Positions 1 to 64,000 of a stretch of DNA of 64,000 nucleotides are shown one piece after another; positions within the stretch are counted from its first letter, which is position 1, and the number at the start of each line of letters is the position of its first letter. The stretch spans positions 64,001-128,000 of the forward strand of contig CAWDOY010000003.1 of the NCBI GenBank assembly GCA_963803975.1, written 5' to 3'. The DNA is from an uncultured delta proteobacterium. Lineage in GTDB: Bacteria > Desulfobacterota > WTBG01 > CAIYCZ01. The notes below the pieces were generated by a model. The model was not told where the DNA came from and did not search any database. It was given only the letters and a program-made list of their open reading frames with translations. The position numbers and the translations under genes were made by a program.

Positions 1-58
1 GACAGTACACGTCATTCGCTCAGGCCTGCTTCCCTATGCCGGTCATTCTTGAATAGTA

Positions 59-521
59 TTATTGCTCTACAATAATTTTTCCTTTGAATTCAGCTTCTGG
101 CGAACTTTTTCCGGGAGACAGCCTTTTTACGATATAATCAAATGCTCCTTTTTCGATAAAACAGATGCTTGCCACTGCCCCCAGGCCAATCTTATTAGAG
201 ACAAATGACCCGTCCACATCAACCATAAAATTGACCGGACTCTGGCAGGACACGGTAATCTTCTTGTGCGGGAATAGAATCTCTATGAGGCTTTTTGATT
301 CATTTACCCAGATCACCGTAGCCCCCGGCTTAACTGAGAGGCTGGGTGGTATGATCCCCCGGTCAGACTGAATCCGTATAACATGAGCTCCCGCAAGGTG
401 CTTTTCCGGCATAACTTTTTCGTCCTGAGCCAAACTGCAGTCAATGGTAAAAGCAACAATTGAGATCAGCACTGCTGCAATGAACCAGATTTACTTTCAT
501 CCCATAATGTTCATAATGCAT
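59..521 (-). CDS. Secreted cupredoxin-fold-like protein (5' end probably frameshifted)
   Basis: ORF 59..472 has 'PPSLSVKPGATVIWVN...F...G.FDY', resembling plastocyanin-type folds but without the Cu-ligand set. AGGAGG RBS before ATG 521; hydrophobic signal segment split by an indel near 490. Confidence 0.5.
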
Positions 522-634
522 ATCCTCCTGTCTTTTTAAAATATTCATTCTGCCTGCTGATTCAGACAATAGTTGCTCAATCCACTTTCTCGAGTTTTGC
601 TTTTGCGGAAACACCTGTTTCCCCGTGCTGTATA

Positions 635-707
635 ATAAGTTAAGGGTCATGACTAGTAACAGCACGACTACAATGTGCTGAAACGCCAGTCATGACCCTA
701 AGCTTAT
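635..707. terminator. Long stem-loop downstream of the DUF1329 gene (terminator or REP-like)
   Basis: Arms ataagttaagggtcatgact (635-654) and agtcatgaccctaagcttat (688-707), plus inner cagcac/gtgctg pairing. Confidence 0.55.
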
Positions 708-764
708 GTATCTTTTAGAAACAATTTATTGCCTTTATGCCCTCTGCAGATTGAGTTCAAACCA

Positions 765-2166
765 TTAATGAGCCTTGCTTGACAAGTACCTCAGGTTGAA
801 GAGGTTTTCGCTCAAATTGGGCATATTGAGGGTAATGGTATGTGTTGCAATGGTTGCATGCTTGTTGATAACATCAATGATACAGGGGTTCCAGTAATCG
901 AGCTCCCCGTTGTCCGGACTCCAGCGCCATGCCCAGTCCCAGTACCTTCCAGAGCCGGCCTTTCTGGTCATGCCAGAACATCTGCTGCATGGCAAAGGTT
1001 TCCTTGTCCACATACCAGGTGCGCATCTTGTAAATGTAGGATGGCTCATCATAGGTTATTTTTACCACCCAGACGGGACGGCGCTCCCACCAGTAACGCT
1101 GACTTCTTCCCCCATACTTTTCTTCATATTTAATGGGCCTGGGGTTAAAGGACGGGCAGAGCACCACCGCTTCTCCAAGCAGTTCATACTTTGCCGGGTG
1201 AATAGATACCTTGCTCCAGTATCCTTTCCAGTCCTCCCAGCTGATATCTGAGCCCACCAGCGGGTCCTGGGTGTTGCTTCCGGAGAGGCGCCGGATTCTG
1301 CGCATGGATGGTATATAGGTGACAAATGAGTCTTCTGCTTTGTCATCTTTATAGCGGGTCCGCACTGCTGCAAATCCGCGCAGGTCATACGGATAAAGAG
1401 CCACGATGGAACCTTTTTCATAGATGTCTTCAAAGCCGGGAATTACCGGAAACGGCGGGACCTTGATCCGGCCGACATAATTCTGCCAGTGGAGTTCAAT
1501 CTTTTCCTCCCGCTCCTGTTTCCCATTTCTTCCATAATAGCCGAATCCGAGCGGCATGGAATTCAGGTTATCACCCATGATGGTCAGCCGGTCATAGTTA
1601 TGAACTATCTCTATCGCTGTTTTAGGCTTGGGAAATGGTATGCCGGCAACCCAGCCCCGGAGAATATTTTTATCATCGACTGAGCTGGTGCCGGCATATT
1701 TTTTTGAAGCCTCCATGTATCCCCGGTCATTCCAGGCGTGGGTCGTGGGGACGATTACCATTTCCAGGGGGAAATAATTATAGCCTGCAAATAAACCGGT
1801 GCCCATCATACGGTCTACTTCCCAGTCAAATCCGTAGGGCAATAGTTCGCGCAGCTCTTTTTCATACTGCTTGACATTCTCGGGAGTTATGACCAGCCCC
1901 GGTTTGATGCTCGGCGCCTTGGTATCTTTGGCAACCATGTCAACCGCATTATATCCCAAAAATTCCTCCCACTCTTTGCCGAGCTTTATAGCTTCGGGAG
2001 TGCAGAGCCGTTCAGCCCATTCCTTGTATACCGGGTCGCCCTGCGTTGCAGCAAAGTCTTTCCATGGTTTGACCCATGATGGCAGCTCCTCAGCTCCTGC
2101 TGGAATAAACATCCCCAAAACAAGCAGGAGAGCTATAAAATGTAATTTCGTATGTTGCTTTGCCAT
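765..2166 (-). CDS. DUF1329 family periplasmic protein (LolA-like sorting domain), frameshifted near 945
   Basis: Signal peptide; 'GIPFPKP', 'YIPSMRRIRRL', 'WYVDKE..DQKGRLWK' motifs. The C-terminus continues in ORF 765..1052 and is collinear with the intact paralogue at 10510..11922. Confidence 0.85.
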
Positions 2167-2181
2167 GACAGTCTCCTTTCC

Positions 2182-3854
2182 TTAAAATTGGTATTTCAAG
2201 CGCAGGTACACCTGAGCGTTTTTCTGAAACAGGCCGAACGATTTCCCGGTATCATGATCACCGTGAATATACATAACACCGAGTTCGGGTCTGAAGTGTG
2301 TACCATAGGCAAGGTCAATCTTGGTTTTTATGGCATAGCCATGCTCTTCGAAATCATACAGAAACAGGAGCTGCGGGACTATGCGTTTGTTGTCATACTG
2401 GGTATTGACCAGGAAGCTGAAATACTTCTGCGTCTTGTGGATGCGCCAGGGGTCAATCCGGTCACTATTGTACGATCCGGGAAGCGGCGGAAGCCGCGTC
2501 TTTGCTCACCTTCTCATTAAAATAGAACGGTGCGTTCACTAACTGGCCATCAAGCCCGAAAATATAGTACATGAAAAACTGGGCGCTGCAGAAGAACGAT
2601 TCACGTGAATTCAGGAACCTGAGATACACCGGCCAGTCAAGCCCAACCATGTACCGGAGCTGATCCTTGTCTTTTTTATAACCGGTTAAACCATATTTGG
2701 GATTGAGTCCGGTCCAGGCCATGTCGCCGATCCTTTTCCCTTCGTTCTGGAACGGCTTTTTGAATTCATACAGCGCCTCTACCCGCAGCACCGGAGCAGT
2801 TTGACCGCCCAGCTTAATCTGTGAAATTTCACGATTAACGGTAAACCCGACAATTCTTCGCGAGCCATAATACCTGTTAAAATTGAGGGTAAGAGCTGCC
2901 CGGTCCCACGGCGGAATGGTCAGGCTCGGGGATTTTGGTTTCAGGACAACATCCGGCTGGGTCCCATAGTAAAAATTTAAACGTAAACAGCCACTCATTC
3001 CAGTTGCCCATGATGCGCATGGCATACTCATTATTCCGTGCGCGTATCCCCTGGGGATGGGTATTATTCACATTAACGCGGGCAAGGTAGGGCAGGTTCG
3101 GCTCATTGGTTGCCCACACGCCACCATCAGCCTCATACAACTCAAGACGGTTCTGCTTTGGTTTGCCAGGGTTGAGAATGAACTCAATCTGCAAATCTCT
3201 AATGCAAAACGGTTCAATCCCCGGGAAATAGGTTGCCTTTAACAGCCACAGGGGGATGCGGGTGTATTCATACCCTTCATCAGAGTCTCTCAGCACCCAC
3301 TCCCGGCGCAGGTCCTGGGGATTGATGAAGTCCATGAGCCGCAGCCCGTCGCTTTCGCCCCAGACCACCTGTTGCCTGCCGATGCGGAAATTGACATGCT
3401 TGCTCTCGATATCAAAATAGAGCTCGCGGAAAAATTCCGCTCCCTGGTCGTTCTTCGTCCATTCCCAGGCGAGGTTGTTTCTGGCACGGGATTTCTGCGC
3501 GGGAGTGTTGTTTGCTTCTTGCCACCAGCGTTTACCACTTTGAATCTGGTAGGCAAGGTCGCCGAACAGTCTGTTTATTCCGTATAATGAAACGCCCTCT
3601 GAAATCTGATAGGTCCACTCAAGTTGCATGGTGCTGTAATCACTGACATTTTTACCGCCAAACTTGGGATCAAAGCCGATTGCAGCTTCCTGCATAAGGA
3701 AACCGTTAATACTGAACGGGCGGCAGAAAATCTGATAGGTATTAGTGCCGCTTGCCGGACCCGCACCGGTATCTGCCTTTTCCTTTGCTGCAGCAAACTG
3801 TAGGGGGAAAGCTATTACTATAAGAGCTACAACAGTAAACTTTAGTTTTTTCAT
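2182..3854 (-). CDS. DUF1302 family outer-membrane beta-barrel protein (frameshifts near 2975 and 2490)
   Basis: Signal peptide and 'RELYFD..RIGRQQVVWGESDGLRLMDFINPQD'. Joins ORFs 2877..3854 and 2465..3031 plus a last frame ending 'NAQVYLRLKYQF*' (beta-signal with terminal Phe). Adjacent to DUF1329. Confidence 0.8.
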
Positions 3855-3960
3855 GTTCCCTCCTTTTGCTTCGTAGTCTTAACTGCCCTTGAAAGCTACT
3901 CTTTGAAACAACGTGTTTGCTTCAATCACCTCCTTTGCTGGATAAATTTTCCGGGCTTTG

Positions 3961-6360
3961 TTAACTCGCTGTTTGAGATTCCTGGTTCAGTTCATCCAGA
4001 TGAGCATGCCTCCGGATGAATTTTGGTTTTAACCAGTTGATTGCAGCAGGGATAAAGAACAGCGCGCCCAACATATCGAAAAACATAAGAAATGCTATGA
4101 GAAGACCCATCTCTGCATTAAATCGCAGATCAGATATAGCCGGCCACAGAAGAAGCGGGATAATAATAGTGATTGCAGTGATAATCACTCCTTTCCCTGC
4201 AGAATTTAAAGAGGTATGAGTCATCATCCGCCAATCTCCGCGGGTGTTTTTAAACTCTTCTTCCATGCGGCTCAGCAAATAAATTCCATAGTCAACACCA
4301 ACGCCAAGACCGACCGCAGAAACCGGCAGCGTGTTGATGTCCAGCCCGATGTTTTTCAGTACCATATAGGCAAAGGCAACCATGTTGGCAACCAGCAGCG
4401 GCAGGCACAGGATGAGTGCCGCCACCATTGAGCGGTAGGCAATGCCGCAGAATACTACCACGGTAATAAACGCCAGGAGCAGCGTTCCTGTCTGCGACCA
4501 GACAATTTCTTCATTGGTTGCAGCCAGTACGCCACCGTACCCTCCGGCAAACCTGAATTGCACGCCCTCGATCTTCGGCTGGGTCTTGAAGAATTCCCTG
4601 GTTGAATTGATTACCTGCGTGAGGGTATCTCCCAGATGGTTTTTCAAAAAGACGCTGACAATGGTATGCTTGTAGTGCGGATCAACAATGGTCGTGTAGT
4701 CTCCCGGGTCACCGGCCATGCGATAGAAGAACATAAGCTGGCCGATGAGCTTCACGTCATCAGGAACAGCGAGGTAGCGGGCATCCCCCTCATGGAACTC
4801 TTTGTTCATCACCTTCACAATCTTGGTCAGGGACTGGGTGCCGCCGACGATATCCGGGTGCTTGTGGGTGATATAGCGCTCGTAGAGGTCAATCCGCTTC
4901 ATAACTTCAGGCTTCTCAACAGCTCCCTCCTCTCCCTCAACTATGACACTTATCATGTCGGTGCCGGCAGAATCAAACACCTTGTTGATCATCTCGCAGT
5001 CCTTGTTGTACTGGGAGTCAGGCCATAGAATAGGCGAGCCGGGATGGGTGTCGCCGATTTTAATCCCGGTTGAGATGTAGGTTGCACCCAGGCCGATAAT
5101 GATAACCACCAGCAGTATAATCCAGTTTAATCGGCCATAGGTCATTTCACCAATTTCATCAAGCCAGGTCCGTTTGGTTGCAACCGGTGCGTCTTTTTCC
5201 CAGGAAAATGCATACCGGTGCAGGTCTTTGGGCGTCGGCATGTAGGAACACAGTATCGGTCCCAGCACGCCGACAATGAGCAGGATGGAAAGAACCCAGA
5301 AGGAGCAGAGAAATGATATCTTCTGGATCATGGGGATGCGTGCCAGGATCAAAACTGAAAAACCTGCTGCGTCAGTAACAATGGCGGCAAGGCTGGCAAG
5401 AAATATTCCGTCTATTGTCGCTATGGCTGCTTTTGCTTTGTCACCGCAGACATTGAGCTCTTCCAGGTAGCGCCGGGTCACCTGCACCGAGTGGCTCAGC
5501 CCGCGGGCTCCCACCAGCACCGGCAAGACGATCATAAGGGGGTTGAAGTTCACGCCCAGAATTCCTATGAAGCCGAATCCCCAGATGGTGCACAATATGC
5601 CGGCAAACAGGGGAATGATCACACCCACAATGTTTCTGAAAATATAGATAACTGCTGCGATGATAAATAAAAATGTGACGCCGAATATGAGGTAGGTTTT
5701 CGGCATAAACTGGTAAATCCACCCGAGCAGCATGGGGCGGCCGGCAATGTGCAGCGTAGTATTATCATCCTCTTCCTTCTGCTTGAGGCCCTGTATGAAG
5801 TCAAAGAATTTGGTGTAATCGATATCCGGCCAGCAGTCAGCAATCATTAAGGTTGCCTTGCCATCCCGGGACACCATGAAACCGTTATATGCTTCATTGG
5901 TAAAAATGTTGTATTTCAAGCGCTCGATGCCCTCGGGCGTCTTATCAATCTCCGGCCACATCAACGCTGACACGTCAACCGTACCGCCCACGTGACCTTT
6001 CGCCACTTTGCTCTTGCGCTGGGCAATAGAGTACACAAAAGCGCGCCGGACATCCTTGTAAAACAGGATTTCATCGCTGACCCGCTTGATTTTTTCCAGG
6101 GTCTGGACATTAAAGATGTCACCATTTTTTACTTTCAACGCCACCATGACCGTGTTGCTGCCCCCGTATTGCTCCACATACTGCTTATAGAGCTTGATAA
6201 ACGGGTGCTGCGGAGGAATCATTTCTTCAAGGATTACCTCGACGCTCAAGCGTTTGGTAACCCCGTAAATGAAGACCACTGAACATATGCACATGATAAT
6301 CAGGATTATTTTATGATACCGGTAAAAAATTTCACCCAGCGTAGCCCGTTGTTTTGCCAT
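3961..6360 (-). CDS. MMPL/RND family transporter permease
   Basis: About 800 aa with two internal repeats of TM + periplasmic domain + 5 TM; 'GLGVGVDYGIYLLSR' motif; RBS before MAKQR at 6360. Confidence 0.9.
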   Translation of the reverse strand: MAKQRATLGEIFYRYHKIILIIMCICSVVFIYGVTKRLSVEVILEEMIPPQHPFIKLYKQYVEQYGGSNTVMVALKVKNGDIFNVQTLEKIKRVSDEILFYKDVRRAFVYSIAQRKSKVAKGHVGGTVDVSALMWPEIDKTPEGIERLKYNIFTNEAYNGFMVSRDGKATLMIADCWPDIDYTKFFDFIQGLKQKEEDDNTTLHIAGRPMLLGWIYQFMPKTYLIFGVTFLFIIAAVIYIFRNIVGVIIPLFAGILCTIWGFGFIGILGVNFNPLMIVLPVLVGARGLSHSVQVTRRYLEELNVCGDKAKAAIATIDGIFLASLAAIVTDAAGFSVLILARIPMIQKISFLCSFWVLSILLIVGVLGPILCSYMPTPKDLHRYAFSWEKDAPVATKRTWLDEIGEMTYGRLNWIILLVVIIIGLGATYISTGIKIGDTHPGSPILWPDSQYNKDCEMINKVFDSAGTDMISVIVEGEEGAVEKPEVMKRIDLYERYITHKHPDIVGGTQSLTKIVKVMNKEFHEGDARYLAVPDDVKLIGQLMFFYRMAGDPGDYTTIVDPHYKHTIVSVFLKNHLGDTLTQVINSTREFFKTQPKIEGVQFRFAGGYGGVLAATNEEIVWSQTGTLLLAFITVVVFCGIAYRSMVAALILCLPLLVANMVAFAYMVLKNIGLDINTLPVSAVGLGVGVDYGIYLLSRMEEEFKNTRGDWRMMTHTSLNSAGKGVIITAITIIIPLLLWPAISDLRFNAEMGLLIAFLMFFDMLGALFFIPAAINWLKPKFIRRHAHLDELNQESQTAS

Positions 6361-6390
6361 AGCTCCTCCTGTTCTGCCTGTCACGTAGCG

Positions 6391-7527
6391 TTAATTATTT
6401 GCCAGCACCATGTCGAACGGTTTTTCCGGATATTCCATCAGCTCCCATGAATACCCTCCGGTAGCAGCGCGCAGGACCATACCGTTTTCACCCACCGTGA
6501 TTGCTTCCTCTCCTGTTCTGGCAATGAATTTGACTTTATAAAGCCATTTATAATCAATATTTAATTTCATCTCGGTTGGCGACATCCAGTTCTGCAGATA
6601 CGGCTTTTTAAGAAAGGCATAATAGGCGATAATTCCCTGACCCACGGCAAAAGCGTCCTTGCGGATAATATCAGGGCCGCCCCGCCGGAACGTCACGCCA
6701 TAGTAGTGGGTTTTCTTATTGGGGGATTCTGCGATCCAGGTTTTACCGCCGTCAACAGTTTTCAGTATGGTAGCATCAAGCCCGGCAGCAAACCCGAAAT
6801 TCTGGTCATAAAATTCCACATCAAGCAGGGTATTCCCGGTGCCGCTTTTCAGCTTTTCCCAGGTCTTGCCCCCGTCGGCGGTTTTGATCACCGTGCCGTA
6901 CTCACCGACAGCCCAGCCCATCTGGGGATTCAGAAAATAGACGCTGTTGAGGGTGTAGACTTCTTCCTCAGCGCCAAAATTCTCCTTTACGACCTCACCT
7001 TCCTTGAGCTGGGAGATGTCCAGCTCCATGGGTTCGCCGCCGTGGACTTTCTCCCAGTTGCTCCCGCCATCCGTGCTGTGCAGAATGGTCTCATACTGGC
7101 CGACAATCCACCCTTCCTGGGGGGAAACAAATTTTACATCATTATATAAATAGCGCATGCCGGTTGACACCTTTTTCCAGCTTTTGCCGCCATCAGCGGT
7201 CCGCACTACTACCCCGCCATAGCCAACTGCCCAGGCAACGTCAGGGGAAACCGCGCATACCCCTACCAGGTCACTCCCAACGCCGCTGTTCTGGTAGTTC
7301 CATTTCTTGCCTCCGTCAGTTGAAGCAATGATTGTTCCGTACTGCCCAACTGCCCAGCCGCTGCTGTCATTGCAAAAAGATACTGCCAGGAGATGGTCAC
7401 GCAGGCGCCAGGTCTTCACTTCCTCCTCTTCCACGAGACCGGTTGTAATTTTCATATACCAGTAGCTCACCCCGACCACAGCAGCCATAAATATACAGAT
7501 TAGAATCACGCGCGTCCTGAAACTCAT
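6391..7527 (-). CDS. YCF48/BNR-repeat beta-propeller protein
   Basis: Repeated 'GWAVG.YG.I..T.DGG.SW' Asp-box units; N-terminal TM; the usual partner of DUF1329/DUF1302/RND clusters. Confidence 0.9.
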   Translation of the reverse strand: MSFRTRVILICIFMAAVVGVSYWYMKITTGLVEEEEVKTWRLRDHLLAVSFCNDSSGWAVGQYGTIIASTDGGKKWNYQNSGVGSDLVGVCAVSPDVAWAVGYGGVVVRTADGGKSWKKVSTGMRYLYNDVKFVSPQEGWIVGQYETILHSTDGGSNWEKVHGGEPMELDISQLKEGEVVKENFGAEEEVYTLNSVYFLNPQMGWAVGEYGTVIKTADGGKTWEKLKSGTGNTLLDVEFYDQNFGFAAGLDATILKTVDGGKTWIAESPNKKTHYYGVTFRRGGPDIIRKDAFAVGQGIIAYYAFLKKPYLQNWMSPTEMKLNIDYKWLYKVKFIARTGEEAITVGENGMVLRAATGGYSWELMEYPEKPFDMVLANN

Positions 7528-8192
7528 GCTGGTTCCTCCTTCCCGGTGGTTTACTGCAGATGAAAATGTAATATGGTGTAACGCTCAGTGTTTTGTGATT
7601 ACTGCTCAATACGGCGTATGTACTCCACTCATACTTCGGCATTGAGAAATCCGGATAATATTCGCGCACGATAATTCGCTGCGGCACAATTTTGATGAAA
7701 TAAAAAGCAGCAAGCGCCTGCTCCACTTTTTCCGTGAATTGCTTGGCTGTTAATCCCTTTCGTTCAATTTTTGCCAGCTTCTCAGTGCAGACATAGAGGT
7801 TCCATTTTTTAGCCTTGGTCTTGAACACGCGCGGATTGTTTTTCATGTTTATTAATTCAGCTTTGCCAAAAATCTGGAGACTTTTTTGCAGTTTATAATG
7901 GTCTAAGGGTTGTTGATAGATTGCTGCAGAAACGATAGGATTTCGCTTAATGTTTGCTATTTTAGTGCTTGGTTCGGCGAAGATATAAATGGTCAGACCC
8001 TCGTTGAAAAACTCCAGGGTAGTTGCGCGTGGTACATTGTTATGGCAGGTGGCAAGCACCAGGCAGTTTCTGTGGTGTGGTGCCGCAGGGGTATTTGTCT
8101 AAATTATTACTGGGCAGGCCGCAGGTTGATTTTAAAAATTCTAGTATCTCTTTTTTAACCCGCAGCTTTGATTTTTTCTTCGGTAGTAGCAT
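7397..8192 (-). CDS. Pyridoxamine 5'-phosphate oxidase-like FMN-binding protein (frameshifted; true 3' end probably near 7600)
   Basis: 'LATCHNNVPRAT..EF....TKIANIKRNPIVS...SLQIFGKA'. The N-terminus from ATG 8192 is joined by an indel near 8075; the 3' overlap with the next gene suggests another indel. Confidence 0.7.
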
Positions 8193-8347
8193 TGCTCACT
8201 TCCCCCTCTCGCCGGGATAAAAAGATTATCTGCAATAAAACAACGTTCATGTTGCGCATGGTTACATAAACTTATAGAGGCCCGTGCAACTGAAACCGGA
8301 GAGATGTCCCTGTGCCTTTTTCCTTTACTATAGGGATTTGAAATGTT

Positions 8348-8369
8348 AAATACGGCAAATGCCGTATTT
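8348..8369. promoter_or_regulatory. Palindromic operator, NarL-type 7-2-7 architecture
   Basis: AAATACGGCA-AA-TGCCGTATTT perfect inverted repeat between divergent genes; extra half-site ccgtattt at 8384-8391. Confidence 0.55.
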
Positions 8370-8439
8370 GTAACATAAGGATACCGTATTTATAAAAATA
8401 AACTTCAGGGGCAAAAACTACTGCTCAGAAGGGGGATAT

Positions 8440-9099
8440 ATGGCAGATAAAAAGCGCATCCTTATTGTGGAAGACCGTACTATCGTGAGGGAGGGTCTGC
8501 GCCTCCTGGTGACATCAGATGAACAGTACAGTATAGCAGGGGAAGCTGAGGACGGACATGCTGCAATAAAGGTCGCCAGGGAGTTGCAGCCGGACCTTAT
8601 TCTGATGGACCTGAGCATGCCCAGGATGAACGGGATGGATGCAATCAGGGAAATTAAAAAAGTCTGTCCTGCTATAAAAATTCTGGTGCTTACCGTACAT
8701 GATACAGACGAATTTATTATTGCCTCTCTTGAGGCAGGCGCTGACGGGTACATTCTGAAGGATGCCAATAAATCTGAGTTGATGCTGGCTATAAAGAGTG
8801 TCCTGGAAGGTAAACCGTTTTTAAGTCCCGGGATTTCAGAAAAAATAATCAGTGGCTACCTTTCCAGGCAGCGGCCGCAAAAACCAAAAACATCGCTGCA
8901 GGGGCTCACGCACCGCGAGCGCGAAATCCTTAAATTAATTGCCGAAGGCTATAAGAACAAAGCAATCGCTGAACTTCTTTGTATCAGTGCCAACACCGTG
9001 GAAAAACACCGGGAAAACATAATGCATAAGCTGGAGCTGCACAATGCGTCCGGTTTGACGTTATTTGCTATGGAGAATGGAATCATCATGAAAGTCTAA
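8440..9099 (+). CDS. NarL/FixJ (LuxR-HTH) family response regulator
   Basis: REC domain (ILIVED, MDLSMP, GYILK) plus LuxR HTH 'LTHREREILKLIAEG...TVEKHR'. Confidence 0.95.
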   Translation: MADKKRILIVEDRTIVREGLRLLVTSDEQYSIAGEAEDGHAAIKVARELQPDLILMDLSMPRMNGMDAIREIKKVCPAIKILVLTVHDTDEFIIASLEAGADGYILKDANKSELMLAIKSVLEGKPFLSPGISEKIISGYLSRQRPQKPKTSLQGLTHREREILKLIAEGYKNKAIAELLCISANTVEKHRENIMHKLELHNASGLTLFAMENGIIMKV

Positions 9100-10475
9100 A
9101 GCTTCCAGGTCGCACTGATGGTCGTTCCTTCTCCCTCGCCTGAATAGATTTCCAATCCCCCCCCGGACAATTCAACCCGCTCCCTCATGCTGATAAGCCC
9201 GAAGCCATTCTGTATGGTTGGATCAACACTCATGCCGGGCACATCAAACCCCCTGCCGTTATCTTCAACAGAAAGATTGATCCTGCTGTTATGCTGAGCC
9301 AAAGAAATAGTGATGTGATTAGCATTACTGTGTTTGGCTATATTGGTGAGCGACTCCTGCAATACCCGATAAATAACTATCTTTAAGTGATTGGGCACCA
9401 ATTCTTCACGTATGTTTATTTGTTGCTCTATTGCTATCCCGACATAGGTCTTCTGGTATTCTCGACAGAACCAGGAAATGGTTGCGATGATGCCCAGCTG
9501 GTCAATGCTGGCAGGACGCAGCGAAACTGATATTTTCCGCGCTTCCGACAGGGTGTTCTGGATGAGATGAACAACGCGGTTCAACGAAGCAAGGCTGTCG
9601 CTGGAATTGCCTTTTTCAATGAGATCCTGTGCATTCTCAACGCTGAACTTAATGGCAGTCAACCCCTGACCCACCTCATCGTGCAGCTCACGGGATATGC
9701 GCTGTCTCTCTTTTTCTCCTGCCTGCATTAATTGTGTCGAGAGAAACCGGAGACGTGCTGTTGATGCATTCAATGCCCGCTGGGTGAATATGATAAAGAA
9801 AATGGTAACAGCAAAGATGAGGCTTGCTGATACCCGGGCAACCATTATTATCTGCCTTGATTTGCGTTTGACAATGCTATCCAGTATCTGGATTGTATCA
9901 GTCAGCTCGGCAATAAAATAGCGGTTCAGAGAAGAGACCATGTATTCAATGTCAAAGGTCAAATCAAACAGCAGAATGTACTCCATGCTCTGGCCACGCC
10001 GCTCCATCTGATACATCAGCTCATGGAGCAGGCTTCGCTTCTCGGTCTGCGCTTTCTGATCTGCCTGGGTCAGGTATTCATCAAAACTGAACGTCACCGA
10101 CTCGATACGCGGCTTGATGATATACCAGAGATTCCCCGTGCCCTCGACTTTATTTTTCAGGTCTGCATTTATCTGCGTCAGATTTTTAACAATATCAGAC
10201 TGCATGAAGTCCTTAAGATCATGGTCAAATGTTGAGATTGAGCTTATCCAGCGCTGGCGGGCAAAAGAGAGATCATTGGCAATCAGCAAATCTTTAGTAG
10301 AGCTGACCAGATCATTCCAGGCTTTGAGCAGTTCATGTGCCTGGGTATTTTTTTGCGACAGCCGCTTTGTTTCAAAGTCATAGTACTCGAAAAGGCTGAT
10401 AATACTGCCAAAGCTCAGCAACAGCACAATAATGACTGATGAAGGCTTGGAAATAATGTGTGGCAGTCGTCTCAT
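9096..10475 (-). CDS. HisKA_3 (NarX/UhpB-type) membrane sensor histidine kinase
   Basis: Two TMs around a periplasmic domain; 'ERQRISRELHDEVGQ', 'QESLTNIAKH', 'DNGRGF', 'GFGL' boxes. Confidence 0.95.
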   Translation of the reverse strand: MRRLPHIISKPSSVIIVLLLSFGSIISLFEYYDFETKRLSQKNTQAHELLKAWNDLVSSTKDLLIANDLSFARQRWISSISTFDHDLKDFMQSDIVKNLTQINADLKNKVEGTGNLWYIIKPRIESVTFSFDEYLTQADQKAQTEKRSLLHELMYQMERRGQSMEYILLFDLTFDIEYMVSSLNRYFIAELTDTIQILDSIVKRKSRQIIMVARVSASLIFAVTIFFIIFTQRALNASTARLRFLSTQLMQAGEKERQRISRELHDEVGQGLTAIKFSVENAQDLIEKGNSSDSLASLNRVVHLIQNTLSEARKISVSLRPASIDQLGIIATISWFCREYQKTYVGIAIEQQINIREELVPNHLKIVIYRVLQESLTNIAKHSNANHITISLAQHNSRINLSVEDNGRGFDVPGMSVDPTIQNGFGLISMRERVELSGGGLEIYSGEGEGTTISATWKL

Positions 10476-10509
10476 AGTGCGGGGTATCTACAGTTCAGAA
10501 TCTTCTGTT

Positions 10510-11922
10510 TCAATGGCCCTTTTCCATCAGATAGCGTATGGTAAACAGGTCTTCGCTCAGGTTCGGCATATTAAGCATGATATGATGGTCAAAGATGCTG
10601 GTATGTTTATTAATGATATCCAGTATGAAGGGATTCCAGTAGTTCAGTTCTCCATTTGCCGGATTCCATCGCCAGCACCAGTCCCATAATTTCCACAGCC
10701 GCCCGTTCTGGTCATAAAACATCTCCTGCTGCAGCGCGAAGGTTTCCCTGTCAACATACCAGATACGGGTACCATACAAATACGATGACTCTTTGTAGGT
10801 AATTTTCACTACCCAGACCGGACGGCGCTCCCACCAGTATTGCTGGCACCAGCCACCATATTTTGCCTGGTACTTAATGGGCCGGGGATTGAAAGAAGGG
10901 CACAGCACTATTGCCTTCCCCAGCAGCTGATACTCTGCCGGGTGCGCTGATAGTTTACTCCAGTAGCCTTTCCAGTCCTCCCAGGAGGCATCAGAGCTCA
11001 CCAGCGGATCCTGGGTATTGCTTCCGGAAAGTCTCCGAATCCTGCGCATGGATGGAATATAGGAGATGAAAGAGTCTTCTGCCCCGGAATCTTTAAACCG
11101 GGTCCGCACCGCAGCATATCCTTTTAAATCATAGGGGTAGAGCGCGAGTATGGATCCTTTCTCATAGATTCCCTCAAATCCCGGTATGGTCGGAAAAGGA
11201 TCCAGTTTGATGCGCCCCGCATAGTTCTGCCAGTGAAGTTCGATTTTTTCGACGCGCTCGCGTTTTCCATCCCTGCCGTACAGGCCGATGGACATGGGCA
11301 TGGAATTAAGATTATCTCCCATGACCGTGAGTCTATCATAATTATGAACAATATCGATTGCAGTGGCAGGAAACGGAAACGGAATCCCTGCCACCCATCC
11401 TTCCAGTTCACCCTTTTGATTGGTTCTGCAGGAGGCTGAGTATCTCTTCGTTGCTTCCAGAAAGCCACGGTCATTCCAGGCATGGGTGGTGGGAACTATT
11501 ATCATCTCCAGCGGGCTGAAATTATAATTCGTAAAAGTTCCGGTGCCGGTCAGCCGGTCCACTTCCCAGTCAAAGCCGAAAGGGAAAAGCTCCCGCAGCT
11601 CTTTTTCATATTTCGCAATATTTGCCGGGGTAATGACCAGTCCCGGCTTGATGTGCGGGGCTTTTGTATCTTTTGCCACAAGATCAACGGCATTATATCC
11701 CAGAAAGTCCTCCCACTCTTTACCCAGCCTTATTGCTTCAGGGGTACTGAGTGTCTCAGCCCACTCGATGAAGACCGGGTCTTTTGACGCATTCGCCCAC
11801 GTGCGCCACTGCTGTACCCAGTGCGGATATTGATTTTCAGAATCCTGAGCATCGAGCGGTGCAATAAAACAGAGTGTAATAATGCAGGCAGCTATACAAT
11901 GGTTAAAATATTTATTGATCAC
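10510..11922 (-). CDS. DUF1329 family protein, second paralogue
   Basis: Intact 470-aa ORF with high similarity along its length to 765..2166. Confidence 0.88.
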   Translation of the reverse strand: MINKYFNHCIAACIITLCFIAPLDAQDSENQYPHWVQQWRTWANASKDPVFIEWAETLSTPEAIRLGKEWEDFLGYNAVDLVAKDTKAPHIKPGLVITPANIAKYEKELRELFPFGFDWEVDRLTGTGTFTNYNFSPLEMIIVPTTHAWNDRGFLEATKRYSASCRTNQKGELEGWVAGIPFPFPATAIDIVHNYDRLTVMGDNLNSMPMSIGLYGRDGKRERVEKIELHWQNYAGRIKLDPFPTIPGFEGIYEKGSILALYPYDLKGYAAVRTRFKDSGAEDSFISYIPSMRRIRRLSGSNTQDPLVSSDASWEDWKGYWSKLSAHPAEYQLLGKAIVLCPSFNPRPIKYQAKYGGWCQQYWWERRPVWVVKITYKESSYLYGTRIWYVDRETFALQQEMFYDQNGRLWKLWDWCWRWNPANGELNYWNPFILDIINKHTSIFDHHIMLNMPNLSEDLFTIRYLMEKGH

Positions 11923-12449
11923 CGTTAATCCCCCTGACTGTATGGTACTGTGAGAGCACCATTTACACAGGTCAAAAGATATTTTAGCTACGAGCTGTGG
12001 ACCCCGTCTTTATGTTTATTGTATGTGGGACTGGCCAAACAGGGCAATATATTTATCAAGAGGGGAAGAGTCATCCGGGCGAGACCTGGTGCGCTATGGA
12101 GTAAGAAAAGCTTCCCTCTCTCATTATCTCCCGCAGTCCAAATATATTGGACTGTACTGAACAAGTCAAGTCAAGTTACGGAAAACACCCGCTCCGTTTC
12201 TGCTGTAAAAAAAATTATCAATTATCCTTGTTTCGCCATTAATAAAAAAGAAAATTCGCTGGTCCCTGCAAACAGGAAAGATATAATGTATATTGATAAA
12301 AATACCTATCACCAACGAAATGAAACAATAGAAGTATCCGGGAAAAGCAAATTAATTTTGCTGCTCGTAAGTAATGAGTGACGTTTTTTCCATTGGACAG
12401 GGATTAGCAATCATGTTAAAGATTTTGCAGAAAAAACGAATCCCTAACG

Positions 12450-13325
12450 TTGATTCACTCCTCTCTGCCCATGAAGACTATCGGTATTATTGCTAAAAAA
12501 GGCCGCTCTGAAGCCAGGGAACTGACAAAACAGATATGTTCCTGGTGCGCGGAACGGGGCCTGTCCGTCTATATTGAGAAAGACTTAAACATTATAACAA
12601 ACCAGGCGCAGCGGGTAGATCCTCTCGACCTCATTCTATCTGTAGAAGCAGTTGTGGTGCTGGGGGGTGACGGGACACTGCTGAGCGTTGCGCGCATCCC
12701 GGGGAGCGAAAAAGTTCTCATCGTCCCCGTCAACCTTGGCGGACTCGGGTTTTTAACTGAAATCCGGGCGGATGAGATATTTAACCTGCTGGAACTGATT
12801 ATTTCCGGCAGGTATACCATTGACAGCAGGATGCTTTTAGAGGTGGTGCTGATCAGAAACGGGACGCCGCATGAAACGTACCGGATCTTAAATGATGTGG
12901 TGATAAACAAGGGCGCGATGGCCCGCATTATTGATCTCGAGACCACTGTTAACGCGCAATATCTTAACACCTTCAAAGCAGATGGGCTGATAATCTGCAC
13001 CCCGACCGGATCAACCGCCTATTCACTGTCAGCAGGGGGCCCGATCATTTATCCGTCGTTGCGCTGTATTTCCATTACACCCATCTGTCCGCATACGCTG
13101 ACCAACCGGCCGATCATACTGCCTGACGACAGTGTTATTCAGATCCGTTTGCAGTCAGAGCATGAAGATGTGTTTCTCACCATGGACGGCCAGATCGGCA
13201 TCCGGCTGCAGAAGGATGACTGTGTGGAAGTGCGCAAATCAGGCAGCGCGATGGCTCTGGTTAAATCGCCGTTCTGCGATTATTTTGAAGTGCTCAAAGA
13301 AAAACTGCGCTGGGGGGAGCGATAA
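12450..13325 (+). CDS. nadK: NAD(+) kinase
   Basis: GGDGT, NLGGLGFL, 'LND', DGLII.TPTGSTAYSLSAGGP motifs; lies upstream of recN. Confidence 0.97.
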   Translation: MIHSSLPMKTIGIIAKKGRSEARELTKQICSWCAERGLSVYIEKDLNIITNQAQRVDPLDLILSVEAVVVLGGDGTLLSVARIPGSEKVLIVPVNLGGLGFLTEIRADEIFNLLELIISGRYTIDSRMLLEVVLIRNGTPHETYRILNDVVINKGAMARIIDLETTVNAQYLNTFKADGLIICTPTGSTAYSLSAGGPIIYPSLRCISITPICPHTLTNRPIILPDDSVIQIRLQSEHEDVFLTMDGQIGIRLQKDDCVEVRKSGSAMALVKSPFCDYFEVLKEKLRWGER

Positions 13326-13334
13326 GAAACCAAC

Positions 13335-15110
13335 ATGTTGCGGGACCTGTTCATAAAGGACTTTGCAATCATTGATTCTCTCCATCTTTCTTTCCCGGAA
13401 GGGCTTAACGTCCTCTCAGGAGAAACAGGGGCGGGCAAATCAATAATCGTCGGCGCGCTGAACCTGCTGCTCGGAGGCCGGGCATCAGCTGACCTCATCC
13501 GCACGGCACAAGACGAAGCGGTGGTCGAAGCTGTGTTTGATCTTGAAGCATGTCCTGAGACCCGGCAGTGTCTTGAGTCGTGGGGCATTGACAGCGTTCA
13601 GGACCAGCTCGTCATCCGGCGCATTATCTCACGCTCAGGAAAAAATAAAATACTCATCGGCGACCGCCTCGCTACCATGCAGATGCTCTCACAGCTCGGC
13701 GGATCGCTGATTGATATATCGGGGCAATACTCCCAGCAGCTCCTCCTGCAGACTGAAAACCATCTGGACATTCTTGATACCTACGGCAGCCTGCTGCCGC
13801 TGCGCAGCACCTACCAGGAACGTTTTAACCTTTTTAATGATACGCACCGGGAACTGACCGGGCTCAAAGAGCTGGAGAAGAATAAAGCGCAGCGCCGCGA
13901 GCTGCTCTTGTTTCAATATGACGAGCTTGACAAAGCACAGCTGCTGCCGGGGGAGGAAGAAGAATTACTGAAAGAGCGGCAGATCCTTGCCCACGCAGAA
14001 AAACTGTATGAAAAGACCTATGGTGTCTATGCAGCGCTGTATGAGGCGGATGTTTCTCTGCTGGGTCATCTTAAAAAAGCTTTAGGCTCAGTTGAAGAAG
14101 CTGCGGCTATTGATGCTGCACTGAGCCCGCAAAAGGAAAACCTCAACTCTTTGATCATCAATCTGGAGGATGTAGCGCTTTCTCTTCGCAGCTATGCGGA
14201 AAAGATACCTCTGGACAGCGGCAGGCGTGAATGGGTTGAGAACCGGCTGAGTGACCTGCAGCGGCTAAAAAAGAAATACGGGAAGCCCGCGGCTGAACTG
14301 ATATCCTATCAGCAGGAAATTCAGCAGGAACTGAATGCGCTCCAGGGAAGCTCGCAACGGATAGACACTATAACAGAAGAGCTGAAAAGAGAAGCTCAGC
14401 TACTGTGGAAGCTGGCTGAAGAGATTTCACTCAAGCGGCAGCAGGCTGCTCAGAAGCTGAAGAAGTTCATCGAGCAGGAGCTTGCAACCATCGGCATGAA
14501 AAAGACCGGGTTTTTTACCATGGTGCAGAAGGTTGAACGCCCTGCATCTGAAGATGCTTCCTGCGGCCTCGGGGGACTTCATGCCCGGGGCATGGATACG
14601 GCAGAGTTCTATATTGCTCCCAATGTGGGAGAAGAGCCGCGGCCGCTGTCGAAAATTGCCTCCGGGGGGGAACTCTCGCGCATCGTGCTGGCCATAAAAA
14701 AAATACTGGCCGGGCATTACCGGGTAGGCACGCTCCTTTTTGATGAAGTTGATGCAGGGATAGGCGGCGCTGTAGCTGAGTCTGTCGGGGAAAAGCTGAA
14801 AGAAATTTCCCGCACCCATCAGGTGCTCTGTATTACCCATCTGCCCCAGATCGCCTGCTTCGGTATGGCCCACTTCAGTGTGCGTAAATGCATACAGGAC
14901 GGCAGGACCGTGACCTCGGTGCAACTGCTTGATGACGATGAGCGTCTTGATGAGATCACCAGGATGCTTGGCGGGAAAAATATCACCGAGAAGACCAGGG
15001 CGCATGCACAGGAAATGCTGAAGGGAGCGGCAGGTAGAAAGGCAATAGGCACAAAGGCACCCGCCTTCGCTGGCGCTTCTGCGCGGCACAGAGGCACAAA
15101 GAAAAGTTAA
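13335..15110 (+). CDS. recN: DNA repair protein RecN
   Basis: GETGAGKS Walker A, ASGGELSR signature, FDEVDAGIGG and ITHLPQIA. Confidence 0.98.
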   Translation: MLRDLFIKDFAIIDSLHLSFPEGLNVLSGETGAGKSIIVGALNLLLGGRASADLIRTAQDEAVVEAVFDLEACPETRQCLESWGIDSVQDQLVIRRIISRSGKNKILIGDRLATMQMLSQLGGSLIDISGQYSQQLLLQTENHLDILDTYGSLLPLRSTYQERFNLFNDTHRELTGLKELEKNKAQRRELLLFQYDELDKAQLLPGEEEELLKERQILAHAEKLYEKTYGVYAALYEADVSLLGHLKKALGSVEEAAAIDAALSPQKENLNSLIINLEDVALSLRSYAEKIPLDSGRREWVENRLSDLQRLKKKYGKPAAELISYQQEIQQELNALQGSSQRIDTITEELKREAQLLWKLAEEISLKRQQAAQKLKKFIEQELATIGMKKTGFFTMVQKVERPASEDASCGLGGLHARGMDTAEFYIAPNVGEEPRPLSKIASGGELSRIVLAIKKILAGHYRVGTLLFDEVDAGIGGAVAESVGEKLKEISRTHQVLCITHLPQIACFGMAHFSVRKCIQDGRTVTSVQLLDDDERLDEITRMLGGKNITEKTRAHAQEMLKGAAGRKAIGTKAPAFAGASARHRGTKKS

Positions 15111-15320
15111 AGGTGAAGAGGTGAAGTGAGGTGAATGGGTGAAGAGGCCCCTCGACCGTTCGGCAGGCTCACGGCAGGCAGGCTCGGGGCAGGTAAAGAG
15201 GTAAAAAGGTGAAAAGGTCAAAGGGTTAAAAAATGAAGAGGTAAAGAGGATTAACCTATTGGCCTTTTAACCTATTATACTATTCACTATCCACTGTTCA
15301 CTATTCACTGATTTAGAGTG
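15040..15320. repeat. Mosaic of degenerate 7-8-nt tandem repeats with embedded REP-like hairpins
   Basis: Blocks such as aggcacaa, ggtgaaga/ggtaaaaa and tattcac; nested palindrome cccctcgac[cgttcggcaggctcacggc]...aggctcggggc at about 15148-15190. Confidence 0.7.
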
Positions 15321-15338
15321 AATGAGGAAATAGATTAA

Positions 15339-15854
15339 ATGAAAAACGTGAAACGTGAAAAGAGAAAATCAGGCGGGCTGACCATACGGAAGGCGCGCAT
15401 TGGCGATATAAAAAATATACATACAATACTTTCAGCCTACGCAACAGAGGGAACGGTGCTGCCGCGGTCCTTGAGCGAGCTGTACGACCAGCTGCGGGAT
15501 TTATTTGTTTCCATAGACCCTGCAGACGGAGCTATTGCCGGTACCTGTGCCATGCATATCTGCTGGGACCGGATCGCCGAGATTCGCTCGCTTGCGGTAG
15601 TGGCTGACTGCCAGCGCGTTGGAATCGGCACCGAACTGGTGAATGCCTGCATTCAGGAAGCCCGGCAGCTGGAGGTGGAGCAGATATTTGTGCTGACCTA
15701 TGCTGCGAAATTTTTTAAGAAATTCGGGTTCAAGAAGGTTGATAAGGCGGTGCTTCCGCATAAAGTGTGGTCTGATTGCATGAAGTGCGTTAAATTTCCG
15801 GACTGTGACGAAGAAGCATTGCTTCTGGATCTCACCAGGAATAAACAGACGTAA
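15339..15854 (+). CDS. GNAT N-acetyltransferase (short ArgA-like amino-acid N-acetyltransferase)
   Basis: 'LPRSLSELY..LRD', 'AEIRSLAV', 'FVLTY..FF..GF', 'LPHKVWSDC.KC.KFP.CDE'. Confidence 0.85.
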   Translation: MKNVKREKRKSGGLTIRKARIGDIKNIHTILSAYATEGTVLPRSLSELYDQLRDLFVSIDPADGAIAGTCAMHICWDRIAEIRSLAVVADCQRVGIGTELVNACIQEARQLEVEQIFVLTYAAKFFKKFGFKKVDKAVLPHKVWSDCMKCVKFPDCDEEALLLDLTRNKQT

Positions 15855-15875
15855 AAAAAGTAACCAGCCTCCTGG

Positions 15876-17255
15876 TTACTTCCCGATACAGAAGCTCGCG
15901 AAAATTCTCTCCAGGATATCATCTGCCGTTGTCTCGCCGGTTATCTCTCCCAGCGCCTGCAGGGCTGCATGCAAATCAATTGCAATAAGCTCGGGTGCGA
16001 TGCTTTCGTGGACTGCCTGCTGCGCAGACGTTACAGCAGCTGTGGTTCTCACCAGGGCATCCTGCTGCCGGGCATTGGTAATGATACTGTCAGCTGCACT
16101 GCTGTGGGGAAACGAAAGCACCGTCTGATAAATAATATCCTGCAATTGGTCAATACCGCTGCCGCAGCGGGCTGATATTGACACCGCGGTACAGGGTAGA
16201 AGCTTTTGAACATGCTCCGTACTGACTGCCGGAGCAAGATCTTCCTTATTGAGTACTGCGATGACCTGCCGGTTGCTTAGTTCGTTTATGATTGCCTGGT
16301 CACGCTCATCAAGCTGCCGGCTAGCGTCAATAATAAACAGGACCAGTTCAGCCTCTGAGAGCCGGGCCCGGGTCAGTGCCATGCCCAGCTTTTCGATTTC
16401 ATCATTTCCTGCATGCAGACCTGCGGTATCCTGAAGGACGAGCGGAATGCCCCGGACGCTGATGGTTTCCTGGATAAAGTCGCGGGTAGTGCCCGGGACC
16501 GGGGTTACCAGCGCGCGGACCTCTCCCAGGAGTGCGTTGAGGAGGCTTGATTTTCCCACGTTCGGTTTTCCAACAATGATGGTCTTCACGCCCAGGCGAT
16601 ACAGCTTTCCTTCGTTATAGGTTGCGCTGAGCGAATTCAGCTCCTCCCGTATGCCGGCAAGCTTGTGTTCAGTCTCCCGGGCACCATGAAGGTCAATATC
16701 CTCCTCGGGGAAATCGATCGATGCTTCCAGATGTGAGGTAATATCTATCAATGCATCCCGCAGCGCGTGGAGTTTAGCTGAAAGACCGCCCTGAAGCTGC
16801 GATGAAGCAATTTTAAGGCTTGCCTCGGTTTTTGCTTCAATAATGTCGATGACAGCTTCTGCCTGGGCCAGATCTATGCGGCCGTTTAAGAATGCCCGCT
16901 TGGTAAATTCCCCCGGCTCAGCAGGGCGCGCGCCACTCTGTATGACCAGCTCGAGAATCTTGCGCAGCACCGTCAAGCCGCTGTGGCAGTTTATCTCGAC
17001 AACATCTTCGCGGGTATAGGAACGGGGTGCCAGCATGCAGGTTAAGAGCACCTCATCGATCGAGGTGCCGTCCTGCGGGTCAACAATGGTGCCGTAATAA
17101 AGGCGGTGTGATTGAGGGGCACGGGGATCAAACGCAGCAGAACGGAACAGGGCGGAAGCGACCTTTACGGCATCAGGGCCGCTGATCCTGATGATGCCAA
17201 TGCCACCCGCACCGATTGGGGTGGCTATGGCAGCGATGGTGTCTTCAAGGTACAT
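15876..17255 (-). CDS. mnmE: tRNA modification GTPase MnmE
   Basis: DTIAAIAT, GEFTKRAFLNGRIDL, GKPNVGKS, GTTRD, DTAG and C-terminal FCIGK. Confidence 0.98.
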   Translation of the reverse strand: MYLEDTIAAIATPIGAGGIGIIRISGPDAVKVASALFRSAAFDPRAPQSHRLYYGTIVDPQDGTSIDEVLLTCMLAPRSYTREDVVEINCHSGLTVLRKILELVIQSGARPAEPGEFTKRAFLNGRIDLAQAEAVIDIIEAKTEASLKIASSQLQGGLSAKLHALRDALIDITSHLEASIDFPEEDIDLHGARETEHKLAGIREELNSLSATYNEGKLYRLGVKTIIVGKPNVGKSSLLNALLGEVRALVTPVPGTTRDFIQETISVRGIPLVLQDTAGLHAGNDEIEKLGMALTRARLSEAELVLFIIDASRQLDERDQAIINELSNRQVIAVLNKEDLAPAVSTEHVQKLLPCTAVSISARCGSGIDQLQDIIYQTVLSFPHSSAADSIITNARQQDALVRTTAAVTSAQQAVHESIAPELIAIDLHAALQALGEITGETTADDILERIFASFCIGK

Positions 17256-17314
17256 AAATATGGTTTATGTTTTACAAGAATGAATAGAGCACACAACACG
17301 GGTGAAGCCAATGG

Positions 17315-17400
17315 CGTAAAGGGTTCAATAGGTTAAAAGGGGTCAAGGGTTCAAGTAAATCTGATTAACCTTTGTGCCTGTTGCCTCTTGCCTATTGCCT
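17315..17400. repeat. Degenerate short tandem repeats (aagggttc / tgcctnt blocks)
   Basis: gggttcaataggttaaaaggggtcaagggttcaag ... tgtgcctgttgcctcttgcctattgcct between jag and mnmE. Confidence 0.6.
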
Positions 17401-17402
17401 TT

Positions 17403-18101
17403 TTACATTTTCACCGATTTCGCTTCCTGCCGCGGGGCAATGATGACTTTTTTCAGCAAACCCTCACCCTTGCTCCAGGTGGTAAGCTCTGTATCTTTTT
17501 GGAGGGTGAGGTGGATGATGCGACGCTCGGCAGGGTTCAGCAGGTTGGTGGTCACCGGGCCGCCTCTTTTTTTTGCCTTATCGCCGAGCTTCACGGCCAG
17601 GTTGGCCAGAGACTCATCGTGCCGTGCGCGGTATGCTTCAGAATCAACCGTAACCGGGACAGCATCAGCGCCATAGCGCACCTTGATTTTATTAATCAGG
17701 TACTGCAGGGCATCCAGCGTCTGTCCCTGGCGGCCGATAAAGATGCCGCTGCCATCCCCGATGATGTTCAATACGATCCCCTCATCACCATCGTGCGCAG
17801 CAACGGAAGCGTCGGGGTTTATATATCTGACAATTGTTTCCAGTACTTCCTGCAGCTTGCCTTCAGCATCAGCATTGCTTGCACTTGCACCGGCAGCGGA
17901 TGGTACTGATCTTGCTGCCGGCTTTGCCGGTATACGCGTAGCACGTATGCGTGCTTTTCTGCCTGACATGAAGGCAAAGATTTTATTCGGTGCTTCCTGC
18001 AGTACTTCAATGGTAAGATTTTCGTGCTTGGTTTTCAGCTCTTCGCAGGCAATGGTTATTGCTTCTGCAATGCTTTTGGCTTCGATTTCGATTGAGTCCA
18101 T
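17403..18101 (-). CDS. jag: Jag/EloR (KhpB) RNA-binding protein
   Basis: Jag_N, KH ('IGRQGQTLDALQYL') and R3H ('ERRIIH') domains; conserved yidC-jag-mnmE order. Confidence 0.95.
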   Translation of the reverse strand: MDSIEIEAKSIAEAITIACEELKTKHENLTIEVLQEAPNKIFAFMSGRKARIRATRIPAKPAARSVPSAAGASASNADAEGKLQEVLETIVRYINPDASVAAHDGDEGIVLNIIGDGSGIFIGRQGQTLDALQYLINKIKVRYGADAVPVTVDSEAYRARHDESLANLAVKLGDKAKKRGGPVTTNLLNPAERRIIHLTLQKDTELTTWSKGEGLLKKVIIAPRQEAKSVKM

Positions 18102-19889
18102 TCGCCACCTCCTGAGTCGTGGGATTTTTTGTTTATATAGAGTTGCTGGGCAATAGACAGCACATTGTTGACGAGCCAGTACAGGACAAGTCCTGAGGGG
18201 AAGGAGAGAAACATAAAGGTGAAAATGACCGGCATCATGAGCATCATTTTTGCCTGGGCCGGGTCAGCGCTCGACGGCGTCATCTTCTGCTGGTAAAACA
18301 TGGATGCTCCCATGAGAATCGGTGAGATATAGGTCGGGTCAAGGGCTGAGAGGTCGTTGATCCAGAAGGAAATGAAGTTGGCATGCCGGAGCTCTATCGA
18401 GTTCTGCAGCACGTTGTAGAGCGCGATAAAAACAGGAATCTGCAGCAGGATCGGCAGGCACCCGCCGAGGGGATTGACATTGTATTTTTTATACAGCCCC
18501 ATTACCTCCCGGTTGAGCTCCTCCTTTTTGTCTTTATACTTTTCCTTGAGCTTTGCCATCTCCGGCTGCAGCTTCTGCATATCCTTCATCGACTGGTAGC
18601 TCTTATGGGTGAGCGGCCAGAAGAGGATTTTAATAATAACAGTGATGAGGATGATGGCAATTCCGTAGTTTCCGCAGAAGCGGTAGAAAAAGTCCAGGGC
18701 AATGAGCAGCGGCTTGGCAACAATGTCGAACCAGCCGAAATCAATGCACTTCTCAAGCTTCGAGCCCTGTTTGCTCAGGATACTGATTTCCTTTGGCCCC
18801 AGATACAGGGCGCAGGTGTAGGTCTTTGACTCACCCGGCTTCAGGGAGATGTTGGAAAACAGGAGCTGGTAGGCGAGGGCGTTCTCACTGGGCCTGCCCA
18901 CGTGCACCTGGTGCGGCAGCTCCTTCTGCGGCAGGATGGCGGAGATAAAATATTTATCTTCAAAGGAGGTCCAGAGGATTTCTCCCTCCAGGGTTTTGTC
19001 TGCCGTGATGTCCTTGAATTCTGTCTTCTCCACCTTGCCGTTGATGAAATAGGTGAACTTGGCAGGCGTGTCAGCTTCAGACGGCTGGCCGCTGAAAAAT
19101 CCGCCGCTGCTTTTACCGGCATGCGCGAGATAGGAATGGGTCCATTCAACAATGGCATTGCCGCTGATCAAGGCGCCGGTGGTGTTGGTGATTTTGATAT
19201 CAGCATCGATCCGGTAGTCATCCTCGCGGAACGCAAATGTTTTCTGAAACGAAAGACCGGAGCCGGGCCCAATGCTCTTGCCGGATAATGTTATTGTTCC
19301 CTGCGCCTTAGGAGTCTCAAGCGTGAGCGCTTCACGGTCAGATGTATACATAACCGCTTCAGCCTTTTCCCCTGAGGACCCGAGAAACGCGACGCGCAGC
19401 GGCAGGCGCTGACTTTCTGCCTGCGGAAGAAGCTCCATCCCCTGGGGTTTGCTCTCTGCAGCCGCAGGGGCCCCGTGACGAGATAAATTTTTTGACCCAT
19501 TTCATCACCGCAGGGGTTTCCACCCGGTTAAGATAGCGGTGGAGCCTGAAGCTTTTAAGCCCGGCCTCAAAATCTGAAAAAACCGCGGTAAACAGCGCGG
19601 TGGTCACGCTGATTTCTTTGGCAGTTTCCGCCCGGGGAGCGGGCTGCTGCGGCTGCTTTTCGCTGAGCGCCGCAAGGCTGGCGGGTTTCTGTGATTCTGC
19701 AGGGGAGGTTGTTGTCAATGCGGCCTGTCTGTTTTCCTCCTTGAGCTGTTCCTGCTTAACCGCCGGTCCTTTAGCTTTCACTTTAGACGGTGGCGGTGCA
19801 AAGAGATATTGATAGCTGATAAGTACAATAAAACTGAGCACCAGGGCCAGAATGAGTCGTTTTTCATTGTCCATTAAATTATTCTCCAA
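18056..19889 (-). CDS. yidC: Membrane protein insertase YidC (frameshift near 19470)
   Basis: N-terminal 'EKRLILALVLS' TM in ORF 19359..19889; 'YLGPK','DFGWF','NPLGGCLP','WI.DLS','FPSGLVLYW' in ORF 18056..19438. Confidence 0.95.
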
Positions 19890-19926
19890 AGAGACGATAT
19901 GTTCTTTACCAGTAATTAGCTTTTAG

Positions 19927-20078
19927 CAGGCTGTTGAAAAACACCCATCTGCTTCGTTGCGCTCATCCTTCGTCATTGCGACGTACGGTACAGTACGCCT
20001 CATTCTTCTTGATTTCGCGCGCCTTCCATCTGGATGTTTTTAACCAGCCTGGGGAAAAACCACTTTTTAAACAACCTG
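19927..20078. mobile_element. 152-bp MITE with 15-bp imperfect TIRs and TTAG target duplication
   Basis: TTAG(19923-26)|CAGGCTGTTGAAAAA ... TTTTTAAACAACCTG|TTAG(20079-82); an internal second right-end copy tttttaaccagcctg at 20037-20051; no transposase. Confidence 0.75.
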
Positions 20079-20312
20079 TTAGATGGGGTCATAGCCCCCG
20101 GGATGAAACGGGTGGCACTTCAGCACCCTGCAACCAACCAGCCGGGTTGCTTTCAACAAACCATATTTTTCAAAGGCTTGGATTGCATAGGCGGAACACG
20201 AAGGCGTAAAGCGGCAGTGTGATCCGAGGACGGGCGATATCAGACGCTTATATAATCTCAGGATAGAGATTATAACCGTTTTTATAATATCATTAAAGCC
20301 GTAAAAACTCAA
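20079..20312 (-). CDS. yidD: Membrane protein insertion efficiency factor YidD
   Basis: '[34 protein letters not shown]'. Confidence 0.95.
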
Positions 20313-20359
20313 TTCAGCACCATGGTGAAGCTGTCACGGATTGCGGGTGAAGAAGGCAT

Positions 20360-20696
20360 TCAGGGTTCAAAGATACTATTCAGCTCCGCGCACAGGGTGT
20401 GGTACTTCAGCTCAGGGGATCCGGGTTTTGCAATAATGAGGATATCTGAAGACGCAGGAAGTGTTGGTTTATGGAGCCTGAAGTACTCGCGTAAAAGACG
20501 CTTCACATAGTTTCGTGCAACCGCATTGCCTATTGCTTTGCTTACCGTTACGCCCAGACGTTTCCATCCCAAATTATTTGGGCAGGTGAAAACAAGGAAA
20601 TGCTCGAGTGTCTGTTTTCTCCCCTCTCTGATAAATTGTTTTAAATTCAGAATGCTTGAGGATGCGCTCTTTTTTTGTAAAGGAGCAATCAGTCAT
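20360..20696 (-). CDS. rnpA: Ribonuclease P protein component (frameshift in a G-run near 20622)
   Basis: MTDCSFTKKERILKHSEF... joins 'RLGVTVSKAIGNAVARNYVKRLLRE'. Confidence 0.93.
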
Positions 20697-20737
20697 GAAT
20701 ATGCGTAAGGGGTTTTATGGAGACGCAGCCGCTATTC

Positions 20738-20872
20738 TTACGCAGACAGCTTCTTCCGCCCCTTGTTTCTCCTCCGCTTCAAGACATTCTGTCCGGCTTT
20801 GGTACTCATGCGCTCAAGGAAGCCGTGAGTTCTTTTCCTTTTTAAGTTGCTTGGCTGGAATGTCCGTTTCAA
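20738..20872 (-). CDS. rpmH: 50S ribosomal protein L34 (missing from the ORF track; TTG start)
   Basis: Hand translation: [44 protein letters not shown]. Confidence 0.97.
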
Positions 20873-20986
20873 TGCACTATCTCCATTTCAATATTTAAAG
20901 GTTAATATAATTCTAAACCAGTATTACCGGTCTTTGTGAATGTAATCATATTAAAAACCATATTTAACTGTTTTTGTCAATGTTTT

Positions 20987-22187
20987 TCAGGATGTTTTAA
21001 TTTCCCGGGGTGCCCGGCTATTTTTAGCTTCCATAATAGTAATGAAAACAAAAATCAGGGAGGCGGCGGTCATGGGATAAAAAAGATAGTTCATACCGCA
21101 GAGCCGCGCCACCCATCCGGTGCAGACCGGCCCGGCAACCGACCCCACGCCGTAGAGAAAGCTGAAGGTGGAATTAGCGGTGCCCATCTGCTGCGGCGGA
21201 ATGAGATCCCCGATTAATGCAAGCGCTATGGGATAGAGCCCGCCGGCAACAACACCAACGCTGAAACAGAGAAAAAGAATAATAAAATAGTTTGCGGTAA
21301 TGGTAAAGGAGAAGGTGGTTGCTGCAAGAATTGCCCCCAGCACATAGAGGGAGGGAAGCTTGCCGAATCGGTCTGCGGCTTTACCGGCAGGAAACGGGGA
21401 GACAATGCCGCCGACGGCAAAGACCGTGAAGGCCATGCCTAAAGAAGCGCCCTTAAAACCCAGGTTGTCAAGGTAGAGAGAAAGGAAGCTGCCGATTGAT
21501 GCCTCCACCACAGCATAGCAGAGCCCGGCAAGGAGCGGGACCCGCAATATATTTAAGAATTCACGCAGCCTGATGTCAGTAGTCTTGATGGGTATGGGCA
21601 CATCGATATAGTACCTGAGCATAACGAGCAGACCGGCCAGGCTGAAGGCAGTGCCGAAAATAAACGGGACTGCGTGGTTATAGGCAAAAAGGTAGGTGCC
21701 GACACCAGGACCCAGGGCAAAGCCCACGGCAAACACCACGCCATAGAGCCCCATGTTCGAAGACCTGCGCTCAGGCGTTGAAAGCACATTGATGGCCGAT
21801 TCAGTGGGCGCGAAGAGGCACGCGGTGCCCACTCCCTGGAATATCCTGATAAGGTAAAAATACCAGGCACTGTTGGCGAATATCATGGCAAAGACACACA
21901 GGGCATAGATGAGAAGCCCGGAGAGGATGATTTTCTTTGAGCCCAGCCTTATCGACCATCTTTCCCATGAGCGGGGTGAACAGGGTAAAGGAGAGAAAGT
22001 AGACCGAGGCAATCTGGCCGATGGTTGCGGCAGAGGCGCCGGTATCGCGGATGATGAGGGGAATGAGGGGCGCGACAAAGCTCATGCCGAAGGCAAGGAG
22101 AAGCACGGTAAAGAGGATGGGCAGAAGGCCGGTATCAAGGTCGTCTATAAATTTCAATAGTTCACCGCAAAAGAAAGAATGATTCAC
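20987..22187 (-). CDS. MFS transporter (frameshift near 21955)
   Basis: About 12 TM; motif A 'GKMVD(R)LGSK' and 'GKAADRFGK'; 'RIFQGVG'. Joins ORFs 21801..22187 and 20987..22078. Confidence 0.88.
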
Positions 22188-22221
22188 CGCAGAGATTTAA
22201 TAAAATAACCAAAAGCAGATT

Positions 22222-22301
22222 AAGCCACAGAACTTCACAGAAATCACTGAAGTTTATAAACGATGAAAGTTTCTGTGCTATTCAGTGGATTCTGTGGCTA
22301 A
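22222..22301. repeat. REP-like extended inverted repeat
   Basis: agccacagaa..cacagaa..cactgaa ... ttctgtg..ttcagtgg.ttctgtggct, downstream of the AGCS gene. Confidence 0.6.
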
Positions 22302-22315
22302 ACTAAAATAAGCTA

Positions 22316-23645
22316 TTACAATTTATTATCCCATAAATATTTCCGCGTCTCAGAGACAATCACGCTGTTCAGTGCAAGCAGCGATATCAGATTCGGTACT
22401 GCCATCAGGCCGTTGGCAATGTCTGCAAAGCACCAGACGCAGGGAAGGGACGCAACCGAGCCGACCATGACAAACACCACCCACAGCACGCGGTAGGGAA
22501 AAATCGATCTCTTCCCCAGCAAATATTCACAGGCCTTCTCGCCGTAGTATGACCAGCCAAGAATGGTTGAAAAGACAAAGGTCAGAAGCCCGACCGTCAG
22601 CACCATTGGCCCGACACACGGGAAGGTCGGCAAAAGCAGCTTTGGTGAGAGACGCGCCGTTCAGCCCTTTGGTCCACGCTCCGGAATTGACCACCACCAG
22701 CCCGGTCATGGCACACACCACCACCGTGTCCCAGAAGGTGCCGGTGGAGGAGACCAGGGCCTGGCGCACCGGGTTGGTGGTCTGCGCGGCAGCAGCCACA
22801 ATGGGCGCGCTTCCGAGGCCTGATTCATTGGAGAAGAGGCCGCGGGCAACGCCGTAGCGCATCGCTTCCCTCATGCCCGCGCCGATGAATCCGCCGACTG
22901 CCGCAGTGCCGGTAAACGCAGTATTAAAAATCAGCATGCATGTTTCGGGAATGGTGCCTGCCCGCATAAACAGTATGATGGCGCAGCCGAGCACATAAAA
23001 CACCGCCATGAACGGGACCAGCTTTTCGCACACATTGGCAATGGATTTAATGCCGCCGAGGATGACAACAGCGGTCAGCACGGTCATGACGGCGCCGGAA
23101 ATCCATGGCGAGATATGCATTGTTTCATTGACGAGGGATGAAATGGAATTTGCCTGCACCATGTTGCCGATGCCGAACGCGGCAACGGCCGTAAGCGCGG
23201 CAAAGACCATACCCAGCCATTTCCAGTGCAGGCCGTGTTCCAGCACATACATGGGCCCGCCGGCCATGGTGCCGTCCTGCGTGGTCACCCGGTACTTTAC
23301 CGAGAGCAAAGCTTCGGCGTACTTGGTGGCGATGCCGAAAACGCCGGTGAGCCACATCCAGAGCACTGCCCCCGGCCCGCCCGCGGCCACCGCGGTGGCC
23401 ACGCCGACAATGTTTCCCGTGCCGATGGTAGCCGCCAGCGCAGTGGTAAGAGCGCCGAAGTGGCTGACATCGCCTGCGCCTTCACTGGTGCGCTTGAATG
23501 ACAGCTTGATCGCCGTCCAGAGGTAGCGCTGGATCAGCTTCAGCCTGAAGGTAAGGAAAATATGGGTGCCGCAAAGAAGGATGAGCAGCGGGGCGCCCCA
23601 CACATAGGAGCTGACCAGGTCAAGGAATTTTTCAAGGGCCGGCAT
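22316..23645 (-). CDS. Sodium:alanine/glycine symporter (AGCS family), frameshift near 22625
   Basis: 'ATIGTGNIVGVATA..GGPGAVLWMW', 'GGPMY', 'RGLFSNESGLGSAP', 'SYYGEK', 'NGLMAVPNL'. Confidence 0.93.
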
Positions 23646-23661
23646 GTGTACCTGTTATAAA

Positions 23662-24265
23662 TCAAGTTGTTTGATGATGTATCGTGCTGAATTGAGCGGA
23701 GCTGCTGAAAAATGAGTGCACATGCACATCAGCACAATGGGGATATTCAAAAGGGTAGGTTATACCCGGCTGCGGAAATTTCTCTTTTTTGAACGGGTTT
23801 AAAAAATCCCGTATCGCCCGCAGATAGAGAAATGAGCCGCGCTCATGCTTTACGCCGCTTAATGAGCGCCAGGTGTCCCTGCAGATGGACACGAGAAGCG
23901 GGCAGGTGACGTGAATTATTTTAAGATGGGGAACTGTTTCCTTGAGCATGGTGCGTATGGCTTCCAAACTCAGGCCGCTGTCTATCACCAGCGTGAAACC
24001 CTCTCCGAGCAGGTGCTTAAATTCGTGTCGCCGCATTTTCATAGATGATACTTTTTATCTTCTTATCTTTTGCAAACGGGTCTGCGCCTGCCGGGGCAAG
24101 AGTTTTTCGCAGTTCATCAAAACGTATCAGCCTCGTATTAAAGCCGCGCTCGATGAGCAGCTGCGTGAGTACTGAAGCGAGGCTGCTTTTTCCGGTGCCG
24201 CCTTTGCCCAGAATCAATATGGCAATCGGGCTTTTCTGCTGCGTGTCTTTAAACAGTTCTGCCAT
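23662..24265 (-). CDS. P-loop kinase, adenylyl-sulfate-kinase-like (frameshift near 24030)
   Basis: GKGGTGKS Walker A, 'DELRK', 'HVTCPL..S..RD', 'FEYP..ADV'. Confidence 0.55.
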
Positions 24266-24274
24266 GGCTGTTAC

Positions 24275-24783
24275 TTATTCGCCGCTTTCCAGGCGCTGAT
24301 AAACCGGTCCGACATCATCCTTCACAAATGCCCGCAGCTCTCGCAATTTCATTGCACCCACGGTGCCGCCGCTGCTTATTTTCCATGTTGCCGCTGACTG
24401 CTTTACGCCGGGTTTACGGATGAGCGCAACCATCTGCTTAAGCTCAAGAGTTATGTGATAGGCATACAGTTCAGCCTCCTTGAAGGTAAATATATTCACG
24501 TAGAGATAGGGTATGCCCGGCGCTTTTACCAGCTCCTCTTCAGCAGCACTGTGATGCCGCCAGCGCGCAGTTTCTGTTCCACATCAGCCTGAATCAGCTG
24601 CGTGCTGAATCCTTCCTGCACTGCATCCGGCGCCAGGTCCTCCACTATGACACCAACTCCCTTGATAGCAACAGTGATGCGCGTGACTGCTTATCACTTT
24701 CTTTGGCCACGCCGGATGAAAGAGAGGCAAACGATGCACACAATCACCGCGACATGCTACTGCTGCACATTTGATTTATTCAT
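24275..24783 (-). CDS. Putative exported hypothetical protein (several indels)
   Basis: AAGGAG RBS before ATG 24783; fragments 'GVGVIVEDLAPDA..IQADVEQKLR..GI', 'PGIPYLYVNIF' run into ORF 24275..24499. Confidence 0.5.
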
Positions 24784-25024
24784 GACACGATCTCCTTTCC
24801 GTAAGCAATAAGTTTTAAAATCTATAGAATCTGCGCCGTATAGTCAAAGCTATTTTTAATGGCCGGCACATTTAACGGCACTTTTATCATGTGTCGTAAC
24901 AAGTTGCTAAAAAATAGTGTACATAGTATACTTAAAAAGATATATTGCAACCGCTTTAAATTAACCGGAATTACCACGTTACATGAAGCTCTTCCTTAAT
25001 GTTTCTCACGAAGGGATTAGGAGC

Positions 25025-26249
25025 GTGAATAAGAAAATTATATATTGGCGCGGCGCTGCTGGTAATCATCGTGATTGCGATAGCATACAGTTTCAGGAAA
25101 GAATCCACAGCAGGATAAATACGAGACAGCAATTATTGACCGCGGTGACATTATCGAAAAAATTACTGCCACGGGCACTATAAACCCGGTGAACAGCGTC
25201 AAGGTCGGGAGCCAGGTTTCAGGAAGAATTATTAAAATAATGGCCGACTTTAACGCGCAGGTGAAGAAGGGGCAGGTCGTTGCCCAGCTGGAGACCGATA
25301 TTTATCAGTCAAAGGTCGAGCAGGCTGATGCAAATTACAAGATGTCCCAGGCACAGGCCAGGGAGGCAAAAGCAGCGATGCTTGATGCCGAGAGCAACCT
25401 GCGGCGGGCTAAAAAGCTGCGGCAGGACAAGGTGCTGTCAGAGCGGGACTTGGAGATAGCGGAAACAAAATATGATTCGGCCAAAGCATCCTATGGCGCC
25501 GCACTTGCCCGGGAAGAGCAGTCCAATGCGCTTATGAACACGGCGCAGCTTGACCTGCAGCATACGACGATTTACTCGCCGGTGGACGGCATTGTGATAT
25601 CGCGCAACTGCGATGTGGGCCAGACCGTGGTCGCAACATTTCAGACACCGGATCTTTTTTTGATAGCAGAAGACCTCACCAAGATGCGTGTTGACGCGTA
25701 TGTGGATGAGGCGGATATCGGCAAGGCCAAAGTAGGGCAGGAGGTGGAGTTTACCGTTGATGCCTATCCGGACAAGATATTCAAGGGTACCATTTCCCAG
25801 GTGCGGTTTGCGCCCAAGGAACTGCAGAATGTGGTTTCCTATGCTACGCTGATAGAGGTGCCGAATCCCGACCTGATGCTCAGGCCGGGAATGACCGCGT
25901 CAATTTCCATTATTGCCGAGCACAAGAAGAATGTTCTGCGGGTCGCCAATGCCGCGCTCAGGTTCAAGCCTGACCCTGAAGACAAGGAGCTGGCAAAAAA
26001 CGAAAACCGCAGCCGGCATTGAAGCAGCTGAAGACGAAGAGCAATGAAAGGCACTGCACCGGGTGTGGGTGCTTGATACAGACGGCAGGGTGCGCACGGA
26101 GAAGATAAAAACCGGCATTTATGATACGCGCTATGCGGAAATAACCGAGGGCGATATCGAAGAGGGGCAGACAGGTGATTATCGGATATCAGCCCCAGTG
26201 GCGGCAGCAGGACTCATCCAAATCCATGTTCAAGTTCGGGCCACGATAA
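25025..26249 (+). CDS. MacA-type periplasmic adaptor (HlyD/MFP) subunit, frameshifted
   Basis: 'VKVGSQVSGRI','IYSPVDGIV','VDEADIG','F.VDAYPD..F.G','LRPGMTA'; flanking segments in other frames. Confidence 0.9.
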
Positions 26250-26264
26250 AAGAGACAGCCTGCC

Positions 26265-26949
26265 GTGAACAATTTTATTCGCGCTGAAGAGCTTCATAAA
26301 ATATACAGTCTGGATGGACAGGCTGAGGTCTATGCCCTGCGGGGGGTATCGCTGCAGGTGTCTCAGGGAGAATTTGTCGCCATCATGGGGCCCTCCGGGT
26401 CAGGGAAATCAACCTTTATGAACCTGCTGGGCTGCCTTGATACGCCGACCAGGGGAACGCTCTCTATTGAGGGCATAGAAGTATCATCGCTCACGCCCAA
26501 CCAGCTCGCGGAAATCCGCAACAAAAAAATCGGCTTTGTGTTTCCAGAATTTCAACCTGCTGCCGCGCACCAGCGCCCTGGAAAATGTGGAGCTGCCCCT
26601 TATATACAACCGGGTCCCCGCTGCGCAGCGCCGCCAGCGCTCCGCTCAAGCGCTGGAGCGGGTGGGCCTGAAAGAGCGGATGAAGAACCTGTCCAACCAG
26701 CTCTCCGGCGGGGAGCAGCAGCGGGTTGCCATCGCCCGCGCCATGGTCAACAACCCGTCGCTGATACTGGCGGATGAGCCCACCGGCAACCTTGACACCA
26801 CAACCAGTATTGAGATTATGAATATCGTGAAGGAGCTGAACGAGGCAAGCGGCATGACCATAATACTGGTTACCCATGAGCAGGACATCGCACACTATGC
26901 AAAACGCCAGGTGCATTTTCGCGACGGTAAAATTATACGTGACGAATGA
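26265..26949 (+). CDS. MacB/LolD-type ABC transporter ATP-binding protein (frameshift near 26544)
   Basis: [35 protein letters not shown]. Confidence 0.95.
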
Positions 26950-26955
26950 GGTGCT

Positions 26956-28174
26956 ATGGAACTGTTTTTCCACCATCCGGGTAGCGCTCCGGGCAATCAT
27001 GAGAAACAAGCTCCGCTCTCTGCTGACCGTGCTGGGGGTGGTGATCGGCGTGTGCGCGGTTATCACCATGGTCAATATCGGCAGCGGCGCGCAGATATCC
27101 ATTGAAAAGGCGATCAGCGGCCTCGGCACCAACATGCTCATTGTCATCCCCGGCAGCATGACCAAGGGCGGAATGCGCACCGGGTTCGGGACCGTGACCA
27201 CGCTGATTGATGAAGATGCCCAGGCAATCCGCGATGAGTGCCCCACCGTGCAGCTCGTGAGCCCGGTGGTGAGCACAGCGGCCCAGGTGGTGTTTCAGAA
27301 CCAGAACTGGGGCACCTCGATTATGGGCACTGACCCGGAATTCCAGCGCATCAAAAACTGGCCGCTGGCGCGGGGTGAGTTTTTCACCATGCAGGATGTC
27401 AAGGCATCTACCAAGGTGTGCGTGCTGGGCAAATCGGTGGCGGAAAAACTGTTCGGCACGCAGAACCCGGTGGGCCAGATTGTCAGGGTGAAGCGCATCC
27501 CGTTCCGGGTGATCGGCCTGCTTACGGAAAAAGGACAGACCACGTTCGGCCAGGACCAGGACGACACGGTGGTCATTCCCTACACCACCGCGCAGAAGCG
27601 GCTGATGGGCATTACCTACCTGTCCATGATTATGGCCTCAGCGGTCTCCAATGAGCGCATCCCCGACGCCCAGGACCAGATTACCACGCTGCTGCGGCAG
27701 CGGCACCATATACCCAAAGGCGAGGATGACGACTTCACGGTGCGAAATCTTGCCGACCTTACCGCCACGTTTACCATTATTACCGGGATACTGACGCTGC
27801 TGCTCGGCAGCATTGCATCAATTTCGCTCGTGGTCGGCGGCATCGGTATTATGAATATCATGCTGGTGTCAGTTACCGAGCGCACCAGAGAAATTGGCAT
27901 CCGCATGTCAGTGGGCGCAAAGCCGGGCGACATCCTGCTGCAGTTTCTGCTGGAGGCAGTTCTGCTGAGCCTCATCGGCGGCGGCGTGGGCATAGTGCTG
28001 GGAATCGGGCTGACCGCAATTATTGCCTATTTTGCCGACTGGCCGACGCCGATATCATTTGTTGCAATCCTGGTGTCATCACTTTTTGCTGCCGGCGTGG
28101 GAATTTTTTTCGGCCTCTATCCGGCGCGCAAGGCTTCGCGCATGAACCCGATTGAGGCGCTGAGGTATGAATAA
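26956..28174 (+). CDS. MacB/FtsX-family ABC permease
   Basis: 'NKLRSLLTVLGVVIG','VGGIGIMNIMLVSVTERTREIGIR','PARKASRMNPIEALRYE'. Confidence 0.95.
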
Positions 28175-28278
28175 ATAGGTGAATCGGTGAATGGGTGAAG
28201 AGGTCAAGGGTGAAGTCGAGCTTTAACCCCTCACCACTATTCACTGAACTCCCTAACCCACGAATCCCTAATCCCGAG
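28175..28278. repeat. Degenerate short tandem repeats
   Basis: ggtgaatcggtgaatgggtgaagagg ... ccctaacccacgaatccctaatcccg directly after the stop codon. Confidence 0.55.
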
Positions 28279-28295
28279 TTATTGGAGGTAAAGAT

Positions 28296-29753
28296 ATGCT
28301 GAAAGTACTGTTTGCTTCATCTGAGGTTGTGCCGTTTGCAAAGACCGGCGGTCTTGCCGATGTTGCCGGCTCGCTGCCGATAGCCCTGAAAGCACTGGGG
28401 TGTGATGTGCGGGTAATCATGCCGTTTTATAAAATGGTTGAGCAGGCGGCAAAAGAGAGAAAGCTCATAGCGGAAAATATCGAGATCCCGGTAGGTGATA
28501 AAATCTACGCGGGAGACATCTGGGAGACGTCGCTGGGCGCGTCAATCCCCGTGTACCTGGTCAAGTGCGATGAGTTTTTTGACCGCAGCAGCCTCTACGG
28601 CACGGCCAAAGGTGATTACCGGGATAATGCCGAGCGCTTTATTTTCTTTTCCCGCTGCGCGCTTGAATTCTGCATCCATGCTGACTTTGCCCCTGATGTA
28701 ATTCACTGCCATGACTGGCAGGCCGGGCTCATACCGGCATACCTGAAAACCCTGTACAGCATGGAGGGCCAGTTTCTGCGTACCGGCACGGTGTTCACCA
28801 TTCATAACATAGCTTATCAGGGGCTGTTTCAAGCGGAGGTATTCAGGCTCACCGGCCTGCCTGAGAGACTCTTCACCATTGACGGACTTGAGTACTGGGG
28901 ACAGATGAGTATCATGAAGTCAGCGCTCATGTTCTCTGACATCATAAACACCGTTAGCAAAAAATACAGCCAGGAAATTCAGACTCCGGAATACGGTTAC
29001 GGGATGGAAGGCATACTCACAAAGCGCACCAGCGACCTCTACGGCATTTTAAACGGCGTTGATTACACAGAGTGGAGCCCGGAGGCAGACACCTATACAG
29101 CAGCTCCTTACAGCGCACAGGATTTGTCGGGAAAACAGGCCTGCAAGAAAGACCTCCTGAAAGAATACGGGCTTCCGGACAGCCTGGGCACAAAGCCGCT
29201 TTTGGGCGTAATATCACGGCTTGCAGACCAGAAGGGTTTTGATCTTCTATCTGACATCATGGATGAGCTCATGGCCATGGACCTTGGCTTTGTGCTGCTG
29301 GGCAATGGCGAGCAGAAATATCATGACCTGTTTGAACGCATCGCCCGGCAGTATCCAAAAAAAGCCGGCATCAAGATTGCCTATAATAACAGCCTGGCAC
29401 ATAAAATTGAGGCAGGCTGTGATATGTTTCTCATGCCGTCGCGCTATGAGCCGTGCGGCCTGAATCAGATCTACAGCCTGAAATATGCAACGGTTCCCAT
29501 TGTCAGGGCAACCGGAGGGCTCGATGATACCATCAGTGATTATAGTGAAGCTGCCGTCACGGGTAACGGATTTAAATTCAGTGACTACAACTCGCGTGAG
29601 TTCCTGCGCACCATAAAGCGGGCGCTCAAAGTGTTTGAAAACAAAAAGGCCTGGCACAAGCTTATGCAGAACTGCATGTCATATGACTTCTCGTGGAAGC
29701 AGTCGGCAGAGCAGTATGTGGAGCTGTATAAGAAAGCGATAGCGAAAAGGTAA
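28296..29753 (+). CDS. glgA: Glycogen synthase
   Basis: KTGGLADV, HCHDW, TIHN.AYQG, GILNGVD, PSRYEPCGL, TGGL.DT. Confidence 0.97.
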   Translation: MLKVLFASSEVVPFAKTGGLADVAGSLPIALKALGCDVRVIMPFYKMVEQAAKERKLIAENIEIPVGDKIYAGDIWETSLGASIPVYLVKCDEFFDRSSLYGTAKGDYRDNAERFIFFSRCALEFCIHADFAPDVIHCHDWQAGLIPAYLKTLYSMEGQFLRTGTVFTIHNIAYQGLFQAEVFRLTGLPERLFTIDGLEYWGQMSIMKSALMFSDIINTVSKKYSQEIQTPEYGYGMEGILTKRTSDLYGILNGVDYTEWSPEADTYTAAPYSAQDLSGKQACKKDLLKEYGLPDSLGTKPLLGVISRLADQKGFDLLSDIMDELMAMDLGFVLLGNGEQKYHDLFERIARQYPKKAGIKIAYNNSLAHKIEAGCDMFLMPSRYEPCGLNQIYSLKYATVPIVRATGGLDDTISDYSEAAVTGNGFKFSDYNSREFLRTIKRALKVFENKKAWHKLMQNCMSYDFSWKQSAEQYVELYKKAIAKR

Positions 29754-29862
29754 AAAAGGTGAAGAGGTTAAGAGGTGAAGAGGCGCAAAGAAAAGTGCTG
29801 AGTAACGAGTGCTGAGTGATGAGTGATGAATTCAAGTCACGGGTCACTGGCCACGAGTCACG
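29745..29862. repeat. Degenerate short tandem repeat mosaic
   Basis: aaaggtaa/gaggtgaa 8-mers, then gtgctga/gtgatga 7-mers, then gtcacgg 7-mers. Confidence 0.65.
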
Positions 29863-29919
29863 CGATAAGATTTGATGAGCATGTATATAGCATACTAATC
29901 TGGATAATGAGATAAAGCA

Positions 29920-32418
29920 GTGAATAATAAATTTCTGTGCATTCACGGCCACTTCTACCAGCCGCCGCGGGAAAATCCCTGGATTGAAGAAATAGAGAAG
30001 CAGGAGAACGCTGCTCCCTGCCATGACTGGAATGAACGGATTCTCAGGGAATGCTATGAGCCAAACTGCTATGCCCGGATTGTGGACGGGGGCAGCAGGA
30101 TCATAGATATGGTAAACAATTATGAGCTGATGAGCTTTAATTTCGGGCCCACGCTGTTAAGCTGGCTGGAAAAAAAAGCCCCCGCCATCTATCTGCAAAT
30201 TCTTGATGCTGATAAGAAAAGCGTCAAGCGTCTGAAGCACGGCAATGCCATAGCCCAGGCCTATAATCATATGATACTGCCCCTGGCAAATGAACGGGAC
30301 CGGGAGACGCAGATTGTATGGGGGATTGAAGATTTCAGGCACCGGTTCAACCGCGACCCGGAAGGCATGTGGCTGCCGGAGACCGCGGTCAACGTAGCAA
30401 CCATTGCAGCGCTCATTGAGCAGGGGCTGAAATTTATTATTCTTTCTCCTCTCCAGGCACAGCGGGTGCGGCCTTTGCAGGGCGGGCAGTGGAAAGATGC
30501 CGCAGGCAACGCCATGGACACGACATGTGCCTATCGCTGTTTTCTCAAACAATCTGATGGAACCAGTATTGATACTAAGCATATTGATGTTTTCTTCTAC
30601 GATGGGGCAATTTCAGGAGAGATAAGCTTCGGTAATTTACTGGCTGACGGAAGACGCTTTGCAGATCGTCTGAACCTGGCGTGCAGCCCGGATAGGGGCG
30701 GGGCGCAGCTTATCAACGTGGCGACCGACGGCGAAACCTACGGCCACCATAAGAAGTTCGGTGAGATGGCGCTGGCGTATGCGCTGCGCACAGCAATAAC
30801 AGAGTACGGATTTCAGCTCACAAATTACGGGGCCTTTCTTGAGCAGTTCCCTCCGGAATACGAAGTTGAGCTGAACACCGGCGCAGGTGATGAAGGCACG
30901 TCCTGGAGCTGTGCGCATGGTGTCGGGCGCTGGCAGGAGAACTGCGGCTGCAGGATCGACTGGCAGGGCACCTGGAACCAGAAATGGAGAAAAACGCTGC
31001 GCGAGGCTATGAACGTTTTGCGCGACCGGCTGGCAGAAATATTTGAACGGGAAGGTGCGCATTATTTCAGCAGCCCCTGGGCAGCGCGGAATGAATACAT
31101 AAGCATGATCGTGGATCGGAGCTTTGAAAGCAGGGAGCGCTTCTTCATGCTCAATGCTGCTCGAGACCTCAAGGCTGAAGAGCAGGTCAGGGCTTTGAAA
31201 CTGCTGGAGATGCAGCGCAATGCCCAGCTCATGTTTACCAGCTGCGGCTGGTTCTTTGATGATATATCGGGGCTTGAAGCCACACAGATTCTTAAATATG
31301 CTGACCGGGCGCTGCAGCTTGCGGAAACATTTACCGGGCATGATATCGCGACACCTTTTCTGGAAAAGCTGTCGCAGGCACAAAGCAATGTCCCTGGTAT
31401 TGGCACCGGCAGGGACATGTATGTGCGGGATATTAAACCGGGCCGGATCAGTATGGAAAAATTGCTGAACCAGTTTGCTCTGATGTCAGCCTTTGATGCG
31501 GCCTCCGAGAGGAAACAGCACATTTATAATTATTCAGTAAAAGTGATGGAATATGAAAAGCAGGAGCGTGCGCAATCATTCCTCATAACGGGGCGTGTCA
31601 GAATGACTTCCGGGGTTACCATAGAGACACAGGAATTCTTCTATGCGCTGGCATATCTGGGGAGCTACTATTTCAGATGTGTCATCGGGCAGATAATTAC
31701 CGGCGTGGACTACAAGCCGGCAAAAGATGAACTGCTGTCTTGTTTTGTTGAGGATCCTGAAGCAATAGTGCAGAAAATGACCGAAATGTTTGGAGAGCAC
31801 TATTATACGCTGCGGGATATGATGCAGGAAGACCGGCAGCAGATACTGCAGATGCTCATTAGTAACAGGCTCGAAGCATATGAACACACTATCGCCCGGG
31901 TGTATGATGAGAACCGGGAGACGATAGAGGGAGCGATTAAAGAGGGATTACGTATTCCTCTTGAGTTTCAGGCTGCAGCCGAGCATACGCTGGGCAGGAG
32001 GATGGAGCAAGAGCTTGCGCTGTTCGGAGAGCGGTTTGATGAGCTGAAAGCCCGCGGTGTAATCAAAAACATTGTTCTTGAAGCCCGGGAATACGGATAT
32101 TCGCTGAAGACAAAGCGCATCAAGCAGCTTCTGCGCGGCATTCTCAAGGCTAAAATTGAACGGCTGCGAAATGACTGTAACGAGCAGGAGATACTGTGGC
32201 TGCTGAGGCTGCTCGAATTTTCCGCGGAACTCGATGTTCAGGTCAGCACCAATGAGGCACAGAACAGTCTGTACATCATTTTGAAAGCACGTTTGCCGGA
32301 ACTGGCTGGCAGAGCTCAAGCAGGGGATGAGGCGTCACGCCGCACTGCTCAGGCGCTCATACAGCTTGCGGGTAAGATGCAATTTAAAACTGAGCAGTTT
32401 GCCGGGATGCTTTCATAA
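29920..32418 (+). CDS. Glycoside hydrolase family 57 with DUF3536
   Basis: HGHFYQPPRENPW, GMWLPE, ATDGETYGHH, SWSC.HGV.RW, MFTSCGWFFD. Confidence 0.92.
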   Translation: MNNKFLCIHGHFYQPPRENPWIEEIEKQENAAPCHDWNERILRECYEPNCYARIVDGGSRIIDMVNNYELMSFNFGPTLLSWLEKKAPAIYLQILDADKKSVKRLKHGNAIAQAYNHMILPLANERDRETQIVWGIEDFRHRFNRDPEGMWLPETAVNVATIAALIEQGLKFIILSPLQAQRVRPLQGGQWKDAAGNAMDTTCAYRCFLKQSDGTSIDTKHIDVFFYDGAISGEISFGNLLADGRRFADRLNLACSPDRGGAQLINVATDGETYGHHKKFGEMALAYALRTAITEYGFQLTNYGAFLEQFPPEYEVELNTGAGDEGTSWSCAHGVGRWQENCGCRIDWQGTWNQKWRKTLREAMNVLRDRLAEIFEREGAHYFSSPWAARNEYISMIVDRSFESRERFFMLNAARDLKAEEQVRALKLLEMQRNAQLMFTSCGWFFDDISGLEATQILKYADRALQLAETFTGHDIATPFLEKLSQAQSNVPGIGTGRDMYVRDIKPGRISMEKLLNQFALMSAFDAASERKQHIYNYSVKVMEYEKQERAQSFLITGRVRMTSGVTIETQEFFYALAYLGSYYFRCVIGQIITGVDYKPAKDELLSCFVEDPEAIVQKMTEMFGEHYYTLRDMMQEDRQQILQMLISNRLEAYEHTIARVYDENRETIEGAIKEGLRIPLEFQAAAEHTLGRRMEQELALFGERFDELKARGVIKNIVLEAREYGYSLKTKRIKQLLRGILKAKIERLRNDCNEQEILWLLRLLEFSAELDVQVSTNEAQNSLYIILKARLPELAGRAQAGDEASRRTAQALIQLAGKMQFKTEQFAGMLS

Positions 32419-32555
32419 AAATTAAAGCTACCACGCTGCCGGCTTGTCAATAGAGATACGTGTAATGTGAAAAGTGAAAGGTAAGAAAATTAAAGGGCAG
32501 AGGTGCTGAGCGCCGCTGCCCTTTAATTTTATGAGGCTATCCGCTGTAAGGGTGA

Positions 32556-33585
32556 TTAACTTACTGCCTTCTGTATTTCCTCGCGGTCATCAGGCGTGGT
32601 CATAATGATAAGCGTCGTTCCGGGAGTAAAAACATGCTGCCGTGATAGGATTAAAAATCCAATCGTTTTTTATCTTCACCGCAAGCAGCAGGGTGTCGGG
32701 GTATTTTTGCAGATCAAGGACGGAGAGCGGCTGCCCGCTGTAGGCGTCGGGCACCGGGATTTCTTCTATCCGCAGATTCTTCTTTTTATCCCGCAGCATG
32801 ATGTCCAGGAATGATACCACAGCGGGACGGATCATTTCCGATGCCATCCGCAGGCCGCCGATAAAGGTGGGGGAAATTACCGCATCAGCGCCGGCTTTTT
32901 TAATTTTATCCACATTTTTTAAATCATAGCAGCAGGCTATGACTTTAACGGACGGATTAAGCTGTTTGGCCGTGATGCTTATGACCAGATTATTGTTGTC
33001 ATCACCCGTTACCGCAAAAACCCCTCTGGCTTTCATGACGCCAGCTTCAAGAAGGGTGTCATTGTCCGTGGCATCGCCGACAATAAAAAAGTCTTCGTGA
33101 TAATCATGCAGAAACTTTTCAATGTTCTGCCTGCTGGTATCGACGATGACGTGGGAACGCTTGGTTTCGTAAAGCTCGTTGATAATATAATGGCCGACGC
33201 CGTCAATGCCGCAGACAATAAAATGTTCGCTTAATTTACTGATTGTTTTTTCCATTTTTCTCCTCAGAAAGGCTTCATTCAGACTGCCCTCTACGATAAA
33301 AGCGGTAAAGCTGGAAAGCGTATAGGATATGATGCCGATGCCGCAGAGCGCAAGGAGCATGGTGAAGATTCTGCCGAGCGGTTTGCCTGAAAGATCAATT
33401 ATTTCACCAAAGCCGATGGTGGCGATGGTGGTGAAGGTCATGTACAGGCAGTCGATCAGGGAGTGAGTGCCTGCAGAGATAATGCGGTAGCCGATGGTGC
33501 CGGTAAGGAGCACTGCAATCAGCGCAAGACCAGCCCAGATGAATTTGCGGTAAACCTGGGAAAGAGATAGGATGCTTTTGGTCAT
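32556..33585 (-). CDS. Potassium channel with TrkA (RCK) domains, frameshift near 32642
   Basis: Selectivity filter 'TIATIGFGE', TrkA_N 'HFIVCG..GDAT..L..AG'; C-terminus ends in another frame '...DDREEIQKAVS*'. Confidence 0.9.
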
Positions 33586-33697
33586 AATTGAAAGTGCATG
33601 TCAGGATGCAAAATGCGAAATCTCACTATTTGAAATCCTCATTCTGCAATCTGCCATCGGCCGTGAGCTCTGGGCCGAACGGCAATCCGCATTCGGA

Positions 33698-34987
33698 TCA
33701 GTGTTTAAATACCCGCTGTCCTGTGTACACCATGGCAACGGGCGGCTTTGCCTCGTTGCATGCCTCGATGGACTCGAAATCGCGGTCAGAGCCTCCCGGC
33801 TGCACAATGGCGGTGACGCCCTCCTTGATGCCGACATCAACACCATCACGGAAAGGGAAGAACGCGTCAGAAACCATGATGGAATCAATGAGGCCGCCAT
33901 GGGCCTGTTTTGTTTCCTGGTCAATCTCATCTTTGAATGCCGAAGAGCGCTTGCCTGCTGCAATCTCAAGCTCAAGTGTCTTGTAGGGGATGCCATGTTT
34001 TTTAAAGCAGAGCGCGTCTGCGTACTTGGTGTAGGCCTTGAAGATGGCTATTTCAGCAACACCTACCCGGTCCTGCTCGCCGGTACCGATACCAACGGTG
34101 CACTCATCTTTAATATATAATACAGAATTGGACGTTACGCCAAGCTCCACATTCCAGCCGAACAGCAGGTCTTCATATTCTTTCTCTGTTGGCATGCGGT
34201 CTATTTTATACTGTTTGCCCTTGAATTCCGCTGTGGCCGGCTTCAGGTCATCCTTTGAATTGACCGCGTTAAGCTGTGACTGCTGGACAATAAGACCGCC
34301 GTCAATAAGGGACTTGAATTCAACAAAGCGGGTGTTGCGGTACTGCTCAAGCTTATCCATATTGTTTATCCTGATAATCCTGAGATTCTTTCGCTTTTTC
34401 AGGATGTCCACTGCGCCTTCCTCAAATTCAGGGGCAACAACCACTTCCAGGTAATTTTCGCTCACTGCTTCAGCCGTTGCCCTGTCAAGGGCGCGGTTAA
34501 AGGCAGCGCATCCGCCAAACGCGGCAATGCGGTCAGCCATGTTGGCGCGCTGGAAAGCATCGACCAGGGTGCTGCCATAGGCGGCGCCGCAGGGGTTATT
34601 GTGCTTGACGATGATGGCACACGGCTTTCTGGTTAAATATTTCATGATGTTCATCGCGTTATCAGCATCGGTGAAATTTGTTTTGCCGGGGTGCTTGCCG
34701 GCCTGAATCATGTCTTCCTCGGTGATTGCGCTGACCAGGCCTTTGCCGGAAGCAATAAACTGACATTTGCCCAGAGAGAGATTGCCGTTTACCAGTTCAT
34801 ACAGGGCAGCTTCCTGGCCCGGATTTTCGCCATAGCGGAGGCCCTTTTCAATAACCTCGCCGCTGTCTTCCGCAATCTTCCAGGTTCTCTTTTTATATAC
34901 CAGGGTCTGGTTTCCGAAGGTGATGGTCATGGTATCGGGGAAATGGTCGTCCATTACTGTTTTGTACATCTTCTTTAATTCAGTCAT
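33698..34987 (-). CDS. PurH-like AICAR transformylase-domain protein lacking the N-terminal IMP cyclohydrolase domain
   Basis: LRYGENP.Q, KHNNPCG, SN, G.G...RV, SDAFFPF.D, QPGGS.RD, R.FKH; no N-terminal 'SVSDK/RVKTLHP' domain. Confidence 0.85.
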   Translation of the reverse strand: MTELKKMYKTVMDDHFPDTMTITFGNQTLVYKKRTWKIAEDSGEVIEKGLRYGENPGQEAALYELVNGNLSLGKCQFIASGKGLVSAITEEDMIQAGKHPGKTNFTDADNAMNIMKYLTRKPCAIIVKHNNPCGAAYGSTLVDAFQRANMADRIAAFGGCAAFNRALDRATAEAVSENYLEVVVAPEFEEGAVDILKKRKNLRIIRINNMDKLEQYRNTRFVEFKSLIDGGLIVQQSQLNAVNSKDDLKPATAEFKGKQYKIDRMPTEKEYEDLLFGWNVELGVTSNSVLYIKDECTVGIGTGEQDRVGVAEIAIFKAYTKYADALCFKKHGIPYKTLELEIAAGKRSSAFKDEIDQETKQAHGGLIDSIMVSDAFFPFRDGVDVGIKEGVTAIVQPGGSDRDFESIEACNEAKPPVAMVYTGQRVFKH

Positions 34988-35073
34988 ACGATGACTCCTT
35001 CCAGTTATTTATTTTAATTTCTGTTTGTTATATGTCTTTGTGTCTTTGTGCCTATTGCCTGTTGACTTTTTAT

Positions 35074-36592
35074 CTATCTTTTCTTGCTCTTCTTCCGGTC
35101 CTTTTTTGCCTGCTTGCGCTTGGCTTTCTGCTTCTTGCGGTCTGAGGAGGAAACGCTGCGGGTTCCCCCTCCGGTGCCCTGGTTGAGTGCAGGAAGTCCT
35201 GCTCCCATCAGTTCCGAGGGATTAAAGGCCGCGCCGATGCCCGGAATCTTGTTAAGGCCGGGGATGCGGCTCAACAGGCCGCCGCCGCCGATTTTTTTCA
35301 TCACATCGCGCATCATGTTAAAGCGCTTCATCAGGTCATGAACATCCCGGCGGGTACGGCCGCTTCCTTTTGAGATACGGGTTACGCGGCTTTCATTCAG
35401 AACTGTTGGCTGCTGCCGCTCCTTGATGGTCATGGAGTTTATGATCGATTCAACTTTTACCAGCTCACGATCATCAACTGATGCCCCCTTGGTTAATTGT
35501 GAAAAGCCGGGTATCTTTTCCACCAGGTCTGAAAGAGACCCCATTTTTTTTATTGACTGAAGCTGTTCCAGAAAATCGTTCAGGGTGAAGGCGCCTTTTA
35601 GCATGCGCATGGCATCTTCTTCAGCCTTCTTCTCGTCAACCACGCGCTCAAAGTCCTGCATCAGGCCGACAACATCACCAAATCCAAGAATGCGTGATGC
35701 AAGGCCTTCAGGACGGAACTCCTCGAGCTTGTCCAGGGACTCGCCCATGCCGAGAAATTTTACCGGTTTGCCGGTAAGTTCTTTAATAGAGAGGGCAGCG
35801 CCGCCCCTGGCATCACCGTCAAGCTTGGTAAGAATAAAGCCCGACAGGTCAAGGCGGCGGTTAAACTCCTGCGCGGTCTTCACCGAATCCTGACCGATCA
35901 TGGCATCGCACACCAGGAAGATGTTTTCCGGCCTGGTGCTTTTGACGATATCTTCAAGCTCCATCATCAAAGAGTCATCAATAGCCAGGCGTCCTGCGGT
36001 GTCAAAGATTGCGGTATCACAGCCATTTTCACGGGCGTATGCAATAGCCTGACGGCACAGCTCGGGCGGAGGCGTACCGTCCTTGAAAAATACCGGCAGG
36101 TTAAGAGAGCTGCCGATTACCCTGAGCTGCTCAACTGCTGCAGGCCGATACGGATCTGCGGCAACCAGCAGAGGCTTTTTCTCCTGTGCTTCAAGGAAGC
36201 GGGCGAGCTTGCCGGCAGTGGTGGTCTTGCCGGAGCCCTGCAGGCCGACCAGCATAATCGATGAAACCGGCTGGGAGCCCCGCTTTATGCTGGTGTCAAC
36301 CGGGCCCATCAGGGACACCAGCTCTTCGTAGCAGATATTTATAAAATGGTCTTCCGGGGTTGCTTTAAGCTTCTGACCCTTGTAGGACACTTTGGTTTCA
36401 ACAACTTCACCGAGCGCTTTCTCCTTAACGTGCGCGATGAAATTTTTAACCACAGTTATAATTGACATCTGCCTCGAGCAGGGAAACCCTGATATCCCGC
36501 AGGGCATCTTCCAGATTTGCTTCGGTAAGCTCAATCCGCCCCTGCAGGCGGTCGCGAGCCTGATTGAAGCCTTTAGATAGGATTTCAAGCAT
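35074..36592 (-). CDS. ffh: Signal recognition particle protein Ffh (frameshift near 36455)
   Basis: MLEILSKGF...LLEADV start; GLQGSGKTT, DTAGRL, TKLDGDARGGAALS, M-domain 'SMT..ER'. Confidence 0.95.
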
Positions 36593-36722
36593 TAGCTATA
36601 ACTCCGGTATGATAAATACTTAATTCAGCTATTTCAAGCAATCAGAATTAAATGAATAATCTGACATTACATCTGACATTTGAGCTTTGAAATTTATTTC
36701 AATAGATCAGGTGCTCAGAAAT

Positions 36723-38677
36723 TTACTTTTCAGCTATTTCTTCCTCCACTGCCCGCACCAGGCTCTCCACATCAAGCCCGCTTGCTTTAAACAGCTCGCT
36801 GGTTGGGCCGGAATAGCAGTAGTTGGAGATGCCGAGCTTGCGCAAACGACACGGAATGCGGTTCTCCATAAGCCCGTTAGCAACAATGCTGCCGAGCCCG
36901 GTTTTTACGTTATGGTCCTCGTAGGTAATAATAATTCCCTTTCCAGCTGCGTCTCTCAGCACAGATACGGGAATATCCCGCGGGCAGCAGACATTGAGCA
37001 CCTGCACGCTGATGCCCTTCTGCTGCAGCAGCTCCCACGCTCTGACGGCGCGATGCAGCATAACGCCGCAGGTTATGATAACCGCTGCGGTTCCTTGCCG
37101 CACTACATCAACGCTGCCATATTCAAAGTGATAGGCGCGGTCAAAAAACGGTGAGCCATCCTCCCTCACGATTACCGGTATTTTAGAGCGGCCCATGCCG
37201 AGCAGGAAGTTGCCGCAGGTTTTTGTCATATAGCGCGTCGCATGGTCAGTCTGATTGGGATCAGCAGGAAGCAGTATTTTGAAGCCAAACAGATTCAGGA
37301 ACAGTCCAATGTAGTCAATGCACTGGTGGGTCTTGCCGTCTTCACCTACATCAAGCCCGAGATGAGTGCAGACCAGCTTTAAGTTTGCATGGTTAATGTC
37401 ATTCAGGCGGTGCTGGTTATAGGTCTCACAGGTGCCAAAAACACCAAAGTCGGCAAAGAAGGTAATCACCCCTTCTATGGACAGTGCTCCGGCTATGGTT
37501 GCGGTGTTGTGTTCCTGGATGCCGCTCTGAAAAAAATTGCGGGGGCAGATGTCACTGAAAGCCTTCGGTCTTTACCGATCCGGCCAGGTCACAGTCAAAG
37601 ACCGCAAAGGGCGGGCTTTCAATCCGTTCGCAGTTAAGGCGGGTCAGGTCTTTAAGGGCGATGCCGAATGCGCTCCTGTTGTCGAGCTTGTCATCTTTTC
37701 CATACAGAGCAGGCTCTCCCGTCACTATAGTACTCATGGTTTGTGCAGAGGGGGTAGCTGACCGGCACGGTGCTCTGATCTGTGCGGCGTTTTTCATAGA
37801 AGCTCAGGTCATTGTCCAAAGACAGCTCCTGCAGAGCTTGAGCGAGTTGATCTCTGGTGAGAGCAACACCGTGATAGAGCTCCTTGTTCTCCATAAAGGA
37901 AATGCCTTTACCCATGATGGTCCGGGCTATGATGGCAACAGGAGCGGACTGATTGTGCACTGCAGCATGCAGGGCCTGATATATTTCATTGAAGTCGTGC
38001 CCGTCAATTTCAAGAACCTGCCAGCCGTCTGAAAGGAAGTTCTCTTTTATATTCTGCGGCATGACGTCATGGATGTGCCCGCTGATCTGCAGGTTGTTGT
38101 TGTCAATAATGACCGTGAGGTTATGCAGCTGATACTTTGCGGCAAAGCGCCGGGCCTCGGAAATTTGCCCCTTCTGCTGCTCGCCGTCACCCATGAAGAC
38201 AAAGGTGTGATACTTTTTATTATTAAGCAGAGCGGCAAGCGCAAACCCGCAGCCAACTGAAAGGCCCTGTCCCAGATTGCCGGTGCCCCATTCAATGCCG
38301 GGCACGGAACGCTCTACATGGCCTTCAAAAATGCTGCCGGTTTGACGAAAGCCGCTGATGGCATCCTGGATGTCAAAAAAACCGGTCCTGCCGAGGGCTG
38401 CATACACACCGGGTGAAGTATGCCCGTTGCTGATGACGATGCGGTCGCGGTCGGGGTGACCGGGATCGTCCGGGAACACGCTGGCTTCGGCATAGAGGGT
38501 GATATACATATCAATAGAAGACAGGGAGCCGCCGGGATGACCGCATCCGGCCAGGGTGGTCATTTTGAGAATGTCGCCCCGCGAGAGACGGGCGCGCTCC
38601 TGTAATTTCTGTAAGTCCTGTTGCTCAAGAGAGTCAGCTTTGAATCCTCTCTCATGCAGTTTGGCAGTGTGCAGCAT
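36723..38677 (-). CDS. tkt: Transketolase (single gene split by several indels)
   Basis: GHPGGSLS, DR...SNGH, GNLGQG, GDGE...N TPP motif, 'GIQEHN', GEDGKTHQ, EDH; spans ORFs 37691..38719, 37552..37797 and 36723..37469. Confidence 0.88.
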
Positions 38678-38826
38678 AGTAATAGCCGTATAGTTGCAGG
38701 GTGTACAAGCGGGAAACAAGAACGTATGCCGGCAGAGCTGTTAGCGTCACAGTAAACAGTTATCTAAAATAACCGTGCGGAAAATTATCAGCTCGCGGCA
38801 ACAGAGCGTCTCAGAACAGCAGGCGG

Positions 38827-39354
38827 TCAGCCGTCTACATTGGTTTTTTCCTGCATTGCAAACCACCCGCCCGGATCTTCACAATAGAGGAGGGAATCCT
38901 TAAGGGAGTTAAGGTGCTCTTTTTCCATTTCTGCGAGAATAGTAAAAAACTTTTTTTCCTCGGGATTGTCAACAGCATCCCGTAAACCCGCATAGAACAT
39001 ATAGCCTTTTTCCTCAAAGTCTATTGCTATCTTGATTGCTTCCTGGTCATCAATATCGGCAGGAGCGTCTTTTTCCGCCTTCTGCAGAAAATCTTTGAGT
39101 ACATTTTTCAGGTTAGAGCCTTTCACGGTGAGCGGTACGGATTCAGGCCAGGTACCCTGCTGTGACAATTTTTTGTGAAGCTCCTGGAGCCGCTGATAAT
39201 GCTCATTTTCATCCTGGGCCAGGGTGGCAAACATCAGCCTGCCCATGCCATTGGTAGTCCGCGCGCTGTGCATGAGGTAAAAATCGCGCTCCCGTGATTC
39301 ATTGTTCAGGGCAATCTCGATTGACTTCACTTTTTCATTAACTTGTATAGTCAT
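38827..39354 (-). CDS. Ferritin-like / rubrerythrin-family di-iron protein
   Basis: Duplicated 'A...E....FY' and 'E..H' motifs. Confidence 0.85.
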   Translation of the reverse strand: MTIQVNEKVKSIEIALNNESRERDFYLMHSARTTNGMGRLMFATLAQDENEHYQRLQELHKKLSQQGTWPESVPLTVKGSNLKNVLKDFLQKAEKDAPADIDDQEAIKIAIDFEEKGYMFYAGLRDAVDNPEEKKFFTILAEMEKEHLNSLKDSLLYCEDPGGWFAMQEKTNVDG

Positions 39355-39461
39355 GGTTTACTCCTCATTAGTGGTTATGTAAGCGATGAAGCATTATAAA
39401 AAGGCCCATAGCGGTTGTCAATAAGATATAATCGCTGCATGCAAGCAGGGGCGGGCATTAT

Positions 39462-39498
39462 AAAAAAGGCTCCCTGAATCCAGCGGATCAGGGAGCCT
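39462..39498 (-). terminator. Rho-independent terminator of the NuoE/NuoF operon
   Basis: aggctccctga...tcagggagcct stem followed by a U6 tract on the minus strand. Confidence 0.8.
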
Positions 39499-39516
39499 GA
39501 TAATGCTCAAGCAGCG

Positions 39517-41217
39517 CTAAGCGCCCTTTTTCATATAGGCCATGTAGTCATCCCTGAAGTGCTTCAGGGTTGAGATGATCGGCATTGGCGCGGTTTTACC
39601 CAGCGCACAGGCCGAGGCTTCGATGATGGGTGCGGCCATCTTTTCAAGATAGCTGAGATGCTGCTCGTTTCCCATTCCGGCAATGATTTCATCAAGCATG
39701 TCACACATGCGGCATACGCCTTCACGGCATGGTGTGCACTTGCCGCAGGATTCCTGGGTGAAGAACTGGGTGAAGTAGCGGGCAATTTTTACCATGTCAG
39801 TGTCTTCGCTCATGACTATCATACCGCCCGAGCCTAACATGGAGCCGGCTGCTTTTAAATCATCATAATCAACCGTGAGGTTCAGCATGCCGGCAGGCAG
39901 CAAGCCGCCGGAGGGACCGCCGGTCTGAATCGCCTTCAGGGTCTTTCCCTGTGCCACGCCGCCGCCGATGCCCATGATAACATCTTTAAGTGAAGTGCCC
40001 ATGTCAACTTCAATCATTCCCGGCAGGGCGACATCTCCTGCAAGAGATATAACCTTGGTGCCTTTACTTTTTTTGCTGCCGATGGAAGCATACCAGTCGC
40101 TGCCCTTCATAATTATAACCGGCACATTGGCCCAGGTTTCAATGTTATTGATGCAGGTAGGCTTGCCAAACAGTCCGGCTTCCGTGGGGAACGGAGGGCG
40201 CTGCCGCGGCTCGCCGATCTTTCCTTCAATACAGGCGATGAGTGAGGTTTCCTCGCCGCACACGAAGCGTCCGCCGCCTTCCTTTATTTTAATAGTAACG
40301 TTCAGTCCGCTGCCCAGAATGTTTTCTCCGAGGAGGCCTGCTTCAGCTGCGTCCGCGCATGCTTTGCGCAGGCGGTTGAGGGCCAGGCGGTAATTATCCC
40401 TGATATAGACGTATGCTTCCTGAGCACCAATCGTGTATGCGCCGATGATGAGGCCTTCGATTACCGAATGGGGGTCTGATTCAAGGAAGCTCCGGTGCAT
40501 GCCGATCCCCGGCTCACCTTCGCTCACGTTGCAGATCAGGTATTTTTTGTCACCTTTGGCTGCCATGCAGCTCTTCCACTTGATGCCTACCGGAAATCCG
40601 CCGCCGCCCCGGCCGCGCAGGCCCGACTTAGTGATCTCCTCAGCGATATCTGCCGGCTTCATCCTGAGCGCCTTTGCCAGAGCCTCGTATCCGCCGCGGG
40701 CAATGTATTCAGTAATATTCTCCGGGTCAATGGTGCCGGCATTGCGCAAGATTACTTTATGCTGACCGCGGTAAAACGCATAGTCTTTGAGCGGGGCAAT
40801 ACCGCCTGCTGAAGCTGCATCGCCATAGGTAATGGTGCCCTCTAAAACATGGTCTTCAGCATCAATGCTGACGAGCGCGCGGTCCTTGAAGATCTCGCCT
40901 TTGGCAACAGCCTTTAAAAGTGCAGGCACATCAGCCTCGGTTATCGGGCCATAAACGATTTTAGCCTTTCCCGGTGCCTGTACCTCAACAATGGGCTCTT
41001 TGTGGCAGAGACCGTTGCAGCCGACCGCAACAACCCGGGCATTAATCTTCTGCGCAGCGCTTGCCGCTTTCAATGCCTGCACTGTTTTATCAGCGCCCTT
41101 GGCCATACCGCAGCTTGCCGTGCCAACGGTGATCCTGATCGCGCCCGGTGCAGGAAGCTCCTGAGCTTTCTTTTTTGTCTCAGCTAATGCTTTTGAATCC
41201 TTAATTTTCATTTCCAA
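39517..41217 (-). CDS. NuoF/HydB-like FMN/NAD(P)H-binding diaphorase subunit
   Basis: N-terminal thioredoxin-like [2Fe-2S] domain (C..G...GC.GLC..EP), SGLRGRGGGGFP, FVCGEETSL, ESCGKCTPCREG, 'C.LG.TAP'; no C-terminal ferredoxin domain. Confidence 0.92.
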   Translation of the reverse strand: MEMKIKDSKALAETKKKAQELPAPGAIRITVGTASCGMAKGADKTVQALKAASAAQKINARVVAVGCNGLCHKEPIVEVQAPGKAKIVYGPITEADVPALLKAVAKGEIFKDRALVSIDAEDHVLEGTITYGDAASAGGIAPLKDYAFYRGQHKVILRNAGTIDPENITEYIARGGYEALAKALRMKPADIAEEITKSGLRGRGGGGFPVGIKWKSCMAAKGDKKYLICNVSEGEPGIGMHRSFLESDPHSVIEGLIIGAYTIGAQEAYVYIRDNYRLALNRLRKACADAAEAGLLGENILGSGLNVTIKIKEGGGRFVCGEETSLIACIEGKIGEPRQRPPFPTEAGLFGKPTCINNIETWANVPVIIMKGSDWYASIGSKKSKGTKVISLAGDVALPGMIEVDMGTSLKDVIMGIGGGVAQGKTLKAIQTGGPSGGLLPAGMLNLTVDYDDLKAAGSMLGSGGMIVMSEDTDMVKIARYFTQFFTQESCGKCTPCREGVCRMCDMLDEIIAGMGNEQHLSYLEKMAAPIIEASACALGKTAPMPIISTLKHFRDDYMAYMKKGA

Positions 41218-41243
41218 TCCCCACGTATCATCAGCAGTTATGG

Positions 41244-42179
41244 TTATGCCAGTAATTTCTCAACTTTAGTTTTAGCTTCCGGGCCCTGTGCCACTTCGCC
41301 GTCAATTACCACTGCAGGCGCGCAGTCACAGCAGCCAAGGCAGAGGGTTTTTTCCATGGTCATTTTTTTAGCGGAGGCCTGTGCCACCATGTTTTCTATA
41401 TTGCTCAATACGCCGTCCCGGTCTTTGAGATGGCAGGCGGTGCCATTGCAGATCTTAATGTGATGGACGCCTTTGGGCTCCATCCTGAATGATTTATAAA
41501 AGGTTGCCACATTATAAATAGCGCTCAGAGCAATGCCGGTTTTATTGCTTATGGCCCGGAGAGCTTCGGGAGGCAGAAAGCCGACGGTTTCCTGGGTATC
41601 ATGAAGAATGTAGGTGAGACTGTCCTGGCCTTTTCCGTGGCGGGCAACTATAGAGTCAATGCAGCTCAGATCAACATCCCCGAGCTCGGTATATTTTTTG
41701 AGAATCGTAGTCTTAAACGGATCAGGAACTATTTCCCGGACCACTTCGGTAACATGGGATTCGGTAACGCTGCCGCCCTTTGATTTTTGCCGCAGAATCT
41801 CAAGGAGTTTACCCCGGAATACGCCGCGAAGAGCTTCGGGAACTTCATTGAGCATTATCTCAAACATGATCTCGCTTTTACCCTGCCAGTGCGGTGTAAA
41901 AGGCGGGGGGGGCGGTGCAGAGGCTTCAGCAGCGGCCGGCGCCTTCTCTTCGGGCTTTTTCATTCCAAGCGCCTGCATGATTCCGGTGCGCTGGGGCTCG
42001 GGCAAATCATTCTGCACCATGGCCGCAACTATATCCGCGGTAACCGGCTTGCCGCTGGCACGCTTTTCGAGAAATCCAAAGAGCATGGGCTTGACCGCGT
42101 CGCGCATGGCTTCAGGCACTATTGCCATGATTTTACCAAACATTTCCTGACCATCTGAAGACCATTTTAAATCTGCCAT
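41244..42179 (-). CDS. NuoE/HydC-like [2Fe-2S] subunit with two tandem N-terminal helical repeats
   Basis: C-terminal 'VATFY..F','CNGTACH','CLGCC..AP'; N-terminal repeats W..G..MF..M..VPEA.R...VT...V.....P.P. Confidence 0.85.
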   Translation of the reverse strand: MADLKWSSDGQEMFGKIMAIVPEAMRDAVKPMLFGFLEKRASGKPVTADIVAAMVQNDLPEPQRTGIMQALGMKKPEEKAPAAAEASAPPPPPFTPHWQGKSEIMFEIMLNEVPEALRGVFRGKLLEILRQKSKGGSVTESHVTEVVREIVPDPFKTTILKKYTELGDVDLSCIDSIVARHGKGQDSLTYILHDTQETVGFLPPEALRAISNKTGIALSAIYNVATFYKSFRMEPKGVHHIKICNGTACHLKDRDGVLSNIENMVAQASAKKMTMEKTLCLGCCDCAPAVVIDGEVAQGPEAKTKVEKLLA

Positions 42180-42216
42180 TACATGACTCCGATTATAATT
42201 TGAAATTTGAGATTAT

Positions 42217-42942
42217 CTATTTTGCTATGGTTGCTTTCTCTTCAAGCTGAGAAAAGACTGCGCTTATTTCATCCTGCAGCGCAGCGATCTGCGGCGCCTT
42301 CCAGTGGGAAAAGCGCTTCTGCTGCTTGATATAGTCAGATACCGGCCGCGGATTAGGCTCATCAACGGTAACGTGATAAAAACCGCCGGCTATTTCATAA
42401 AGCGGGAAGAGCCGCGACTCTACCGCCATCCGGCCCAGGCGCACCGTGCTTTCAAACGGGTATTCCCAGCCAACAGGGCAGGGGCACAGGATATGGATGA
42501 AACACTGGCCCGCGGTTTCCCAGCCGCGCCGCACCTTCTCAATAAGGTCAAAAGGATGGCTCGGACAGGCGGTAGCCACATAGGAAAAACTATTGGCCAC
42601 GGCAATGGCAGGCTGTTTCTTGATGAGCGCGTCCTTGTCGATTTTTCCCTCAACGCATTCATTGTCAAAACAGATATAGAGGGTGCCGCCTGCTTGCGCA
42701 TCTTTGGCAATGCTCAGCAATGCAGGCTCTGTCGTTGATTTGCCGGATGGCGCAAGCACGGTGTGCTGCCAGGGTATCTGCCATTGTGCTTTTTCAAAAT
42801 CTTTAACTCTTTCTTCCAGAGCTTTGTACACATGCCGGACTGCCAGTGCCACGCCGCATCCCTGACAGGCGCGGTGCCCCTTGGGGGCAAACTGCTCACG
42901 AAATGATAATAATTGTCCCGCGTATAAGCTGAATTTATCCAT
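42217..42942 (-). CDS. Degenerate 2-oxoacid:ferredoxin oxidoreductase beta-like subunit
   Basis: GHRACQGCG, 'ICFDNE', YVATA.P, PCP.GW, FPLYE and Q.RF retained; TGC, GDG and YMNTG segments absent. Start overlaps the porD stop (TAATG). Confidence 0.75.
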   Translation of the reverse strand: MDKFSLYAGQLLSFREQFAPKGHRACQGCGVALAVRHVYKALEERVKDFEKAQWQIPWQHTVLAPSGKSTTEPALLSIAKDAQAGGTLYICFDNECVEGKIDKDALIKKQPAIAVANSFSYVATACPSHPFDLIEKVRRGWETAGQCFIHILCPCPVGWEYPFESTVRLGRMAVESRLFPLYEIAGGFYHVTVDEPNPRPVSDYIKQQKRFSHWKAPQIAALQDEISAVFSQLEEKATIAK

Positions 42943-43244
42943 TAGCTCTCCTTTACCATGCTGATAGCGCCGAACCAGCACTCCCGGTGGCAAATACCGC
43001 ATCCTTTGCACAGCTCATCGTCTGCAGCAAAATAGCCATCCTCCTGGCGGCTGATGGCCGCATCAGGGCAGTACAGATAGCACAGAGCGCATCTGACACA
43101 CAGATCCTTGTCCCATTCTGGTTTTAGTTCCGGTTTGGTGCCCGGCTCAAAAGGTTTTGCCTTTTTTGTTTCCAGCAGATAGCAGCCAACCTTCTCCTGT
43201 TTAAATGTCTTCTCAGTCAATGCAGGATCTCCTTTTATAAACAA
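42942..43244 (-). CDS. PorD-like 2[4Fe-4S] ferredoxin (delta subunit)
   Basis: CVRCALCYLYCPD and CKGCGICHRECW motifs. Confidence 0.88.
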   Translation of the reverse strand: MFIKGDPALTEKTFKQEKVGCYLLETKKAKPFEPGTKPELKPEWDKDLCVRCALCYLYCPDAAISRQEDGYFAADDELCKGCGICHRECWFGAISMVKES

Positions 43245-43400
43245 TCGAGTTTGTGATTTATTGACCGGCCTATGCCTTTCCAGCCTGGGCGGGATAGGGC
43301 AGGGGTGCTTTGCAATTGACTTGCGTATTGAAGGTGTAATCCCCTTATACGATGAAAAAACTTATCGTTAACTCTGTAAAATGTCAAGATGTTTTTAGAC

Positions 43401-43433
43401 CATTACAAAAAAGATTGATTCGCATTACAAAAA
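43401..43433. promoter_or_regulatory. Direct repeat CATTACAAAAA x2, 22-bp period
   Basis: Copies at 43401 and 43423 in the divergent porD / protease intergenic region; a third copy (cattacaaaa) at 43617. Confidence 0.35.
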
Positions 43434-43645
43434 GAGATAAACATGCATTCCCATGGTAACTTTTTAAATAAAAAGACTAATATTTGTCACAATAAGAATT
43501 GCGTGTTATACTTAATCTCAGATGCCGACAATTTATACAAGACTCCTTCAGGGCATCGCAATGTAAAAAAATCCCAGCGTAAAAACAAGTACCGTATCAC
43601 TTCTGCCAAGTCAATACATTACAAAACCGAGAAAAGGAGAGCAGC

Positions 43646-45999
43646 GTGAAAAAAGATAGCAGCATAATTCTAAGGATATTATTCGTTGTCTGCCTGTTTC
43701 AGCTGATTGCCGGGTTATTATATGCCCCTGCTTCATTAGCGCAATGTCCACCCCAGGGTTATCCTGACTATACGGTTGATTGTTTTAATGCATGGTGCTG
43801 CAAGCAGGATGAAAGCTGTTGTTCTGACCTGTATGGCAATTATGGTTGCTGCCCGCCAGCCACCGTATGCTGCTATGATGAGAATGGATATGCTGACTGC
43901 TGTCCCTCAGGGCAAACAACTACCATCCCCTCAGCTACGACATCTACTGTCACGGGAGGAGAAACTACTACAACGACCATCCCGGCAGGAGAAACGACTA
44001 CAACTACCGTCCCCGCAGCCACTTCGTCTACTGTCCCGGGAGGCGTAACTACCACAACGACTCAGGGAGTCGGCGGCCCCGACACGTATCTGGCTGCAAT
44101 CAATATAACGGGAACCGGTGCTCAGGATTCGCCGCAACCCTCAGGAACGCTGCCCGGCACCAGCCCTTCGGAAGCAGCGCCGCTCATGGCTTACGAAGGC
44201 ATTGGTCGGCCTATGTCGTTAATCATCCAGGACAGGTTTTTCCCGCCGCTTGATAAAAAGCTGTATGAAAAATCGCTGGAGGCATTAAAGGAAGAGAGAC
44301 TGTCAGCAGGGCCTAAGATTTCAACCTATGCTATCGGTGATGTAAAACAGTTCTGGGTAAAAGATGACAAGGATTTTGCCTGGCGGCAGGTCACGGCAAC
44401 CAATAAAAAAGAGGGAGCGCACAGCCTTATCTTTGTTGATAATACATCTGAACATGGCAGACGCAACACTTGAAACATACTCCTCAGAATTCGAGACAAT
44501 GTTTACCATTATTTCGAATAATATAGGTACATACAGTGACCGGGATGGGAACGGCAAAATTATAATATTAATCTATGACATTAATGATGGTGCCACTGTA
44601 CAGACAGGATGGCTGGCAGGATATTTCTGGAGCAAGGATTATATAAATGATTCGGTAACACAGCCCCAGGGGGTGCGGAGCAATGAAACGGACATGATTT
44701 ACATCCGAGGGAATGATCCTACCGGATGGACTACGGCGAATGGTGACTTTGCCGCAACCACGCTCACCACGCTCATCCATGAATACCAGCATATGGTGCA
44801 TTTCGGCATCATCTACTGGCAACCCCAGCTGGCCGGGAAAACCGGGAGCTTTGACGATACCTGGATAAATGAGATGATGTCCATGGCGTCAGAGACCATG
44901 TACTTCAAGAAAAAGCTTGCAGATAATCCGTCCTATACGTATGACGGAATGCTGCCGGGCGGATACCTGGAAGACCGGATACGGTTTTATAATAAAGACC
45001 CAAAAAACAGCATCCGCAATGGCCACGGTCTGGTCTACTGGGACAATAAGGGAGATGTGTTCTCAAATTACTCTCTGGCATATATCTTTGGGCAGTATCT
45101 TAACCTCCAGTCCAGCAGCGGGCAGGGAATTTATAAAGAGATATTGGATTATATGACGACAAACTCCGTGTATGATTACCGGGCAGTTGAAGAAGTGGCA
45201 AAACAGCGGCTGACGGGGATTGGAAGCTGGGAAGACCTCATTAAAAGCTGGGCGGTAGCCAATATACTCAACCAGGCAAGCGGTCTGTACGGGTACAAGG
45301 GCGCTTTCAGCCTGACGCCCCATGGCCCCACATCCGCAAATGTCACCATCCACAGCGGCGGCGTAGTGTACCGGACATTAAACGGCAACTGGACCAGGCC
45401 TGGTGATGCCGGGGCTGGCATTACGTATTGTGGTTTCAATTCTTCGGGTGAAGTAACCTGTAAATCTTCAGGTGGGGCTACAACGACGATTCCCGGAAAT
45501 AACTGCCCGCCTGAGTACCCGGTTGACTGCAATAATGGCTACTGCTGCCCGAGCAACCTGCCGGTCTGCGGTACCGGTAATAAGGTGGGAAGATGTTTAA
45601 GAAAGGGAATCTGCGTCAGCTCACTCATGTTCGGCAAAGATTCATATGAGAATAATCTCCTGCGATCATTCCGGGATCAGGTTCTTGAGCAGAACAGCAG
45701 AGGCGCGGAATTATCAAACCTCTATTACCAGCATACCGGCGAGCTGGCGGTTATTATCATGGGAGACCGGGAACTATACAAAGAGGTGATGGATGTTGCC
45801 CTGCAGGTGCTTCCTGAGATTGAGTCTGCGCTGCAGGGCTCGGAGATTGTTCATAGAAAAAGATCTGGAAAATAAAATTAGTCAGCTGTGCGAAAGGATA
45901 GCGCGCAAGGCAAGCCCGGATTTGAGGATGGCGGTTGAGAAGATCAGGGAAGACTTGAAAACCGGCCAGCTGTTGCGCGAACTCAGGCTCGCGAGGTAA
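43646..45999 (+). CDS. Secreted M30(hyicolysin)-like zinc metalloprotease with Cys-rich modules, Thr linker and CFI-box-CTERM-like tail (indels near 44445 and 45850)
   Basis: Signal peptide; Cys-rich N-terminus; TTTIP repeats; 'D.DGNGKI.IL','GYF...D','SNE.DM.Y','TL.HEYQHMVH..WINE.MS'; C-terminal 6-Cys module and 'C......LRSFRDQVL....G..L..LYY'. Confidence 0.8.
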
Positions 46000-46017
46000 C
46001 CAGCGGCCGGCAAACGA

Positions 46018-46559
46018 TCACTTTTTCTTTTCAAACGAGAGAGAGGCCGAATTAATGCAGTAGCGCAGCCCTGTCGGTTTTGGCCCGTCATCAAAAACAT
46101 GGCCAAGGTGCGCGTCACAGCGGCTGCACAGCACTTCGGTGCGCTCCATGAAATAACTCTTGTCTGTTACCGTCCGGATATTTTCTTTTACAACAGGCTG
46201 CCAGAAGCTCGGCCAGCCAGTGCCTGATTCAAACTTTGTATCGGAAGAGAACAGATCAGTCCCGCAGCACACGCACGTGTATGTCCCCTCCTCATGATTA
46301 TTCCAGTATTTCCCGGTAAACGGCGGCTCAGTGCCTTTTTTACGCGCTACATCAAACTGCTCGGGGTGAGTTCCTTCTTCCATTCCTGGTCACTTTTTAT
46401 AACCTTATCAGCCATAATAAATCCTTTTTGCTTTACTGAGTAAAGCCTGATTTGATTTTTTGTAGCGGGTATGTTCTGTTCACCAGCAAAAGCAAGAACG
46501 GAAAATGCAACTATTAATAAAGAATAAAATGATGTGATTGGCTTCATAATATCAAACAT
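46018..46559 (-). CDS. msrB: Peptide-methionine (R)-S-oxide reductase MsrB with signal peptide (frameshift near 46355)
   Basis: 'K.DQEWKK.LT', [41 protein letters not shown]. Confidence 0.95.
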
Positions 46560-46705
46560 TAAATAGCAAATATATGATTATATAATTAGCATGTGATGTA
46601 ACTTGTTACAAGGTGTATGGTAAAAGAATGACATTCAGATGAAAAATGAATGCAAAACAACCCCTGAAAACTGATAATAAATGCTTATATAGATAAGAGA
46701 TTTTA

Positions 46706-46750
46706 AATTAAAAAGAGCAGGGCCATTATCTGACACTGCTCTTTTTAATT
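46706..46750. terminator. Bidirectional intrinsic terminator
   Basis: Perfect 15-bp arms aattaaaaagagcag / ctgctctttttaatt. Confidence 0.8.
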
Positions 46751-46798
46751 GTTTTGTAATGACCCTTACTTGGAATTTTTATGTTATTATCAATTTAA

Positions 46799-46912
46799 TT
46801 ATTGATATGTCGGACATGGACTTGGTGAGCAGGTCTGGGCAGGGCCCAGCAATTCAATAATTTCATCTTCTGAATAAGTTATAACTTTTGGTGCTTCATA
46901 TTCTTTTTTCAT
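46799..46912 (-). CDS. 37-aa small protein, RiPP-precursor-like (missing from the ORF track)
   Basis: MKKEYEAPKVITYSEDEIIELLGPAQTCSPSPCPTYQ*; strong AAAGGAGGA RBS 8 nt upstream; terminator downstream. Confidence 0.7.
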   Translation of the reverse strand: MKKEYEAPKVITYSEDEIIELLGPAQTCSPSPCPTYQ

Positions 46913-47074
46913 TCTTAATGTCCTCCTTTAAACTTTATATCAGTCTTTTATTATATAGTTTATTAATGTAGTGGTTGCTGCTGCTGAATAATTATCAGTA
47001 CAGCTAAACCAAATTCCGTGTAATCATAGCTTTATTAAAGCACCGCCTCCTGTTACGTTTATACAAGCCCTGAA

Positions 47075-47689
47075 TTACGGGGTGCAGGTAGGGATTGGGT
47101 AGTTAGCTGAATCCCAAGGACTAACTTTTGTGTATCCGCCCACATGACACTTAAAGCAGAAATTTCCTCCACTAATGCCGTTAAATCCACCTGGATAATT
47201 ATAGTCAGTGCACAAATTTGCTTCATGTTGCGGAATTAGCAGGAGGTATAATGGGATTATTCCCCGTTACATAGCATTGGCTGAAATTCTGGCAGAACCG
47301 CCTCCCTGAAAATTAATATTTTCAATTCTATAAGCATACTGGGCACTGGTGTCCAGAAGCGCCTGGGGATACAGAGTGACACTCTTGCGGTCATCAGAAG
47401 CAGCCACGTCACAGGCAACATCAGTAAAGAACATAGTCAAATCCGCTAAACTAGCTGCAGCTTCTTGACACAGTAGGTCATGTCAGGCTGATTGCCGATC
47501 ATGGCAACCGGTGAGTCAAGATCAATGAGCATGATAGTATTGGTTGTCAGCCCGTTCCAGGACTCCGGGAGAGCCAGGATAGCCGCTGGTGATGCTTGCT
47601 CCAAAACAGGGCCAATCAGTACAAGCATGGGGAGTAGCTCATAATGCCAGTAGAAGCTATTGCAGAGTCTTTTTAAAAAGTGGTTTCAT
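47075..47689 (-). CDS. Putative exported Ig-like-domain protein with a CxxCH heme motif (heavily frameshifted)
   Basis: AAGGAG RBS before ATG 47689; fragments 'SDDRKSVTLYPQALLDTSAQY' (Ig-like) and C-terminal 'NFCFKCHVGG...TCTP*'. Confidence 0.45.
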
Positions 47690-47724
47690 GGGATATCTCC
47701 TTTTTATTAGATTTGCTTTTGTTA

Positions 47725-49268
47725 TCAGACAATAAACTTTCTTAATTGTTTTACCATCATCTCTTATCACATGGACTGAGCAGGCCATGACACGGGTCAA
47801 AGGTATGTATTACCCTGACCGCTTCAATCGGCTGTGCTGCATTCAGCAACAGGAGTGCCGATGAGCGCCTGTTCTATCGCGCCCTTGCTCCCGTCAGCAT
47901 CCAGTGGTGAAGCATTCCAGCAGGTTGGTGTTATGATCTGGTAGTGGGAAATCTTTCTCAGTAGTCATCATATTTGACCCAGTGGCCAAGGGCACCTCTG
48001 ATTGCCTCGGTTAGATCCGCTGCCACTGCCATTGGCAGGAATTTCATAGGGAATGAAAGAAGGACTCTGAAAGCATTGCGCTGCAGGTCTGTCAACCAGC
48101 CAACCATGGCGTTCGCAACTTTTAGCGACTCATAGCGGCCTGACTAATCTCCGGTCAGCAACAGAAATCTGGGCAGGATAGTCTCCTGTTACCACCATGC
48201 GTGCCAGCGGGCCCACTTCATACACATCTTTAGTTGACGCCATTGGTTTTATACCGGGGTGCCTTAAGCCAGGAATACGCCCCTGCCTTGCCAGGGAAAG
48301 CACTGGGAGGAGTGGGCGCAGGATTAGATAGGAGTAATTATGGGGTTAGTTACTCCATTGAACGGCTGCAGATTGTCAGCACCTGTGTACCATGCGTGGA
48401 GTACGTCCTCAACAATATTATTTTGATCCATAACCGGGACAGTATTTGCACCATCGTAAATCCCTCGTCTTCAAGAAGGCAGGTATTCACGCTGTCTGTG
48501 CCCTGCGGAAATACACCGTAGCTCAGTAATTTTCCAGGGCCGACACCAATGCTTAAATAATCAGCATAATAACCGCCGGGACTAAAAAGAAGGTTCATAT
48601 CCGGAATGTAGCTGCCGGTGATGAAGGTCTTTATATCGGTGAGCAGACGTGGTCATGGTGGCAATATCAGCAGCTGACGGGTGTCGCAGAATTCCCGCCT
48701 CCGATGAAGGTTGCTCCATGGGGCTGTTTGCCCGCCGAGGATTGCGCAGATGGTGTGGGCTTTTCTCCTGGCGGTAAGGGCTGCAACGTAATTCCCGGTT
48801 AATGCGTTTGTGTCTGCTAAATTAGGCCTCCTGTCGCCTCCATAGATCGGCGCCCAGGGGCCCAGTTCAAGGTGCCAGCGCCAAGGACCGTGGAGGACGG
48901 CATATCAATATAGTCCTGCAGCATAGAGGTGTAGCAGTGCAGGACGTGGCTGTGCAGAAATTCAGCGCCGTGAATGAGGTTGTGTCATGAGCCTGCCCTT
49001 GGGCGTGGGCTGAACATTTGCAGCAACATCCATGGCATTTACCGCTGCAATGGCATGGATAGTCGGGACAAACGCCGCACACCCGCTGGGTAATGAGCGG
49101 TGCATCAAGGGGTTCCTGGCCGACCATGAAATTTTCAAACCCTCGATACATGTTCCCTGCCATCTGTGCATCTGTTACCGCCCCATGGTAGTGTTGTCAA
49201 TGGTCAGGATGACCTTCAAGATGTCCTTCAATCCTTGGTATTGGATCTATTATTGTTGTTACAGCCAT
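47725..49268 (-). CDS. [NiFe]-hydrogenase large subunit, group 1 (many indels)
   Basis: 'MAVTTIIDPIPRIEGHL', 'RGFE', L1 'TQRVCGVCP', 'YSW.KAPRY', 'EVGPLAR', 'RGALGHW', 'YQII.PT.WN', L2 'FDPC/MACSVHV' with a 1-nt insertion and a C-terminal extension. Confidence 0.88.
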
Positions 49269-49290
49269 AGTGTGCTCCTTTTATAATAAG

Positions 49291-50375
49291 TCAATTGTTA
49301 TGTTCTAATTGTTTTAATTCGGGAACGGTAATGTTATTTATTTGACGGTTAAAAGGAACTGCTGGAAACATCGGTTGTGAGCAGCCGATGCAGAGATGGT
49401 TAATGCCAGGGGCATTGCACCATTTTCCGTGTGCCGCCAGTTCCCGTGCTGTTCCATCCCCTTGTGGGGCAGTCCGCATAGGTTTCTGTGCCTCTGCAGC
49501 CGACTGCTCTTAAACATTTAACCGGGTCACCGACACTGAATCGGCAAAGTTGCCCGACGTCATGCTGCGGTTTTCTCGGGCATTGGCTGTGAACGGTATT
49601 TTGGAAAAGAGGTATCACTGTTGTTCCGATGGTGACGGTTGTCGGTCTTCTATAACTATCTCGTGGAGGCAGAATAGCAGCCAGTTGGTGCTAATAATAT
49701 GTACAATTGACAGTACTATCCAGTCAGGATGTACCGGGCATCCGGGGATATAAGACGCTTCTTGCGACGGTAGTTTATAATTCGTATTCCAGCGTAGCCC
49801 ACATAAGGTGCACTCCAGTATGGATTGGCGGTGATTGCTTCTGGGTACATTCTGGAACTGATTCCCCCCGATGGCATTTACTCCACCATAAGCAGGCGCA
49901 GGCACCCACATAGATTACAGCCTTTGCGCGCTGCTCCCACCGGTTAAAGGCATCAATCAACATTCATGACTCCAACTGCGCAGTAGTGCTGTCTTCTCCT
50001 ACAATGGCATAGCCATTAAGATTGCTTAAAGCACCCGGTTAAGACAAGAATATATGGTGTCGTTGGGTAATTATCAGTATACCGCCTTTGCCTGCATCAA
50101 TGGCCATTTGCCCGGATGCCCCCATGAGAACGCTTTCGATATTTGAGTTCAATGTTATTCAGCAGGACACTTTCAATGCCGGCAGATACGCCATCAAAAT
50201 AATTGGCAAGCGATACAACGCATCCTGAATCCCCAAGCCCTTCAAACCATATGACCGGCGGTCTTCCTGAGCCAGCTAATGCCTCATTCAGTTTGAACAT
50301 GTCAAACTGAGTTGCACCTACTGCTGCAGCTGAATAGGCAGCCATCCGTAAAAAGTCTCGACGTGATATTTTCAT
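49291..50375 (-). CDS. [NiFe]-hydrogenase small subunit with Tat signal (many indels)
   Basis: 'SRRDFLR' Tat motif, 'PPVIWFEGLGDSGC', 'VG.CA..GG', 'PGCPVHPDW', 'H..CPR','CL..GC.G..T.ADC','WN..WC..CIGC'. Confidence 0.88.
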
Positions 50376-50414
50376 AATAAGTTCTCCCTATAAAAGGTTA
50401 TTGTTACAAATCAT

Positions 50415-51407
50415 TTAGTTTTGATGGAATAGAGAGTATATCCATCGCGGAGTTGCCCTGACCGGTTTATGTTCGGTTACAGTGCCGGCTGTATCAACGT
50501 CTTCAAGTTTGTATATGTATATAATGCCATTTCTTACATCATCATCTACGTAGGTATATTCTGCTCCGGATGTTGCAGTGCCCTTTGCCGGAATCAGCGT
50601 GTCATTCAGTTTGGTCATCTCGGATGAACCAATGACACCGCGATAAATATTGAAGCCTGCCGTGTCTATCTCGCTCTCAGTCCTCCACATAAGTGTTACT
50701 TCACCATCTCCAGGGATTGCTGAAAAATTTGAAAGTTCAATTACCGTTGGTATTGCTGTAGTGGTAGTTGTTGAACCTGTAATAGTTGTTGTTGTGGTTG
50801 GTGGTGGAGTTCCCTCATAGATAACCCACACCACATTCTGGATCAAGCTGCAGTTGAGGACATTCGAGAACTGGACAGTGATAGTGCGTGTATCTTGATC
50901 ATTCCAGGGTGATGTAATATTCCAATAGGGATAGCTGACGCCGCTCTGGACCGATTGTACTGGTGTAATTGCGGGAAAAAGCTCTGTTGAAGCAAAAGAT
51001 GCAGGGTAAACATCCGCAGACCAGTCCATGATACCATGTATTGTTTGATGCTGTTGCCGTCTGGTCTGCATTAGAGAAAATGCTTGTCCCATCATAGGCC
51101 ATTGTTGACCAGGCAGCTGATGGTTGTGAACAAAGATTATTTGACCACAGAAAAAGATTAACTAAGCGGGGGTTTGTGAGTGTGTCGCCAGAAATATTTT
51201 TCAGTTCATAAGTCTTGGTTAAAGTATTTGATACAGGGTCATAAGAATAGGTCATATTTTGGAGTTGGATCGCAGTACTTAAGGGATCTGGTGCTGCTAA
51301 GTAGGTTAAGCTGCTTGGACGTGGGCAGGGTTGGCTGTCATTGCCGCTATGGCTATGAGCAGGGCAATGGCAATACTGTTTAGTGATGAACTACACCTTC
51401 GTTTCAT
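50415..51407 (-). CDS. Secreted protein with Thr linker and C-terminal FN3-like 'ELS.F.A..V.L.W.T.SE.D..GFN.YR' domain (frameshifted)
   Basis: ATG 51407 with AAGGAG RBS and signal-like N-terminus; ORFs 50899..51255 and 50415..51095 are consecutive frames. Confidence 0.6.
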
Positions 51408-51819
51408 AGTTAATCTCCTTTTGCTATTGTTTTTTGCCAGCACTATCGGTTTTTAGAACACGACATTGTTACCTCCTTATATTTATTTTTACGACTATCT
51501 TATAATTTTTTATGTTACTGAACAGGCACCGCGTACTGCATTTACTTTCATTGCAAACAGTATTTAACCATCATAATAGTAGACATTATGGGTAATCAAT
51601 TTTTAAAAATTAATTACTATGTTTATTTTTAGATGCGTTGCTGGGAAGGTAGGTGTTTTTTCTGTTGCTGTAATTCGTTTTATGTAATTAAGTATCTTCT
51701 TTAAAAATCAAAATGTCAAGAGGATAATGACTGTATTCGAAAAAAAATAAAATTAACAATAATGCCATAAAAATTAAAATAGCATAAAATAGAAAATATA
51801 TTAATTAATTATTTGAGCA

Positions 51820-52311
51820 TTATTTTTTATCTGTAATTATTATTGCTTTTTTTATCAATTCTTTAACAATTAACGCTATTAGTTTAGGGACCTTATCCTT
51901 TAAGCAATCACTGAGTTCCATGCCCCATGAGCTCATGTCCTCTGGTTCTATGCCAAAGAATATAATTTCAGGATTAATACCCAGCATCTTCCACTGATCA
52001 AGTGCCTCAAGAAACCCTATATCATGCACGGACATGGCCAGAGGAGTTGCAAAGTTGATATCATTGCGCGTGAAGCGATAGATAGTGCCGGGTTCACTGC
52101 CGGCTTTAACTGCATCGACAACGATTATAGTTTTACAATCCTCTATTTCATTTATAAGCGCAAAACCCAGAGTGCCTCCGTCAACTATTTTAACCGGGGG
52201 AGAGAAAGTATATTGCTGCTGCAGCGCTTCAATAACTCTTACGCCTACGCCTTCATCGCGGAGTAAAATATTACCTAAACCTATTATAGCGATACTGCTG
52301 TCGTGTTTCAT
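51820..52311 (-). CDS. Hydrogenase maturation endopeptidase (HyaD/HybD family)
   Basis: GLGN.L..DEGVGV, DGGT, VDA, S.H, GIEP. Confidence 0.95.
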   Translation of the reverse strand: MKHDSSIAIIGLGNILLRDEGVGVRVIEALQQQYTFSPPVKIVDGGTLGFALINEIEDCKTIIVVDAVKAGSEPGTIYRFTRNDINFATPLAMSVHDIGFLEALDQWKMLGINPEIIFFGIEPEDMSSWGMELSDCLKDKVPKLIALIVKELIKKAIIITDKK

Positions 52312-52408
52312 ATTTTATATTAATATGATACATAATAAGTACTTGTCAATGAGATAGGTCTAAAAAAGTAAACTGACAAAATAAAAAATTGCCCTGGAGT
52401 ATCCAAAT

Positions 52409-53185
52409 ATGAAGGACAACATTAAATTAGCAGTTACCGGCAAGGGCGGGGTTGGTAAAACAACCATCTCAGCATTGTTGTGCAAAGCCTTAAGCGAGAG
52501 GGGGTACACGGTGCTGGCGGTAGATGGTGATCCCAGCGCCAATCTGGCATCAGCCCTTGGCTTCCCGGAGGATATGGTCATTACCCCGCTGGTGGAAATG
52601 AAGGAGCTTATCGAGGAGAGAATCGGGGCCGCGCCCGGCAGCATGGGCGGGATGTTAAAGTTAAACCCGAAGGTGGATGATCTTCCGGAAAAACTATGGA
52701 AAGAAAAAGATGGCATAAAGCTCATGGTGATGGGAACGGTAAAGAAAGGCGGCGGCGGATGCATGTGCCCTGAGAATATCATACTGAAATCGATGATTCA
52801 GAATTTGCTTCTGCAGCGCAATGAAGCCGTGATACTGGACATGGAGGCAGGGGTGGAGCACCTGGGCAGGGCTACTGCGCAGGCAGTTGATCAGCTTATT
52901 GTTGTTGTTGAGCCGGGCAGGAGAAGTATTGATACGGCATTTAAAATCAGAGAGCTTGCGGAAGATATACGGCTCAACAAAATATCTGTTATAGTTAACA
53001 AAGTCAGGGATGATGCAGATATTGATTTCGTACAAAAAAATTGTGCAGGTCTCTCCGTGCTTGGGTACCTGCAGTTTGACCAGGGAATTGTGCGGTCTGA
53101 CATGGAGCGGGTGCCGCCCTGGGAATTGAGCCTTCAATCACTTGCAGCAATGCGGGAGATAGCCGGGAAACTAATCGGGAGCTGA
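52409..53185 (+). CDS. cooC: CooC-family nickel-insertion ATPase
   Basis: GKGGVGKT, D.DP..NL, 'LNPKVDD', GGGCMCP (CxC Ni motif), DMEAGVEHLGR.T. Confidence 0.9.
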   Translation: MKDNIKLAVTGKGGVGKTTISALLCKALSERGYTVLAVDGDPSANLASALGFPEDMVITPLVEMKELIEERIGAAPGSMGGMLKLNPKVDDLPEKLWKEKDGIKLMVMGTVKKGGGGCMCPENIILKSMIQNLLLQRNEAVILDMEAGVEHLGRATAQAVDQLIVVVEPGRRSIDTAFKIRELAEDIRLNKISVIVNKVRDDADIDFVQKNCAGLSVLGYLQFDQGIVRSDMERVPPWELSLQSLAAMREIAGKLIGS

Positions 53186-53215
53186 ATTGCTCCTTGAGCT
53201 GAAGGATATATTACC

Positions 53216-54146
53216 GTGAAAACCGTTATTATCGGCCCGGGAGCCATGGGCTGTCTGTATGCATTTCTGCTCACCAGAGCAGGTTATGAAGCGTGGCTGC
53301 TGGATAACAGCGAAGACCGCGCTGAACGGATACGGGCTCAGGGGTTGAAGATTGAGGGGGTGAGCGGAGCGTATCAGCTGCCGTTCCCGAGAATAAGCGC
53401 TTCCCCGGACGTAATCGGTAAGGCAGACCTGCTGATTCTTTTTGTTAAAGCCTATAGCACGGCAACAGCCCTTGAAAGCGCGCGGGAGCTGGTTACTGCC
53501 AATACCATGATTCTAACGCTGCAGAACGGTATCGGCAATGTGGAATCCATACGGGACGCGTATCCACAGAATCCAATTGTTGCCGGCACTACCGCACAGG
53601 GGGCCACGCTGCTTGGCAGCGGGCACATACGGCATGCAGGCATGGGTGAGACCATCATCGGCGGAATTGATGCGAACAGCACGTTTCACGCAAAGCTGAT
53701 CAAAGATCTGTTTATGAGTGCGTATATCCCAACTGAAATGACTGAGGATGTTCACGGGAGTTTTGTGGGGAAAGCTGCTGGTCAACTGCGGCATCAATCC
53801 CCTCACGGCAATCATGAGGGTACCTAATGGGCAGCTGCCAAAAATTCCCGACCTTTGTGAAGTAATGAGCAGGGTTGTTGAGGAAGGCGCGGCCATTGCA
53901 CAAAGCGCCGGTATAACGCTGCCCTACAGTGACCCGGTGGCAAAGGTCATGGAGGTTTGTGCGGCAACAGCCGGTAACCGCTCTTCAATGCTGCAGGACA
54001 TCGAAGCAGGGAAAAAGACCGAGATTAATTATCTGAATGGTGCGCTTGTCAGATACGGTACAGAAACGGGAGTTGCAGCGCCGGTTAACAGTTTTCTTAC
54101 TCACCTGGTACAGGCATTGGAAACGGGCAGCAGTGCGGTGCACTGA
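53216..54146 (+). CDS. panE: 2-dehydropantoate 2-reductase (frameshift near 53752)
   Basis: GPGAMG, VKAY, LQNG, W.KL.VN..INP, SSMLQD..G..TEI..LNG. Confidence 0.93.
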
Positions 54147-54176
54147 ACACGGTATAAACCCGTTACGCAGCGCTCA

Positions 54177-55046
54177 TTACTTGGCACTTTTCTTCAGCTC
54201 CTGCTCAACCTGCTGCGACAGAGCATCGATAGAGCGCCCTCTAAAAGCCCTGCCATTAATAAAAACTGACGGGACACCTCTAATGCCCAGTTTCTTGCCG
54301 AGGTTCAGATCTTCAGCAATGATTGTTTTCAAGGCGTTATCCTCACGCTCTTTATCAAAGGCTTCCATGTTGATGCCGGTCTGCTGCGCGTACTCTTTGA
54401 TGGTCTGATCATTTAAATTTTTAAAATTCTTGAAATAGAGGCTGCTTAGCTCACGGTATTTATTCTGTTTTGCCGCGGCAAGGGCTGCCATAGCTGCTTT
54501 TTCTGCAAACGGGTGCATGCGCAAGGGGAAATGCTTGATAACAAGACACACTTTTTGGGGATATTTATCCAGGAGTTGTTCTATCACCGGATATATTGAT
54601 GTGCAGTAGGGGCACTGGAAGTCAAGAAAGGCAACTATACGAACCGGAGCATTTTTATCGCCAATAACCGGTGACCGGCCTATCTCGATATCATAGACTG
54701 TTGAAATTTTTATAATGGAAACTTTTTTCCCGTCAGTGCTGGCAAGAAACAGCGACTCTCCATCGGGGGCAACGGACATATGGGAATAATCATCGGTTAC
54801 AGCAATCTTGTCGGTAATTTCATTGCGCTCAATTGAGTAAACATAAATACATTTATTGCCCAGTATATATGCCTTGGTTCCATCAGGGGAATTGGCAATA
54901 TCTAAGGGCTTTTCTTCAAGGTTCAGTGTTTTAATCACTTCCGTCTCAATGGCGGCATGGGCAATTCCGGCCTTAGAACATATTACACATACCATAGCAG
55001 AGACAAGAACTGCCAGGACTGAAGCACTAATTCTCATTCGTTTCAT
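54177..55046 (-). CDS. DsbA-family thioredoxin with a partial N-terminal YVTN/WD-like propeller segment
   Basis: Signal peptide, 'SPDG' blades, 'DFQCPYC', 'KHFPL..H', 'GVPS.FING'. Confidence 0.88.
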   Translation of the reverse strand: MKRMRISASVLAVLVSAMVCVICSKAGIAHAAIETEVIKTLNLEEKPLDIANSPDGTKAYILGNKCIYVYSIERNEITDKIAVTDDYSHMSVAPDGESLFLASTDGKKVSIIKISTVYDIEIGRSPVIGDKNAPVRIVAFLDFQCPYCTSIYPVIEQLLDKYPQKVCLVIKHFPLRMHPFAEKAAMAALAAAKQNKYRELSSLYFKNFKNLNDQTIKEYAQQTGINMEAFDKEREDNALKTIIAEDLNLGKKLGIRGVPSVFINGRAFRGRSIDALSQQVEQELKKSAK

Positions 55047-55230
55047 AGAACCCCCTTTAGCACGAGTGCGTTGTATAGAGATACTGTCTTATAATTTAAT
55101 GACTCACCAGTTTGTATAATAAATTATTATTTTTTACAATAGAAATCTGAACAGGACGCGCTCTCATAATAACAGCTATATAAATTTCGGGGAAAGTCCT
55201 GAAATCTGAACGGTTGCAGACTTATTTTTA

Positions 55231-55260
55231 TTGACATTTAAGCATGCCTTCCCTTATAAA
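55231..55260 (+). promoter_or_regulatory. Putative sigma70 promoter of fusA2
   Basis: TTGACA-N18-TATAAA about 100 nt upstream of the start codon. Confidence 0.45.
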
Positions 55261-55363
55261 TAAATGTTTACAGTATATATTAGTTCAATGCCCATCATCA
55301 GTTACTGGCTGATCATTTTCCATAATCACGGTAAAAATTAACCACTGGAGAAGGAAAACAGGC

Positions 55364-57451
55364 ATGAAAAAATATGAATCCAAGGACATACGCAATGTTG
55401 CTCTCGTTGGCCACGGCAAATCAGGAAAAACCTCGTTAGCAGAAACCTTCCTCTATAACGGAAAAGCCACCGATCGTCTCGGCAGGGTTGATAACGGCGA
55501 CTCGGTACTGGACTTTGACCCGGAAGAAAAAGCACGACAATTGACTATTAACAGCGCTTTTCATCACGTTAACTGGAAAAAGTGCATGGTTAATATAATT
55601 GATACGCCAGGGGATGCAAACTTTATTGCAGATACACACAACAGCCTTCAAGCGGCTGATGGTTCGATACTTGTTATTGAAGCAACCTCGGGCGTTCAGG
55701 TGATAACTGAAAAGGTATGGCAATACCTGAATGAGTTTAAGTTGCCGCGCCTGATTGTGATTAATAAACTCGACAGGGAAAATTCAGATTTTTACGCGAC
55801 CCTGGATAACATCAAAAACAAACTCAAAATAAACCCGCTGGCACTGCAAATCCCTATCGGCAGGGAAGCCGATTTTAAAGGTGTTGTTGACCTGGTTAAA
55901 ATGAAAGGTTTTGTTTTTGCTGATGATGAGTCGGGAGATTTTAAAGAAAGCGAGATTCCCGATGACTGCAGGGAGCAGGCTGCTGCCCAGCGCCAGAAAA
56001 TGATTGAAGATGTTGCTGAAGCACATGAAGAACTGCTGGAAAAATTTTTAGACGGACAGGAACTCTCGCCGGAGGAAATAAGCACCGGCATCAAAAAGGG
56101 CATTTTAAATCAGACCCTCATTCCCGTACTGTGCGGATCAGCGCTGAGCAATATAGGCATTAAGACCATAATGGATGCAGTGGTAGAATATCTGCCATCT
56201 CCCCTGGATAGAGGAGCGTTAGAAGTTTTAGATCTCAAGACAAAAGAAAAAAAGAAGCTGGAGCCGAAAGAAGCCGCCCCCCTTGCTGCTTTTGTATTTA
56301 AAACCATTGCTGATCCATACGCAGGAAAGCTCACTATCTTCAGAGTTTTCGCGGGGACCCTGAATGCTGACAGCACGGTGTTCAATGCAACCAAAAAGGT
56401 TAAGGAAAAGATAGGGCAGATTCTGCTGCTGGAAGGGAAGGGGCAGAAGCCGACGGAAAGCGCTATTACCGGAGATATTGTGGCCCTGGCAAAACTCAGG
56501 GAGACAACCACCGGTGACACGTTCTGTGATGAAAAGAATGAACTGTCTTTCGATAAGATAAAATTTCCCAGCCCGGTCATTTCATATTCACTTGCTCCTA
56601 AAAGCCGCGGTGACGAAGATAAAATGAGCAATGCGCTCGCCCGGCTTATAGAAGAAGACCCTTCGCTCACCATTCAACGGGAAGAACAGACCCATGAATT
56701 TATCCTCTCCGGCATGGGGCAGATACATCTGGATGCCACGATTGAAAAATTAAAAAGAAAATTCGGCGTTGAAGTGGAAACCGACATCCCGAAAATTCCC
56801 TACAAGGAGACGATCAAAGGAAAAACCAGAATACAGGGCAAGTATAAAAAGCAGTCCGGCGGGCGGGGCCAGTATGGCGATGCCTGGCTTGAAATCGAGC
56901 CGCTGCCCCACGGTGCCGGTTTCGAATTTGCTGATAAGATAGTGGGCGGGTCCATACCAAGAAATTATATACCATCTGTTGAGAAGGGCGTTGCTGAGTC
57001 GATGCATGAGGGCGTGCTGGCAGGATATCCGGTTGTTGACATTAAAGTTTCAGTTGTTGACGGGTCCTACCATGAAGTTGATTCATCTGATATGGCTTTT
57101 AAAATAGCTGCCTCCATGGGGTTTAAGAAGGGCTTTATGGAATGCCATCCCATTCTGCTTGAGCCGGTTATGAATGTTGAAGTTACCGTTCCGGAGGAAA
57201 TGACCGGTGATATTATCGGCGACATGAACAGCAGAAGGGGACGGGTGCTTGGCATGGACCAGGGCGTGGGCGGCCAGGTGGTCAAGGCAACAGCGCCGCT
57301 GGCTGAAATGCTCCGCTATGCGTCTGACCTCACTTCGATCACCAGCGGCAGGGGAATGTTCACCATGGAATTTGATCATTACGATGAAGTTCCGGCGCAT
57401 TTGAGTGAAAAAATAATTGCTGCAGCAAAAACCGAAAAAACGGAAAAATAA
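55364..57451 (+). CDS. fusA: Elongation factor G, EF-G2-type paralogue
   Basis: GHGKSGKT, DTPG (DTPGDANF rather than HVDF), NKLD, KQSGGRGQYG, YHEVDSS; not in an rpsL-rpsG-tuf context. Confidence 0.93.
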   Translation: MKKYESKDIRNVALVGHGKSGKTSLAETFLYNGKATDRLGRVDNGDSVLDFDPEEKARQLTINSAFHHVNWKKCMVNIIDTPGDANFIADTHNSLQAADGSILVIEATSGVQVITEKVWQYLNEFKLPRLIVINKLDRENSDFYATLDNIKNKLKINPLALQIPIGREADFKGVVDLVKMKGFVFADDESGDFKESEIPDDCREQAAAQRQKMIEDVAEAHEELLEKFLDGQELSPEEISTGIKKGILNQTLIPVLCGSALSNIGIKTIMDAVVEYLPSPLDRGALEVLDLKTKEKKKLEPKEAAPLAAFVFKTIADPYAGKLTIFRVFAGTLNADSTVFNATKKVKEKIGQILLLEGKGQKPTESAITGDIVALAKLRETTTGDTFCDEKNELSFDKIKFPSPVISYSLAPKSRGDEDKMSNALARLIEEDPSLTIQREEQTHEFILSGMGQIHLDATIEKLKRKFGVEVETDIPKIPYKETIKGKTRIQGKYKKQSGGRGQYGDAWLEIEPLPHGAGFEFADKIVGGSIPRNYIPSVEKGVAESMHEGVLAGYPVVDIKVSVVDGSYHEVDSSDMAFKIAASMGFKKGFMECHPILLEPVMNVEVTVPEEMTGDIIGDMNSRRGRVLGMDQGVGGQVVKATAPLAEMLRYASDLTSITSGRGMFTMEFDHYDEVPAHLSEKIIAAAKTEKTEK

Positions 57452-57468
57452 AATTTATAGCATTCTCT

Positions 57469-57978
57469 ATGGATAACGAAAACGTTGTTGACGAATCGCA
57501 GTTTCCCAAGGAACTGATTGAGGAAAAGGAAGAACCGAAGGGGGCGCCGCCGGAGCAGAAGATATCCGAGTCACTCTATGGCAAAATCATGATGATGTCG
57601 GTAAGCGAAAAAATCAAACTGGCCACCATCGGCAACAGGGAAGCACGCAATATTTTAATAAAGGAATCCAACAGAATTGTTCTGAGCGCAGTTATTAACA
57701 GTCCGAAGATGACTGAGGATGATGCACTCATGTATGCATCAAACCGGAGCCTGTCAGACGAAGTAATCAAGCTCATAACCCTGAAAAAAGAGTTTCTGCA
57801 GAATTATAGAATTAAACTTGCCCTGGTGACTAATCCCAAAACACCTCCAACCATTTCCCTCAAACTGCTGAGCCACGTTATGGAAAAAGACCTGCGCAGT
57901 TTGTCAAAAGACAAAAACGTTAACCCGCTAATTTCGCGTCAGGCCATGCGCGTGCTATCCAAACAGGGTAAGATATAA
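57469..57978 (+). CDS. Conserved hypothetical protein (helical-repeat-like)
   Basis: 'M.VSEKIKLA..GN.EAR.ILI..N..V..AV..SP','LVTNPKTP'; clean 169-aa ORF in an operon. Confidence 0.7.
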   Translation: MDNENVVDESQFPKELIEEKEEPKGAPPEQKISESLYGKIMMMSVSEKIKLATIGNREARNILIKESNRIVLSAVINSPKMTEDDALMYASNRSLSDEVIKLITLKKEFLQNYRIKLALVTNPKTPPTISLKLLSHVMEKDLRSLSKDKNVNPLISRQAMRVLSKQGKI

Positions 57979-58003
57979 AACCACGGGGATTTTTAAAGAT
58001 AGT

Positions 58004-58489
58004 ATGAAGGCAGGTATTTTAACTATCAGCGATAAAGGCGCGCGTCAGGAACGCGTCGATACCAGCGGCCCTGCCGTGGCTGCAGTGCTCGCGGAAATCG
58101 GCGCCACGATAGAAAAATATGAAATTATACCTGATGAGAAGGAAGTCATTGCGCGAAAGCTGGTCGAATACGCTGATACCCTGAGCCTTGATTTAGTGGT
58201 GACCACCGGCGGAACCGGTGTGGCGCCGCGGGATGTTACGCCGGATGCAACAAAGATGGTTATTGAAAAGGAAGTTCCCGGCATGGCGGAAGCCATGAGA
58301 ATGGAAAGCTTAAAGAAGACGCCTCATGCGGTTATATCACGGGCCCTCGCAGGAATACGGGGCAGGACGCTCATTATAAATCTCCCCGGAAGCCCCCGGG
58401 GAGCCACTGAAAATCTCCGCACAATCCTCAGCGCAATCCCCCACGCAGTATCAAAAATACAGGGGGACCCCAGCGAGTGTGCAACGTAG
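58004..58489 (+). CDS. mog: Molybdopterin adenylyltransferase MogA/MoaB
   Basis: TISD, D.SG, TTGGTG..PRD.TPDAT, SR..AG.R...IINLPGSP. Confidence 0.93.
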   Translation: MKAGILTISDKGARQERVDTSGPAVAAVLAEIGATIEKYEIIPDEKEVIARKLVEYADTLSLDLVVTTGGTGVAPRDVTPDATKMVIEKEVPGMAEAMRMESLKKTPHAVISRALAGIRGRTLIINLPGSPRGATENLRTILSAIPHAVSKIQGDPSECAT

Positions 58490-58548
58490 CACCCCTGTTC
58501 ACAGTCTCTCTGGAAACCCTTACTGACAGCGCTTATGAAATATTGACA

Positions 58549-58576
58549 AAGGCAGGGCCATTGCTGACCCTGCCTT
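58549..58576. terminator. Hairpin between convergent genes
   Basis: aaggcaggg...ccctgcctt stem. Confidence 0.6.
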
Positions 58577-58598
58577 ACATTTCATTCACCTTGAAGGG

Positions 58599-59256
58599 CT
58601 ATAAAGCCTTTTTAATTCCAGGTATTAATGTTTTAATCCTCTGTTTTAGTTTTGCTTTTAACTCAGGCTTATCTTCAATCAATTTTATTAGTATTGGTGA
58701 ATACTCATAATAAAGTACAACCAACCTTTCCCCTTTCTCTGTTTTCAAAAGTATTTTATCTCTAAATTCCCTAAGTACATTTAAACATTCATCATCATCT
58801 TGCAATATTGTTTCTGCTACACAAGCAGGCCCGCCGCCACCGCCTGTAGAACACTTGCCTACATTTGCACCAGTTCCGCATACCGGATAATCAGATGGGC
58901 AGCAATACCCGTTCCCGCAGTCTATCGGATAATCAGCAGGGCATCCGCCGCCGCCACCGCCACCGTCTTTACCACACTTGCCTACATTTTCACCAGTTCC
59001 GCATACCGGATAATCAGATGGGCAGCAATACCCGTTCCCGCAGTCTATCGGATAATCAGCAGGGCATCCTGCGGCAGTTGACATTGACTGCTCGGGGATT
59101 ATGAAACCATCAATTCCACCGTCCTTTATAAACGCATTAATTAACTCTCCTGAATTATTATCTGTTGCATAAGCCGGACAATTAAAAAGAATTAAACAAC
59201 ACAACAACACCGAAGACAGACATAGTATTAATTTTAATGTGAAGACATTTTTTCAT
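58599..59256 (-). CDS. Secreted protein: two 6-Cys modules plus a CFI-box-CTERM-like domain
   Basis: Signal peptide (A-run indel just after ATG 59256), 2x CPADYPIDCGNGYCCPSDYPVCGTG.NVGKC with poly-Gly linkers, then 'CVAE....LREFRDKIL..T..G..LV.LYY..SP'. Confidence 0.8.
58851..59069. repeat. Intragenic direct repeat, 2 x 96 bp
   Basis: 58851-58946 and 58974-59069 match except for one base (tttgcacc vs ttttcacc). Confidence 0.9.
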
Positions 59257-59748
59257 AACATATCCCCTTTCCAAAAATTGACTGTATACCACCAGAAGTG
59301 ACAAACTTTTTACTCTCTCACCTCCTTTCTGCGACGAACTACACTTTATTACATCCCCTCCGGAGAGTCAAGTCAAGTTTTTAGTTGAATTTTCTGACCT
59401 GCTATGTAAATAGACCCTGTATGGCTTGCCCATTTCCTGTAAATCAATGGCATCCAGTTTCTTCTCACCTCCTGTATAACGTCTCCGCATCATCATGCCC
59501 ATTTCCAATTAAAATTGCATCCAGTCTCTTCTTCCCCTGTGAAATTATCCGTACCTCCGATCTGTCAGTTCTTCACGACCATACAACTGCTCAAATACTT
59601 TTCTTGACTCTTTTCTCTTACTGGTATTTAATTTACATTAGTGGCTCCTTTATTTTTTAGGGCGTCCGTGGATTATGCCACGGGGGGCCACTACCTCAAA
59701 TTTCAAAAAAATGCAATATATCCACCCTCTTGATGAGAGGAGGCATCT

Positions 59749-61592
59749 ATGGTCAATCAACTATTAGAACTGCAGGCAACATTATTGAGGTATCTGTATA
59801 TCGCCATAAGCGTAATGTTCACAGTTATGGCTGTTCCACAGCAGGGTTATTCTCTTGAACCCCCCCGCACAGGCGAAATAGAACAGTATAAAAAAGACGG
59901 CTCATTTCCCGACCGCAAGTGGTTTGCAGAGTATCTGCAAAACAATAAATTTCATCCTGACGTAATCAAGCGGAAAATTGCACGGATGAAGTCCTCTCAG
60001 CATGGCAGCCAGATTACCACAAAAACTCTGTTCCCCTATAAAACAGGGCTTCCGGCAGAGGGTTCGCCTAAAATAGTCGTGCTGTTAGTTGACTTTCCCA
60101 ACTACCCGCATACCACTGACCCATCTGTGTTTGCAGAGAAACTATTTGGCAACGGAGACCCGAGTGCAATACCATTTGACAGCCTGAAAAATTATTATCA
60201 GCGTTCTTCGTATGGCAAGCTCAACATACAGGGAACGGTACTGGGCTGGTACCGGGCACGTCACCGGCGGGGGTTCTATAGCCTTGGATATCAAACCCGT
60301 CACAGTATAAACGGCGTTAAAAACCTCATCAAAGAAGCTTTCAATCATTATGCTGCTGAGCATGACTTTTCACAGTATGATAACAATGGAGATGGCAAAA
60401 TCGATTATTTTTGTATTATCTGGACCGGACCTGACAGGGGCTGGAGTTCAATCTGGTGGGGCTGGTGCAACAATACCGGAAGCTTGTTTGAAAATGATCC
60501 CTTTACCGTAAGCGGAAAAGGCCTTAGCGTTTTTTCCTGGCAATGGGAAAAAAATGAAGGACAAAATCAGCCTGAATATACCCCCCAGACAATCATTCAT
60601 GAAACAGGGCATGGTCTTGGGTTGCCGGACTACTATGATTATGATGAAAAAAAGGGGCCCAGCGGCGGCGTGGGCGGACTTGATATAATGGATGGCAACG
60701 ACTATGACCACAACTGCTTCAGCAAGTGGATGCTGGAATGGTTAACGCCTTCGTGCCAGATCACCAGCGGTGCATATTCCGTATCCCTAAAGCCTACTGC
60801 TATAACTAAAGAGTGTGTGGCAATAATGCCCGGGACCGGCACCATAGATCCTTTTTCAGAATTCTTCATGGTACAGAATCGCACTGCGGGAATAGAAAAT
60901 GATTTTAGATTACCCAATAGCGGTTTATTCATCTGGCATATAGATGCCCGGCTAAACCAGGACGGGACCAATTTTCAATTTGATAACAGTAACACTGAGC
61001 ACAAGCTTCTTCGGCTCATGGAAGCTGACGGCAGAGAACACCTGGAAACTTTAGGCAGGGTAAAAGAGGCATATTTTGATCCGCTTGATTTTTATGTGCA
61101 GGGCACAGAACTCACGCCAAATTCAACGCCAAACAGCAGGGATTATGCGGGAAACGACACGGGCATTATAGTGAGGAACATCGTGGCAGACCCGGCTACT
61201 CAAACAATGATGGCGGATTGTGCCATCGGTGAATATTCCTCTACCCAAACGACGATTCCAGACAACCCAACAACATCAATTCCCGGAAACATATCTACAA
61301 CAACCATCATCCCGGGACAAACCACTTCAACAATAATTCCAGGAGACACAACAACCACTATTCCTGGCGGCGAGACGACAACAACAATTCCAGATTTCAT
61401 AACAACAACTACTGCAATTGATGTATTCACAACAACAATACCAGGGGGGGTAACTACAACAATAATATCATCAAATTGTCCTCCAGAGTATCCTATAGAC
61501 TGTTATAACGGCTATTGCTGCCCTGCGGATTATCCATACTGCGGTATGGGCTTTATATGGGCTTTTGCTTTACAGAACCGCCTGCTCAATGA
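59749..61592 (+). CDS. Secreted M6-family (immune inhibitor A-like) metalloprotease with Thr repeats and a C-terminal 6-Cys module
   Basis: 'VLLVDFP','SL..YY..SSYGKL','DFSQYD.NGDG.ID','HETGHGLGLPDYYD','WMLEWL'; TTTIPG repeats; CPPEYPIDCYNGYCCPADYPYCG. A probable indel near 61553 restores '..GFC..PAQ*' ending at 61592. Confidence 0.85.
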
Positions 61593-61639
61593 TTATTTAA
61601 ACTCGCAGCAAGAGCTTTTATTCAAAACAAGGAGGGTAT

Positions 61640-63693
61640 ATGCAAAGAATAAGAACGTATATTTTACCAATTATTAGTCTTAGTTTATTTTTCCTTAATG
61701 GATTATTAAACACTGCACATGGTGCTAACGGAATAAAAATATTTGCAAACGAGCAAAGCAGACAAAATATTCTACACCCATGCCTACCAGAAAGACGGCG
61801 CTTGGTTTTCAAACCTCTACGCCATGAATCCTGATGGGACAGAACCAACGCAGGTCACCGATTTTTATCCTGCCAATGCATCAGAAGCAAGCATTTCAAC
61901 TGATGGGCAAATATCTTATATTTCACGTCAAATTATCAATCTTATAGAAGCTACAATTATGAAGACATTTTCCGGCTTGAATTCAACGGTCTTAAGCTGA
62001 CCAGAATTACCGGCATGGAATATGTCTCTGCAAAAAAAACCGGTTCAGTTGCACAAAAAATAACTGATGACACAGACAGAAGAAATTTCACCAGAGCAGC
62101 TATGTAGCATCATTTCAGGGATCGACGACGTATTATAATGTGCAAAAACTGATTGATACGACAGGCACACTTGATGGCGTCCCTGCCACTAAGGTCTGGG
62201 TTAAGGTACTTAAGGATAAATTCATAGGATCGGTTGGTTTTGTTGATGTGCCCGCGGGTAAAACAGCTGTTATCAATATGAAACTGAGCGATGGTAATTA
62301 TCTGGCATACAGCCCCAGCTGTTCACAAGGATGGATCAAAATTTGCCGGCATTTATGCACATGCTTTTTATGATTGGACTATGATATTCAGAGACCTCAG
62401 TCCTAATATCGTACAGACCAATCTGACCACCTGGGATACCAGCGGCAAGATGATTGACCAGCAGCAGAACAGCGAGACGGGAGATGCCTATCCGCAGTAC
62501 TCTCCGGATGGCAGCAAAATTGCCTATACCCGGGGTGGCGGAGGGAAGGAGTCGGTGGTTGTTGTTCCCAGTAATAGTCTCAATGCTGTCCCTACCGTTG
62601 TTGCAGAAGGAGGATTTGACACAGCAACGGTTAAAAGCTTTGGGTACTCTAATCCAGCCTGGTCATTGGATGGCACAAAAATAGTTTGTACCTATACGGT
62701 TTCCTCATCCGCTTCGATAAATGGTAATTTAGTATTACTCAATAGCGATGGAACCGGAAATAAAATTCAACTCACCAATGTTCCTAAGAATGCTATACCG
62801 GTGCAGCCTGCTTTCAGCCCTGACGGCGAATGGGTTGCCTACGCACTGGTTACTTCAAAGGGTTCAATATTACGTGATACTGATCTTATGACCCATAACT
62901 TTACTGCCAATATATTCAAGCAGTCCATATCCGGAGGAGAGCCCGTACAGCTTACTACTGACGATGCTGCCGGTGAGCCAAACTGGGGAACTATAGGCCA
63001 GGTTACACCACCTGGTGACAACAACGACAACAGTGCCGGGGAGGAGATGAATGCCCGGAAGACTGGCCAATACCCTGCGGTGGCGGTGATGGAGACTGCT
63101 GCTCCCCTGACTACCCCAGCTGCTGTTCCAAACAGAACCCCGTATTGAAAAAAATGTGCTGCCCGGCTGATTTTCCCTATTGCGGCCGCCTGGGCAGGAA
63201 ATGCTATAAGGATCCTCCCGGGATCTGCGCCTTGACAGTTGTAGCTAAGGGAGATCCTGATGTACTGAAAACACTATACCGGTTGCGGGATACTATTTTG
63301 CGTCATACTGATAAGGGCAAGCAATATAAGGCTCTTTATTACAAACATTCTCCCGAGTTTATTAAAATCCTCAATGAAGATGCTGCACTGATGGAGCAGG
63401 CAGAAAATGTTCTCTACTGGATGCTGCCAGGCATTGAATCATTTACTGCAAGCCGTAAAATCACTATGACGCAAGATATGCTCCAGGAGATGCTCAGGCT
63501 CTGTGAAAGCATCAGCAAAAAAGCCAGCCCTGATTTAAAGCAAACAATAACACTAATAGAAAAAGACCTCAGGCAGGGACAGCTCTTTGATGACCTGGTC
63601 AAATTTGATCCTGCTGTGCTTCTGCAAAAGCAGCCTGAAAGCGTAGAGCCAAAATCCCGTTTCTTGAAGACTTTTACAAGCGCTTCACCTTAA
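61640..63693 (+). CDS. TolB-like (PD40) beta-propeller secreted protein with Cys module and CFI-box-CTERM-like tail (several indels)
   Basis: Signal peptide; 'LY.MNPDGT','P.YSPDGSKIAY','PAWS.DG.KI','PAFSPDGEWVAY'; 'CPEDWPIPCGGGDGDCC..DYP.CC...CCPADFPYCG..G.KC'; 'C......LYRLRDTIL..T.KG....LYY.HSP'. Confidence 0.75.
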
Positions 63694-64000
63694 AGAGAGC
63701 GTTGTAATAAGACACTCAACCGTTGCATCATATTGTGATGATGTGTTCCTTTCCAGTAAATCTTTCTGCAGCAGGGACATTGCGAAAAATCGTTTATTGT
63801 ACTGAATACATAATCAGGGACATTTTCCGCAACCAAAGCTTTTTCAATTGCTGCGAGCAATTCGTTACATAAAAGGCAGCGGGTGAAAAAACGGGAGCTG
63901 TCAGCCTGCAGGCTGAAATGACTGATGACATCCTGTAATTGCTCGTACGGATAATTGCTTTGAATGAAGTAGCTTGATGCCTGCTGCTCTGAAAGCAGTT
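63690..64000 (-). CDS. Mut7-C RNase (PIN/Zn-ribbon) domain protein, 3' part only
   Basis: Hand translation: ...EQLQDV...FTRCLLCN..L...VPDYV...FSQCPCCRKIYWKGTH...*; 5' end lies outside the window. Confidence 0.8.
   Translation of the reverse strand, partial: LLSEQQASSYFIQSNYPYEQLQDVISHFSLQADSSRFFTRCLLCNELLAAIEKALVAENVPDYVFSTINDFSQCPCCRKIYWKGTHHHNMMQRLSVLLQRSL

Follow-up and report, generated by a model that had tools for sequence, protein, structure and literature searches.

A CFI-box-CTERM domain without a membrane helix on many exported proteins of an uncultured delta proteobacterium, and a separate cysteine-rich module

What do secreted proteins with unrelated main domains have in common when they share a cysteine-rich module, a helical C-terminal tail, or both? 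The question is raised by part of a 64,000-nucleotide stretch of DNA from an uncultured delta proteobacterium, analysed here as a whole and referred to as the window. An earlier, sequence-only reading of this locus had proposed that cargo, linker, module and tail form one shuffled cassette, meant either for surface display or for the assembly of an extracellular proteolytic complex.

Four genes of the window carry these parts. The first encodes a secreted M30-like (HExxH) metalloprotease (43646..45996, + strand), which has no direct Pfam match, PF10460 being found on its close homologues. Its product runs from a signal peptide through a 12-Cys variant of the module (43745..43903, +), placed directly behind the signal peptide, a Thr-rich linker, the catalytic domain and a 6-Cys module (45504..45596, +) to a long tail without a transmembrane (TM) helix (45612..45996, +), which resumes past a frame break near 45852. 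The second, a cargo-less stand-alone protein (58599..59256, − strand), consists of a signal peptide, two 6-Cys modules (copy 1, 58974..59066; copy 2, 58851..58943; both −) and a short TM-less tail of about 75 residues (58602..58823, −); its close homologues hold one to three modules. A secreted M6 metalloprotease (59749..61592, +) has a Thr-rich linker and a C-terminal module from 61477, the sixth Cys of which falls behind a one-base frame break, and no tail. The fourth gene, encoding a secreted PD40/TolB-like propeller (61640..63693, +), contains a 10-Cys variant (63052..63204, +) and a long TM-less tail (63226..63690, +). All module copies that the sequence-only reading had placed in these four proteins are found at the sequence level.

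The M30 gene is split at about 44446 and 45852, and the propeller gene at 61911-62325 and about 63020. All of these breaks are single extra bases that short-read contigs of other runs do not have, and protein P0184, 96% identical to the M30 protease, is intact over both M30 breaks. The frameshifts compared with short-read contigs are assembly errors, and the M30 and propeller genes are each one gene. A short-read contig covers the 12-Cys variant without differences. Contigs from RNA libraries also overlap parts of the locus, an overlap that is no proof of transcription.

The tail had been likened to CFI-box-CTERM, a catalogued domain with a proposed sorting role, and the corresponding profile (NF041770, cut-off 40 bits) does match it: the tail of the stand-alone protein scores 50.3 bits, above the cut-off, and those of the M30 protease and the propeller score 28–31 bits (E 1e-6 to 1e-7), under it. 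Genome-wide, 13 of 31 matches pass. Judged by sequence, the C-terminal tail is a CFI-box-CTERM domain in a form without the membrane helix. What is new is this form, which has neither a membrane helix nor an Arg tail, is predicted to be a soluble seven-helix domain and begins with a near-invariant Cys. The CFI(ATAA) start motif is absent from the tail copies, and the window's copies contain no TM segment, as had been claimed. The consensus start reads C-[PAV]-[ALVF], with Pro following the Cys in 160 of 238 tails (67%), and the Cys is the sole near-invariant residue near the tail start, kept in 113 of 119 tails. Terminal tails of homologues show no TM-like segment (0/142), and in 120 in-class tails hydropathy over 19 residues peaks at 1.82; of the tail matches outside the class, 12 of 21 reach at least 1.9 and 16 of 21 begin CF[IVL]A. 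Cys-less copies exist (L054-L056, L182, P0055 and P0081), and the lone tail copies in all three family-f3 genomes that retain one are Cys-less, so the domain can be kept without its Cys.

The tail is C-terminal in all three window copies and in 142 of the 150 top homologues, with tandem internal copies in 7 of the 150. It occurs in two forms, a short one of about 75 residues and a long one of up to 130 residues, which adds a helical hairpin and a terminal strand, G-[IV]-x-[IV]. The structure model of the propeller tail is a globular, all-helical, seven-helix domain (pLDDT 93.3, pTM 0.84), and the tail is accordingly predicted to fold as a soluble helical domain. At an E-value of 0.001, Foldseek returned no matches for the model of the tail or that of the module protein. 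Among the best structural neighbours of the tail are TIPE1-PE, a lipid-binding bundle (Z 5.9, rmsd 4.2, 119 residues aligned), and Gip1 (Z 5.5, rmsd 3.9), and the best VIA fold-search scores for the two models, Z 5.9 and 5.5, are at noise level. A PDB sequence search with tail and module matched only designed helical bundles and vH1. These searches establish neither a known nor a new fold for the tail or the module protein.

The sequence-only reading correctly saw a tail behind the module in three genes (from 45612, at 58602-58823 and from 63226) and missed its spread through the genome, where we find 37 tail matches (40 ORF pieces). The cargos of the tailed proteins include M6, C25, hydrolase, PKD, Big_9, BNR/sortilin, NHL, FG-GAP, SBBP and Lcl_C domains; these cargos are mostly unrelated and mostly not proteases. 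A tail that appears to have been shuffled onto unrelated exported proteins, in the manner of a sorting or anchoring tag, is the part of the earlier proposal that stands. Among relatives, 70 of 81 tail ORFs pass a signal-peptide heuristic, and none of those 70 has a lipobox. Six family-f4 genomes encode conserved cargo-less proteins made of a signal peptide, a Thr/Ser linker and the tail. The tail is present on all 50 M30 orthologues and on none of 41 distant M30 homologues, two of which bear cell-wall-binding repeats (PF04122); M30 homologues from Bacillota also lack it. The window's M6 protease and its paralogue in L033 have a signal peptide and no tail.

Across 41 genomes, the kin among which are not independent data points, tail copy number is bimodal, with 9–63 copies in 28 genomes and 0–2 in 13. 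Two genomes of the same genus differ by 23 copies versus none. The tail is naturally missing from a whole genus and from one of these two genomes, and Cys-less relics count as further losses. In the phylum sample beyond the class, tail matches occur in 28 of 146 genomes, with 1–5 in each. The CFI-box-CTERM family as a whole is very large, with 16,449 clusters matching the profile; a full-text literature search found no paper naming it. Tail-poor genomes are smaller than tail-rich ones (3.1 versus 4.0 Mb), so any correlation between a gene and the tail is inflated. Of the tail-rich genomes with a completeness of 90% or more, 15 of 15 have the type II secretion marker GspD, as do 7 of 13 tail-poor genomes, a distribution compatible with a role for type II secretion but not specific to it.

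Given these features, we tentatively favour, as quite possible if short of probable, a reading in which the tail folds, stays on the protein and serves as a tag fixing Sec-exported proteins at the surface via its Cys. The proteins would be exported by Sec and fold in the periplasm, with a general DsbA forming the disulfides of the module. Some enzyme would then join the unpaired Cys at the tail start to a lipid or an envelope partner, type II secretion would bring the folded protein to the surface, and the tail would remain attached, uncleaved. Its retention is suggested by the conserved cargo-less proteins, the tandem internal copies and the residue before the Cys, which is variable and most commonly Pro (42 of 238). 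MYXO-CTERM offers a precedent for Cys-dependent surface display routed through type II secretion (PMC11980579). Counting against this reading are the Cys-less copies, the two M6 proteases with a signal peptide and no tail, the missing TM helix and the failure of the search for a matching enzyme.

An enzyme need not be involved. The tail might instead bind the envelope non-covalently or self-associate, in the manner of SLH or CWB2 domains, with the Cys serving a structural role or an inter-chain disulfide; we consider this somewhat unlikely. It would suit the persistence of Cys-less, tandem and internal copies and of cargo-less proteins, and the presence of a lipid-binding bundle among the top structural neighbours, although the scores of TIPE1-PE and Gip1 do not rise above the level of common helical arrangements. 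The net charge of the tail core is near neutral (mean +1.0, sd 3.9), which speaks against such binding, as does the retention of the Cys despite an identity of only about 27% between paralogues.

It would also suit the outcome of our search for a partner, since no enzyme tested tracks the tail. The profiling for a co-occurring export or processing gene that the sequence-only reading had suggested gave no clean orthologous match with exosortase, C25 or CPBP. Exosortase/archaeosortase is absent from the window's own genome and present in 5 of 28 tail-rich genomes, so it does not track the tail. C25/PorU-like proteases show no association (10 of 28 tail-rich versus 6 of 13 tail-poor genomes). CPBP counts of any kind do correlate with the tail (24 of 28 versus 3 of 13), but the matches, 20 of 40 of which were compared, are not one orthologous group: the common subfamily sits in a hydrolase operon and occurs in the tail-poor G010 and G023, the best matches of G005 and G016 belong to other subfamilies, and G004 has no CPBP. 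Inspection by eye of the type II secretion operons of 13 genomes revealed no additional gene marking the tail-rich ones, and clustering the neighbours of 89 tail loci recovered mostly the synteny of orthologous cargos.

A distinctly unlikely alternative is removal of the tail after export, with the cargo ending up attached to lipid or glycan: the tail would either be recognised and cut by a soluble protease or transpeptidase in the periplasm or on the surface, or cleave itself through an N-to-S acyl shift at its Cys. The Cys lies at the exact domain boundary behind a flexible linker, the conserved R, D, G and YY are candidates for an active site, and the GGCF start of canonical CFI-box forms recalls the Gly-Cys-Phe with which Hint domains begin. 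Yet the Hint fold is all-beta and the tail is predicted to be all-helical; Pro before Cys, the commonest arrangement here, blocks intein-type cleavage; a tag that is thrown away would hardly be expected on proteins without cargo or in internal positions; and C25 does not track the tail.

The tail might, alternatively, act as an analogue of the type IX secretion (T9SS) CTD and dock through the terminal strand of its long form on a PorV/BamG-like, 14-stranded outer-membrane barrel serving as shuttle or tether. In the available parts of the sources, BamG binds the surface lipoprotein BamH and PorV is described as a substrate shuttle (PMC12578637, PMC12611786). The barrel in question belongs to a distinct FadL-family subfamily whose best matches, BamG (E ~1e-22) and PorV/PorQ, are both under the cut-off. 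It is present in 22 of 28 tail-rich, 4 of 13 tail-poor and 1 of 8 zero-copy genomes, and was found in G005 but not in G019 of the same genus; of 146 genomes outside the class, 3 encode it, among them G101, which bears long tails with no TM helix. A second paralogue group has 4 of its 7 copies at most two genes upstream of large tailed proteins. Against this, 6 tail-rich genomes yielded no barrel, a number of which incompleteness would account for about 3.2, and a profile search of 5 of these 6 gave no match. It occurs without any tail in G179 and with only a TM-type tail in G064, a cyclase/CHAT-TPR operon houses its core copy and the stretches covered there contain no tail gene, and short tails lack the strand proposed as the docking element. 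Genome size may explain the barrel's profile, since CPBP of any kind correlates with the tail no less well. We regard the barrel as a weak lead and its docking role as improbable. A wider proposal, which we also hold to be unlikely, is that this class of sediment Desulfobacterota-like bacteria uses the CFI box as a soluble helical tag for export and combines Sec, type II secretion, Cys anchoring and a PorV/BamG-like receptor barrel, so as to display enzymes and adhesins by the dozen, the largest about 2,800 residues long; if true, it would be a T9SS-style CTD system assembled from unrelated parts.

The module is a different matter. Judging from its cysteine pattern, it is an uncatalogued 6-, 10- or 12-Cys repeat with granulin-like spacing. 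The 6-Cys form, 31 residues long, reads C-x7-C-x4-CC-x6-C-x8-C at 45504-45596, 58974-59066 and 58851-58943 and from 61477, the 12-Cys variant C,C,(CC)x5 and the 10-Cys variant C,C,(CC)x3,C,C. A search pattern written from the very copies it then recovered gave five matches among the genome's 45,210 stop-to-stop ORFs, every one within the window, and none in each of 20 residue shuffles. A characterised Pfam domain, named earlier as what would count against the proposal, did not emerge: Granulin (PF00396) reaches 10–13.5 bits, the highest value in the 12-Cys variant, against a cut-off of 20.9, with different Cys spacing. A hevein-like chitin-binding domain, whose hallmark is a CCSxxG-aromatic motif, was rejected as well, the sole match being vH1 (E 4.2) and the module having CCP/A instead. 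A literature search for granulin-like modules in bacteria returned nothing relevant. The module is predicted to form stacked beta-hairpins; its model has short paired strands (pLDDT 56–81), and fold searches were dominated by the tail. A ladder of the granulin type would pair its cysteines 1-3, 2-5 and 4-6.

The supposed obligate order of cargo, linker, module and tail does not hold: the module accompanies just 3 of the genome's 37 tails, 12 of the 150 top tail homologues and 26 of 50 M30 orthologues. Co-occurrence beyond the window is seen within the class, where tailed proteins account for 9 of the 10 module loci examined, several of these proteins being proteases (M30, C1, M43-like). In public loci the module stands without the tail in 15 of 20. 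The module is present in 14 of 28 tail-rich versus none of 13 tail-poor genomes, and it also occurs at the N terminus, on the tail-less M6 protease and, elsewhere, on MYXO-CTERM proteins. It is a separate, optional repeat, probably a protease-resistant binding or spacer domain, and has likely spread among tailed proteins by domain shuffling. The DsbA-like oxidase (CPYC) with a signal peptide (54177..55046, −) and the MsrB with a signal peptide in a shifted frame (46018..46547, −) are present as reported, and their link to the module is unsupported: DsbA lies near the module in one of nine other loci (2–20 kb), that of a very close relative, and MsrB in none. The DsbA-like gene matches nothing in the genome besides itself, and both genes look like ordinary neighbours. 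That module and tail make up one cassette for an extracellular proteolytic complex, with the DsbA and MsrB of the window in its service, is very improbable and, as a general rule, already largely refuted: the in-class module loci speak for it, but 34 of 37 tails have no module, the module is often N-terminal or tail-less, most tailed cargos are not proteases and the DsbA/MsrB neighbourhood is unconserved.

As for the tail, the lineage kept the CFI box and its Cys, dropped the TM helix and multiplied the copies into the dozens, which shows that the helical core is more than a mere spacer before a membrane anchor. The natural losses make a partner searchable by profiling, and expression and assay of a soluble domain of 75–130 residues should be straightforward. 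Should the tag keep proteins on the surface, it would account for the display of hydrolases by these sediment bacteria and might be turned into a new display tag. The Cys module, for its part, adds an uncatalogued disulfide-rich repeat to those of bacteria.

Among known systems, the module most readily recalls granulin (PF00396; PMC4527844), with which it shares a single Cys followed by runs of CC pairs and 6-, 10- and 12-Cys versions, and whose stacked beta-hairpins are predicted for it too; it differs in spacing, in a 12-Cys copy that ends in CC rather than two single Cys, and in having no fold match. The tail shares with MYXO-CTERM and JDVT-CTERM, which are paired with CPBP sortases (10.1101/2023.06.07.544157; PMC11980579, as far as the available parts of these sources go), an invariant Cys past a low-complexity linker, dozens of unrelated cargos per genome, signal peptides and type II secretion. 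Those are short tripartite signals cut in the membrane, whereas the tail is a predicted folded, soluble domain of 75–130 residues with no tracking CPBP orthologue. Of the features by which tripartite Cys signals are recognised (10.1101/2023.06.07.544157), the tail has multiple copies on unrelated signal-peptide proteins, and cargo homologues elsewhere that are without the tag or have another anchor, namely the distant M30 homologues; it lacks the TM helix and basic cluster. Processing of the known Cys sorting signals takes place in the membrane by way of a TM helix, which this form of the tail does not have. With the T9SS CTD and PorV/PorU the tail has in common a folded C-terminal domain on many exported proteins, and PorV-like barrels and C25 proteases occur in the class. 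T9SS CTDs are Ig-like beta-sandwiches, whereas the tail is predicted to be all-helical; C25 does not co-occur with it, and the barrel stays under the family cut-offs. The closest relative is CFI-box-CTERM itself (NF041770), which shares the core C...LRxFRD..L....G..Y/I..YY and the C-terminal position; the tail described here is set apart from it by the loss of the CFIATAA start, the TM helix and the Arg cluster, and by its abundance, with 9–63 copies per genome versus 1–5 elsewhere in the phylum sample.

Re-inspection of the sequence confirmed the cysteine modules and CFI-box-CTERM-like tails at the positions assigned in the sequence-only reading. The six-cysteine module (C-x7-C-x4-CC-x6-C-x8-C) starts at 45504 in the M30-like protease gene (43646–45996, forward strand), at 58974 and 58851 in the stand-alone gene (58599–59256, reverse strand), and at 61477 in the M6 protease gene (59749–61592, forward strand). 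A 12-cysteine variant starts at 43745, and a 10-cysteine variant at 63052 in the propeller gene (61640–63693, forward strand). In the M30-like, stand-alone and propeller genes the tail comes directly after the module; the M6 gene has no tail, and one short-read contig that spans its module and reaches the next gene's start shows none in between. The extra single bases that break the M30-like and propeller genes are absent from the short-read contigs of other runs, both sediment and freshwater, and a 96% identical protein (P0184) is unbroken over both M30 frame breaks. The genes are thus genuine, and the frame breaks that were checked are assembly errors. Between the M30-like gene and the DsbA region lie badly frame-broken, hydrogenase-like genes (46700–50375, reverse strand); the M30-to-DsbA spacing is much shorter at locus L036, suggesting insertion or decay.

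The tail is a genome-wide family, and the domain itself is already catalogued as NCBIfam NF041770 (cut-off 40 bits), which the stand-alone protein matches at 50.3 bits and the other two copies at 28–31 bits. This model hits the genome at 31 places, 13 of them above cut-off; a profile of 34 local copies matches 37. The cargos include M6 and C25 proteases, alpha/beta hydrolases, and PKD, Big_9, BNR/sortilin, NHL, FG-GAP, SBBP, PD40 and Lcl_C domains; Pfam gave no match at 1e-5 for 21 of the 44 ORFs examined for cargo. The tail occurs in a short form of ~75 residues and a long form of ~128, the latter with an extra helical hairpin and frequently ending G-[IV]-x-[IV]. One frame-broken gene (contig C1, 67648–68230; L001) apparently encodes a signal peptide and a Cys-less tail, and a truncated near-identical duplicate and the tailed gene it copies occupy separate contigs (C26, 9323–9915; C23, 43740–44888), possibly an assembly or strain variant. 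At five loci (L003, L104, L116, L129, L131), TonB-dependent receptor and ExbB/ExbD/TonB genes precede a tailed protein, with phosphate-uptake and two-component genes close by in some genomes.

No TM-like stretch was found among 120 in-class tails (19-residue hydropathy window, maximum 1.82). Among 21 hits from the phylum's other classes, 12 reach a hydropathy of at least 1.9 and 16 have a CF[IVL]A start, with a few TM-less forms also present. Of 119 tails, 113 keep the cysteine; among the six that do not are two frame-broken ORFs and the only copies in three family-f3 genomes. In each of those three genomes (L054–L056) the sole remaining tail, carried by a PKD-type protein, no longer has its Cys. 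A signal-peptide heuristic was passed by 70 of 81 tail ORFs of relatives, none of the 70 with a lipobox. By AlphaFold prediction, the long form folds compactly into a domain of seven helices (pLDDT 93.3, pTM 0.84). A Foldseek search with this model returned no match, and its structural neighbours are at noise level (including the TIPE1 lipid-binding bundle, Z 5.9, rmsd 4.2; Gip1, Z 5.5, rmsd 3.9).

Across the 41 class genomes, 28 carry 9–63 tail copies (tail-rich) and 13 carry 0–2 (tail-poor); one same-genus pair has 23 (G005) and none (G019), and five zero-copy genomes searched with NF041770 gave no match. Outside the class, 28 of 146 phylum genomes have 1–5 hits, with at most 28 candidates scored per genome. 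All 50 close M30 homologues have the tail and 26 the module; 41 distant ones have neither, and two of these bear cell-wall-binding repeats. The tail profile matches 16,449 clusters (50% identity), canonical CFI-box proteins included; in the best 150, the domain is terminal in 142, an internal tandem pair in 7, and accompanied by the module in 12. Internal pairs of the long form occur in SBBP/DUF7948 propeller proteins (P0040, P0041, P0050, P0062, P0094, P0142, P0159), and P0055 and P0081 end in a Cys-less long-form pair. Six family-f4 genomes encode cargo-less proteins consisting of a signal peptide, Thr/Ser linker and tail; these (L057–L061, L065; ~205 residues, long tail) are mutually closer than tail paralogues are. 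A secreted window protein (50415–51255, reverse strand) has another, FN3-like C-terminal domain with 40 genome matches and a distribution unlike the CFI tail's (30 in G023, 0 in G004). A full-text literature search, with subscription papers and preprint supplements outside its scope, found no paper on CFI-box-CTERM or NF041770. New here are the predicted soluble form of the tail, its expansion in a single class alongside natural losses, and an uncatalogued Cys repeat.

That repeat, the module, matched no Pfam or NCBIfam family. A pattern derived from the window copies themselves gave five matches in 45,210 ORFs of the genome, all in the window, and none in 20 shuffles. Copy number is 1–3 in close homologues, and contigs of one short-read run omit one repeat unit. 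The module recalls the granulin beta-hairpin ladder (PMC4527844) both in its series C,C,(CC)n,C,C, where n is 1 or 3, and in its predicted short paired strands (pLDDT 56–81), yet it does not qualify as a granulin: the 12-Cys copy scores 13.5 bits against a Granulin cut-off of 20.9. In the class it occurs in 14 of 28 tail-rich and none of 13 tail-poor genomes, with tailed proteins at 9 of 10 loci examined. In the wider collection the module protein is also tailed at only 5 of 20 loci; the others include myxobacterial, small rhizobial and small Burkholderiales proteins, and one myxobacterial protein scores above the MYXO-CTERM cut-off. In many M30 orthologues the module lies immediately downstream of the signal peptide. 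The module is an optional mobile domain, separate from the tag.

We tentatively favor a reading in which the folded tail is retained on the protein and would hold its cargo at the cell surface, with its single Cys as the putative attachment point and type II secretion (the T2SS) as the likely exit route. All 15 well-assembled tail-rich genomes have GspD, yet so do 7 of the 13 tail-poor genomes. That the tail instead binds the envelope without any enzyme is a less probable alternative. A cleaved or self-cleaving tag is unlikely, since cargo-less and internal copies exist and Pro precedes the Cys more often than any other residue does (42 of 238 Cys-bearing terminal domains), all of which argues for retention.

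Docking on an outer-membrane barrel, for which there is precedent (PMC12578637, PMC12611786), also seems improbable. Of the sortase-like or OM-export partners sought by co-occurrence, a FadL-family barrel subfamily (best matches BamG and PorV/PorQ, below cut-off) emerged as a lead only: it occurs in 22 of 28 tail-rich vs 4 of 13 tail-poor genomes and 3 of 146 phylum genomes outside the class, and 4 of 7 copies of its second paralogue group lie upstream of large tailed proteins. Against this lead, the barrel was not found in six tail-rich genomes (about three expected), G179 has it and no tails, tail-poor genomes are smaller than tail-rich ones, and its main copy is part of a cyclase/CHAT-TPR operon. 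This conserved operon (contig C45, 8927–15931; L209–L228, L235–L250) encodes an adenylate cyclase/CHAT/TPR protein, the barrel and a TPR/CsgG-like lipoprotein, often downstream of an ECF sigma and anti-sigma pair; it is common in the class, and outside it 3 of 146 phylum genomes have it. Three further candidates checked in class genomes, exosortase, C25 and CPBP, were set aside. Of 15 fetched loci of a conserved CPBP subfamily (L144–L150, L152, L154–L159, L161), 13 place it immediately upstream of an alpha/beta hydrolase; the single copy scanned had no NCBIfam name. The originally proposed module–tail cassette for a proteolytic complex is very improbable: only 3 of the 37 genome tails carry the module, which is thus no obligate companion, and near module genes at nine other loci the suggested DsbA-like partner recurs once and MsrB never.

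Judged against section 5 of 10.1101/2023.06.07.544157, which sets out criteria for tripartite Cys sorting signals, the tail shares with them its place at the terminus, its multiplicity, the signal peptides and unrelated nature of its cargos, and anchor exchange, and lacks the start motif, TM helix and basic cluster. It appears to behave as a sorting tag, yet it is not a tripartite signal. For the favored surface-retention tag, the analogue we draw on is MYXO-CTERM, as a Cys-dependent tag with T2SS exit (PMC11980579).
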